Of a stretch of DNA of 64,000 bases, positions 1-64,000 are shown one piece after another. The translations under genes were made by a program, and so were the position numbers. How positions within the stretch are numbered: position 1 is the first letter of the stretch; each line of letters starts with the position of its first letter. Source of the DNA: Laetmonice hystrix (taxonomy: Eukaryota); the NCBI GenBank assembly GCA_965235115.1, contig OZ249436.1, positions 35,714,001 to 35,778,000 of the forward strand. The letters are read 5' to 3'. Below the pieces are notes generated by a model. It had not been told where the DNA came from, ran no database searches, and saw only the letters and a list, made by a program, of their open reading frames with translations.

Positions 1-274
1 AGACCCCTCATCTGATTAACAAATTATCATGCTGCCCGTTTTAAAAGTAGAAATTTCTCCCAAATCTTTCAACGAAATTAGGCATAGACATAGAAAATAG
101 GCAAGAGTTTGGAAAATGGGGGTGGGGGAGCTCCCCCGAATCCGCCACTTGGTACTTTGCACTGTGGTTCACTTCCGACAAACATCAGTATAACTAACCA
201 ACTATTGCAAGAGTTAACCGTTTCTGCCAACAGGTAAGTTCACTATCAGAATGCCGCTGTGTTTATTCGTCCTT

Positions 275-866
275 AAAGCCTCAGTCACACCGGATCGTAC
301 GATTTCTGGATCGTCTGATTGGTGGTGAATTGGCCTAGGTACGACCAATCAGCAATGTTTGCTACGATCTCCATTTGCAGTCGCATACTCAATCGTGGCG
401 ACATGCAACCAGTCGGGACAGACCACCACCAGTTGCACAACCAATCGTGCGACTGCTTGACCTGCGATCATGCAAGACAGGTGGTACGACTATTATAAGA
501 CCTGTCTGCCACCTCTTACAACTTGGAATCGCAGGTCTGCAGAAGTTTTGAACATGACTCTCGACCTTGCTGCGACTAATTTTGCTCTGGCGACCAGTCA
601 CGTTCTCTGTGACCAGTCACACGCTCTTTCTACGAGTTGCCTGTGATTTCAACATTTTTCGGTCGCAGCTAGGTCTTAACCCGGTCGCAGGCCCAGTGTG
701 ACTGGGGCTGGACATGACCATTGACCTTGCTGCGACTGATTTTGCTCTGGCAATCACCCACGACCTCTGCGACCAGTCGCACACTCTTTCTATGATTTGT
801 CTGCGATTCCAACATTTTACGGTCACAGCTAGGTGTTGGTCGCAGGCCCGGTGTGACTGGGGCTTT
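275..866. mobile_element. Non-autonomous DNA transposon (PIF/Harbinger-like MITE) with internal duplication
   Basis: TIRs aaagcctcagtcacaccgg (275-293) / ccggtgtgactggggcttt (848-866), TAA/TTA-like flanks; ~155-bp internal unit duplicated (553-710, 711-865), so a second right end lies at ~695-708. Confidence 0.7.
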
Positions 867-1289
867 AGGCATCAGCTGAACTGGAGGGTAAACCAGAATA
901 CATGGAGACAATAATCAACATGCAGCAAGTAAGTGACTAACTTCTTCATGCAAGGTACCAATGTGTGTCAATCTCAGAGGAGAGCTCAGGCTAAAGGCTG
1001 AAACCACCGAGACCACCACGGACATCACCCGCACACCAACAGAATCGGCCCTCTGATGGTGTGACCGTGTCCAGGGTATCGATCCCAGGTCATAATCAAT
1101 AATCAATGTCAAACTGAATGCATGCAACGGTTCACTGAGACCAACGTCTGCGGCACCAAGGGGTTCACATGGTGTCGCCTTGATAAAATCCATTTCGGGT
1201 ATTTTTCCTTGCGAAATTTGCAGACAAAATAGGATCTATATCTTCAATTGAACTGAAAAAGACAACTGCCTTTTTTCTGGTCATATCAC

Positions 1290-1935
1290 AGTACTCCCCT
1301 ATATCAATCTGCACCCGACACATCACAGTACTCCCCTCTATCGATTTGCACCCCTGACACATATCACAGTACTTCCCTCTACCATTCGCCCCAAAAAATC
1401 GAAAATCTCTAGGAAACCCTGCCTCTATAAATCTACCCTGCCACCAGCACATATCATACTACTCCCCTCTATAAATCTACACGACCACCAGCACATATAT
1501 ACTACTCCCCTCTATAAATCTACACGACCACCAGCACATATACTACTCCCCTCTATAAATCTACACGACCACCAGCACATCATACTACTCCCCTCTATAA
1601 ATCTACCCTGCCACCTGCACACGTCATACTACTCCCTTCTATAAATCTACACGACCACCAGCACATCATACTACTCCCCTCTATAAATCTACACGACCAC
1701 CAGCACATATCATACTACTCCCCTCTATAAATCTACACGACCACCAGCACATATCATACTACTCCCCTCTATAAATCTACACTGCCACCTGCACACGTCA
1801 TACTACTCCCCTCTATAAATCTACCCTGCCACCTGCACACGTCATACTACTCCCCTCTATAAATCTACCCTGCCACCTGCACACGTCATACTACTCCCCT
1901 CTATAAATCTACCCTGCCACCTGCACATATCACAC
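1290..1935. repeat. Minisatellite, ~39-bp unit (catactactcccctctataaatctac[acga/cctg]ccaccagcacat)
   Basis: About 13 near-identical tandem copies 1425-1930, degenerate copies on the left. Confidence 0.95.
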
Positions 1936-4226
1936 TAATCATCTACAATTTACACCACTGGAACATATCACACTCCTCTCTGTCAATCTACATCACTGGC
2001 ATCTACCACACTACTTTTTTGTCAATTTGTATGTCCGCATGTACACTCAGTCACTATCGTTCAACCTACATGACCGGCCAGGCGCAAACGCTGTTCCTGC
2101 CTGGAGTGAAGCTGAAGGGCTTTCAGTATTCTGCTGTGTCCGGAACTTTGACAGCAATCGCTAAGAATGGAGGGCTGTCACACGAGTTACAAAACAGTGT
2201 TTTCCCATTTCCTCATGTCAGGAACATTTGACAGAAAGAGAATTTCACTGTAACCCTCGCCTTGAACTATACCTGGTTTACAACATCATTTAGCACGTCT
2301 GGGTGTTCCTAACTATACCTTCACTTCACTCACTCAGGTGCAACGATACATTAAAGCCCTAATGGCTCTCCCTTGGAAAATTCCAGAAACCAAAGGTACA
2401 GCTTTTTATAATATACTGAGAAGAGTGATAAAATTTGCACCCCTTTCACACACAGTTAGCCGGCATCCTTTCTTTTCCACTTGACCCGTTTCAGCAAAAA
2501 GAAGCTTCACACCCAATGCCCTTACTTGCCAAAGCTGTTTTAGAACTTCCAAACAGCTCAGATGAAAATTCCACAACTTTCACAACTTTCTACTACCGGC
2601 AATTTTTTTTCAGTTCTGGATTTATTGTCCTAAAAAATTAACATTAAACACTGACTTTTTCCTCTTACACATGTATCTGCTTTTGATATTAATGCTGCAC
2701 TGTGTATTTAAAGCGTCCATGACTCCATGTTAACACCATGTACACCATCTTTTCTTTCTCTTCCCCCAGTAAATGGCACAAAAAAACACTTACTAAATAA
2801 AGATAAGAGAATGTTGACCATATAACTTTCGATTTGGAACTTGACAATTCTGACGTTTTCTAATCGCAACGAAATTAGCGATTCTGAATTCAATGAAAAC
2901 TCTGCAGACATACAACAGATAACGGCCTGGACACACTGACACTGACGTGGCCAGAGAAACTGCAACCATACCGCAATGACTGCATCGCCTTTGCCCTCTC
3001 TGCAAACAATTAATGTTTCTCAACGAAGAAAACGTGTGAATACCGACATATCTAATTATTATATCATGATTCAAATACATGCATATATGGGTGGTGAAGA
3101 CACAGTACTTAACCTAGTAGAATATTTTGTCGGGGGGGGGGAGAAGGTAAAATCCGGAGGGTGGTTTAGGGGTAGGGTTTTGAAAAAAAAATGCAGCAAA
3201 ATAACTTTGGGGAGTACCGGTATCTGATTTCTGGGGGTCTCCCCCACACACCCCCAAAAGAGACAAGCCTGCAGTAATCAAAGCAAATGTGCAAGGAGGC
3301 TGTGGATGTTCCCCTAAATCATGGCCCATTGAGAATTGAATCATACATTCACCCAGTTACTCTTTCAGAACAGTGCTGTGTGCAATCTAACTCAAGATTT
3401 TCTTCAACCTGTGTCATTTGGACTTCCAGATCTTACCAGGACCTGCAATGGCCCCACGCCTGCAGCGCTGTGATACTACTGGGTATATTCAAGGCTAGAT
3501 TTCAAGCCGGATTCACGTACTTCACTGACCTTGGAAGCCACCGGGACAGTATGGATTTGTTGATTATAAAGGCTGGCTGGGCCTGTCTGTAAGTGTAAGA
3601 TGGAGACTAGCAGACCACCAGTATGTCGACGTTAAATATTCAGACTGGCCTTCATGTCACATCCTGCTCTAGTGATACTTGTAACACAGAAATACCACAT
3701 TTAGATACCAGGACCAGTCTAGTCTGTTCTATAGGTAAGTATAACGCATCATTTCCATTCTACTGCAAAATTTGCTTTTGACTAAATTTGGTTATTGACT
3801 TCTATTCAGGATTTCTCAAACTCCATATTTCAAAGGAGCACGCCCTCAAAACGTGGATAATCGGGGCACACTGACTCAGAGCCAGGCTGACCATCATGGA
3901 TCACATGCTCCAGTTAAAGTATATTATTGTCGATTTTTTTTTTACAATGTACAAATGTTAAAGCATCCAGCTTTTTATTTTTTCCGTGCATTTTTACTTC
4001 AAGGCCATTGGTGGTATTCTTAAATTCACGCATTTTGAATTTATGAAAATAAGGCCATTTTCATGACCAGTCCTCGTGAGGGATATGTCATTTTTTTAAA
4101 GAAAGCAATGATAGAAAAATAATTGACTCAGCAACGTATATAGGCATGCCATGTGCAGCACACCTTCCCATATTGCAGGTGACAAATTTTTCGGTGACAT
4201 CTTAATTTTGCACAACTAGGGAAACT

Positions 4227-4595
4227 CAGGGCTTGTCCTTTAAGGTGCGCAATTGCGCCCCCGCCATGGCGCACCTAAAATGGGACAGGGGAGTTCAAAA
4301 AAACGCGCACCTTGCAAAAATAAAACTTGAAAATTTGCGCGCCTCAGACTACGTGTACTTGTAATATATATAATACTATATGTGCTTGTACCCTGGCAGT
4401 AACCATGTGCCTATGGTTGATCATAAATATGATCGGATGGGATGTGTGACGGAACCTTGCGAGGATACACACTATTACACCTCATCTGACCCAAAAATAA
4501 ATTGTGCGCCTACCACATTTTAGGTGCACAAAAAAATGTGCGCCTACCTCTTTCAAGGTGCACAAAATTTTCCTTTTTTCAAAGGACAAGCCCTG
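4227..4595. mobile_element. MITE with CAGGG termini (hAT-like)
   Basis: TIR cagggcttgtccttt / aaaggacaagccctg; flanking direct repeat gaaact on both sides; internal gcgcacct/gcgcct motifs. Confidence 0.7.
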
Positions 4596-7500
4596 GAAAC
4601 TGAGAAAGTAAAATCCAATCCACAGTATATTTAGAAAGACATATTCACGAGGACATGTTTTTAGTATATGAAAACATAAAATAACGACCAACTGGCCTTG
4701 CGAGTTCGTGAAATCATTTAATTTTGCAAGAGAAAGAAGACTTGTAATTGGAGACTTGGAGATGGTTAAGACAAAGTCCCAACTGCAGGTTCTTTCGTGA
4801 TATGACCAGTCAGTGATATTTTTTTTGGTGCAAGGCACATTCCGATACATGGCAAATCAATGTTCAAACAATCAATAAGCTGGGCAAATCCATGAATAGG
4901 TGGACAAGGACCAAAAAATAACTTTGAGTTGTTAGCTATACCTCACAAATTAAAACACCAATATCTCTGAAAGTATAGCACCTAGGGAGCTGGTTCTGGT
5001 GTCATTCTGAAGCTTTTTTCAAGCCCTATATATACTCGTCTAACAAACTTTGTCCTGCAGTCATTGAGAAAAAAGTTGTTACAAATTATAAAGTTCAAAG
5101 ATGAGCCCCAAAAAATTATATTTTTTAATTTTCTCCTAATTCACATCAAAGGTACCTCATGATGATGTAAACAAACTTCCCTGTAAATTTGGTGATGAGC
5201 ACTCAAACAGTTTCTGATCAATGAGCAATTATATATGCCATGTCCTTTCGAAAATGCACCATTTGTACATAGGCAATAAAGAAAATACATGTTTTACAGG
5301 ACTTCACACCAGACTGATTTTCAACTAGGCCCTATAGATACATAGAATTCCTGTGGGGGAGGTTCCCATTAGTATGATGGTTAAGATCTCCACCTGCAGG
5401 AGTAGAGGTCTTGGGTTTAATACAGGAAATCAGGAAGACATCAGGTTCAAGAGAAATATAACTGGAATGGCTATTGCAGACCACTTGAGTCTCAAACTAA
5501 AAAGTGGGCAAAAGATTAGTGTCGTAAGAAACTTGCAAAACGACCACTGGATTTGGACAACACTAAGTGCTGTGAAAGTCACAGGTCCACCGTCCTGGTA
5601 TTTCATGCTCTTCCAAATCCGGTGGTGACACAATACCCTTCTTGTCAAGAAGTGGTAAGCATTCTTTAACTACTATACCTAACAATATGTTATTGTCAGC
5701 TTCACTGACTTCAGCAGATGACCCCTGAATCACGACTGGGCATTGACCTTGGCAGGTTCATCATACTTCATGTGAATGACTGACTAATCTACATTGTCTC
5801 AGGACTTGTAAAATATCACCAGTAATAACACACCATTCAGAGCTTATTTTTAGGAGATGCACAGTCACGATAACATGCCATCATGCCACGACTGTCCTCT
5901 CTCTATCAATTCAACCTTCCTTCATACCAGCAGAGCTACTTAAAATATTTTATAGCAGAACTTGTCACAAGGACATAAACGGATGCTGATGTAAAAAAAA
6001 AAGAATTCCAACCCTCTGAGCATGGCTAAAAGAGGGATGGTAGTACAATGTACGGGTACTTACTGGACGTCCTCTATGCAAGAATCATGCTTTCACTAGT
6101 TAAAGATACAGGAAAGGTGATTTTTCAACATGAACACTAAAGGGCAAAATGGCTGTAAATCGACAGTTTGCCTTTCTTCCTACTTTCATGGGTTGGTTTA
6201 AGTTCTAGGTGCAGTCAAGGCACTTGCTACGGGCTACAAGTAACTTCTTCACAGAACCGTAGTGCACACTGCATGCGCACAACGATATAGTTCCCCGACG
6301 AAACTGGTAAATTAATTGTTGTTACATCTTCACACGAATAGTTATTTAACAGTACATCGCTGCTTACTTCATCATAAAAATCTGTCAAGGAAATAATGAG
6401 TGTTTTGTTTACTTCAGAGAGATCTCGAAGGTGGGGGGGCAGGTCCAGGAAAAAATGCGCATCTTTCCAGATTTTTGGGTTTTCATATATTGTTTAAAAA
6501 TTCAGTCAGGCAAGTAGCCAGAGCTATGGAACATTATATATAATACCGGTACACTATTCAAGCAATGTTTCTGCCAATTTTTCTAATGCTCATGAAATTG
6601 TTGACATGATCCCTTTAAAGGAAAGAAATGAACATTTGAGGTTGTCCTCCGAAAGTTCCTCACTGATGTTTGAAAAAACATGGACTCAATGGAGCCATAT
6701 TTGTCCTCCAGATGTTCCCCACTGATGTTTGAAAAAAATGGAGCAGGGTTAGGTAAAAGGCAGCCTTAAACCTGTTTTAGGCACGGCACTTGCCCTAAAG
6801 TGCCATAAACTGCCTTAAAATGGTTTAAGGCAGGGCTGCATCTGCATATATGCAGTGGTGTCGACTTTTTTTCAACCGCTGAAATATATTTTGTACATGT
6901 ATGTATATTTATATCTACTGTCACTGATATTAATTTTTTTATAAATCTGAACTTCCAGGTTGTCCGGAGATTTTCGGCTATCCTAAGGCTGGGGCACCCC
7001 TTACGCGGTGCAAGTTCTGTTCAGTGAATGAAACTGTCCTTTGGATATTTGTGGCAGAGAGCTGCATTCATGACCATGTGATCATCCCTTTATTGGCATA
7101 AAATCTGTCATTCTAATGAACATGAAATATGGGTCAATTAAACTTATTTTTGGTTCACTGGCCCCTGATTCTATTTCAATAGCCAGCACCATTGGTGATT
7201 ATTTGATAGAACTGTACGATGAGGTACTGCCATGCAGTTCTCAGCAATTCACTTTTCTTGGACATTGTATACTATACCTTCTCCTCACCCCCCCCCCCCC
7301 CATTTTTTTTTCATGTACTTGAAGACAAGGTATCAATTAACTCATCATGTGTTGATGACTGGAGTAGAAATGGTAAAGGTCTCACGAGAGGCGGTCATTC
7401 TCAATAGAAAAATTCCATGCGCCAAAGTAAGAAGACCTACAAGATGCTCCAGTTTAAGAAACAAAGTGAATCGTATTTGAACAGTTTTTTCGTATTTCAG

Positions 7501-7772
7501 AATAGAATTGTATTTCACTGACCAGTAAAATGAGGCTAGCAGCTAACGAGCCATCCTTGTTTGAATTCAGACTTATTGTGAGACACACTTTGTTTGCTGA
7601 TTTACTAAATATTTATAATTGAATTGAATCACTTAAAAATAAAGTCGAGTCCTTTGAGGGGTCAAAAATTGATTTCTTTTTCAAGCAATGGAAATTTAAA
7701 ATCAAGAAATAACCTGTTTGCAGAGCTGTATGCCTACACAATTTACTCAGGACTGTGGCCGTTGTACATGTA

Positions 7773-9412
7773 CGGGAGAATTGCAATATAATCATACCGC
7801 CAAGCGCGCCATTTTAGGCAATTTTTTTTTTCACTGCCACCAAAATTACTTATTTAATATGAAAATTTACATGTTGCTCTACCTTATTTTTATTTTGGTT
7901 GACCTTATTATTAAACATCTTTATTATTACCATACCTCTGAAAACAAGAACACGTGTATTTACTGTCCCACCCGTAACGGTTTTAATATAAATTTCTTTG
8001 TGATAAATAATAAGGCTCTATTTATTTTAAAGGTCCTAACTTGCTTGTTTAGTACATATGCATTTTCCTATGAAAATAGGAATAAAATGGTGAATTACTT
8101 TTTCTGTAATTGTAAAATTTGTGTTACGGGTGGGACAAAATTTCCAAATTTAGCAAGTTCCGTTTTTTGTACAAATTTTAATTCATTCATTACAACCTTT
8201 ATAACATCTAAATTGATGATATAATTAAAATATGTTTTGAATAATTTATTTTTCACTTTTAAGACTACTCACAAAATCTTGTAAATTAGCGAAATGAAGA
8301 TGTACTCTATGTGTTACGGGTGGGACAAATTATCACATATCTTAATGTTTTGGATTCTTTTTGCATGAAAGTAACCTTTTTCAATGTTGTTTGCAAAGGT
8401 AAATCTGTAATCACCCACATGAAACCATGAAAACCTAAATATATTTAAAAAAAATAATTTTATTTAAATTTAAACCAAAAAAAAAGAAACACAAGCTGAT
8501 AAACCAAGCTTTTTCTGACCAATTAACCGTTTTTGTTATATACCATTGGAATTTTTGCATAACAATTATTACCAAATTGCATAGGGATCGAGTTTGCCAC
8601 AAAATCCTAATTTAAGTTGATAAATGCCAAATTAGTAGGGTTAGGGTGAAAGTAAGCGTTACGGGTGGGACACGTTACGGGCGGGACGGATTAATGAAAA
8701 ATATCCAATATCTGAACACTTGCGTGTAAGAAGAGAAAAACAACGCTGGCCACCTTCGCACTGCCTAATCGATTTATCAAAATAAATTTTCAATTTCAAT
8801 CTTATTGTAGCCATTTTTTCATGATTATAGTGTTACGGGTGGGACAAACAAGATGGAACAAACGTCATTTTAATCGATTGCGAGATATTTTCTGATTTAA
8901 TTTTGATACTATGATTGAAATTTTGCTTGTGCTGCAAAGCAAACTTGAAAAACCTTTATTTAGTAATATTAATGAAAAGTATTAGACACTCAAGTTTGAA
9001 TTATTCGCACTGTTTCGGGTGGGACATCAAAAACTGAGGAAACAGTACGAAAGCCAAAATGAGGCCGTGTAAAAAAATCTGGCACATATTGAAAATGACA
9101 AGAAAAGCATATTGAACCCAAAGAAATTCTTGATAAAACTGATACAGACTCTTTTTAGAGAAGGACAAAGAATTTATTAGAAATTGCGAAAAAGCCTAGA
9201 AACCTAGAGATAAACGGTGTTACGGGTGGGACATTTCAACCTATTATTTGAGCGTATATGAATTAATATTAGTCCTAACGAAGCCTATATAATGTTCCAG
9301 TGTAGATTTACTATTGGGGAGAAATATGAGATAAAATAAAGATCAAGTAAGTTCGTTTCTAAGACACAAGATACAAAACGGCCAATGGTATGATTATATT
9401 GCAATTCTCCCG
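7773..9412. mobile_element. AT-rich non-autonomous DNA transposon, TA TSD, iterated internal motif GTTACGGGTGGGAC
   Basis: TIR cgggagaattgcaatataatcatacc / ggtatgattatattgcaattctcccg flanked by TA; motif copies near 7965 (reverse), 8123, 8312, 8658, 8673, 8831, 9011, 9218; no transposase ORF. Confidence 0.85.
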
Positions 9413-10212
9413 TACATGCGCCAAGTTAGTTGATGCCGAGATCAGCCCTGTTATAAAAACTGTCGCCAACAGTAGTCGCCAAAACGAGTGATTTTAGTTA
9501 AAGCAAAGGCATCACTCATCTGGCAAGATTTGGAAGTTGGCAAGACCATACAAGTATATAGCCCCCTTTCCTGCACCCCACAGTTGGTTGCCAAAATCAG
9601 TAGGGGTATGTCCTTGCCCTTATATAAGGCCTTGCCACAGGCCCTTGACTTCTATACAGAATCCCCTAACTGTCACAGCCGCTGAATATTTGAAGGATTA
9701 CCGGTAACTAGTATTGCTATACAATGTATCTTATATGTAGACATGAACAGGAGAAAATATCAAAATCGCTGAAACTCATGATTTTGAGTCAAAACAAAAA
9801 AAAACAAATGTCACCATATTTGCATGCTTGTTGCCTGGAATAGATAGATCTATATGACATGTATGTTGTGTGACCATTCGACTTGAGCTATCTAGATGAC
9901 ATAGATCACTCGACATACCCCCTGCTATCTTACCGCGAAAACTTATAAACATAATCCAACATGTTGAGTGTGCGGCAGCGCACCCAGCAGAATCCCCCAT
10001 CAGCGCCCCCGGTTGGTTTCCCCCCGGTTAGCGAGGCGCCTCCTGTCATTGTACAAGTGGGGGACCACGTGGACGGGAGCCGACATCAACAACAAAACTT
10101 CTCGCAGCATTTCGGCGTTCGCCGCTCAACAAAAGTCGATCACTAGACACCTTTGAGTCAGTCATATAGAAAGGTGACATATAAAATAATAATAACGGCT
10201 TGCCTGACTCAC

Positions 10213-10713
10213 CTTTTCCAACTCATGCAATTCGAGCAGCGTAGGCCGCTTGCGAATATTGCCAGTCGCAGACAGGATATTCCGATAATGATCCAAGTGA
10301 GGCAGTGTCTCCAACGTGTTTCTGCCGAACGTTTTCAGATTGTGTGTGTCGTATGAATGCGAATTATAGGTGGGATCAGCATTGTTCGGGGACATTGGCG
10401 GCGAGCTGCTGGTATCATTGCTGCAGACAGACTCCTGCCGGCTCCTGTTCCTCGTTCTCGCCCGCCCCCCGTTGGCGTTGCTGCCGTTGTTTTCATCGCC
10501 ACGCTCCGACCCGCGTTCAGGGGGCAACGTGTCCTCTTCACTGAATTCCACACGCGCCACCTTGAATCTGGACTTACTTTGCACACGAGGCAGGCCATTC
10601 TCCGTCCCCTCCTCCTTCGGTATTAAGATATTACTCGTTGTTGGTTCAGATATCGTAAATTTCGCAAATCTCCTTCGGCTGGGGTCAGAATCCGCATCCA
10701 CACTGTCCGCCAT
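10213..10713 (-). CDS. SLC12A2: First coding exon (167 codons) of a Na-K-2Cl cotransporter (NKCC, SLC12A1/2 family); remainder of gene lies left of the window
   Basis: MADSVDAD...SRFKVARV (RFxV SPAK/OSR1 docking motif)...THNLKTFGRNTLETLPHLDHYRNILS...RPTLLELHE matches the NKCC N-terminal phospho-regulatory domain; ATG in AAAATGGCG context; phase-0 donor AAG|GTGAGT at 10213/10212; CpG-rich. Confidence 0.9.
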
Positions 10714-10742
10714 TTTCCCATCAATGTGTTGCGGCGGCCATA

Positions 10743-10754
10743 TGACGTCACGTG
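10743..10754. promoter_or_regulatory. Overlapping CRE (TGACGTCA) and E-box (CACGTG) ~30 bp upstream of the NKCC ATG
   Basis: Sequence tgacgtcacgtg in a CpG-rich region immediately 5' of the start codon; function not testable from sequence. Confidence 0.4.
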
Positions 10755-10876
10755 GGAGGGATTCTCCCAAGTTGCAACGCGCTAAAAAAAAATCGGCCGT
10801 GTTCCCGCCAACACTTCTAGGCAAACTTAGGCCTAGATGGTGGGGATTTTCTTAAAGAAAGAAATAGGCCTAGCTA

Positions 10877-10920
<44 letters not shown>

Positions 10921-11022
10921 GAGGGAGGGAGGGAGGGAGGGAGGGAGGGAGGGAGGGAGGGAGGAAGGAAGGAAGGAAGGAAGGAAGGAAGGAAGGAAGG
11001 AAGGAAGGAAGGAAGGAAGGAA
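10877..11022. repeat. Compound polypurine microsatellite (GAAA)n(GAGG)n(GGAA)n
   Basis: ~145 bp uninterrupted purine tract. Confidence 0.97.
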
Positions 11023-11244
11023 TTCTAGGCGTTAGGCTTGTCAACAGAACTTGTTGTTTTGTATAGGCGTCGAACTCAGCGGAAGTTTTGATAATCTTAT
11101 TATGGTGGTCAGAGGTGGTTTGAAATTTGTGTAGGCCCTATAGTGTATTATACATGTGTGTGAGGCTATACACACAAATAAAAATTAGTGTACATTACCC
11201 GGAATTAGGGGAGACTTTTTGTTTTTGACTTCGATATCTTTTTA

Positions 11245-12000
11245 TTGTATTAAATTATCGCATTACGGGGTTCGTGGAACCCCTCTAAAATGGTTCGAAA
11301 GTTATCTCAGCAACAGACTGCAGCATGTAGTTTTCGAAAATACCATATCCGATAACAAAACTATTAAGGCAGGAGTACCACAGGGTTCTACCTTAGGCCC
11401 TTTGTTATTCCTTATAGGCCTATGACCTACCCTCAGTATACCAAGCTTCACACAATAATGTTCGCAGATGAGGTAGTCCATTTCTCTGTGGACCATGTCC
11501 AGCCAAAATAGCGAATCAGGAACTTAAATTAATAATAAACTGGCTTTCTCACAATAAACTTTCCCTGAATATTGACAAATGCAAGTACATACTTTTTAGT
11601 AGAAAAGGAGTGACTGCATATACCGATCAGAAACTTGTAATAGGTCAAACGGAAATTGAACGAGTTGAACAAATATAGTTTCTAGGCTAGATCTATATGG
11701 TAGATCACAAACTAACCTGGAAACCACATGTACAATATATTGCATCAAAAATAGGTAAACTTATTAAAACAATTACAGCTCATAATATTCAAACACTATA
11801 CTAGAGTTTTCTTTACCCGTACATAGGTAATGGAATCACCGTCTGCATGGGGTTCTGCAGGACCAACCACTCTAAATCCTATATCATCCAACTACGAAAG
11901 AGAGCCGTACGTCTTCTTACTGCAAGCCATGGAATTGCACATGCTAGCCCCTCTTCAAGAAAATCAATACACTTCCCTTCGGGCTTCTCTATATATTTAA
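11245..12000 (+). mobile_element. Degenerate 3' fragment of a CR1/L2-type LINE reverse transcriptase
   Basis: KLSHYGVRGTPLKWFESYLSNRLQ...GVPQGSTLGPLLFLI, followed by frameshifted MFAD(E), WLSHNKLSLNIDKCK and DHKLTWKPHV motifs; stops and frameshifts. Confidence 0.9.
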
Positions 12001-12749
12001 AATTCTCATATATCGAGTGGGCCTAAAATTTTGGAACACTCTTTTGTTTTACTGTAACTTCTATAATCTTTACCCCACTGTCATAATATTTGGACCATAA
12101 TATCATCTGGTTAATTGGAGCATGTGGTACAAATAGGTCAAAATGTCTAAAAATAGGGCCATTTTAAAAACTGCATGTCAAAAATTGCAATGCCGGACCA
12201 GGCGTCCTCGGCAGAATTGGTCCTGATGTGGCTGGAACACTCTTTACTTGACTAAGGCTTCTACAATTTCCATAGTTTGCCGTTGATATTTAGTGCATCA
12301 TGTTATATGGTTAATAGCATTTGGTGGTGATAATTTTAGGCAGATAGGCCAAAAACTCATTATGTGGAAACAAATCAAACATCGCATGTCGAAAAATGCA
12401 ATGCTGGAGAGCCATGTAAGACTTTAGTGTCACCTACCTTGTTGAAATAAAAAGGTGATTGATTTGACCCCCATCCTGTTCACTGTTCTTTTTTAATATC
12501 CCGGCTGACTTCCTGTCTTCTTCTAGAGTAATTCCCTCCCACCTTTCCCGAATTTTCTACCTCATTTCGTTCTCGCCGAATTTTTGTTTGCGACCTTTAT
12601 AGACTTTTTCAGACAGGGAATCCCAAATGGTGTAATCCATGGGGTTTAAGTCGGGACTGGCCACCAGTTTTTGGCAGGGGGAATTTCATACATTTGACGT
12701 CACGTCATTTAGACACAGTGGCAACAATCCTGCCTTAAAGATAATTAAT

Positions 12750-12965
12750 TAATCACTCTAGGGCCGCCGAGTTTTGTCGGAGCGGTGTCCCCATCTCCTA
12801 CGAATCCGCGTATTTCAAGCTTACCTGATCTTGAATCTATCCCACTGGACTGATAAAACATTCTGTCGTAATCATAACATTGTTGTGCTAGGTCTGTTGT
12901 TGATTATGAGCCATAATGAGGCGATAAATCCCATATTTTTCATCTCAATGGACTGAGAACCTAGA
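12750..12965. repeat. Dispersed repeat; uninterrupted (empty-site) inverted copy of the element at ~16785-17590
   Basis: tccccatctcctacgaatccgc...cattgttgtgctaggtct...ggactgagaacc is the reverse complement of 16787-16884 joined to 17465-17570. Confidence 0.8.
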
Positions 12966-13880
12966 AAACTGCCGCCCTTTCCTCCTTTTCAAAGTTGTGA
13001 CCCCCCCCCCCCCCCTCCGAGCACATGGATCCGGCATTGCTTTAGACCTCCACTCGATAACTCTGGATCAGGTAAGGTTCACGAACATCTATGGACGATG
13101 GAGAACATGACTATCGACCTTGCTGCGACTGATAGTAAATTTTGGTAAAAGTGACTCTCATATTGACTAGATCTATAATAGCCCAGTGCTATGTTTGTAC
13201 AAGAGATCAACTACCATTTTCACTGCCAAGGTTGGTCAAGATTGAATAAGGGACTTTTATCCAAGGGGGTTGGGGTATGAACCAGCTGTTAATTAATTCA
13301 TTAATTAGGGGGATATATTTTATATTTTGGGGTAAAAATCAATTTTACATGGGGGCAGAATTTTACATAGGCCTATATGGGGGAACAAAGATTTTTATAG
13401 TAGAGGTAGAAATAGGCCTATGCGTTGGACATTCCTTGACATTGTCAAAACATACCAGACGCGGTTTTTTCCCCCGACACCAAAAAAATAAGTTCGGGAG
13501 CAGGGTCATATAGATCTACTGCCCGATTCTATCATACGACACGGACAACGTCAGCCGACGGCATAATCGGGGGAAAATCCGCCAGTGTGACCCCGGCTTA
13601 AGGCAGATAACATTCATTGGGGGAGAAGGTGCTGCTCCCTAGTCATAATTGATTTATTGCATGCGTCGTATTGTGGACAGGTGGCGCCACTGATCTGCCT
13701 CCGACTTCAGGCCTATGTATGCATGTTCTCTTCACAAAAATGCTATAATGTTTTAATGTTTCAAATTCTGTGAAAATTAAAGTTCTTGTTAAAAAATTAA
13801 GGTCCAAAATACACGTATACTTGCACATAATCATGTTAATATCTGCGAAACTGTTTCTCCGGATGGCCCTATAAACTATA

Positions 13881-16104
13881 TGGGCAATTCCATCAAATGG
13901 TCAACCTCATACTCAATTTTCCAAAATCCATTCAGATGACCAGTTTATATTTGTTTGATAACCTTATCATTAGAGGTTTCTAAAAATAATATTTTAAAAA
14001 AAATTCTGGACCCATGAAAAATTTTGGGGGGGTTCGACGTTTGTCGGATCAAATATGCTGACTTTTGCCATTAATGGCAATGAAAAACAATGTGGCCCTT
14101 TCCTACACAGTGTAGTTAATCTTTCACATTTTCTAATGTAATACAGAAAGGTTTGTTATAAGCCTACCCTCAGGTGAATTTAGTTTTCTTATGGTTCTTG
14201 TTGTTTTAGGTAAATAGAAATCTATTTGTAGACCCTTATCGCCCATGTACGTCCATAACCAAAATAAATTTTTTTTTTTTTAAGCATGATGTTTTCCAAA
14301 TAAAATCGTATTTGCCATACAAAGTAAACTATTACTTCTTAGCATACATAAGCAATCATTTCTTATTTGGTCTTATTTTAGTAGCTCTTTTGCTGGTTTT
14401 GGACGTACAAATTTAATGTACGTCCATAACCCTGTACGTCCATAACTACCCAGGGGGCCAGCCACGCTTTTTTTCTGAAAACAGACACGGTCTGCTGTAA
14501 AAGGTTGTTGTATATGGTTGGATTCCTTAGACCCTCAGTAATAACTTCTAGGTGGACAACCTTTGCAACAAGCTACTGTAACTCCGCAATTCAAGATGGC
14601 GTCTAAGATGGCCACCATATCTTAAACTCTCCATAATGTCGTCAGTTTTTATTGAATTTTCATGTGCAATACCTCGTTTCTATGGTTTTCAGGGTCGGGA
14701 AATCCATTTATGATGGCCGCCATATATCATGAAATCTCCATAACGTCGTCAATTTTCATTTCATTTTCATGTGTAATACCTCGTTTCTATGGTTCTCAGG
14801 GTCAGGGAATCTATTTATGATGGTTTCAGAGCGATACCAATTGGGTGAGTGAATGAGTGATTGAGCGAGAGAGCGAGCCATCTACCATCTAGAGTACACT
14901 TGTTCCGGGATTCCCTCAAAGATTTTAGGTGGGCCGGTTTTGTCACGGGACTATAACCAAGATTCAAGTCAAAGTCGAACGTAATAATTGGTACTTAGGC
15001 TATGTCTTAATGTTTGTTTTTCATTTACATGGTATAAAGCACATCATATCACTTTGAAACCATCATAAATAGATTCCACAACCCTGAAAACCACAAAAAC
15101 AAGGCCATTACACATGAAAATGAAATGGAAATTGATGACATTATGGAGACTTCATGATATATGGTGGCCATCTTGGATGCCATCTTGAATTGCAGTCTTT
15201 ATCACTCTGAAACCATCATAAATGGATTCCCCGACACCCTGAAAACCATAGAAAGGAGGTATTGCACATGAAAATTCAATAAAAATTGATGACATTATGG
15301 AGACTTTCAGGTATGGTGGCCATCTTGGACGCCATCTTGAATTGCAGTCTTTATCACTCTGAAACCATCATAAATGGATCCCCCGACCCTGAGAACCAGG
15401 TCCATTTACTGTGGCAAATCTTGATGAGATACAAAAGAAATGAAGACGTAAAGAAACATCACAGTAAAGATTAGTACTGCTATGCTAATGCTATGTGCAT
15501 TATACAATGATTACAATTTTTTTTAAATCTTAATGTTTGTTCACCGGGCCCTGATTTATGTATTTCAATTTATTATTTTTTAAATTTAGAAATAAATTGG
15601 ATAAATGAAGTTGTAGGTTTCTGAAAGTATATGTGTTTTTAATTTTTTTTATGGTTTTCAAATAATTTTCATAGAATGTACGTCCATAACTTTCGCACGT
15701 GTACGTCCATAACCAAAAATTGTACGTCCATAACCATACGTTTTCTTTATGTCACATTTCCCGTTTTGAGGATAGCAATGAATTTCATTCATATTCCCAA
15801 AGGGAAACCCTAGGCCTATTAGTATAAATTAGTTTCATTTTTATTTTGTACCACACTTCACAGAGTTTGCATGGTATTCCAAATCAGTTGAAAAAGTCAA
15901 ATCGTGCGCGAACGTCCATAACCACACCATTTTTTACATAATTTCGAAAAAAAACTGATATTAAAAAGCTAAACAAAGTAGCATCAGTAGAACTAGATAT
16001 AAGCTAGGTGATGGCTATAAAACATTCTGCCTTATTATATTAGGGACCCCTATGTATGCAATCAAAGTGTCTGAAATGTACGTCCATAACCATGGAATTG
16101 CCCA
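13881..16104. mobile_element. AT-rich non-autonomous DNA transposon, TA-flanked, iterated internal motif TGTACGTCCATAAC
   Basis: TIR tgggcaattccat / atggaattgccca flanked by TA; motif near 14246, 14417, 14433, 15677, 15700, 15721, 15912, 16077; contains an internal foldback at ~14586-15390. Confidence 0.8.
14586..15392. repeat. Inverted array of a ~130-160-bp unit (foldback) nested in the 13881-16104 element
   Basis: caattcaagatggcg...catgtgcaatacctc...cagggtcggga copies at 14586-14830 and reverse-complement copies at 15050-15392. Confidence 0.75.
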
Positions 16105-16884
16105 TATATAGGCCTACATTTCGTCAGGTTTGCCACGTATTAATTGATTAGGACTTCGGATAAGAAAGCCTATTAAGGCCTCAACAGATGTTTTTTGCAA
16201 AACAAATTCCAAATTTTATCTTCCCGATTTCAGCATTGACCGTCGCTTCGCAAGCCTTCGGCTGGCATCCGAACTGGCACCGGCCTGCTCGGTTGTTCCT
16301 TTCACTGTCTGGATTTAATGCCTACCGGTTGCTGCCATCGTTGGCTTCGCCATTCGACCACAACAATTTTACTCGGGATGATCCTATTGGCTAACCAGAA
16401 ATGCAAGCTAATTTCCATGAATCGCGCCTCAGACAGTGCTGTAATCTGATTGGCCGTCAGTAAATAATTTACCGGTATATTTAAAGGAAATCTGTCCGAA
16501 AATTGAAATAAACGCAGTCAATTAAACAAAACTTGAGTAAAAACAATTATTTTAAGGGGTTTCTAGCAGTCTGGTACCATGGCGCGTCCATATCGACAAA
16601 ATTTTTAATTAATTAATTAAGCGGTTACCTATTTGGCTAGAGACGAGAGCACGCGAATCAAATCATGCCCTTATTTGGATTATGGGGGGAGGGAGGGCGG
16701 AGCAGTGCGAGGCAAGCATGTGCCCAATCCCGTTGCTTAGTAACGACCACCCTAACAATGCTAACGCGGTCATGGCGGTCGTTCTCGGTTCTCAGTCCAT
16801 TGAGATGAAAAATATATGGGATGTATCGCCTCATTATGGCTCATACTCAACAAGAGACCTAGCACAACAATGTTATGGATACGA

Positions 16885-17464
16885 CATTCAGGATTCCCTC
16901 GGGCATATGACGTCATATCTGCATATACCCTCGGGTGAAATGGGCGCCATTGGCAACCAGATACATGGCGAAATCGACCTGTGTAGCGAGGCACTGAGTG
17001 AACCGTCATATCCCATCGAGCCAGAAAGTAGTGCATTATTGAAACCTGCTTCTTGGCATCGTATCAAATCTTTGATCGTATGTGCAAATATATATTTTGT
17101 GGTATAAAGGGGAACGTTTGAACTGAAAAAATCAATTACCTAATTTACCTAAATGGGCGTGATACGGTAATTTATCAAATTATGGGAAGTAATATGGCTG
17201 CGCCCATGAACGACAGCACCACGACAGATGGTACGACTACTTGTATCAATCATGAACATGATACTCTCGTAATATTGCCCACTAACTATGGGGAAAACAC
17301 TGGAGGCCTATTTTAGTTGCATCCATGCCTGATGCAGACAAAATACTGCAAGCACTGCCATGCTGGCGAGAGTCCCGGCTAAATGTAACCGCGATGCAAT
17401 GCTCAAAATGGCGCCTATTTCACCCGAGGCTACTTTCGAAGATATGGCCGAGGATTCCCGAATG
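16885..17464. mobile_element. ~600-bp MULE/Mutator-like MITE, copy 1, 9-bp TSD
   Basis: TIR cattc(a/g)gga.tccctcgg / ccgagga.tcccgaatg; TSD tggatacga at 16876-16884 and 17465-17473. Confidence 0.85.
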
Positions 17465-17754
17465 TGGATACGACAGAATGTTTTATCATGCAGTCCAGTG
17501 GGATAGATTCAAGATCAGGTAAGCCTGAAATAAGCGGATTCGTAGGAGATGGGGACAAAACTCGGCGGCCGTATAGGGTGATCGATTACCTTTAAGATGT
17601 ATTGCTGATAAGAATGAATTCAAACGATTAATTAAGATATTTTACAGGAGAAAGTTCTTTTTAGACAACAAAACAGTGAGAGAGTCTCTTGGTGAATGTT
17701 TATATATGTAGCATGCTGTATAGTTGTGAGACGTTACGGGTTAAGGAAGATGTA

Positions 17755-18607
17755 TCGGGTGGATAAAAAAAAAACGCCCCGAACTTTAAACTTTAATATT
17801 TCAAAAACTATGCAGTATAATTCAATAAAATTTCTCTTAATATCACTTCATGATATTATCTCTGGTATGTTAAAGTTTCAGCACAATAGCTTAGATATTA
17901 TTCCCGTGGCGCTCAGATCAAAAATCAGTGTCTAAAAACGCAATGCCGGAATTAGGTCAAATATCATGCAGCTGCCAGGTGTCCAATTTGACACCTTTTG
18001 ATGCACCGCATTGTACCTTGGGTAAAAAAAAATCAATATTTAGTTTTTGCGTGTTTTACAATATGTATCATGTTGTGGACCACTAGATATAATAAAATAT
18101 GTGCTATTCCTAGTACTTTTAGAGAAAAACATATGTTTAATGTGCCAAACCCTACACAGAAACTGCAACATTAGGATGATATGACTGTAACGAGAAGTTC
18201 AAGTGAAATCGTATCATTATCACGTTTAGCAACACATTCAGAACGTTGCGTATTTCCCAATGTTGGGAAGATATTTCCCTATCAGAGATCAGGAAGTGCA
18301 TGGGCTCATGGAAAAAGAGACAGAGAGCAGTATGGAGTGAAAACGGGGGACCGATTGACCACCTACTCTAGTTTGAGGCCAGGGACTCCGGGTGCGACTA
18401 CAACTCGCTTTAGCCCAGCATTGCGTTTTTGTACAATGATTTTTGTTTTTAGCCCCACGGAAATATTATCCAAGCTATTGAGTTGTAACATGAACATCTA
18501 AGAGACAACATCATGAAGTGATATTACGAAAAATTTCATTGAATTACAATCATTACTTTCTGAAATATTGAAGTTTAAAGTTCGGGGCGGTTTTTTTATC
18601 CACCCGA
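17755..18607. mobile_element. Tc1/mariner-type MITE with long (~200 bp) imperfect TIRs, TA TSD
   Basis: TA|tcgggtggataaaaaaaa.cgccccgaactttaaactt ... aagtttaaagttcggggcggtttttttatccacccga|TA. Confidence 0.85.
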
Positions 18608-18839
18608 TATATAGCCTACAGGACACCACATTTGTTACGCCATTTAAGCCGAGTGGTATTTTCCTGAATAAAGATGATTTAGAAAAAAAACACGGAAACA
18701 TAATTAGGCGGTAAGCAGGTGACGCTGCGTAGCACCCCCCCCCCCCCCGCCCCTCGCGAGAATAGGCGTGGGGTCGTGAGGGGGGGGGGGGCACTGCGTT
18801 TCAACCCCGAGCGTGAGAGGACGATTGGGTACTACTGCC

Positions 18840-19160
18840 GTTTGAGTGACCCCCTCACCTGACCTAGAAATCCCCGACCGGAACAACCAAACATTGCCGA
18901 GCTCGAATCGTGGCTGCTCGATTTTGCTGAGGCACTCTTGTTGTTTACTTTTAAGACACAGACTCTCAGAATAAGATACCACACAAACATCCAAATCTTC
19001 GGAGAAATTATCTACGGCTGCTATGTTAAACGGAAGTACCTATAGTCGAACACACCCGAAGTAGTTCGTATCATCCGGAAATTGGCCAACCGACTTGCGA
19101 CTACAGCTGATTTCCCTCCGCAAATGTAGTTCCTAATATTTCATCAGATATTTCTCTTGT
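18840..19160. repeat. Dispersed repeat, second copy at ~39708-40008
   Basis: Shared blocks tttgagtgacccc, acctgacctagaaatcccc, cacaaacatccaaatcttcggagaaat, ccgcaaatgtagttcctaata. Confidence 0.8.
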
Positions 19161-20317
19161 ACGGTGAATGTCACTTGTTTTAATCTCGGTGGGATTTAGA
19201 GGTATGTTTGGAGCGGGATCCTATGCTGCATTATGAGAGATTGGGGCTAATGGACTGGAGATTTAAATCGCCACAGTTTTTAAAACCTGTAAAATCAGCT
19301 TATAATATCACACATGCAAAAATCGAATAAATTGATGTTAGACCAACTATAGGCCTATGTAATGTGAGAACGCTCAGCTGACTCCGTTGCGATCTAACGC
19401 TCTATCTTCGAACCACTTCGCCATTTTGGATAACCCGTCAACAGGGGAATTCTTTATGTGCTATCCTTTTCAGCCTTTTAGCTGATTCTGTTGGATGCAT
19501 GGATTTTCGTCGCTTAAAAGCACATTTCCTCGGAGGTATATCTGCAAAGCAAGCGTAGGCCTATGTTCAAGTATGGTGGAGAGATACGGGAAGTTAGCAT
19601 GGGATTCCCTGGACTATTATGGGATGTTGTTCGACGTCATTTGCAGCGCTCCTTTCGGAGAGCGGAGGCAAATTCAAACTCCTGCCATCATGTTCTAGCT
19701 TCGGCCCGAATCCTAGTTAACACATCAGATCATCATACTGCAGTACTGCAACAGTGTGTCTTCACATATAATTATGTAAATAGGTTGATATCGGTGACAG
19801 GTAGGCCTAAGCGTTTTATTTTCGAAGTTACGTACGATGTAGCCTACCTTTAATAAGATCGACAAGATTTGGGGGTTGATCTCAGAATCTAATTGAATTA
19901 ATTTCGACACTTCTTCATTGAACTACCTCCATAAAGTCCTAATGTAATACTTTCACAACCCTGGTACAATCAGGCGGCAGTGCTGATTTTGTCAAATCGT
20001 AACTCCATGGGTGCATGAACAGATTTTATCCAGCCTTTATCTGGACCCCGCCACTCAGGCGTTTACCATTTCCAGGCCTACTTCTGTCTTGATCTGCAAG
20101 ACCGCCTATACGATACTGTTTAGGCATGTTGATATAAATTGATAAACCAAGTGTATGAAGTTTCCCACAGTTTTTATTGCACTTTTGTAAGATAACACAG
20201 CATACAAGCCGTTGAACCCATGAGTTTACTATAAATTGGCGGTAGGCCTATATCTTATATTATTCGTGTCGCTAAAAGATAATAGCTGTCCCATGTGCTA
20301 TCGTAGGAGTCGATCTT

Positions 20318-21418
20318 TCAACACATCACCCGAGCTGAAGTCGTTCCCGGATTGTTGTGAACACGGTTTTCATGCCAAACTAGAGGCGGAAAAGTGGACC
20401 GAAGAGTTACTAAAAACTGCTTATTAAAGATACAGTAAAACACAAAGTTAGTGGAAAATGAAACCATTTCAAGGATGTTTGTTATGGCCCTGAAGACGCG
20501 GTATTCATACGAGGAGAGAGCTGGCACTCCGAATATACTTGAGAACACCATAGAGTGAGAGAAAGGTTCCATTATTTGGCATAATAAAAATGTCAGCGAT
20601 ATACTAACCAACATCGAGGTTAACCTTGTTTGCATTTTTGACCTTTTGAGAATGATAATATCTTGGATGGTTGTTTTCCTGATATTTCTGTGTGATTCGT
20701 AGATGAACTTCAGTAATCTCGCGTTCAGAATTATAACTAGAAAAATTGGTATGGCTTTGACGAAGATCATGTGAAGCCAGGAAAAGACGCCGGTACTCCC
20801 AAAGTCTGTATATTCAATGCACTTTCCGTCCACGGATATTTGACGAACGAAGAAAAATGGAATATGGCACAAGAAGGAACTAAGAAAAAGTGCCGCAATA
20901 ACCCGTTTGCCGCAGTCACTTTGACATAACCTGGCGCACAGAGAGCCCTGGGCTACACTAGATCGTATGAAAAATAACCGTTCCAAAGCAACCGTCACCG
21001 AAATCCAAATACTTGCCGCAGCCAAACTGAAGCCTACAGTTTGGTATATGTAAACATCGTAGAACTTTCCAAAGTACGTTTTCCCCGGATCGTCCAGCGG
21101 GAGACATCTGAAGAGCCCGACGGGAAACACTACCAGAAGGACAGAGAAATCCGCGATCGCCATGCCGATCAGGTAGAAGACTGTCGCTCCTGACATCTTC
21201 ATATTGGGCCTTGTAAAAATCCACAGGTTCAGTGCATTTAAGACACAGCCAATGAAGCAGGTTACAGGTAAAACAACCGCGTAGCATACGAACTCAAATG
21301 ATGTTGTACACGGGGGAGGAGTCGTACACTCCACAATCCGATGGTCGCCTTCTATTGTAGGCCTACACTCCCTAGGACAGCCTGCAGGACATACTATCAG
21401 ATCGACTTCTTCCATCAT
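20318..21418 (-). CDS. Intronless class-A (rhodopsin-like) peptide GPCR, FMRFamide/sex-peptide-receptor-like family
   Basis: 366-aa ORF from first ATG with 7 hydrophobic segments; GCVLN (TM1), MAIAD (TM2), VALERL (DRY-equivalent), FLLCQIMEP (TM6), STNFVFY (NPxxY variant typical of this family); AATAAA on minus strand at ~20173-20178. Confidence 0.9.
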   Translation of the reverse strand: MMEEVDLIVCPAGCPRECRPTIEGDHRIVECTTPPPCTTSFEFVCYAVVLPVTCFIGCVLNALNLWIFTRPNMKMSGATVFYLIGMAIADFSVLLVVFPVGLFRCLPLDDPGKTYFGKFYDVYIYQTVGFSLAAASIWISVTVALERLFFIRSSVAQGSLCARLCQSDCGKRVIAALFLSSFLCHIPFFFVRQISVDGKCIEYTDFGSTGVFSWLHMIFVKAIPIFLVIILNARLLKFIYESHRNIRKTTIQDIIILKRSKMQTRLTSMLVSISLTFLLCQIMEPFSHSMVFSSIFGVPALSSYEYRVFRAITNILEMVSFSTNFVFYCIFNKQFLVTLRSTFPPLVWHENRVHNNPGTTSARVMC

Positions 21419-22020
21419 CAACTTAATTCTATGTCATCTTGATTTTAACACAGAGTTGGGGAACTATTCCCATGGAGTGGACAGATGTGCGAAATAAAGC
21501 TTTCCGCACGGGATCCACTGCGTTCAGTCTACTGCTCCGGTAGACTGGGATGATAATCATCACACCGTGGTTCATAATGTTGGGCTATGCATGTTGATAA
21601 GCTGATCCGGGCCCCTGTCCGACCTGCGCTGACTCACACTTGACGTCGAGTGTGCTCAGTCGGCCGAGGTTCTCGGCCATGCAGCAAACAAGGAGCTACG
21701 CGATAGGAGGCAATAAGCACCGCGTCATGACGTTTCCAGAAAACTTCAAGGTTACGAGACGGTCGAGTGACGTCAGAAGCACAGGTTCAAGATAAGAGAA
21801 GGCCTGGCTTTTATTTATTTCAATGGGCCGACTTGGCGTCCGAAAGATATTGCCTTTTGTGGTCCAACCTAATTCTGTTAAAAGGTAGACCCTATGCTGG
21901 AAATTTCTCGTTCGATGCTTTGAGAAGAAGTTCACCATTTTGATATTTCGTGTAGCGAAATCTTTGAACGGGCCCCTGGCGGATGTAGAGAGGCGATACC
22001 GACATCACTTAGGCCGGACC

Positions 22021-25000
22021 CTATATTGAGGCTTTCACGAAGAAAAGATCGTGCGTGTATAGGGATACTCCTACATTAGTTTTGTCGATTTTCTTATGAA
22101 GTCTGAAGCCTTTGGAGACCATAAATCGTTCAATTTCCTCACATGTTGCTTTGTTATGAAGATATTCCATGGTTATTGCAGTTATTTCTAACTTGTCATA
22201 CGGGATGGAGCTCAAGATCTGAAAGGAGAGTGGTAGGAGATAAACATAATTAATTATATACCCTATAGATTCAATTTTGGTTTATTTGAGATCCGCCCAT
22301 ATAGTCAATCCATTAACGACTACTGGTGGCGTCAAGATAATAATTATGTAATTATGTATTCTCCTATTTCCGTTTCTCCTAGTCGCTATCTTGGATTATT
22401 TCCCACTTTGTCTTCAAAATGTCGACGTCAGCATACATTTTTTCAGTCATTTTGGGCAAAACCTTGAAGCAAAAGTCTTTTTTAATCATCCTCAACATTT
22501 CTACCGTCATGTTAATAAAGTCTACTAGTCATAAGTGGGTACATTCTGACAAAACGGATAATTTGTCTCCGTACATGCAATAAGGGGGAATTTAAGTTTC
22601 AGAAAGATTGAGAAAGGGAGGGCCGTTTTAGAGGTACAACTGCATGGCATCACCTAGGAATGCTAATCAAAAGGAAGTACCGGAGGTGTCAAGAATGGAA
22701 ACAGTATAATAATAATTAAAAACAGAAATGGTTGAAACATGGCAGGGGCAATCCCAACCTCCTGAACCCAATCTGCTGGACCTGCATCTGAGATAACTGA
22801 CCTCCATCTCGTGGCCCTCGACGTCTAAACTTAGGAAATCCACCTTAGACCGGTTCAGAGCCAGCAGGACCGAGTAGAGGGGGAAGCAGGCAGTCGGTGT
22901 TCCATGCGCCATCAACTTCCCGTGTCCACCGGTAGATTCACGGAAATTCATCTAAAAACACAGGTGGCGGAAGTGGGGTGACGGGAAGGCATTGACCTAC
23001 TAAGTGATGCTAGTAGGTCTATAGGGGACAGCCCCAAAATTTAAAATATTTTTTATTAAGCCTATCCCTATAGATCTGTCATGAGAAGTAGGCTCTCGAT
23101 GTTTGCTGCTTCTCCTGAGGGCCCGGTTCTTTAGTTAAGCTCGAGTCAAAGTTGCCTCTATGATAGGCCTCGCAATACTCGGCCAAGGCTACACAAATGA
23201 GAGCATTTTAAAACACACAGAATGGGATGATATAGAGCACACAGCCAATCATTTCAAATGAAGTTTTGCCTTAGAAGGGATCTCGGGCCATAATGGAGGA
23301 GTCCTTGTGTGATGATATGCTCCCCTATATATACTGGCCTTCAGTGCGCATGCGCATTTGTACTAACAACATTGCAAGCAACGGAAATAAAACTGCTCGG
23401 TTCGTATTTCCAAACGTCTGATTTATTAAATATATGGGATAAAACCGCCCAAAAAAGTGAGCAATGGAGCGGTTTGATGAGAAGGAATACACCAGTTCGA
23501 CCAAACGGCATGATTCGCGACGAATTGTCCACATAGTCCGGGAGCCAAAGGGGGGGGGGGGTTATTTGCAGTTTCGAGGCCAAAAGGTCTGAAGGTGGTT
23601 TTAGATGCGAAATGTTGTGCCTCACCTGGATCTGAGTGTCTTACAAGTTGAAACTGCTGAATTTGGGTGTGAGGCATTATTTCAGGAGAATTCGCCAATT
23701 TTCAAAATGCGAAAATAATGACCCTGAATAATGGGGGTGGGGTAACATAAACGCTTATAGAGAACGTGTACTTCATATTTTTGCAAATGAGATATCATTC
23801 GGAAGCCCAAACAAGGTACTTTTAGATGGTATGTGTTCTGTATGTATATTAATTATCAAGGTCACCAGAGGTCAAAAGGTCACGTGGCCACGATATCGCT
23901 TAGAGGATCTGCTGAAATCTCGACATTATGCTCATTGTCGTATGGGGAGAGAGAATTTCTCTTTGAACAATCTCTTATAGTTTTTTGTAGCTGACATTAT
24001 ATGGAAATTTTTGAGAAAGTTTCAACAAATTTGAAGTATTCGTTGATTTTCTGTAAATTCCTGAAGAAATCACATATTTCGAAGATTTACGGAAAACCAG
24101 TCCTCCAAGATTCCTGCAAATCAGGTCAATGTACTTCATCATATTTTTGCAAATGAGATATCATTCTAAAGCCCAAACAAAGTACTTTTAGATGATATAT
24201 GTTTTATATGTGTATATTAATTATCAAGATCACCAGAGGTCAAAAGGTCACGTGGCCATGATATCGCTTAGAGGATCTGCTGAAATCTCGACATAGGCTC
24301 ATTGTCATCTACGTATGGGGAGAGAGAATTTCTCTTCGAACAATCTCTTATAGTTTTTGTAGCTGACATTATATGGTAGTTTTTGGGAAAGTTTCAACAA
24401 ATTTGAAGTATTCGTTGATTTTCTGTAAATTCCTGAAAAAATCCCCCCCCCCCCGGCTCCCGGACTAACAGCGGTGAGTTCGCATTGGAGGTATAGTTTT
24501 AACGACCGGCGATACCGGTCCCTGTTTGCTGGCAACTGGGACGACACTCAGTCAAGAGTCAAAGTGGAAACGAAAAAATTGGTCTCAATCTCACGGCCCT
24601 CAGTCGACTCATCGGGCCGTGAGATTGAGACGAACTTTTCGTCTCCACTTTGACTCGAGCTCAACTAAAAAACCGGGCCCTGATGTTTATATTTTCTCTT
24701 CCGCCGCCATAGTGAAACATTATGATAGAAATCTAGGCTTATACTTATGCGTTAAAAAAAATTCTCACTAATGTCCTTTAAATTCAATGTGTCCTATGGG
24801 TTCTTATTCCAGTTTGAAATTTCTGAAAGCTTTTTAGAAGTGCGACAACGTGGATATAATAATATACATGTATTATATAGGCCAAACTCACGACGGCAGG
24901 CTCCCCTGTGGGACTCAGGCAGCCGTTTAGCCTCCATGACTTCCTTTTCTTGGCCACAGACTGCATGAAGTAGTACGGGTCAGCCTCAATCAATACGCCG

Positions 25001-25767
25001 GTCCATCCTTTTTTCTCTAAATGAAGGGTGTTTGATGAGCGCTCGCCGTCCTGCGAACCACACTCGACGAAGAATCCCGTTTTCTGAATAGTCATTTTGA
25101 TTCGGTTAACACTTAGCCTAATGTCGTTCAACCGTGGACAAAACACAGTTGGCAGAAACACGAATACATGTTGTACTATTAGGCCTATATCCCTACATGT
25201 TTTTCTCGGTTGATCTAGGTTTGGACATGCATGAATTGATAGACCGAAAGTTTACGCACAATGCAAATTTATTATAGTTGCGACATGCTCTTCGAACAAC
25301 CTCACCTGCCAGTTTTTAAATAATTCCATTGCCACCTTAGCCTGTGGAGGAGGTCCTATGGCATACGACAGTTTTCTCAAACCTTTGGCAGGAGGAAAAG
25401 TATACCGACGGATGAGAGCCAGCAATCGGGGATCATCACGTTTGACATGTTGAGCCAGCAGCTCGCGCAGCTCCTGCACCATGCCTTTGGTAAACTCGTC
25501 CCAAAGTTTCAGCATATCGGTGGCAGTTCCTGGGGGAACGAAGTCGGCGACAACTGCAGGCACCCGACTGTGACGTGTCTCTAAGGTGGCGCCCCCTGGT
25601 GACGTGAGCGGAGCCGACCTTTCCAAGATGTTGGACAAGTCCATGTGGTGGCGATGGACACGTATCAGAATGATGATAATCATAATGATCAAACAAAGAA
25701 AGCATCTAGGCCTACACGTACATAGAAGCTGACTGCCATGTAGCCTCTTCAGATCAAATACTGCCAT
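22021..25767 (-). CDS. FkbM-family (Methyltransf_21)/protein Star-like type II membrane protein, 4 exons, ~333 aa
   Basis: Exons 25767-25306, 25083-24892, 22951-22802, 22218-22021, all GT-AG, all phase 0; N-terminal TM, then GFFVECGSQDGERSSNTLHLE-KKGWTGVLIEADP, CFPLYSVLLALN..VDFLSLDVEGHE, ITMEY..DLFFVK; AATAAA at ~21810. Confidence 0.9.
23119..24680. mobile_element. PIF/Harbinger-like non-autonomous element in FkbM intron 2, with internal ~370-bp tandem duplication
   Basis: TIR gggcccggtt.tttagtt.agctcgagtcaaagt / actttgactcgagctcaactaaaaaaccgggccc; 3-bp TSD TGA; duplicated block ~23768-24070 and ~24131-24440. Confidence 0.8.
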
Positions 25768-26361
25768 ACCACTTGAGTACGTTGGCTGAAAAGAAAAAGT
25801 AGCTATAGCTTTAGGTTATTCTCAATAAGACTTTATCGTGGGGGTGTAAAATTATGATGAAATTGATATCAACCATTGGTGAACGTCAAGCTCAGCGAAT
25901 GACGTAATGAGGGAAATGTTATAGTAAATCCACGAGTAGTAGATCTAGACCCCATGCTGATGAGAAGAAGTATAGGGCCTACACAGTACATCAAGGCAGA
26001 TATATCGCCTTTTCTTGAATATGGGTAGGCCTAATATCTTAAATCACCAGTACCCAATCATTACACAGACCATCCATTTTTATGAGTGATTATTCTAAAG
26101 TTTGAAAACGTATATTCCCTAGCGAAATAAAAGAGATGCATTTGTTCAATCATGGGTTGGCCGTTCCAAATAATCAGGGTGCCAAGGATCTGACCTGTAT
26201 AATTACCTTTCAAGTCGGGGAAAAGATCGATTCTCTAGGGGGAGAAAACGGAACTATAGATCACCGAGAGAGAAACGGGGTTTACGGGGTTGGGGGGGGG
26301 GAGCCGAGGTGGTTGGTTGTGCACCGTCCGGAGTAGCTATTTATCAGCTATTTAGGCAATA

Positions 26362-26661
26362 TAGCAGCAAATGGCTGCGCCCCTGAAGCCAGTGATTTTG
26401 ACACGGTTGTCATGTTCAACATAATATATGACTTCTTGGAATGGGGGGCACATAGAGGGATCTTGCAGCTGTCCAAATGTGATTTTTGACTGGACTTCTC
26501 CTTTAAATATATACTCTACTTACTCTATACTCTATATACTCACCTTTTAGAGTAGTGGTTGGAAATAAATGTGCCCCCCCCCCATTCCAAGAAGTCATAT
26601 ATGTTGAACATGACAACCGTGTCAAAATCACTGGCTTCAGCGGCGCACCATTTGCTGCTAT
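26362..26661. repeat. Inverted repeat, ~90-bp arms (MITE-like foldback)
   Basis: tagcagcaaatgg...gacttcttggaatggggggcaca vs its reverse complement at 26570-26661, ~120-bp spacer. Confidence 0.8.
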
Positions 26662-26834
26662 TGGGCTGGCCGGAAGTGAAGTTCCAGGGCTAATCTATTG
26701 CATGCCGGGGCTAGGCTAGACTAGACTCAAGTAAAGGCAGCCGAGGCGGGTCGGCAAAATTAACGGGGGTCAGTCCCACAGTCACAGTCACAACTAAAAC
26801 AGGTCTGTGCTGAACTGACCACAGGAGTCTGACA

Positions 26835-27383
26835 CACTCGGGACTCCCTCGGGCATATGACGTCACTTCCTGCTATTCGAATATACCCTCGGGTGGAATA
26901 GCGGCCATGTTTGGCAACCAGATACACGGCGAAATGGAGGTGTGTAGCGAGGCACTGATTGAACCGTCATATCCCATCGAGCCAGGAAGTAGTAGGCCTA
27001 CATTATTAACACCTGCTCCTTCGGCGTTGTATGTGCAAATATAAATTTCTGGTATGAAGGGGAACGTTTGAAGAAGATAAATGTTCACCTAATTTACCTA
27101 AATGGGCGTCAATACGGTAATTTATCAAATTATGGGAAGCAAAATGGCCGCGCCCAAGAACGACAACTGCACGACACATGCATGGTAGGACTACTTGTAA
27201 TTTAAGTTGTATCGTGAACATGATACTGCCCACTGACTTCGGGGAAAGCACTGTAGGCCTATACTGCAAGCACTGCCATGCTGTCGAGAGTCCTGGCTAA
27301 ATTTACCCGCGATGCAATGCTCAAAATGGCGCCTATTTCACCCGAGGCTACTTTCGAAGATATGGCCGAGGGAATCCCGAATG
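26835..27383. mobile_element. MULE-like MITE, copy 2
   Basis: Same internal sequence and TIRs as 16885-17464 and 40248-40851; no intact TSD seen. Confidence 0.85.
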
Positions 27384-28800
27384 CGGGATGATCGAGACTG
27401 GTGCCAGGTCGGATGCCAGCCGAAGGCTTGCGAAGCGACGGTCGATACTGAAATCAGTGGAGATAAAATTTGGAATTTCGCGTGTTAAACCGTATATCAA
27501 GTTAGAGTCCTAGCCTACAAACTGTCAGGCAGGGACATATTTGTGTATCAGCGAACTGGGCAAGGCAAAAGCATAATTATGCTATGGGGCATTTTCGTGA
27601 GAAAGCCTACGCTAAGGGGAAGACGGCGTTTAGTGTTAGTTGCGCGTCTATGCCGCCGATGCAAGGTCCTATTAAAGCGATCCGAAACCTCCACAAGCAA
27701 TAGGGCCCATGGATAACCATGGTATAGTGCCTTTTACCTGCCACCATCTAATTCCCACAAAGTCTGTGTGTTAAAAGTAATCCCCGATAGAAACTGACAG
27801 TTGACCATTTGCCTACTGCGGCCATTTTGCACCAGACACTGCTGTGAGACCTTAAGAAAATGGCGTCCCTAGAGCCTACCCCATTCCCAATCACTGTGTT
27901 GGTCAACCATCTTCACCCAGACTATGTACAATAATGGTTACTGGTGAACTCGGACCATGGTTATCTCGGCCCATGTCGATTACATGACTTCATGTCCCCT
28001 TCATGAGTGCCCTGTCCCAGGCTCCATGCCTCACTCACCCCGACACCCGAGTCAGGTGGTCAAGTCAACAACGGGGCAGCACGGTGCTCCCGACGGGCGT
28101 GCACTGGTGGTTGGACGGGGCCAGACATGCCAATTTGGTCGATCGACAACATAGTGAAAAATCTCTTACTGGGCGCTTAAACGAACAGAAATTCGTCGCA
28201 ATACCCTCCAACGCATGAAATGATGGCTGAAAGCTATTATTTATACGGAGAATTGTCAACTGGGGAATGAAATGTACACTGGTCGGGTCATGGATGGAGT
28301 CTGACACAGTAGTGACAGACTACGCGGCAGTCTACGGCCGGGGACATGGCGTGCACTGGAGCCTCGGGCTACCGTTCAGCACACCCAGGCATATCTTCAC
28401 GAAGTATCAGCACCAAGTCAGTGGTGTGGTTAGACCTGCTGATCGGTCTCCTAGTACTATGACACGGATAATCTTACTCGCAGCTCTCAGTCTAGACTCT
28501 CTGACTACCTTGTATCCTCACCCGATCTGACAGCTGGTCGAAACTCGCGGCTCTGGCGACGTCACACTTCCGGGTGACCTGACTGTTTTTGATTGGCTGA
28601 ATCAATCTCCCATGTGATAATGTGATGTAAAATGGCGCCGAGTTCAATTCTCGGCTAGAGGTAGGGTACTCGTAGTTTAAGGTTGGCATTCTCGTTTATG
28701 TGAAACCTATTGACCTGCATTTATTGCTAATGTTATTCTTTATTGTATAAGGCATATGGGAAGGTATAAGGTAGATGGATTGTTGCATTTAGCTTTAACA

Positions 28801-28890
28801 TTCAAGGTCAACCTCCCACAGTTTCGCCTGGGCCGAGCTCAAGGGGTAGAATGCAGGATGCGTGATGCGTATCCCCTTGACAACTCAAGA
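28801..28890. repeat. Short dispersed hairpin-containing repeat (other copies ~32050-32128, ~46034-46091)
   Basis: ctcaaggggtagaatgcagg.tgcg.gat..ccccttgacaa shared by three loci. Confidence 0.75.
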
Positions 28891-30419
28891 TGCTGGTCCG
28901 GCCGATTGAAAATTTACTGCAGTGGATTGTACCAACTGTTTTAGGTGTTGTGTGCATGATCTATAAACAAGTTTTCACCGTCTCTACATGTTGATAATGA
29001 TCAAACAAGCAACAGGTTCACATAATTTGATGTCACAATACGATTTCGGCTTTTACCATAATGCCGGCGCCCACACGATGAAAACATGTCATAACCATAG
29101 CCACGGCATAGTCCTAGTGCACACCTGTGCGATAGATTACGAATTCAACGGCGACTCTCTTGGAAGAATTTCTTTTAATTGCGGTACAATATGCCAGCGA
29201 CAGCCTTGGTTTGGCCTTCAGCCTTCGACACACAGACAGCATGTAGCCTTATACTTGGTAGGTGCAGAGTCGCTTCTCCCCGAACACATCATGTCTGTGT
29301 GCAATCGGCAGGAATAGAAAGCCAGCGCATTTTGTACATTTAGCACACTTTTCTTCACATTCTGACCATTTTTGAGATCATTCGGAGAAGTTTAAATTGG
29401 AGAAAAAGGGAGAGAACTTTCCGAAGCGAGAAACTGCTCCTCCGCCATTTTGACGAGGGTTAAATTATCTTCGTCCGGTAGTCCACAGTGATAAACATCT
29501 ATGGCACGGTGGGCTTTGGCCACAAATGATAGGCCTATATTTCGGGTTAACTATCCATCATGTCAAATGCAAAGAGAAACCGTTCCACGCAGTTATCACG
29601 CAGGGAATAGCCCACCCAGCCTTCTATGACGGATCCACCACCAGGACAAAGATCAAAGTATAGCCGGGAAAGTTCGGCCATGACAACACAAAGCTGACAT
29701 TTATAGAGAAAGCGACCCACCTGTCAGTATCGGTAAAGCGGCAAAACCAAAGTAGGCCTAATCTATTCTGAAAGAAGAATCCCACTTCCACTACTGTAGG
29801 CCTACATGTGAAGAGGAAGGAGGCTCACCCACATGTATACAAACGTACAATACAGGGGCAGTAACATTGGTCAGAAGATAATGGACCAACCAGTGACATA
29901 GATTCTCACAAAAGACTTGGCAAGAGATACCACCGCAGATCGCACAAGACAAGTGTTGCCAGAAGTTCCCTGCCCTCCCCGGACCCTAGCCAACACGATC
30001 TTCGCCCGGTGAACGCTTAACACCAGAATTTGTTTTGTTTCTGGACACCGCCAACTCCGTTACTGTATTTTTGTTGCTTAAAATTGTTGGAATTTGGTAT
30101 AGATCTTGTTGGAGAAATACGGAGGGTAGGCCTACGGAACTACCTCGTTTGCGTCCATGTTTTCGATGGGCCAATCACAATGCTCACTTCGATTAGCCTT
30201 CACCAGGCTCAATATAGGCCTACGTAGTCAATATAGAGCTGCATGGGGACCAAGCTAACCTAGATCCGTGCATTTGGTGACGAGAGGGACGACCAATAAA
30301 TTAAAATTAGCTTGCTTTTTTGGTTAGCCATGCAATAGGATCATCCCGAGTTGTTGTGGTCGAAGGATTCAATACAGACAGTGGGAGGACAACTTTCCCA
30401 CGGGTACGGCAGAGCTATA

Positions 30420-30812
30420 GGGAGCGTAAGTATGTCACGTCACAATGCGTGAATCGACGAGAAATGCGCTTTGGAGGCCCAAACTGGCGCCAGCCAAATT
30501 CCGGTTCCGTTCATTTAGCATTGGGAGGCCCATTGAAAAAACGTTCTAACTGATAACTCCAAAAATACTGTTCTCTTTGTTATCAAACTGACTATACATC
30601 AGAACCAACATCTCTTATAATAAATGTCAGAAAAAATACATTTCATACTTAAGAAATATTTAATTGTCAAAAGAAAGGCCGATGTTTGGAGAGGTGTACC
30701 CTCGCCCTATGTTAAACCAGTGGGGGATTGTGACGTAACGGAAGTTGCATGTCGCCAGCGGTCTGACCCAGTTAGACCGAACCTCGTTTTCGGTCGCGAG
30801 ACTTACGCTCCC
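30420..30812. mobile_element. MITE with TA|GGGAG...CTCCC|TA termini
   Basis: TIR gggagcgtaagt / acttacgctccc, TA on both sides. Confidence 0.75.
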
Positions 30813-31060
30813 TATATAGGCCTAGGCCGAGACCGACAACTCGCCGCGCAAGCTTGCGAAGCGACGGTCGATGCCCAAATCAATTTGGAATTTCAAGGGA
30901 ATTTTTTTGCACCCCCCTAGTTTGCACACATGTGGTGTGGCGACTGTTTCGCCGCGAAAACCTATCGCTTTCTGTTCAAGAACGGTTGGCAGGTATGCTG
31001 ACTCATTACACTACTGACTCTGTAGGCCCCTACTCTTACCGGTGACAGCAGACACCTTAA

Positions 31061-31588
31061 AGGGAGTCGTAAAATTCATTTTTTTCGATTTATGGCAGTC
31101 TTAGAAACATATGATTCGCATACCTTGGACTCCCAGTAACATCATGTGAGACTGTTATGGCCCAGCGACCAGTATTTAGTAAGGAAAATATGCCAAATCT
31201 CTCGCAAATACGTAGCTCAGAATTAGCGAGCGGCCCACAGGATATTTGAGTTGGCCGCGGTCGGGCGATGATGACGCGTGATCACGTGACTTCCGGGTGT
31301 ACATGCGGTATTTATAGGACAATGCTAGACTAGAGGGAGATTCCCTTCCACACTCGGAAGTCACGTGATCACGCGTGATCATCGCCCGACCGCGGCCAAC
31401 TAAAATATCCTGTGGGCCGTTCGCTAATTCTGAGCTACGTATTTGCGAGAGATTTGGCATATTTTCCTGACTAAATACTGGTCGCTGGGCCATAACAGTC
31501 TCACATGATGTTACTGGGAGTCCAAGGTATGGGAATCTTATGTTTCTAAGACTGCCATAAATCGAAAAAATGAAATTTACGACTCCCT
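31061..31588. mobile_element. Near-perfect foldback MITE with TTAA TSD (Kolobok-like AGG termini)
   Basis: TTAA|agggagtcgtaaa...tttacgactccct|TTAA; ~235-bp arms with few mismatches, ~55-bp spacer. Confidence 0.9.
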
Positions 31589-32175
31589 TTAAGCTTTTTC
31601 TCTCTCTTCACATTGGGGTAGGCCTATGTTAACAAATACAGAGTTTGTGTGCGGCTACCGTTTGCAACCCTCTCTGAAATCGTCGATGAATCTGTCGCCA
31701 TCTTGCTTCGAATTGGTTAGTGGTGACGTCATGGGCAGGTTTCTGGTAAAAGTGGAATCGCAGTGGGACGTGAATAGCGGCACTCTGGCCGGGAATCTGC
31801 GTGGTTCGTTCCGCCTGGCGGCCACATAACAATTCGTGGACAAGTAGGGCAGACAAGCAGACGAAGCCAGGGGGACAATGGCTCTACATTTCAGTTGATT
31901 ATTCCTTTATTAAAGATCAGACCATCACAGGATTGTAGGCCTAGGTAGGAACAAGCTTGTTCATGCTGGACACCCTTATATTGATAGTCTGAACCTTTCC
32001 ACTGCCTTTAATATTCATGAGGTTGACTTCAAGTTCAACCTCCCGTTGACTTCAAGTTCAACCTCCCACGGTTTAGCCTGCGCCTGTCCTCAAGGGGTAG
32101 AATGCAGGATGCGCGATGCCCCTTGACAAACTGCAGATGACCATATACCTGAAGGCCGGTTCATACTTTTTATTT

Positions 32176-32544
32176 CTACCTACGCCGACTCAGCAGCGAC
32201 TGAGAATTTGACGCCGACTGTACGACTGTTGGTAGGCGACCATGCAGTAGGAGTAGTAGGCGTTGGTCGGCGTCAATGATCGCTGAGCGACGAATTTCCA
32301 GTAGTCTACTGATTTTTCTGAAATGGCCATAGTTCATTTCAGCCACTAGTCGCTGGGCGACTGGCCAAACTGGCCAATGGGAATCCAGCATCATGACCCT
32401 TGTCCTTGGCTCCAGCAAGACTCCAAAGAGACTGAGGTAAGGTCAGCGACGACGTCATCGAGGGAGGGAGGTTGTCGGACGACCTCAGTGATTCAAGTCG
32501 CCGACGGTAGGCGACTGCGCCCGCTGGTCAGTCGGCGTAGGTAG
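32176..32544. mobile_element. MITE with 15-bp TIR
   Basis: ctacctacgccgact / agtcggcgtaggtag; internal ggcgac/gtcg motifs. Confidence 0.65.
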
Positions 32545-34685
32545 GCGTCAGGGCCCGTATTCATAAAACTTCTTTATTTACTAAGACCTCTTAAATCTAG
32601 TGCAGTCCACTGAGGTAGGTGGGGTACTTCAGTTGAGATTCATAAACAAGCTTATAGGGGCATATTATGAGAAAACGTGAATCGGTATTTCAAAGAACTT
32701 TTGCTGTTTTCATGAAGAGATCCTTCATTAAAATTGCTTGGTAAACAAAGACAGACTTATCAGTTCCATTTTGCGTGCACGTGACACGCAGAACCCTCGC
32801 GCGTCCTCAGACGGTTTGTTTTGTTCAAAGCGATTCACATGGCTGACGAACGGGACATGGAGACGGCGAGTAAGCGCCGAACATTTCGCAGTACGTTTAG
32901 TTTTATCAGTCAGGAAATTGTGTGACACTCGATCGTGGTGGAAGGAGTCGGGAAACAATGGCGGCTCTGGGACCTATCGAGCGTGTTCCGCGTATCGCAC
33001 ACCCCCTCCCCCACTGACTGGAGTCGATGTAGTGCCCACTCGAGGTGCCGCCGCTCACAATGTCCAGCTCGCCAACGACCCCCTTGCCTTGGTTTCCGAG
33101 ATTGACTTGCTGTCTTTTCCAACTTCTGTAGGCCTATCTTTCTTTCCTTGGCCGCTTCTCTACCGTTTCCGTAAAATATTTTTGGGTGGCATTCTGATGC
33201 CGAACGATTGAGTGCAACGGCTGAATTGTTTACAACTAAGCGAAACACGTGACTAAGCACATGCAGAGAGTGCACACACAGGATGTGACGTAGTACGCAA
33301 TTATACACGGGTTGATGGGAGGTTGTCTACCAATTTATGGCGGGACATGTGCCATCGGGAGAAATCTATACGTTTTGTCCGATGGAACTAACTCGTGCTG
33401 CATACCCAGCGAAAACAGGTCGGAGGACAAAATGCTGTGGTAGGATTATTTACTTAGATAGTAGGCCTACACGGTCCTGTTGGATATTTGCGGAAATCCT
33501 CCAAAACGTGTTTCTTAGCACGGGCCTTTAAGTGCCCCACTTGTTCAGTACCCCGCGCAAAGCCAGGGGAAGCGTCTCAAGTAGCCTTCTTATGTCAAAT
33601 TTCCTTGTGGTTTCAGTAAATTTCCTGGAGTTGGGTATAACCTGCCAAGGACAAGGCGTGCACGTCTTGTAATAATATCCAACTATGCTGTGTGAATTAT
33701 CATTTGTTTCTAATAATTTTAAAATATTGTCCATGGTGACGCAACTTAACCCTCATATTGAAAGGGTTAATGAGTTACAATAATGGTACACAAAACGAAA
33801 TTAAAATGAAGTGGCGTTTCATGTTAGCAAAATGACCACAACATAGTACAATTCCGTACACGAACAACGATTAATCACAATCTTTATCACCCCAGCATGG
33901 TAATCCAAGGCGAAAAGTCTCTATTGACAGGATACGATACAATAGCTCATTTTGCCTCTCTTAGATCTATATGTACAATACAGTGATTTACTGTTTTGTT
34001 ACAGACGGAGACCCTGTACCTCAGCCTCTTTCGCTTCTCTCACAGAAGATAAGGTCAATACTGGGTGAGGATGACCCAACAATGAGAGAATTTCAGTGAT
34101 ATGATCAACCTGCCTAAATTTAAGACAGCCTCGGAGGTCATTTTAGGTGGTTTGCACAACATAAGTAGCATATTATTTATTCGGAGTCCCTAATTTAAGT
34201 GGGTACTTAAAACCCGGTCTGTTTTGTCTTAAAGCGGCATTGTTGGTATCTTTGAGAATAAAACACTGGGAGACCTGAAATAAGACGTTTTATGTGTCAA
34301 GAAAGATAGCAATTAACACTTGGAATTTTATTTTAATGTCATTAAACTAGGGCCTTATCAAAATTTCAGCATCATCCACGTGTATAAGAACAGAGCTGTC
34401 TCATGGAACACAAGAAGAATACACACATCTCTGGTCACCATTCTCGAGACATCATAATATTTCAATGATTCTATCACCACATACAAACATTTCTTATGTA
34501 GATTCTCTAATAGCGGGTACATCATTTTAATCTGGGTACCTTTGGCAACGATCCAAATCTCTTCTCTACATTCATAATTTTTACAAGGTTTTGCAAACAA
34601 ATATACTAACTTTATGTATATTTCACATCACATACTGCTAAGGTTTTCAAGTGCAAGACGTTTACGCTTTAGATGAAGTTCCCGA

Positions 34686-37600
34686 TTACTGATTCGGTTG
34701 CTGGCTGTAGCCAGGCGGTTTCGTTTGCGGCGTGTATGCTGGCGGCACCTGGTGGTAGACAATGAATGCATTATTATCAGGCCTCGATACAAAATGTCGG
34801 CCCTAATTGTTTCACACCCCTTTTACACTCCTCGCCATATCTATTCTTACTTATCCAATGGCATGCCCCGACATAAGACACTAACGTCCCCTCTATTTTA
34901 GGGAAGTTAAATAACTAGCCTTAAAAACGGAAGATATTTTATACAGACCACTGTGTGTCCTGCTGGCGCACTCGACACAGGGCCCCCGGAGGGGTATACT
35001 CCGTAGACCACGTGGGTTCCTCCGTCAGTGGTGGTCACGGCACCATAGGCAGGACGGCCCCGGCCGTTACAGACCGGGCCGCCGTAGTACGTGTCGGTTG
35101 GACCCCGGACCAGGATGTACTCGGGCCGTTGGCGCCGTCGTCGTCGGCACCAAAAGCCGCAGCTGATGAGTAATGTGAAGAGAACTACCCATAACATCCA
35201 AAACCCTGCAACAACAGCGAATCAAGGGTTCACACAGATCTAGAACTTGTGATATCTCGAAGTTTTCCTTTGCCAAATTTGATGCCTCAAGTTTTTTTTC
35301 CATATAGTCACGCAGTGTAGTCTTGTAGTAGTCTATGCGAAAAGTTTTCAGACACGTCAGACAAAATGTCATTCGTTGAAAAGCTTGTTGGTTTTTTGTC
35401 CTGCATGTAATAGGCCTAGGATTTCCTATTAAATCCACCCTGCCCTCCCCAGCCCTATTATAATGACTCGACCGTGTGGGTGTTTGGGTGGGTGGGTGCG
35501 GGGGGGGGGGCAGTTCGGCCGGGAACCTGCCGGCCTCCCAACCCATGCCTTATAGGGGACGGCCACTATAGATATTGCAAAATTGTATTTATTTCAGGTG
35601 ACTCATTATTTATTTCCAGATAGGGCCTACTAATAACACATTATTTATTTCGGGCATGGCCAGGGAGAATAAATTTATTTCACCAATTTTCCACCCAAAA
35701 TTATTTATTTCCAAAAATGCCCAGCCCCCCGCCCCCCCCCCCCTCCTAACTAATGGTCACTCCCTTAGATCCTGTTCGGTCTAAGAAGAGCTCGACCTCG
35801 GCCTCATTAAAGCTCTGACCTGCCCCCCTCCTCCTGTCTACCCACAGCTGGCGTATCACAAGTCATCACCGCCTGTCATTCAAGAATATGACCAAATTCC
35901 ACGTGGTTCTGTATTACCCCAAATGAAGTAATAGCTTTAATGAGGCCGAGGTGGAGCTCTTCTTAGAGTGAACAGACTATATACCATAGCCAGCTGCAGG
36001 ACACAGATGTCAAATTGGCAGGTGTGAAAGGAATGTAATTCGACCGACTTTTTCCACTTGGTGGTATAACACATATTAACTAAGAATATAGGCCTATATA
36101 TAACTATATATGCTAAGACAGGATTAGGTTTATAAAGATATATTGATATAAGATAACATCAAGCAGGCCCGTTGGACCTAAAGTTCGGCGATTGCAGGTC
36201 CATATACGATAGACACTGCAGATTTACGTTGACGATTTCCGGTGGTCCGGCGTGTTTCAGCTTAGCTTACATAGGATCTATACACTGGACAAATGTAGAA
36301 AATGATGCCTCCTCCGTTGTGCCAGAAGACAAGGGGGTTGCAGCACTACTGTGAAAAGTCTCTACCGGAAGTGGTCTATTTGACTGTACATATATCATTG
36401 TATCCTTATTTACTGTTATAAAATGGCTGGCGTGCACTATTCTGAACCCGCAACGTCGCAAACGAAAACACATGATGAAACGTATATCGCCCCCCGGACA
36501 GAGCATACGTATAATGCCTTTCACGCCTCGGAGGCCCCCGGCTGGGCCTCCTCGGCCGTCGTGCCCTATCTCACCGCCAACACTATTCCTTAAATACAAT
36601 GACTTATTTTCACACCTGGTTCACCTTATCAGGCAACAATGTCACTGCTATCATGATATCATGTCCAGTATGCACGCACACGAGTTCCTTTGACTTCCTC
36701 AAATTCATTCTCCCTGAAATGCGAGTCCAATGCCCACTTTTAATATGAGTATAGACTCTCTTCAATGGATCCTTCCTGAGTTTTCTCCTCAAAGGTTTCA
36801 ACCTTTGAAACCTTTTTCAACCTTTCAACCTTTTTCACAACGGCAGTTTTCCATTTTCACGACTTCGGCTATGGGAAATGCAATGATGTTCACAGTCCGC
36901 ATTATTAGGTTCCTTATGAGGCCTTACTGACGTCAGAATACTAATTTGAAGCTTTTACAGGACACAGAAGTGTTTGCTGCCGTTTTCGTGACCTGAATTA
37001 TCATACTAATCGTTCCTGACCCTCTCCTTATCAGCGAAAAGCCTGACATTTAGCTACCGGTAGTCTACATATCCGCACAAGAGCCTTGGTGAAAGGACAC
37101 ATCCAGAGGGGTGGGGGTATAAAAATGAAAGGAGTACGCTGATAATTCAAAGTTAAAGCACTGTTATCTGATTTAATCATTGTATTGTGGTGCTTGTTTC
37201 CCTTGTTATCAAAACTGTATTTAGCCATGGATAACCCCCAATTTTATCTTCAAATGCACAGTAGAATATATATTTCAGCCGTCCCGTCAACAACATGTTC
37301 TGTGGGTAGAAATGTTATATTGCTGTTGCAGATAAGAGGTTCCAACTGTGCACTGTTATGATTAGCTTACCGTAAATATTTTTTAAAATAACATGTAGGA
37401 CTAGGACTTACACCAGAGACTCCAGACTTCATAGCAGCATCCATTACCACAACAATAGGCGCCTGCCCCTGCAAGGATAATGGATCTTGATGATCTGCTG
37501 TAAAAAAAAGTTACTCTATAAAAATTGTTTAGCATACCTGGAAAATATTAACCTTTATGCACCCGCATTAATTATTACGCTATTACGCTAACAGTCTGCA

Positions 37601-38661
37601 TCATTTTAAGTACACTTACCCACACAGCCCGCATTCTTTTAAGGAATCCCCCCAAATTAAGGTATGCTATTTCAACCCTCTGTCTGAACTCGCAATATTC
37701 CATGCTTGTACTGTGACGTCATATTGTGATCTTGCAAATCTTCGAACCTGGGCTGTGATGCAATATTAGCGAACTGGCAAATTTGTGAGATGCCCTTCGC
37801 ATTGCTGCTCAATGCATAGGCCTACATTTTGCAGCGTAAAGTTAATCCCAGAAGCCACATACCAAAACTTCCATACACTATCTGTGCAATAACGGTTTTC
37901 CCAGTGCAACGTAATATGTAGGCCTAGAGGGGACTTTATTGATTGAAAAAAGCATACTAGCTTACCATAACATAACCAGGATCCGCATCGTAGAGCCTAG
38001 AGTGAAGAAACGGACATAATGTGTACATAAATTTAGTTGTTTTATAAGGTAGGCCTAAATAGTTAAAATTATAAGTTTCTTGATAATTGTAATAGATCTA
38101 TACAGCAAACGATAAACTGTAGGCCTATGTACACGCTCGGACTGTGGGGAGTTACCTGCAGTATCTAATATACTATAAAACCTAGGCCTAATTAATTTTG
38201 GTTTATCATTAATGTCGGTTCTATAGTTTAGCACAGTACTGCAGTAGGCCTACTGTAGTTGAAGTTTCCGCTATATATTTGTGTACAGGTATAGATCTAT
38301 GGCACATTAGACATAGGCTAATATCTATCAAGAATTGATTGTCTCCCTCGACCTCGTGTAGCCGTCCACAGCGCACCGGGTCACGGGTTAAGTTTAACCC
38401 AGGAAGCTCAGCCAGTTCTGACTCAACTAAACAACTTAATTCATATCATCATGGCTTGGCCAGTGAAGTAGGTAGGCCTACGTGATCACTGCCTTTGTGT
38501 GTCAACTTTCAAGAAAGCGTATTTTGTCAAACACCTAAACCCAAGGGTTATAAGCTGTTGAATTGTACATGTATTGTCAGTAGGCCTATACTCACGTTGG
38601 TCACTTCAAAAAGCGCAAAAAGTACACATATCGCGAATCCCTGGTCTTGTCGCCTCGCCAT
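34686..38661 (-). CDS. WBP1/VOPP1-like single-pass membrane protein with PPxY motifs, 5 exons, ~157 aa
   Basis: Exons 38661-38596, 37996-37966, 37468-37412, 35205-34949, 34748-34686 splice in frame (GT-AG): MARRQDQGFAICVLFALFEVTN|ALRCGSWLCYG|AGAYCCGNGCCYEVWSLW|WFWMLWVVLFTLLISCGFWCRRRRR...|VPPAYTPQTKPPGYSQQPNQ*; signal peptide, Cys-rich ectodomain, WWFW TM, poly-Arg stop-transfer, PPAY/PPGY. Confidence 0.85.
35773..35974. repeat. Short inverted repeat, ~40-bp arms (MITE-like)
   Basis: tgttcggtctaagaagagctcgacctcggcctcattaaagct / agctttaatgaggccgaggtggagctcttcttagagtgaaca. Confidence 0.7.
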
Positions 38662-38952
38662 TTTGTATGTCAACAAGCAGAGTCACATGATCCAGTACCA
38701 AACCCACGTGGTTAGACAAAATTGGTCCATAGGTCATGGTCTGCTTCGGGTCAGCACTCGAGAAGCAGCGTCGGTGTTCCGAGTGCACTCGATTGGTAGC
38801 GCTTGTATCAGGTCACGGAGCAGGTGCAGTGGCGAAAGGAATGGAACTGTCCTGTCTGCTGACCACCGAACCACGTCATAATTAGGCCATATTTAACGGT
38901 GCCAGTGCATAGTTGACACACCCAAACAGTTTCAGTTTTTCATAGGCCTACG

Positions 38953-39415
38953 CGATACTTTGTTACTAGCAGTTTTTAAAAGTACCAAAAACATACACAA
39001 ACACTTTCACATGTGTGATACTGTGTTACTAGCAGTTTTCAAAAGTACCAACATACACATACACTTTCACATTATGTGATACTTTGTTAGGCGTACTAGC
39101 AGTTTTTAAAAGTACCAAAAACATACACAAACACTTTCACATGTGTGATACTGTGTTACTAGCAGTTTTCAAAAGTACCAGTATACACATACACTTTCAC
39201 ATTATGTGATACTTTGTTAGGCCTACTAGCAGTTTTTAAAAGTACCACAATAGAGTCTACACATAAACAATTTCACATATGTGATATTTTGTTATTAGCA
39301 GTTTTCAAAAGTACTACCATACACATAAACACTTTTACATATGTGATACTTTGTTACTAGCAGTTTTTAAAAGTACCACCATACACATAAACACTTTTAC
39401 ATAATGTGATACTTT
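38953..39415. repeat. Minisatellite, ~57-64-bp unit, upstream of the WBP1-like gene
   Basis: About 8 tandem copies of gtgatactttgttactagcagtttt.aaaagtacc...catacaca.acactttcacat. Confidence 0.95.
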
Positions 39416-40074
39416 ACGAGCTTTGAAAAAATAAAGTGCAAATCATGCATTCTCTTGCCTTCACAGGCAATTCCTTGCCTTCTCAGTTAATTCCTTCTTT
39501 CTCGGATTTCTTGTGAAGCGAAGGAACTGTCTGAGAAGGCAAGGAAGGCCACAAATGCCAGTGTGAAGGCCTGCTGGAATTCCACTGTGAAGCGAAGGAA
39601 TTGTCTGTGAAGACAAGGAATTCTACTGTGAAGCGAAGGAGCCACTGTAGTCTACGGCGGTGCATAGGTAGGCTGCTGTTGAAGGAATCCCGGCCACCGT
39701 AAACTTGTTTGAGTGACCCCTGACCTGACCTAGAAATCCCCGGCTCGAATCATGGCTGCTCGACCGCTGTTTCCTGGTAGCTGAGGCACTCTTGTTTACA
39801 TTTTAGGCGCCAATTCTCAAAATATGATGCGACACAAACATCCAAATCTTCGGAGAAATCATCTGCAGAAGTACCTATATAGGCTAGTCCAAAACACCTG
39901 AAGTATTTCGAATCGTCCCGAAATTGCCCCGCCTGAGTTGCGACCAGCTGCTTTCCGTCCGCAAATGTAGTTCCTAATACATGTATTTGATCAGGTATTT
40001 CTCTTGTACTTAAATTTTACAGATACCATAGATGTACAGCACGGCCGACTTTGACAAAACGGGGTTAAACGCTA

Positions 40075-41225
40075 AGGGCCCAAACACACTGGGCGTGCGC
40101 GTGCACGCACACGCACCGCCATGCACGCGCGTGCACGCGCACGCCAATAATTCCCAATGCAATTCCGATATGACCAAACACACTAGGCGTGCGCGTCACC
40201 TTGCGTCGCGTCGCCTAGCGTCGCGTCGCGTCCAAACAATCCCCAAGCATTCGGGACTCCCTCGGGCATATGACGTCACTTCCTGCTATTCGAATATACC
40301 CTCGGGTGGAATAGCGGCCATGTTTGGCAACCAGATACACCGCCAAATGGAGGTGTGTAGCGAGGCACTGAGTGAACCGTCATATCCCATCGAGCCAGGA
40401 AGTAGTGCATTATTGACACCCGCTCCTTCGGCGTTGTATGTGCAAATATAAATTTCTGGTATGAAGGGGAACGTTTGAAGAAGAAAAATGAATCACCCAA
40501 TTTACCTAAATGGGCGTCAATACGGTAATTTATTAAATTCTGGGAAGCAATATGGCCGCGCCCATGTACGACACGCGTACGACACTGGCCCGACACATGG
40601 TAGGACTACTTGTAATCATGTTGTAATTTAAGTTGTATCATGACATGATACTATTGTAATATTGCCCACTGACTTCGGGGAAAGCATTGTAGGCCTATTT
40701 TAGTTGCTTCCATGCCTGATGCAGACAAAATACTGCAAGCACTGCCATGCTGTCGAGAGTCCCGGCTAAATGTACCCGAGATGCAATGCTCAAAATGGCA
40801 CCTGTTTCACCCGAGGCTACTTTCGAAGATATGGCCGAGGATTCCCGAATGAATCCCCAAGCAATTGTTTGCACGCCACGCAACGCTTCACCGCCATTTC
40901 TTGTCCAATCAGATTGCAGCATTTTGACCTACATTTTTTAGTAGGCCTAATTGACCCTTTATCAGCTTAAATTGTCTGTGTCATCTTTTCAACATGTCAT
41001 AGTTAGAAGAGTTAGTAGGCCTAAATGGAACCATCTCTACTATTCTTTTCTATACTATTCTATTCTATTCACGTCACTCAGGTTGTGATGGAAACCTGCG
41101 ACAAGCGTGCAGTAACACGCTTTCCGCCAGTACAGTGTGTTTGGTCCCACGCGCGTGCACGCGCGTGCATACACGCGCGTGCACGCGACGCTCGGCGACG
41201 TGCACGCCCAGTGTGTTTGGGCCCT
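40075..41225. mobile_element. Harbinger-like MITE carrying a nested MULE-like MITE
   Basis: TIR agggcccaaacacactgggcgtgc / gcacgcccagtgtgtttgggccct; CpG-rich subterminal gcgcgtgcac repeats. Confidence 0.85.
40248..40851. mobile_element. MULE-like MITE, copy 3, 10-bp TSD
   Basis: TIR cattcgggactccctcgg / ccgaggattcccgaatg; TSD aatccccaag at 40238-40247 and 40852-40861. Confidence 0.9.
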
Positions 41226-41967
41226 TAGGGGCCGATTTCGCCCATAAAAAAGGCACGTGTGGCAATGGGGCACTATGCGAAGCAAACCCCTTTGCATTAT
41301 GGGAGATTGTATCTGACTGTGTGGCTGGGGCCGTTAGGGTCTTGATGATCAAGACCGCTGTTGAAGCAGTTGTAGGCTATAGACTTTCACAGACAAGTCA
41401 AACGCACGGTCGTTTAATAGGCCTATGTATGTTTATTATATGGGAAAGTGGTTGTGATAATGCATGTGATAATGGTGACATTCGTTGACGTGAGCGGCTT
41501 TGCAACTGGGCTAATAAAAACCTAATAAAAACCGATATCGCACTGATTTTACGGTCTACTTTTTGCTACCGCACCATATGGCCCCGTACACAAAAATAAA
41601 ATAGTTCCAAGGTTCTTTAATATTTGTGAATTGTCTGTATTCCTTTCTACTTCCCCATGCATGCGGTTCCCGAGTACATGTGAAAGATAATGTCTACCTA
41701 GTCAAGAAAGACTTATATTTGACATAATTGGCTCAGAGTATCCTAGTAACGGCTGATAGGCCTAGGGATATTTAGGCCTATGTCCTAAAAAATCCTGGAT
41801 CTACTAATGCTCTGCCATAGATCGTATACACATATGGACAGCTTATAAGTAGAGTCTAAAGAGGAAACCAAGAAGGACATAGGCCTAATAATGTGAAATA
41901 GAATAATGGGTTTTAATGGGGCCACATACCTTATTGTTGGGTCAAACTTTGGGGGTTTGGCCATTTT

Positions 41968-42418
41968 TTGGCCATTGTGGCAACCAGATACAATGACGAA
42001 ATGGACCTATGTAGCGAGGCACTGAGTGAACCGTCATATCCCATCGAGCCAGGAAGTAGGCCTAGTGCATTATTGAAACCTGCTCCTTGGTATCGTAGGC
42101 CTATGTGCAAATATAAATTTCTGGTATGAAGGGGAACGTTTGAAGAAGAAAGATGAATCACCTAATTAACTAAATCGGCGCGTGATATGGAAATTTATTA
42201 AATTATAAGAAGCAATATGGCCGCGCCCATGCACGACAACAACAACAGGCCTATTTCAGTTGCTTCCAGGCCTGATGCAGACAAATAATACTATAACATA
42301 AGCACTGCCATGATTTTCAGAGTCCCGGCTCAATGTAGGCAGGCTACCCGCGATGCAATGCTCAAAATGGCGCTCGATTCACCCGAGGCTACTTTCGAAG
42401 ATATGGCCGAGGATTCCC
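41968..42418. mobile_element. MULE-like MITE, copy 4 (5'-truncated)
   Basis: ggcaaccagatac...gtagcgaggcactgagtgaaccgtcatatccc...cccgaggctactttcgaagatatggccgaggattccc. Confidence 0.8.
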
Positions 42419-42519
42419 AATTGGCTCGGGCTGTTGAGGGTCTGGATGATCAAGACTGGGCCATAGACGTCTATGACTGGGCGGATCCCTGTGAGCAGCG
42501 TTTGGACTGGTCCCCAGGA

Positions 42520-42642
42520 GGGTGTTTCAATAAGCGCGTCGGACCGTCCGACTGGCGACGGACAGTCCGTCGCTTGGTTGTAGGGCCTGCAACATTTGGT
42601 CCGTCGCCGGTCGGACGGCCCGACGCGCTTATTGAAACACCC
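42520..42642. mobile_element. Tiny palindromic MITE
   Basis: gggtgtttcaataagcgcgtcgg.ccgtccgac.ggcgacggac / gtccgtcgccggtcggacggcccgacgcgcttattgaaacaccc. Confidence 0.75.
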
Positions 42643-42728
42643 CCCAGCAGCTCTTTTTACAACCACGCGGAGGGGTCACGCTCACATTCGCGCCCATTTG
42701 CTGAAATGAACGCTCACAGATCCTGCAC

Positions 42729-43234
42729 CATTCGGGATTCCCTCGGGCATATGACGCCATATAGATCTGCATATAGAGGGGTCTACCCTCGGGTGAAATG
42801 GGCGCCATTGGCAACCAGATACATAGCGAAATCGACCTATGTAGCGAGGCACTGAGTGAACCGTCATATCCCATCGAGCCAGAAAGTAGTGCATTATTGA
42901 AACCTGCTTCTTGGCATCGTACGTGTGCAAATATAGATCTATATTTTGTGGTATGAAGGGGAACGTTTGAACTGAAAAAACAATTACCAAATTTACCTAA
43001 ATGGGCGTGATAGATCTACGGTAATTTATCAAATTATGGGAAGCAATATGGCTGCGCCCATGAACGACAACACCACGACAGATCAGGGACGACAGATGGT
43101 ACGACCACGACTAGATCTACTTGTATCATGAACATGATACTCTCGTAATATTGCCCACTGACTATGGGGAAAACACTGTAGACCTATTTTAGTTGCTTCC
43201 ATGCCTGATGCAGACAAAATAGGCTACTGCAAGC
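42729..43234. mobile_element. MULE-like MITE, copy 5 (3'-truncated, closest to copy 1)
   Basis: Left TIR cattcgggattccctcgg; colinear with 16885-17355 apart from several TA-anchored micro-insertions. Confidence 0.85.
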
Positions 43235-43237
43235 ATG

Positions 43238-46029
43238 AGCTGGTTCTCGGCTCACTCGCTAGGTGGCTCTGTGGTCGACGCGAGTAGGAGCCGGTAACGC
43301 CTACTGAGAGCTTGGCTGTCATTGGTCACACTCCCGTCTTTGATAGCTCACTTATTATTGGCTTATCTAAAAATACATTGAGGATGTGCCGCTGTGATGG
43401 CCGCGCTGGCCGCTCACACGATTTCTTCTACCAAATTTAGAACTTCTATCATTGTCACTGTCCAGTGACATTTGGTGAAAAAGTAAATCGACTGTTAACT
43501 TTGAAATTCGCCGTAAGTAGCTATTGTAAAGATTTCAACTGCGTGATAAATTACTTGACTGTGTCAAGGCAAAAGCAAACTGATGTTGTCTTCGACTTCG
43601 CCAGTGAGCGTCGGTAGCGCTCCATGCCATGGACTTGGCCGGGGTCCTCAGTGCCAGTGGGGTCTCCCGGGCACTTCGCCCGTGAACACGCGTGTTAGGA
43701 CATTGCCTAGACCTCACAGGTGTTTGTAGAAAGTGTACCAGAGATTAAAAACCATTGGCCGTATGCAAGAACGTATTTAACCTTGAGGTTAACCCAGTCT
43801 GTGGGTTAACTCGTTAACCCGGTAATACGCGGTATGCAAGAACGTAAAAATTGTCAGGGTTAACCCGTTCTCTGGGTTAAAGTTAACCCTGCTACCTTAG
43901 TAGGGTTAACCCACAGAAACATGGAGGCCGTGAGTGTCGATTGCCTCTGAATACTTGCCTATCACCAAGCCTACGAGTCATCTACACGTTTTAAGTTCCG
44001 TTTCTATCTTGCTGAGATACCGTTCCTACAGCCTGACCCATTTTGCCATCTCTTTGCTGACTAAACAAGAGGCCACAATGACGTGAATCGAGACATGTCT
44101 GTGACATAGCAGTCCAACGTCACAGTCGCCTGACCGATTTATTGTGACGTCACAGTAAAGATCACGTCAGAATTGATATCTCTGTACGTTACCGCAAGAT
44201 GCCGCTTGATTGTGGCTGGCGAGTTTATCCTAAACAGCCAAATGCAGCACCATTTTTATTGCAAGTTGGTTGCATTTGAACTATTTTTTTGTTACTGATT
44301 TAAATATGTCAGGTAAAGCAAGTTTCCTTCTATTTTAAAGGTCAAAACCACCATTAGGCTGTATGGAAAATACAGATTACGATGGGGTGATACGGAACGA
44401 AATTGACTGACTTAACCCGGTGATTTTGAGTTAACCCAGAGACGAGGTTAAACCAAAGTGTGGGTTAAGCCGTTCTCCGGGTTAACTCTCGCCACTGTTC
44501 TTGCATACGGCCACATGTTTCTAGTTAATTTAGAACATATGATATGAACCTTCAATTATGTGTGGCAAGTTTGGTAACGTATCTATTCGTAGCACGTGAC
44601 ATAGGTCTACATGTGTATGAGAAATTGGGTTGAAATTGATTGTGCAGCTGCCTGAGTGACAGCGACCCATGCCTGCCAGTGCCAGGTGGCTGTGCTGGCC
44701 GTGAGACTCTTCGGAAAACCTCGGCCCAACTTCCGGTCGCTTCGCTAGTTGTGGACTCGGACGTCGCAAGCCGTAGAGATATGACAGTGATTCCACGGGT
44801 TTGGGTACATCACAACTCGCGTAGTGCGCAACGGCGCAAAGTAGTTCATAGAATGTCGGTGTTCGGCCTAAAGCGGGATTGTTTATTGATCAGGAAAGAT
44901 GGATAATTTCCGAAGATTTGCAGTCTCGATCGTTCTTAGCAGCAGCGACACATTCAGTTTTGCAGTATTTATGAAATCATACGACTTTACTAGCTTGTAT
45001 CAACATAAGAAATGACGTCATACGCCCAAAGGAATCCCGAGGGAATCCCAAGTGAGACAGCTCGTCCGTGGGACAAACGTTGACCTCCGTCTGACGATAA
45101 ACAATGCCAATAGGAATGTCAACATCTAAGAAAGTATCTATAGAGACCTAAATATATTTTCTCTGACGTCTAATCCACTTGTCAGAGGTATCAAGCGGAG
45201 ATCTGTTTTTAAACAAGCCAGAAACTGCTTGTCTTTCACCTTTGTCGGTGTGTCTGCCGTCGCCGTTTTGACCACGTTGTGTCACGTGATCCAACATGGT
45301 GACGACTGTGCGAGGGCCGAGAGGATCTGGCCCGGACAGTCCCGAGGTGTGCCGATCTGGCCCGGACAGTCCCGAGGTGTGCCGAATGGTACGGGAGCGT
45401 TGCCTGGGAATCCTAGCCTGGTCCCCATGTCTATATTGACTACGTGAATGCGTCTGGTAGGCAGGGGACCAGGCTATGGGAATCCCGGAAATACGTCATT
45501 ACCAACCACTCTCAGACCCCCCACGATGTACGGCCAGAGCGTACAAAGATGGCAGGCGTTACCGGCATTCTCACACTCGAGTCCTTTCGGCAATCTTCGG
45601 CAATCTTCGTTCGTGCGGGGAAAGCACTCTCACAGATTACATATCACTCACGGCCCGATTAGGAGCATCCGCGCCACCTCACTCGTCACACCGTGAATAC
45701 AAAGTAGTGCGTGCCGGTCGGCAAGATTGCTGATGTTGTTGAACAGGTCTTGAATTAAACTTACGCTGGTTGACTGTCTTGAGCTTAGAACCGCCGCTGG
45801 CGCTGGTTTGACTGGTGTCACGTACGCGGGAAGCCATGTCTTCCATGTAGGTACTGCGGTGAAACTAGTTCGCCCCGGTGTCCTCGTTACCCCCTGCGGT
45901 TTGCCCAGAGTCCCGTGCAGGATCTATGAGCGTTCATTTCAGCAAATGGGCGCGAATGTGAGCGTGGCGTTACCGGCTCCTACTCGCGTCGACCACAGAG
46001 CCACCTAGCGAGTGAGCCGGGAACCAGCT
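43238..46029. mobile_element. ~2.8-kb segment bounded by ~63-bp inverted repeats (composite element)
   Basis: agctggttctcggctcactcgctaggtggctctgtggtcgacgcgagtaggagccggtaacgcc (43238-43301) vs reverse complement at 45966-46029; no transposase ORF. Confidence 0.6.
43757..44513. mobile_element. Harbinger-like MITE with GGTTAAC subterminal repeats, nested
   Basis: TIR ggccgtatgcaagaac / gttcttgcatacggcc; many gggttaac/gttaaccc motifs near both ends. Confidence 0.75.
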
Positions 46030-47349
46030 TACCCTGGGCTAAGCTCAAGGGGTAGAATGCAGGGTGCGCGATACCCCTTCACAACTCAAGATGGGGGTTA
46101 CAGAGCCGTGTGTCTCGCCTCGTATGACTCGGAGACAAAGGGATCAATACGGAAAATTGCCTACTATTGATCACTACGAGAGTAGGCCTATACATTGGAA
46201 AATAACATTGATGAGTAGCTATAGGCCTATCACGTTGGAGGCTATGACTTCCAGGGCAGGGGCGGATCCAGCTTTTTCCGTTGGGGGGGGGGGGGTTCAA
46301 CGTGTTTAGGGGTAACACAGACGTGACTGTACGAGCGCCGAAGGCGCGAAGCCTTCTTCGGGGGTCCGGGGGCATGCCCCCCGGAAAATTTTGAAATTTA
46401 AGGTGTAATTTGTTGCAATCCGATGCATTTTGGAGCACAAAATAAGCTATTCAATGACCAATGTGACCAAGGGCAAAAGGGCCTCCTCAACTCCAACAGC
46501 ATCTTTGGCTATAGCATGAAATCATGCCGAGCGTAGCGAGGCAAAACAAAATTCTAGGTGGTTTTTATCTTGCGACTGAAAGAAAAAAAACTTCTAAATT
46601 ATGTTAAGCTAAAATGTGTGTAGATCTATCTGCAACATTTTGGGGGGGGGGGGGGGGTCGAACCTCCTGAACCCCCCCCCCCCCTCTCAACACGCGATCG
46701 ATGATGTAGGCCTAGAATCATCTATAATTTCAAACTGGACGAAAATGGTAATATAAACAAAGTCTGGATTTAGATTTGAGCGGTGATCAGGTACTTGGAA
46801 TAAGTTCGCATGCTAAAGCCCCTTTCTCCCTTCACGATTTTTACGCCGATTCATGCCAATGTCAGTTCATGGGAAGTCGCAGGGGTGTCACAGGACAGAT
46901 GTGGGGGTCGGGGGGGGGGGGGGGGGGAAGTCGTGAACTTGTCGCAAGAATAATGGCCACCATTAGGTCAACTTTTGTTCAAACTGATATTAAACACACG
47001 TGGTCTTTCTTTGTCTCAATTTGAAAGAAAACGGTGGAGAATGTACGGAGATTCGTCCTGAAATGCGATTTTCCCAATATGCCTGCCAAGCATTTTGTGA
47101 AAATAATATGAAAAGGATTGAACTAGATTGGGTCTGATTTCATTGCTAACTAGAAGTTTCCTCAAATGAAGTTTAAGCGCGAATCCTCAAACTCCAATAT
47201 CGGCCTTTTCCCCGCGTCTCTAAACGTGATGGACTGTGCTACATTGTGTGAAACATTTTGAAATGAACCCAAACCCAGGCGGACACCTTTGGTTCGGTGC
47301 GGGCGATGGTGATACAAATCAAAACGAGATGTGCATACTGGCTGCAACA

Positions 47350-47355
47350 TTTATT
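47350..47355 (-). terminator. Putative poly(A) signal (AATAAA) of the UBAP2-like gene, ~1.2-kb 3'UTR
   Basis: tttatt on plus strand at the end of an AU-rich stretch downstream of the stop at 48543. Confidence 0.5.
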
Positions 47356-48542
47356 TACAGGTTACAAGGTAAAACTCCAAGGTTTCCAAGACAGCTGGTT
47401 TCTCACTGAACATGAAGAGCTATATAAATTAATCAGTACCGGTACATGACACATGCCTTCAATCACAACATAACCCGGAGGGACCTCAAGTTCCCAGCGG
47501 AAATGTTTTTTTTTAATACTTTGTATTATTACAGGTACAGACAGATTTGCTTCTCATTTACACTGGAGCTCTTAATATAAAAGCCAAAAACAAGCCAACC
47601 GAATGATACATTACAATTACACAAGGTGAGATGTAACGATACTCCAGCCTACCACTAGCAAGTACATACACATATTTCAATACCTTATAAGTTCTGTCGT
47701 ATTTAAGCAGTCTCTTCTCTCATGTTTAGAGGTTCACACAATAGTCAAAATAATAATCTTATACTGTATATCTGTGAGCTTTTTATACATAGAAACCACC
47801 TAGTAAGAATTTCAAATGCAGACGTGACCCTTCTGGTGCGTTGGACCGTGTAGTCCAAGGCTTTAGTTTTGTTCACATTATCATCATGCACTTATCAAAC
47901 GCTGTCTATTTCATACGCTTATTATTGATAAGAACAAATTTCCATGTGAAAAACTGTCTATGATTTTATGCATATCAGCCACACGAAATCAATGGTTTTT
48001 GAACCAGCATCCCATCTTTGTACAAGCGTTCATAAGTTATGAGATCTTGCTCTCCCACAAAAAGCCTTGGCTAGCCGACTGATGTAAGGCACAAATGAAC
48101 CAATAGTCAAACAAAGTTGGGCTCTGGGCTATTGTAGGTCTGTCCTTGTGCTCAACGATGACCTTTTCCAATCCTTCCACCCTTGTGGCACAGACTGCAT
48201 AAAACCAGTACAAAACAAGTCACAAAAAGAAAAACTGTACATTCACATTGATATTAATAAAGACTAGCCAATAGTTCGGGTAGCTATACACTATAAACCT
48301 CTAGGACAGCAAATTGAGAACAGATGTGCTTCAATCCTCTTTGTGATGTTACAAAGGAATCAGATACAAGATTTATCTAGTTGGGAGAAGGGTTGATGTT
48401 CATCATGTGTCCCGACTGCCACCCCGGCAAACGTGTCTGCTGATCAGGTAACCAGTCTGTAGACCACCTGATGCTACTGCGTCAACTCTTGCTCTCCAGT
48501 CTTCCTCTCAAGGCCTTGTCTTCAGCAGATAAAATAGTGAGC

Positions 48543-51500
48543 TCAGTTGGTGCCCCAGTAGCCAGCGCTGTATGACTTCGTGGCGCCTGGCTTGGGCTGC
48601 GAGCTGCTTTGCTGAGAGCCCCGACTAGACCCGCCAGTCGAGTCCTGGAACACCCAAGTTTACACAAACATTCTTATTTCATTGCCCACATTCTCTATGT
48701 GAACCTGCAAATCGTCATTGCAGTTACATCGTGTACACCTCTGCAAATACACAGACGATGCCTACAATTTTAGGAAGAATGTTCCAGAAACAACTCAGAA
48801 ATACCACTTGTCTTCAACAATATTGCAGAAGAACGATAGTACAATGCTACATCACTGTTGTTCCTAATCCCTTCTCTCAGGTAAAAAAGTGACACAATTC
48901 CAAGTTTGGGGTAATATCCTACTCATCAGATTCCTGGACAGGCACGTACCTGCTGAAGGTGTGGATGGAGCATCTGGGAATGAGCCTGGTGAGGCATCAT
49001 GGGCATGTAGGGTCCCCCATAGGGAGCCGTGGGGGCCCCCATCGGTCCAGCCTGTGTCCCCGTCGGCAACGGGATATTGAAAGGAGGCGGCGTGCCAGCA
49101 TGGAACCCAGTCTTGTCAAAAGACTGCAACAAATCAAAAAACAAATCAACAGAGTATTATGGTTTCACAGGTACTCGATATGCCACGCTGCTATAATGGT
49201 AAATAAACAAAGTCTCATTTCTTTAATAATAACCCTATTGGGTGCACTACATTATAAACTGGACTGCTTTTCCTTGGAAGAGCCGGGGGGGGGGGGGGGG
49301 GGTCTGAAAAATCTGTCTTGCTATATAAGTTGATACACTGATAAGCAATGCCTCCAAGACACTGCGATGATTATTATTATTTTGAAGTTACTGGAACGTT
49401 TTGAAATCTGGAATTTGACCTATATTAAGAGGTACGTGACTTTGAAATTTGTCTAAAAGTGCTTCAATGAGATAGGAATCATGTATTTGGTCACAAGATG
49501 TGTGCTGCTATTAAAAATTGGTCACTTTCCATAATTTTTTTCATAAATTTACCAATAATTTGTTATTTATGATGAAATATGTAATCTTACTTTGACAGGC
49601 TCTATCTTGAAATGTGTTTCAAGATAGGTATATGCAAATACAGGTTACAAAGTGTATAGTCAGGTATACCACTGATTGTTTAGTTGTTTTCTTGGAAAGG
49701 TAATATGGACAGAATTTTAAGTAATGGGTATAGGCTTCCCAATTAAATGTTTGTCACTCAGGACGGTCGGCTGTCTGATTACAGTCTCACTGCCTGGGTC
49801 GGCAGCATTACGTAACTGCTGATGATAAGGTTGGGATTGGCGGCGACTCTCCCATTCTTCGGTATATAATTCATGGTAACTTAAACTCCACGAAATTTGG
49901 ACGGAAGTAAAGATCTAGCACCATCCCAACCCTGACCTTATCCATGGTTCCCACGCTATCAACTTTCCTAAATTCCCGGACTTTTCCCTGATCTTTATGA
50001 CCTTTTCCATGACGGTTTTCCATGTTCAGGTCTCCTTCCATTTTATCTTAGCATGGGATATATTATGGACGAACGGTACCCCGAGTCGACCAGACTGTAT
50101 TATCAGCCACCTAGAACCTGAGTCTGTTGGTCAAATTCCCGGACTTTTCCCGGACTTGAGCACATATTTATCAAATTCCTAGACTTTTCCCGGCCCGGGA
50201 GGCCCCAATAAAAAAATTCTGGACTGTTCCCGGTTTCCCAGACCCGTGGGAACCATGCTTATTTCTAACCCCAGTCCCTACACCTGCCAAAAATATATCC
50301 CTATCCCTGACCTTAACCCTAACCCCTACCCAAAAATTTCGTAGGGAAGTTACCATGAATTAATAAACCATTCTTTCCAGTCAGAGTGGGGTTTAGTTTT
50401 TGTTTTTTTAAGTTCTCTTTATTTACCCTGAGACGTCAATCCACGATAATACAATGCAGGGTTTCATTGGTTTGATGGATCCTTGTGCTCAGAACAGACT
50501 TAACTGAATAGCTGGGCTTTGTATTTATAACTGTAGGTGTAACCGTCTCTTACTCTGACTGTCATCTCTCAATATACAGACGGCCCACTGTGAGGCCACC
50601 GCCTGTCCCTGGCCGGGGTTCAACAAAGAGTTACGAAAGTGCTGGTGATAAGGGTAAGTCGTGGATACACCCCTGCTCCTCCCAGTCAGGGTGGGGTTAA
50701 AGGAATATATGCGTACTTACAACTGAACTAGCTGTGCTTTGGAGCGAGTAGGCATAACTGGCTAATACATATGATTTTGAATCTTACACCTGAATAGGGA
50801 GCCAAAGTAAATCACGCCAAAGTGCGCGTGAAACGCGTGAAAACAGCCAGTGGAGTCGCCCTAATATCGCTTAACATATGAAGTCTGTATTCAACCCATC
50901 ACTACGGTTGCTAGGTTAAGAATTTTGCTTCGGAATAAAGCGTAGGCTGTGGAGCAGAATGTGTTAAAGGCTTGGAAAAAGTTTAGATGCCCTGGGAAAC
51001 TCTTAGACATTTTAAAAATCAACTTTATCGGGCCCTGTCCACACCATGATTGAGAGACCCAATCAGCGACGTCAGGAAAAATACACAATAGCGCTACGTC
51101 ACAATGGTCATTTGGAATGTGATCATAACGGGCCTAAATATTAATGGTGGACAGTGCTTCGCTTCGCCAGTTCAAACGTCTCTAACTGCTAAAATACACA
51201 GGGAAAACCGTTGAAACGTGACATAAGGGGATAAAATATTGAACCAAACAATGTCACTGACTTAGAATTGTTTAGCAAGGTCCCTCCTTTCTTAATTCAA
51301 GCACTGTCATCGCCGGAGATCGGTGAAGTTTGTGATGTTACAATTTCGTACCCTCGTAATCTGACAGTTTTTCCGTAAATCTTGAAAAGTTTAAGTAACA
51401 GATGTGAATGCCATATACTTTTATAGATTGAGGATTACTGTAAAATTCGGTCTGGATAGATTCTAAAATTAATTGTTGTCGTTTAGTATTTCTAATAGGC

Positions 51501-54500
51501 TGTTTTTATTGGGGCCTGGCTTGACCCAAGCCAAAGTCAATGAGTGGGCGATAATGAACTGACACCAGCGACTGCGCATGTCCGAGACTTTGGCTCCCTA
51601 TATGATTTTGGATCTTACACCTGAATAAGCAATACACTGATTGTTTGCGGTGGAGTTCAAGTGACATGACCATCTTTTAGTCAGCCTCCCTTGGTTTCAG
51701 CCTGAGCCAACAGCCTGGTGCACGGATGACATTCACACCCATTGTCCTTGTGCGACAGTTGGCTGAATCACAGGACAGTCGAATTGAAGGAGAGAAAAAA
51801 TGTAGATGATAGAAAACCATTGAGGAAATGGGACCCTACCTGTACTGCTTGACAATCAGAATTTTTAGTTCTAATTTCATACTAGTCCAAGACAACCAAT
51901 TACCTGTGTATGCGTCTTGCCGTAAGTGCTGCCTGCCAGATCTGTTGCACTTGATGACACTGTAATTATATATCGAGATTCATACATGTGAGAGTACATG
52001 CAATACAAAAACAATTTACGAGTAATAAGTTTTAATTACCAAAGTTTGTTCGATAACAAATAAAATGATAAAGAGTTTATCGAGAATTTTCTTCTCTTTT
52101 TCATAAGCCTTTATATCGTGCTATTTTCTGCTCACATCCCTGGCGGAGCAGGCAATTTGCCAGGCATGTTTTATTTTGTTCTGCTAGTTACCTGAGCCTG
52201 CCGATCCTTTGGACTGCGATTGTGATGCACCTCCATATTTGCTAAAATCCTGGGTCTGACTGCTCAGATCATCATAACCTAAACATGTAATAAGTAACGT
52301 ACCATATAAACTGTTATTAGATTGAACATACAAAATCTGACTGTCCCTTCAGAGTTTCTGAACAGGCAGGAACACATATTCTCTAGACGTCTTGCTGCAT
52401 TAATGGCTTGTCCTCAATACAGCCACAAAAGTGCATTGAGAGATACTGTTGTAATATTGCAGGTCGTTTTTATTCTTCTGCCCTTTCCTTGGTCAATTAT
52501 TTCAATACGAGTAGACGCCTATTCTTAAAAAGATCTGTGATGTTGATCGCAAGCTGTGAGACTACACACCTGTGTTGTAAGCATGAGATCCATATGCCCC
52601 TGGTTTCTGAAATTGCGCATTTGCCGTTGTGCCTCCATGCGCAGCATTTGTTACCGACGGCACCTGAGCAAACAAAAGGCAGACACACATAAAAAAATCA
52701 TTCATTTTTTCCCCCCACAAATAAGACAAAAGTTGCTCCTCCCAAACACTTCACAGAGCACGTTTAGTTCCGACTAAATTTATGGGGGGGAAAACCATGT
52801 AGGCCTCCATCTTGCAAAAATAAACTTTGTTTTCCAGGGTACCATAACAAATACGTAGGTTCAAGCAAATAATAATTTTTCTTAAAAGGACATAAAGTAA
52901 ATAGAAAGAAACAGCCAAGAACTGAGGGAACAAAAGGAGATGGAATCCTCCACGTGTCAACCAAAATGTAGAAGGGGGTTAAATAAGGAATTAGAAAGGA
53001 CCCATACTGGTCTGGTTACTTACGATGTTACCTACCGGGAACATGGTGGGAGTGTAAGAGTAGCCTCCTGGCACCATGCCACCAGGATAGTAGTTGTAAT
53101 AACCAGGTGGAATCGTTGGATTGATGTATGCCTGTTGGTGACCCGACTGATTCTGCCCTTGCTGTGAAGACTGCGCTTGGACGGGCGACTGGGCATCCAT
53201 ACGACCTAATTTTCCATCACCACCTGGACAGAGCAAGCGTCAACATGTCTTCCTATGTTAGTGACCATTTTCCTTTTAGACTTTATACTCTTTTTACTAA
53301 TGGCAAAGAGGGTTCTTTTCACCCTATTATAGACTCAATCTTTAATGGGGATGGCAAAAAGGCGATTCTACTCAGGCCTCTTTTTCTTCAAACATCCCAA
53401 ACCTCTATGTTGAAAGGAGTTTCAATGGCTATGACTGGCTTTACTTCTTTGGGCCCTGACTGCATCTAGATATGGTTAGGATTCTTGGTATAAATAAGCC
53501 CTGAACAGGGATGTGCCCATAAAAAATTGAGTTCCAGGCGGTAGTTTTGTGCTCGCACCGAAGCGCAAGGGTTTCAGTTGGCAAGAGGTGTGGGTAGGGG
53601 ACGGTATGGTTAGCGCCTTGGGATGAATGAACAAGAGACGGTATGAGAAGTTAATATGTACACACATTTATCAAATGATAAGCCTAATAAAAATTCCTGC
53701 TGGGCAGCACTTGAACCTTTTTGCTGGGCGGCTAAAATTGGTGCCAGGGGGGTTCGCCCGGCGCCCTGCCTGAATATACAAGGTGTATCAAAAAAGTATA
53801 CACTCAGAAAAATGAACAAGAAACGGACCTTATATTATTTTCAGCAAATCTGTCCATACATATTGGGAAACGATTTTTTGATACACCCTGTAGTTAGGAT
53901 ATAGAGATTTTCGAGTTTATAATAAAGATTTTCGCCACATTCTTGGACCATTTTACCTGTTCAGGCTCAGACCTAAAATAGTTACTATACAGTACAAGTA
54001 AATAGTTTTAAATTCCATTAAGTGTGCAATTTATTATTACCACTTCCTGTTATGACCCTGAAGAGAGTGAATAAACCGACCATAGAGGTACCATGTTATA
54101 ACTTAGCTTCGTTATGATATACATGTTGCATTATTATGAGTCAAGACACCAAATTTCATCAATATGTGGTAACAAATTAAGCAACCAATCACCTCCCCCC
54201 TTAACTATTTATCCTGAAACATCTAAAATTTTCACTATGAAAAAGATATTGCTTGAAACGTAAGTGGCAAACTAAAGCTGCTTAATATCAAAGATGCCCA
54301 AGAAAAGGTCCATATTTTAATATACAAGTTTTATTGATGGTGTGGTCACCATTTAGCCATTTTATATAATTTCCATCGCCATCTTTGGTGGTATAATTAC
54401 AGCGACTGAAACAAACCCCCATTTCTGGACTGCTTCGGCCTTGCTGGCAATGATTTTGGACTGATTTCATGCCGTACTTCCTATGATGAGGAACTGGGTG

Positions 54501-57500
54501 CTTCAAGATGTTTTGTTTTGGACCAGTGTTACTTTTACATGACATTCTATTGCGGCTTGTTTCATTACAATGCCACGTGTTGACAGTGAAGTGACCAAAG
54601 TGTCACAGATCAAGCTTGTAGCATGCTGGCTAGCAACATGGCAGGCAGAAGTACATATATGTCTGGTGTGCAGTAAATAGGCATTTTATTTTCCATAATT
54701 TGTTTTGTGTAGTTTAGTTGTGTAGAAATGTGGTTCGTAACTACTGTTGCACTAAGTGTTTTGTGTTCGGGATAAGGAGCATCATGAGTTGTTGCCCGTA
54801 CAGTTTCGGGGATTTCCTGAAGACAGCACATTAGAAATGTACTGCGGCTCTGGAATTTTCATGGAACTTAATTCACTCCATGAACGCCTATTCGGACTTA
54901 TAAGACCCCAAGAAAGGCTGTGTATCATTGAAGGGACCAGATATGTGCACTGCTGATTAAGAATTACGGTAAACACACCAGTCTAAGGTTATTTTTCATT
55001 TTTTGTTTTTCTTTTTGGGAAAATCTGAAAACCCTGCCCATCTCTGATGTAGAATTAAAGCCTGGATTCTGCAAAATTTCACAAAACCTTGGATGCCTTA
55101 GTGCAAGCAGCAGACAGGTAAAATAATGACAGGGAATATTCCTCTCAAATGTTAAACTCCCATCTTGAAACAGCCCCTCTTACAATTCATGACAAAGGCA
55201 CACAGGAAAGTAAATGTAAAGCCTAGCTGACATCGACCATTCCTTCATTCGATCTTTCCCTCTCTCTTGCATACTTCCTTTTCTTTTAATTCTAATTCAT
55301 CAGGAAAAAGATTGAAGAAAAGCAGGGCAAATTGGTAGCATCTTAAAATGAATCCAACTTTGTTTGACATATATCTTTTAAAAACCAATTATTTAGAGAC
55401 CACATGTATGCCGAACATGCCATGCCAATAGCATTAAAGAAAAAAAATTAGAAAAAAAACATTACCGGGGCTATATAATGGATGCGCTTTCTGAGAGTAC
55501 TGACACTGACCTGTGTAAGGAACACTGGCGAGGGTGCCCTGGTCACGTCCAGTAAGTGTAGTTGGAGGCTGGAATTGCATGTCATAGTAACCAGGCTGTA
55601 ACAAAACGATGCATGCAAAGGTTGAGTGCGCCCGCCTATGGACACCAGCCTGATCAGTGGTAGGGCCGTGTGCACTGGTACACACGTGCCGTCTCACCAC
55701 GCTTCTCCTCCTCCATTCACCAACAGTTTCACACCTTCAGGCCACATCCACACTGCTGGCCAAAACAATGCCTAACTTCAGGCCTAACCAACCAGACAAT
55801 GTTTCCTGTCCTGTCTAAGGATCAATTTTGAATTTATTCCTATCATATTGGGTAATTTGTAAGCCATCCAATTTGAAAAGTCACAAATGAATTTTCCTTA
55901 AATTTCTTTCGTCTTTCTTCTTTCGTTATTTTTTTGGTATTTAATTTGTACCGTTTCAACAGAGTAATTTCTTCAGAACTGCCTTGAGAATACTGCCATT
56001 TGGTGCAATTAAAATAAAAGTTATACTTCTACCAACTAAAAGATACATACATGTTACAAAACTATCTCATAACAAAAGTTGCAAGAAAGACATCTGATGT
56101 AAAGTAAAACAAGTACTTTTCTGAATACATATTACATGCAGAGTTCGGGTACGGTACTCTTAAAACACGTGACAAATGACAGAGAAATAAGTAATAAAAA
56201 GCCAGTCTCATTTACAAGAGAATGATTCACACAATCATAAATACGACACATTATCAACTGAAACATACAACCAAAAAGCAAGTGAAAATACTGATGATTA
56301 CTCTTTTCAAATTTTAAACAGAAGTGATTCAAAAGATTAAACATTAGCAAAAGTTTCCTCTTTGACCATTTCCTCTTTTATCATCAGGATTTTCAATTGA
56401 TGTGCAAGAATAAAATGATAGGCAAACATTTTCTCATGGCATCTTCTCATTTTATGGCATCAATAAGCATCAATATGGTGTGGATGAGTTTCTGTTGTTC
56501 TTACAGGAGTTTATATTGTAAGGTGTCCACAAGCACTGGATGCCTCCCTCTCTACACTACGACACATGAACTACTTTCTACCACATACTTCCATCAAGGC
56601 TCCTGCCACTCCTTAATTCCTTGAGGAAACATCGTCACCTCGACAACCTTTCCTTCCTGTGTTCTCATTTTACCTAAGGTTGCTCATGGTTATATTGCAC
56701 TCCCACTGCTCAAACAATCCAGAAGCTTCCCACCCTGCTGCCACCTCACGGCGACCACTATATGTTTCAGACATGTGCCCTACCAATGGCCAATATTTGA
56801 TCACTAAACTCTATCAGACTCCTGTGTCATTTCAAGAAACCACCTAGGTCTCTCCGCAATTTGTCAGCACTACTTAATAAACCATACGGACGAGAATACT
56901 AACGGGAATGACGACAGAGCGGAAGGCTTGATTGAGATGACTCTTCAGTGACACACTGCATATACATGTAGTTACCATTATCTTCCCCGTTTATATATTG
57001 CTTGTTAATTACTCACCAGGGGGAGCCTCTGCTGCAGCAGTTGCAAGTCTTCATAACTATACATGGCAGGTTGCTGAGCCAATCCCTGCAAAAAGCATTG
57101 GCTACAATCATTTCCAACTCCAGCCTTTACAATATGAATGATAAAGAGTTCACTCATTTACTTACATTGCACTTGGCATTATTCCTGATTAAAGAAGTTG
57201 TGATGGTATCTTAAGTGTTCAATAGACATATTCATGCCATCTAATAATTAAAACAAAGCTTACGAAGGCTGCAAACGGCATTCCTGGTTGCATCATGTAG
57301 TTGTGTCCAATCAATGGTGGTACACCTGGTGGCAAGTTTGGTGGTGCCTTACCTGAAATTGCAAGCTCTTGGTTACTCTTCATTGCTACATACATTAAAG
57401 TAATGTAAGAAGACACAGAATGAAATGGTTGACTATTAGATATGTGGTCTTGGTGCTGTAATGGCTGTTTAATTTAAACAGCCATTACAGCACCAAGACC

Positions 57501-60500
57501 ACATATCTAATAGTCAACCATTTCATTCTGTGTCTTCTCCTCGTCCTTAAAAAGCAGCCAATCAAGACAGACTTTGTGTGTCGCAGCAAATTTGAATGTC
57601 TCTACAGCACTCATCAATCCTGCAGGCCAGTTTACTTTAGCCCATATACACTTGCCATGATGGTCTGAGCATGAGACTGTAATTTGATCTCAGAAAGATT
57701 TCTCAGAGGAAATGATCAAGAGCTACAGGTAAACCATCTGGCCCAAATGCATATTGCAAATTTAAATAGCAGGCAACCTGGCAAGATTCCCAATCAAAAC
57801 CTGTGCCTGTTGACATAAATTTCCCTGTCTTTCAGGGCGAGACCGACACAAGACCATTTTCTCCAAACCTGTTACCTGGTTATACCTGAAACACCCCCAT
57901 CAAAAAACTACTTACTTGTTATGGGAAGATTAGATTTTGCAGACGACGCTACAGTTGTGGGAACAGTCATGTTGGTTGTTGTAGCTAGCACAAGTCCAGA
58001 AGATGCAGCCACGTTGCTGCCGCCAAGTGAACTGGACGGGGTGGTTGTGCTTGTTGTCATACTAGGTGAACTTGTTGACGTACTTGAATGGTCGTATGAA
58101 TGCTGCAAGGCAATAGGGTACTGGAAAACCTCGAGAAAAGTCGAGAAACCACACTCAACAGTATGTATCAGCTGAAATCTAGCTGCACACTACATAGTTT
58201 TTGCTGATCATGACGACAAGTCTGCTGCCTACCTGAGAAGAAGACTGATGGCTGTCCAGTGGCGATTCCTTTACTGACATTTTGCCAAGACTGTCACTCA
58301 ACTTGTTGGCTGAAATGGACGAACTCTGCAAGCTGTTCTGATGGCTAGAAGAACCATAAGACTGATGAGAGCCATACCCTGACTGGCTCTGCTGGTTGTC
58401 CCTTTGATAAGATGAGCTACCAGATTGGCTGCCTGAAGTTTGATAGGGAGACGCCGATTGGCTAGCACTTGGTTGGTAAGAAGAGCTACTAGATTGGCTG
58501 TCCCGAGAATGGTAAGAAGCCGACTGGCTAGGGTACGAAGATCCCGTTTGGTTCTGGTATCCAGAACTGTTCTGACTCTGGTAAGAAGATGCAGTTTGAT
58601 TATTGTACGAGGGTTGAGACGAGCTCTGATACAGTGAGCTCTGGCCTTGGTTGGAAAAGGCGTTCTGGCTTTGGAATGATGAAGCAGATTGATAACTCGA
58701 ATGGCCTTGATGGCCATACTGGTTGCCAGAGCCGGACATGTGTGTCTGCAGACCAGATTGGACAGATGCAAGGTTTGCACTGCCAGAGAGGCTGTTGGAG
58801 CCGTGTGAATAGCCACTTGGTGGAGACTTGGCATTTGACTGGTAGCTTGGCGACTGGTAGTTGGATGAGTAGCTCGACTGGTTGAAAGTCATCGATGGTG
58901 AGGTTGCCTGCTTCCCTTGGCTACTCATTGAACCTTGATTGAAACCAAAAAATGGCACTGATTAATGAATACAAACTTCTTTTTCCTTGTCCGATAGTAC
59001 TGACTACTGGCCCAAAGTTAAATAGTGTCAAACCTAGTTACGATAAGAAAGAATCTTTTGGCATACCTCTGCTTTAAAATACCACACATAATTTCTCAAA
59101 AATTATGTTAAGAAACGAAGAAGAAGCTGGAAAGGACAGACAAAAGACCATCCCCTGACCGACCTGAGTGCCCAGACCTCTGGGTAGAGTAATGTGGACT
59201 TGTCTTTCTGTCTGTTGGGAATGGGATTGGTTCTGGTGGCGACACCTGTAAAATAAAGGACAAACTTTGTAAACTGCCTTACTACAATGTGCTCCTTCTG
59301 CAAGACAGTGCTTAACAAGGCAACACTAGGAAATGCCACAGAATATAATAGCAAATATTATATTACCGTATTACCAAGAAAAGCATGTACATGCCACTGG
59401 ACAAGTGTCGAACATTACACATGGGATGCAATAGGATTGACCCTGTCCCAATGCAAGTCAGCTTAACAAAATTCGTTGAATTTTCAGGACCATTATGATT
59501 TGTTTCTATAACCATGTTTAAGGCTCCTGTCAGATTTTCCTAGTCTTGGAGGACGATGACAAAACGGCACCCTGACAGTGTATCAGTCTCCCAAGATTTA
59601 ACCTTTCGTCACATTCCTGGACATTTCCAAGACTTGTGCAAGTATTTATAAAATTTCCACTTTTCTGGGCCAGCGGGACCCAATATTATATTACTGTTTT
59701 TTTTTTTCAATTTCACGGACCTTCGGAGGACTGATATAAGAAACGCCGAACTCAAGCAGTCTCTAAGTTTGAAACATGTTCGGGAAATACATGGAAAATT
59801 TTGGAAGGCCTGTAGGGGGTATAATAATATACATAAGTGTAGGCATATGGAATTTTTGGAGAAGAATGATTTGGTACTTCTGAATTGATCACGGGTCACT
59901 CCATACAGCCAGCAGGTGCCCACTACGGCAGGTTATAGGTTGGCACTGCTCTAACACTGTGTCCCACAGGCTGGCTTGCACGGAGTCAGGTGCCCGTGTG
60001 GGTAAAGTTTGATGATGTTGGGTTGATCATAGCCAGTCATAAAAGAATCTTAAGTCGGAAATTTATTTCACGAGTTTAGGTAGAAGTAATTCGGCTGGGC
60101 ATGTTGAGTTGGGATGATAGTAGGGCATTGATCAAGGGGATTCTCCAGCAGTAGTAGTTACTGACATCATTTCGTAACGCCATGGTCGGCATTTTGAAAT
60201 GCTTGGTTCAACTGCTCGATAGTATGGATTACTTGTCAGGACACATTTTATTCTAATTGTTTTCAATTCCTGCTAGTTTGGAAGTACTTTACCAAATGGC
60301 AGCTATAGATGAAAAGTATGTCTTTTATTTAGGGATATTTACATGTGGGGTAGGTTTAAGGCAATTCCAACATCAAAAACTAGTAAAAGAAAAAATGCAG
60401 AATATTCAAACATGAAATACTGAGCTAATCAATTTATGTGAATGAAAGTTTTACAAACTCTGAAAGGGCCAGAAAAGTAACCATCCTCTTCGAAGGGTGT

Positions 60501-63500
60501 CCATCTTTTGGTCAGATGACACTCATTCCCCCATAATCTGGCAGTTTTTTTTTATCAGATACTGAAGAGAATTTGCTACAAAATACAAATTTATACCTAT
60601 CCATGTGTCAGAAATGATTATGTAAATAATTACTGTAATAGTGGGAAAATATATATAGTGAATACAAATTACCCTCTACATAAATGTCGGTTCTAGGTTT
60701 GGATACAGATGACTGAATTGCAACTCGAATCTAACCCACGTTTCATGCTTGAGTTCTCTGTAGGAATGTCTCTGGCTCCTACACATTATGGTGTACCTTT
60801 TCAAAGGTATTCACTGACACAGTACCGTACACAGTATTTGAGAATACATTATGGCATGATTTTTTTCCCCAGAAACCTCTGAATTATCAAATTTTACAAA
60901 CTGTGGAGCATAACAAAGTTTTCAGTCAGGCCCAGTACATACCTTTCTGCTTTGTTCAAGCCGACTCTGGCTGTAGTCTTTGTTCGGTGTTGTCGCAGGT
61001 GAAGAAGAATTTTGGAACACATCTGACCTTGGCGAACGGTCAGCATTCGGCGTCATGTTTTCAAGGTTTGCCATGCTTGGCTTGCTTGAAGACACACTCG
61101 ACATGCTGCAGGAGGACATCACTGATGACATGGATGTGGAAGTTGTTTCGGTTGTGTTTTTGGTCACTTGTGTTAAGTGATTGCTTGGTGGAGATGTGGT
61201 TGTAGTTGTACTGAAATAACAAAAAAGGGAAATTAAGTTATTAACCTCAGTTGAAAGGCATGGGTTCATTGGAAAAATCTATCCAATAAGAGATTAGATT
61301 TGCCCTCCTCTTAAAAGGAGATCTGGGACCAGTTTTACTAAAGGTCAAAAATAACGACGTTGATAATTTAACATAGAAGTGAATGGTTGCTAGGTCATTA
61401 TTTTTGACCTAGTAACCCAGTCACTTCTATGCTAAATTATCGACGTCGTTATTTTCGACTCTTTAGTAAAACGGGCCCCTGAGATGCCACAGGTAAGGTG
61501 CAATTTGCAATATTTATGTTTCAAGTCAACAAAAGAGAGGGGATCTGCAGCAAACTTTGATGTTGGATATTCAAATTTTAGATTCTGACTTGCTTACTAT
61601 AAATCAGGTATTTTTCGCATTTTTTAATTTCGCGATTTTCGCGTTTAAAAAAAACCCGCGAAATTAAGAAATGCCAAATAAACACTTGGAAGGAAGCATT
61701 TCCAGTAATATCCGCTTACAAAACAAAACAACACTTCATTACCTTCTTTAACTTGGCAGTTGCTTACTAGCTCTTCTTGTATTTGCGTGGTGGGGAATTA
61801 AAACTGTTGAATTTAATATCTTTACTTTTAGATGGGGATGCCATTGCCTAAACACGAATTTAAGAAATGCCAAACCAGCCCAAAATGAAAAAACGCGAAA
61901 TTTTAATCACGCCAAATTAAAGTGATTTACAGCATTGTAATCTGATACAAGTGTTACCCTACCTTACAGTGGTGCATCCAAAACTTGACGTCACATCATT
62001 GGCTGTTGAACCAAATGAAAAGCCTGATGTTTCACTGGGTGGGAAGTCCCAGTTACCAAACTGCACATCAAGCTGGAATGAACTGATGTGGCCAGGCATT
62101 TCGACTGCTGATGCTGGAATCTAAATAGCACATCCTAATTAGTTTATAGCAATGTCTAGGATTATTGTTCTTTTACAACAAGAGGTACAGGTACCTCACA
62201 CAGAAGACCTGCCAACAACCAGTACTGTGTCAATTTTAAATACTGTGATAGTGTTTCATTTACAAATTGAATAGAATGGAACCCTGCTCTGCCCTAAATC
62301 AATGGGTCCCGGACCAAAGTCAATGGGTCCCCAAAAAATATTAGTGCCCCCTCCAAAGAAAAAATATGCATCTGATTTGAACTTAGATGCATCCTATTTT
62401 ATGAGAACAAGGGATACAGGATTCAACAGGTAAAATAATCACTACTGACACTGTGATACACATGTAGATAAATCTAAAAGCACACTGCCCTATACAAAGA
62501 TACACATCAAAAATTCAAGTCGATTCTACAAATTTAAAGGATATGTTGTAGCAGACCATATGAACATCTGGCAAGGTCACATATGCTTTGTTTCAAAGGT
62601 AACATAAGAACACCTTTAGAAAGGGGTTTCAAATATATAATTATCTCACAATAGACACGATTACTGACTTCTGTAATCATCTTTCATTCACCTTTAATAA
62701 ACATATACAGGCTTTCCTTCAGGCCTGTTTTGGTTGTTTTTTTGTTTTTGTTTTTTTTTGGGGGGGGGTTCACCCCAATAAGCAGTTACTCCCCTCAAAA
62801 CTTTTCTGGCTTTATTTATTTATTTTCAAAAAAGCCCTCTCTGACATCCAGAAGGTAAACACTTTCTCTATAGTAAATGACAAATACTTCAGACACATGT
62901 ACCAATTTAAGGGGTCCGGAGTGGCGCAGTGGTTAGAATGCAGAATCTTTGATCCAAAGATTTTTAGTTCCAGTCATGGCCTCGCTGGACTTTACGCATA
63001 GCAGTGCTGCCGACTGCTTTACCAAAGGCCGGCCCTGTCGCAATACATCTATGTGGAGGGGCAAGTTAAAGATCCCTTGGAATCTATCAAAAATCACACG
63101 ATGGATTTCACCGACTGAGTTAGTCACTTTGTTCTCGCCCTGATATAGCTGAAATACTGTTGACTGGACGTTAACACCAACTACTCACTCACTTCACACA
63201 TTATAATAATCATAATCATACCTTTGAAGGGGGTGGAAGTTTCGAACGTTGCGGCTTTGGTCTCTGCGACAATGCCTGCTGTTGTGGGTGCTGTTGCTGT
63301 TGTGGCTGCTGTTGTGCAACTTGTTGAGCTGTTGGCTGCTGCTGTGGCTGAGGTGGTGGCTGCATCTGCTGCTGTGTCTGTTGAGGCTGGGCCTGCGATG
63401 TCACTGCCTGCCTCACTTGCTGGTTCACCACGGACGAAGATTGATGTGACGAAGTTGGCGTTCCAATCTATGTGAAAGAATGCCAGAGAACTACATTAAA

Positions 63501-63899
63501 AACCACACTTTGTTTTTTTATTCAACCTTGCAGGAGAGATTCAGAAACCTATTACCTAACCAAGACTTGCGAAAGTACTGCACTGTTTCAGACATATATG
63601 GACACATTTGAAAACTAGCACAAAAACACCATCAAGACACACATCCACCTCCAATGCACAACCTTCTTCAGCCCTTTCCCCACAGTACAGCTTATTGGCC
63701 ATATAATGGAGTTAAAAACTTGTCCCGTACAAGATTAGTAAATCAACAAAAGAATGGCGGGGGGCCATGGGCTAGTGGGCATTAGGCAGCAGTTGGGGAG
63801 TAACACCCCACTTACCCCCATTGCACTCTTGATGGATTCAGTCGCCTCTTGGGAGTACTGGTTCATATACTGTGACTGTTGCGGACTTTGTGAGTTCAC
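48543..63899 (-). CDS. UBAP2L: UBAP2/UBAP2L (lingerer) homolog, last 16 coding exons; 5' part lies right of the window
   Basis: In-frame GT-AG exons: 63899-63816, 63467-63222, 62120-61963, 61210-60943, 59245-59164, 58933-58233, 58120(or 58102)-57916, 57352-57264, 57085-57017, 55595-55511, 53223-53036, 52663-52570, 52278-52192, 51959-51904, 49123-48950, 48644-48543. Hallmarks: PPPSK|IPASAVEMPG...LDVQFG (DUF3697 motifs), KAPPNLPPGVPPL, YSYEDLQLLQQRLP, YYDM, PPGYYNYY, FDKTGFHAGTPPPFN, C-terminal YWGTN*. Confidence 0.93.
49861..50370. mobile_element. MITE with a nested CATGG-terminal MITE (49943-50257)
   Basis: Outer TIR aattcatggtaactt / aagttaccatgaatt with (a)ttctt on both flanks; inner TIR catggttcccacg / cgtgggaaccatg. 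Confidence 0.75.
50797..51598. mobile_element. MITE with TA|GGGAG...CTCCC|TA termini
   Basis: TIR gggagccaaagt / actttggctccc; flanked by a 28-bp direct repeat. Confidence 0.8.
53780..53890. mobile_element. Very short Tc1/mariner-type MITE
   Basis: TA|caaggtgtatcaaaaa ... tttttgatacaccctg|TA. Confidence 0.65.
57408..57538. repeat. Perfect palindrome, 65-bp arms, 1-nt centre
   Basis: agaagacacagaatg...ggctgtttaa-t-ttaaacagcc...cattctgtgtcttct, centre 57473. Confidence 0.95.
61326..61479. mobile_element. Foldback MITE (Harbinger-like GGG.CC termini)
   Basis: gggaccagttttactaaag...aataacgacgt.gataattta.catagaagtga...ctaggtca vs imperfect reverse complement ending taaaacgggcccc. Confidence 0.7.
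61597..61932. mobile_element. Probable pogo/Tc1-like MITE
   Basis: TA|ctataaatca ... tgatttacag ends; internal ttcgcg/cgcgaa motifs. Confidence 0.5.
62911..63193 (+). mobile_element. tRNA-derived SINE (intronic, antisense to UBAP2L)
   Basis: A-box gtggcgcagtggttaga, degenerate B-box region agttccagtc, 3' tail gatatagctgaaatactgttg...gacgttaa...caactactcactcac ending in (actc)n. Confidence 0.75.
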
Positions 63900-64000
63900 C
63901 TTCAAACAGCAATAAAAATGGTCCTCAATGTTTCTTTGTGGGACAGGGCTTCTGCCAGGGGACAATATCGGGTTTGGAGTGAAGAGAAATCCTTTATATG

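What the first reader, a model, noticed from the sequence alone, without database searches (positions are those of the whole stretch)
30420..51598. Candidate footprint donors: TA|GGGAG...CTCCC|TA elements in the same window
Seen: two different MITEs (30420-30812 and 50797-51598) share termini TA|GGGAGC..AAGT ... GAGACTT..GCTCCC|TA. Retaining 2 nt from each end of such an element between duplicated TAs gives exactly TA-GG-CC-TA. Inference: this superfamily may generate the TAGGCCTA scars; I cannot assign the superfamily from the ends alone.
Basis: inference. Interest (0 to 1): 0.7.

Follow-up and report, generated by a model that had tools for sequence, protein, structure and literature searches.

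The report
Two mini-transposons, unproven scar donors
Two related small jumping-gene remnants with GG...CC tips sit in a stretch of animal DNA that is peppered with six-letter insertions turning TA into TAGGCCTA; the insertions are likely scars of transposon excision, but these two elements are probably not their main source, so the donor is still unproven.

Summary
Observation confirmed. E1 (30420-30812, 393 bp) and E2 (50797-51598, 802 bp) have perfect 12-bp terminal inverted repeats, TA on both sides and related, asymmetric ends (24 of 32 left, 14 of 16 right), with unrelated interiors. TAGGCCTA occurs 51 times against 0.7 expected; 3 of 6 sites with a paralog are clean +6 insertions.

The donor link is geometric only. 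For it: keeping 2+2 terminal bases gives the scar, and one scar abuts E1 at the same ancestral site, though it may be a duplication of native sequence. Against it: both elements sit in A-TA-TA (6 of 51 scars do); E2 lies in the scar-free, CpG-depleted domain; the element boundary is ambiguous (TA|GG or AT|AG); TAGGTA is not enriched while TAGGCTA is, which fits GGC ends as well. No transposase, autonomous copy or three-allele locus was found; no genome was available.

Best reading: the scars are likely excision footprints of GG-ended, TA-targeting elements, mostly of another family. The scan noted these scars repeatedly before, in this genome and others; two unchecked notes name a pogo-like donor. 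Interest 0.3.

The parts
30420..30812 (+). E1, 393-bp non-autonomous TIR element (MITE), 12-bp perfect TIR
   Evidence: contigs of three runs of one sample join across the site (30414 to 30822, 407 skipped)
30416..30419 (.). TATA left of E1 (TA duplication plus one further TA)
30813..30816 (.). TATA right of E1
30817..30824 (.). TAGGCCTA abutting E1; scar, or 6-bp duplication of native TAGGCC (the next bases are GGCC)
50797..51598 (+). E2, 802-bp non-autonomous TIR element, 12-bp perfect TIR, CpG o/e 0.94 in flanks of 0.5
50770..50796 (+). left copy of a 27-bp tandem unit ending in the TA next to E2
51601..51627 (+). right copy of the 27-bp unit (1 mismatch), after the TA at 51599-51600
10828..46714 (.). 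domain holding all 51 TAGGCCTA and all 11 TAGGCTA/TAGCCTA; CpG o/e 0.68-0.97
42057..42064 (.). TAGGCCTA, +6 against three paralogs with plain TA
39218..39225 (.). TAGGCCTA, +6 against four tandem units with plain TA (a fifth unit has TAGGCGTA)
26993..27000 (.). TAGGCCTA, +6 against three paralogs (which read TG at the site)
43220..43226 (.). TAGGCTA, +5 against two paralogs with plain TA

Best explanation
E1 and E2 are related non-autonomous inverted-repeat elements, likely TA-targeting, and the TAGGCCTA words include real +6 insertions at TA that are likely end-joining scars left by excision of GG-ended, TA-targeting cut-and-paste elements, probably mostly of a family other than E1/E2. Mechanism, step by step: (1) an element inserts at TA and duplicates it (established for IS630-Tc1-mariner-pogo elements, PMC2874221; inferred here); (2) the transposase cuts the non-transferred strand a few bases inside each end, leaving terminal element bases as 3' overhangs on the flanks (established for Tc1/mariner, PMC6943129; inferred here); (3) end-joining keeps 2+2 bases (TAGGCCTA), less often 2+1 or 3+2; with GGC ends the same words come from annealing of 3-base overhangs (inferred); (4) scars are then copied further inside repeats (shown for 2 of 6 testable sites). 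The main donor would prefer R-TA-Y, G-TA above all, and act in CpG-rich (probably unmethylated) domains. The GGGAGC lineage appears to use ATATA sites and would contribute a minority at most.
For: Scars: 51 against 0.71; +6 against paralogs at 3 of 6 testable sites; ladder TAGGCTA 11 vs 3.1, TAGGGCCTA/TAGGCCCTA 3 vs 0.25, TAGGGGCCTA 1 vs 0.07; parallel +6 words TAGATC (2 sites) and TACATG (1 site) in the same alignments, the last being the Tc1 footprint quoted in PMC3520976. Different donor: scar flanks R-TA-Y 29 of 51 against 29% background, G-TA or TA-C 33 of 51 against 37%; both elements in A-TA-TA, 6 of 51 scars are (p 0.02); E2 in the domain with 0 of 51 scars (p 0.04); the one 4+2 word reads GGGG, not GGGA (0 seen). 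TA-duplicating pogo elements with G-run ends exist in print (Entamoeba Fot-like TA|GGGGT; PMC7386202 supplement).
Against: Only two elements could be tested and both tests were chosen after looking. E1's TA run may have grown after insertion. A scar-like word sits at the same ancestral site as E1, which has about a 2% chance per TA (51 of 2420 TA). E1 and E2 are the only GG-ended TA-flanked TIR elements found in the window; no GGC- or GGGG-ended element was found. E2 could persist in a methylated domain because it cannot excise there. The alternative donor was not seen by me; it rests on unchecked earlier notes.
Confidence: 0.45

Rival explanations
1. One reading: the GGGAGC...GCTCCC lineage is the main donor. 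Its transposase would leave 2-base GG overhangs that are joined end to end, as in the Tc1 TACATGTA footprint.
For: Exact geometry; only GG-ended TA-flanked elements in the window; TAGGCCTA 4 bases from E1, all 407 extra bases mapping to one ancestral site; 3+2 words fit GGG ends; E1's bin has a summed contig depth near 1e5 against about 64 in gene-bearing bins, so repeats lie there (not a copy number, and the bin also holds host repeat).
Against: Target context (2 of 2 against 6 of 51), E2's domain (0 of 51 scars), no excess of TAGGTA (18 vs 14) or TAGGGTA (2 vs 3.7), 0 TAGGGCCCTA, 0 TAGGGACCTA; the word beside E1 is followed by native GGCC and may be a 6-bp duplication.
Confidence: 0.25
2. 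The elements are mis-framed: their true ends are AG...CT with an AT duplication (or TAG...CTA), so they belong to a non-TA group and cannot leave TAGGCCTA between G and C/T flanks; the scars come from elsewhere.
For: Both read ATA|GG..CC|TAT; the AT register gives a perfect 2-bp duplication in both and also frames E2's 27-bp repeat exactly. E2's left end shares 11 bases (GGGAGCCAAAG) with a TAG...CTA element with a 3-bp duplication at 23534-24467.
Against: ISL2EU has AT directly before GG ends, target A|AT|T (PMC4482050), not met; Pangu needs a 3-bp ANT duplication, absent; no 3-4 bp duplication in the TAG register; ATATAT is the usual Tc1-like target (PMC7913693), which explains ATA/TAT without re-framing.
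Confidence: 0.18
3. TAGGCCTA is not an excision scar at all but arises by another micro-insertion route or mainly by copying inside repeats, or is kept as a protein-binding palindrome in CpG-rich regulatory DNA.
For: 2 of 6 testable sites are shared among paralogs; 45 of 51 sites have no spanning paralog in the window; confinement to the CpG-rich domain; a TACATGTA excess in Phytophthora was read as a binding site (PMC3520976).
Against: The same insert at unrelated TA sites with non-templated GGCC; three different TA-xxxx-TA words as +6 insertions; length ladder.
Confidence: 0.12

Closest known systems
Tc1 TACATGTA footprint of C. elegans (as quoted in PMC3520976, passages) and Tc1/mariner end-joining footprints (PMC6943129, PMC2874221, PMC7913693, passages)
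   Same: TA + terminal element bases + TA; 2+2 layout; TA target
   Different: GG/CC instead of CA/TG; the 2+2 form dominates here whereas it is called rare for Tc1; one-end forms (TAGGTA, TAGGGTA) are not enriched; donor not demonstrated
Sleeping Beauty canonical footprint TACAGTA/TACTGTA (PMC6943129, passages)
   Same: TAGGCTA/TAGCCTA would be its exact analogue for GGC ends
   Different: It would point to GGC-ended donors, not to E1/E2 (GGG)
pogo Fot/Fot-like elements (PMC7386202, passages and supplement 3 rows)
   Same: G-run termini occur, with TA, TAA or TAAA duplications
   Different: TIRs mostly 24-60 bp in the rows seen against 12 bp here; no cell beginning GGGAG in that table (0 word-start hits); no transposase here to compare
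ISL2EU and Pangu of the PHIS group (PMC4482050, PMC4122938, passages)
   Same: GG or AG first bases, short TIRs, AT-rich targets
   Different: ISL2EU has AT|GG with target A|AT|T, Pangu a 3-bp ANT duplication; neither fits
Sola2 (PMC3627910, passages)
   Same: 12-13 bp TIRs, AT-rich 4-bp duplication; E1 has TATA/TATA
   Different: E2 has AATA/TATA; quoted Sola2 duplications are AWWT

Membership tests
MITE (non-autonomous TIR element) | terminal inverted repeats and short target duplication | tested here: met
   12 of 12 TIR, 2-bp duplication in both
MITE (non-autonomous TIR element) | no transposase coding capacity | tested here: met
   longest frames 63 and 80 codons; E2's 80-codon frame has no Pfam match
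MITE (non-autonomous TIR element) | insertion shown by an empty site | tested here: met
   E1: contigs join across the site and a diverged paralog at 16191-16420 lacks it. E2: not tested
IS630-Tc1-mariner-pogo (ITm) | TA target duplication | tested here: inconclusive
   TA/TA in both, but AT/AT in the shifted register is as perfect; E1's empty site differs by extra TA units, so it cannot fix the register
IS630-Tc1-mariner-pogo (ITm) | DD(E/D) transposase of the ITm clade in an autonomous partner | not testable with these tools
   no genome held; no transposase family among the 150 longest of 228 frames of 68+ codons; end-motif scans gave no element
pogo Fot-like | terminal motif and TIR length like listed members | tested here: inconclusive
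   G-run ends present in the group; no GGGAG start in the table; TIR shorter
ISL2EU | AT duplication directly before GG ends, target A|AT|T | tested here: not met
   TA precedes GG; shifted register gives AG ends and T-AT-A / A-AT-A
Pangu | 3-bp ANT duplication | tested here: not met
   no 3-bp duplication in any register from -1 to +4
AcademX | 3-4 bp duplication (PMC10045372 passage); TAG...CTA ends (recalled, from no call) | tested here: not met
   TAG register gives 2 bp at E1 and 25 bp at E2
Sola2 | 4-bp AT-rich duplication | tested here: not met
   1 of 2 elements
donor of the TAGGCCTA scar | same locus seen as TA, TA-element-TA and TAGGCCTA | not testable with these tools
   one sample only; no such locus among the rows shown
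donor of the TAGGCCTA scar | target context and genomic domain match those of the scars | tested here: inconclusive
   leans against, n = 2

The most novel reading that the evidence does not exclude
The GGGAGC lineage is an unclassified TA-targeting transposon group with short asymmetric ends whose excisions wrote about one scar per 700 bases, only in CpG-rich (unmethylated) chromatin, while copies that land in methylated gene bodies (E2) are frozen in place; scars and intact copies would then map germline chromatin state and give a natural record of transposition and end-joining.
Probability: 0.12. Interest if true: 0.65.

Novelty: new member of a known kind. Interest (0 to 1): 0.3.

Why it matters
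Naming the donor would turn a very common genomic word into a countable record of transposon excision and repair, and would show that motif-finders can mistake such scars for binding sites. As it stands the finding adds a real but unclassified MITE lineage and a testable candidate, not the donor. The sharp match of scar domain and CpG-rich domain is the more useful by-product, but it rests on three blocks of one window.

Tried and rejected
No genome was held, so no search for autonomous copies or family-wide flanks was possible. End-motif scans: right-end motif, 1 viral and 59 metagenome matches, 0 of 60 with a partner TIR followed by TA, no BLAST similarity beyond the motif; left-end motif, 0 viral and 1 prokaryote match without partner end. 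All read as chance. Pfam on 150 of 228 frames: no transposase; this scan also gave no family for an evidently GPCR-like frame, so its negatives are soft. Contigs of three runs of one sample laid on 12100-32000: no 6-base indel among 12 rows shown of 152; 8 of 22 scars there lie inside five gap-free pieces that I picked from the 24 listed, six at about single-copy depth, so no second allele seen; contigs drop rare variants. My first reading that E2's 27-bp repeat favours the AT register was dropped: a TA duplication inside an older 27-bp tandem fits with no extra mismatch. Sister words of TAGATCTA (TAGACTA 6 vs 3.4, TAGATTA 3 vs 3.9) were too few to tell 2-base from 3-base overhangs. No GGC- or GGGG-ended TA element in the window. 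Literature: TAGGCCTA anywhere gave 283 papers, the 30 listed unrelated by title and abstract start; searches listed no paper on this scar or this end motif; subscription papers and Repbase are not covered; PMC7165386 (AcademH) was not held.

Full report
Setting. The window is animal DNA: exons of an amino-acid-permease-family gene (Pfam AA_permease_N) and an FkbM-type methyltransferase, among many repeats. Earlier notes call the animal a probable annelid; I did not test that. No whole genome was held. Three sequencing runs of a single sample hold the region.

Observation. E1 (30420-30812) and E2 (50797-51598) are as described. Each has a perfect 12-bp inverted repeat and TA on both sides. Their left ends align 24 of 32 and their right ends 14 of 16, in the same orientation, so the ends are asymmetric and related; the interiors are unrelated. 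By the Repbase rule for non-autonomous elements (positions 1-11, one mismatch; PMC4455052, passages) they miss narrowly with two mismatches, but the longer left-end match makes common descent likely (inference). Such pairs are far above chance (5 seen, two of them these elements, against 0.005). Neither has a long frame.

The scars. TAGGCCTA occurs 51 times against 0.71, all within 10828-46714. Six of 51 have a spanning paralog in the window: three are +6 insertions (42057 and 39218 at TA, 26993 where paralogs read TG), two (27254, 40690) are shared among copies of a repeat, one (42096) is complex. A systematic list of 51 indel rows between paralogs also shows TAGGC (+5, 43220), TAGATC (42934, 43011) and TACATG (39978). 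In the domain TAGGCTA is 11 vs 3.1, TAGGGCCTA or its complement 3 vs 0.25, TAGATCTA 11 vs 0.33-0.47, whereas TAGGTA (18 vs 14), TAGGGTA (2 vs 3.7) and TAGGGCCCTA (0) are not enriched. Tc1/mariner excision leaves 3' overhangs and footprints equal to the first or last 2-4 element bases between TAs (PMC6943129, passages; PMC2874221; PMC7913693; PMC9976928), and TACATGTA is quoted as a rare Tc1 footprint (PMC3520976, passages). The scar reading is therefore well supported, but by inference.

Is this lineage the donor? For. Keeping 2+2 bases gives the scar. E1 and E2 are the only GG-ended TA-flanked TIR elements found in the window. Contigs in all three runs join 30414 to 30822 (2, 1 and 1 contigs), which makes the empty form GAGC-TA-GGCCGA, and a diverged paralog at 16191-16420 also lacks E1. 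The 407 extra bases are E1, its duplication, three more TA units and GGCCTA, all at one site; a given TA carries a scar about 2% of the time (51 of 2420). But the native sequence there continues GGCC, so the word may be a plain 6-bp duplication, and the joined contigs are probably paralogs, not an allele.

Against. (1) Register: both elements read ATA|GG..CC|TAT, and AT|AG..CT|AT is an equally perfect duplication. E2's 27-bp flanking repeat fits either frame. (2) Target: scars favour R-TA-Y (29 of 51, background 29%) and G-TA or TA-C (33 of 51, background 37%); both elements sit in A-TA-TA, as do 6 of 51 scars (Fisher p 0.02). (3) Domain: 4-kb bins with scars have CpG o/e 0.68-0.97, scar-free bins 0.40-0.59; E2 lies in the scar-free part (p 0.04) and has itself 0.94. 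(4) Spectrum: TAGGCCTA plus TAGGCTA are both annealing products of 3-base GGC overhangs (reasoning from the Sleeping Beauty case), while GGG ends need trimming to give TAGGCTA and should give TAGGTA or TAGGGTA, which are not enriched; the ladder fits a G-run as well, and its one 4+2 member reads GGGG. Points 2 and 3 rest on two elements, were chosen after looking, and have escape routes (TA runs can grow later; methylated copies may not excise).

Superfamily. Not assigned. TA duplication points to the IS630-Tc1-mariner-pogo group; G-run ends with TA exist among Fot-like pogo elements, but no cell of that paper's table begins GGGAG (PMC7386202, passages and supplement 3 rows). ISL2EU, Pangu (PMC4482050, passages and supplement passages; PMC4122938, passages), AcademX (PMC10045372, passage) and Sola2 (PMC3627910, passages) each fail a duplication test. 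PMC7325037 and PMC5753468, passages, added nothing on such ends. No transposase family in 150 of 228 frames; end-motif scans of viral, metagenome and prokaryote collections gave chance matches only. The flanks of the family's other copies and E2's empty site were not obtained; both bear directly on register and target.

Earlier notes. The scan recorded these scars many times in this genome and in others. Two notes name a pogo or Fot-like donor with G-rich or GG...CC ends; several found none. I could not see their sequences or check them; a look-up with E1 found no look-alike and the word GGGAGC is in no finding, so whether their donor is this lineage is unknown.

Verdict. Real, related MITEs; real insertions, likely excision scars; link between them possible but unproven. 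Odds: other GG-ended family mainly 0.45, this lineage mainly 0.25, elements mis-framed 0.18, not excision scars 0.12. New member of a known kind, interest 0.3.

Noticed in passing
window 10828-46714 against 1-8000 and 48001-64000: All 51 scars lie in a CpG-rich block (o/e 0.68-0.97); the CpG-poor flanks (0.40-0.59, probably methylated gene bodies) have none. Only three blocks, so a hint.
   Followed up: partly
window 9845-46628: Second scar word TAGATCTA (12 in the window, 11 vs 0.33 in the domain), shown as +6 at 42934 and 43011; third word TACATGTA (6), +6 at 39978.
   Followed up: partly
window 23534-24467: 934-bp element with TAG...CTA ends, 13-bp TIR and 3-bp duplication ACA (Academ-like; end motif recalled); contigs join across it. 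Its left end shares 11 bases with E2's left end.
   Followed up: partly
window 31057-31592: TTAA|AGGGAG...CTCCCT|TTAA element with 229-bp arms (Kolobok/T2-like ends, recalled), 250 bases from E1; contigs join across it.
   Followed up: no
window 7773-9412, 14250-14405, 53779-53890: Further TA-flanked TIR elements with CGGG, CGTC and CAAG/CAGG ends; the first has TACATGTA directly at its left end.
   Followed up: no
window 50770-51627: E2 sits exactly at the junction of a 27-bp tandem duplication; it could be older than E2 or a long target duplication.
   Followed up: partly
window 39878 and 42336: Odd insertions TATAGGC (+7) and TAGGCAGGC (+9) at TA sites against paralogs; scars have an extra TA beside them on 15 of 102 sides against 9% background.
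   Followed up: no
window 20318-21433 (-): Intronless 371-codon GPCR-like frame by eye, with no Pfam match in this copy; two scars (20243, 21358) lie at its two ends, the second inside the stop-to-stop frame.
   Followed up: no
window 57408-57538: Perfect 65-bp inverted repeat with a 1-base loop.
   Followed up: no
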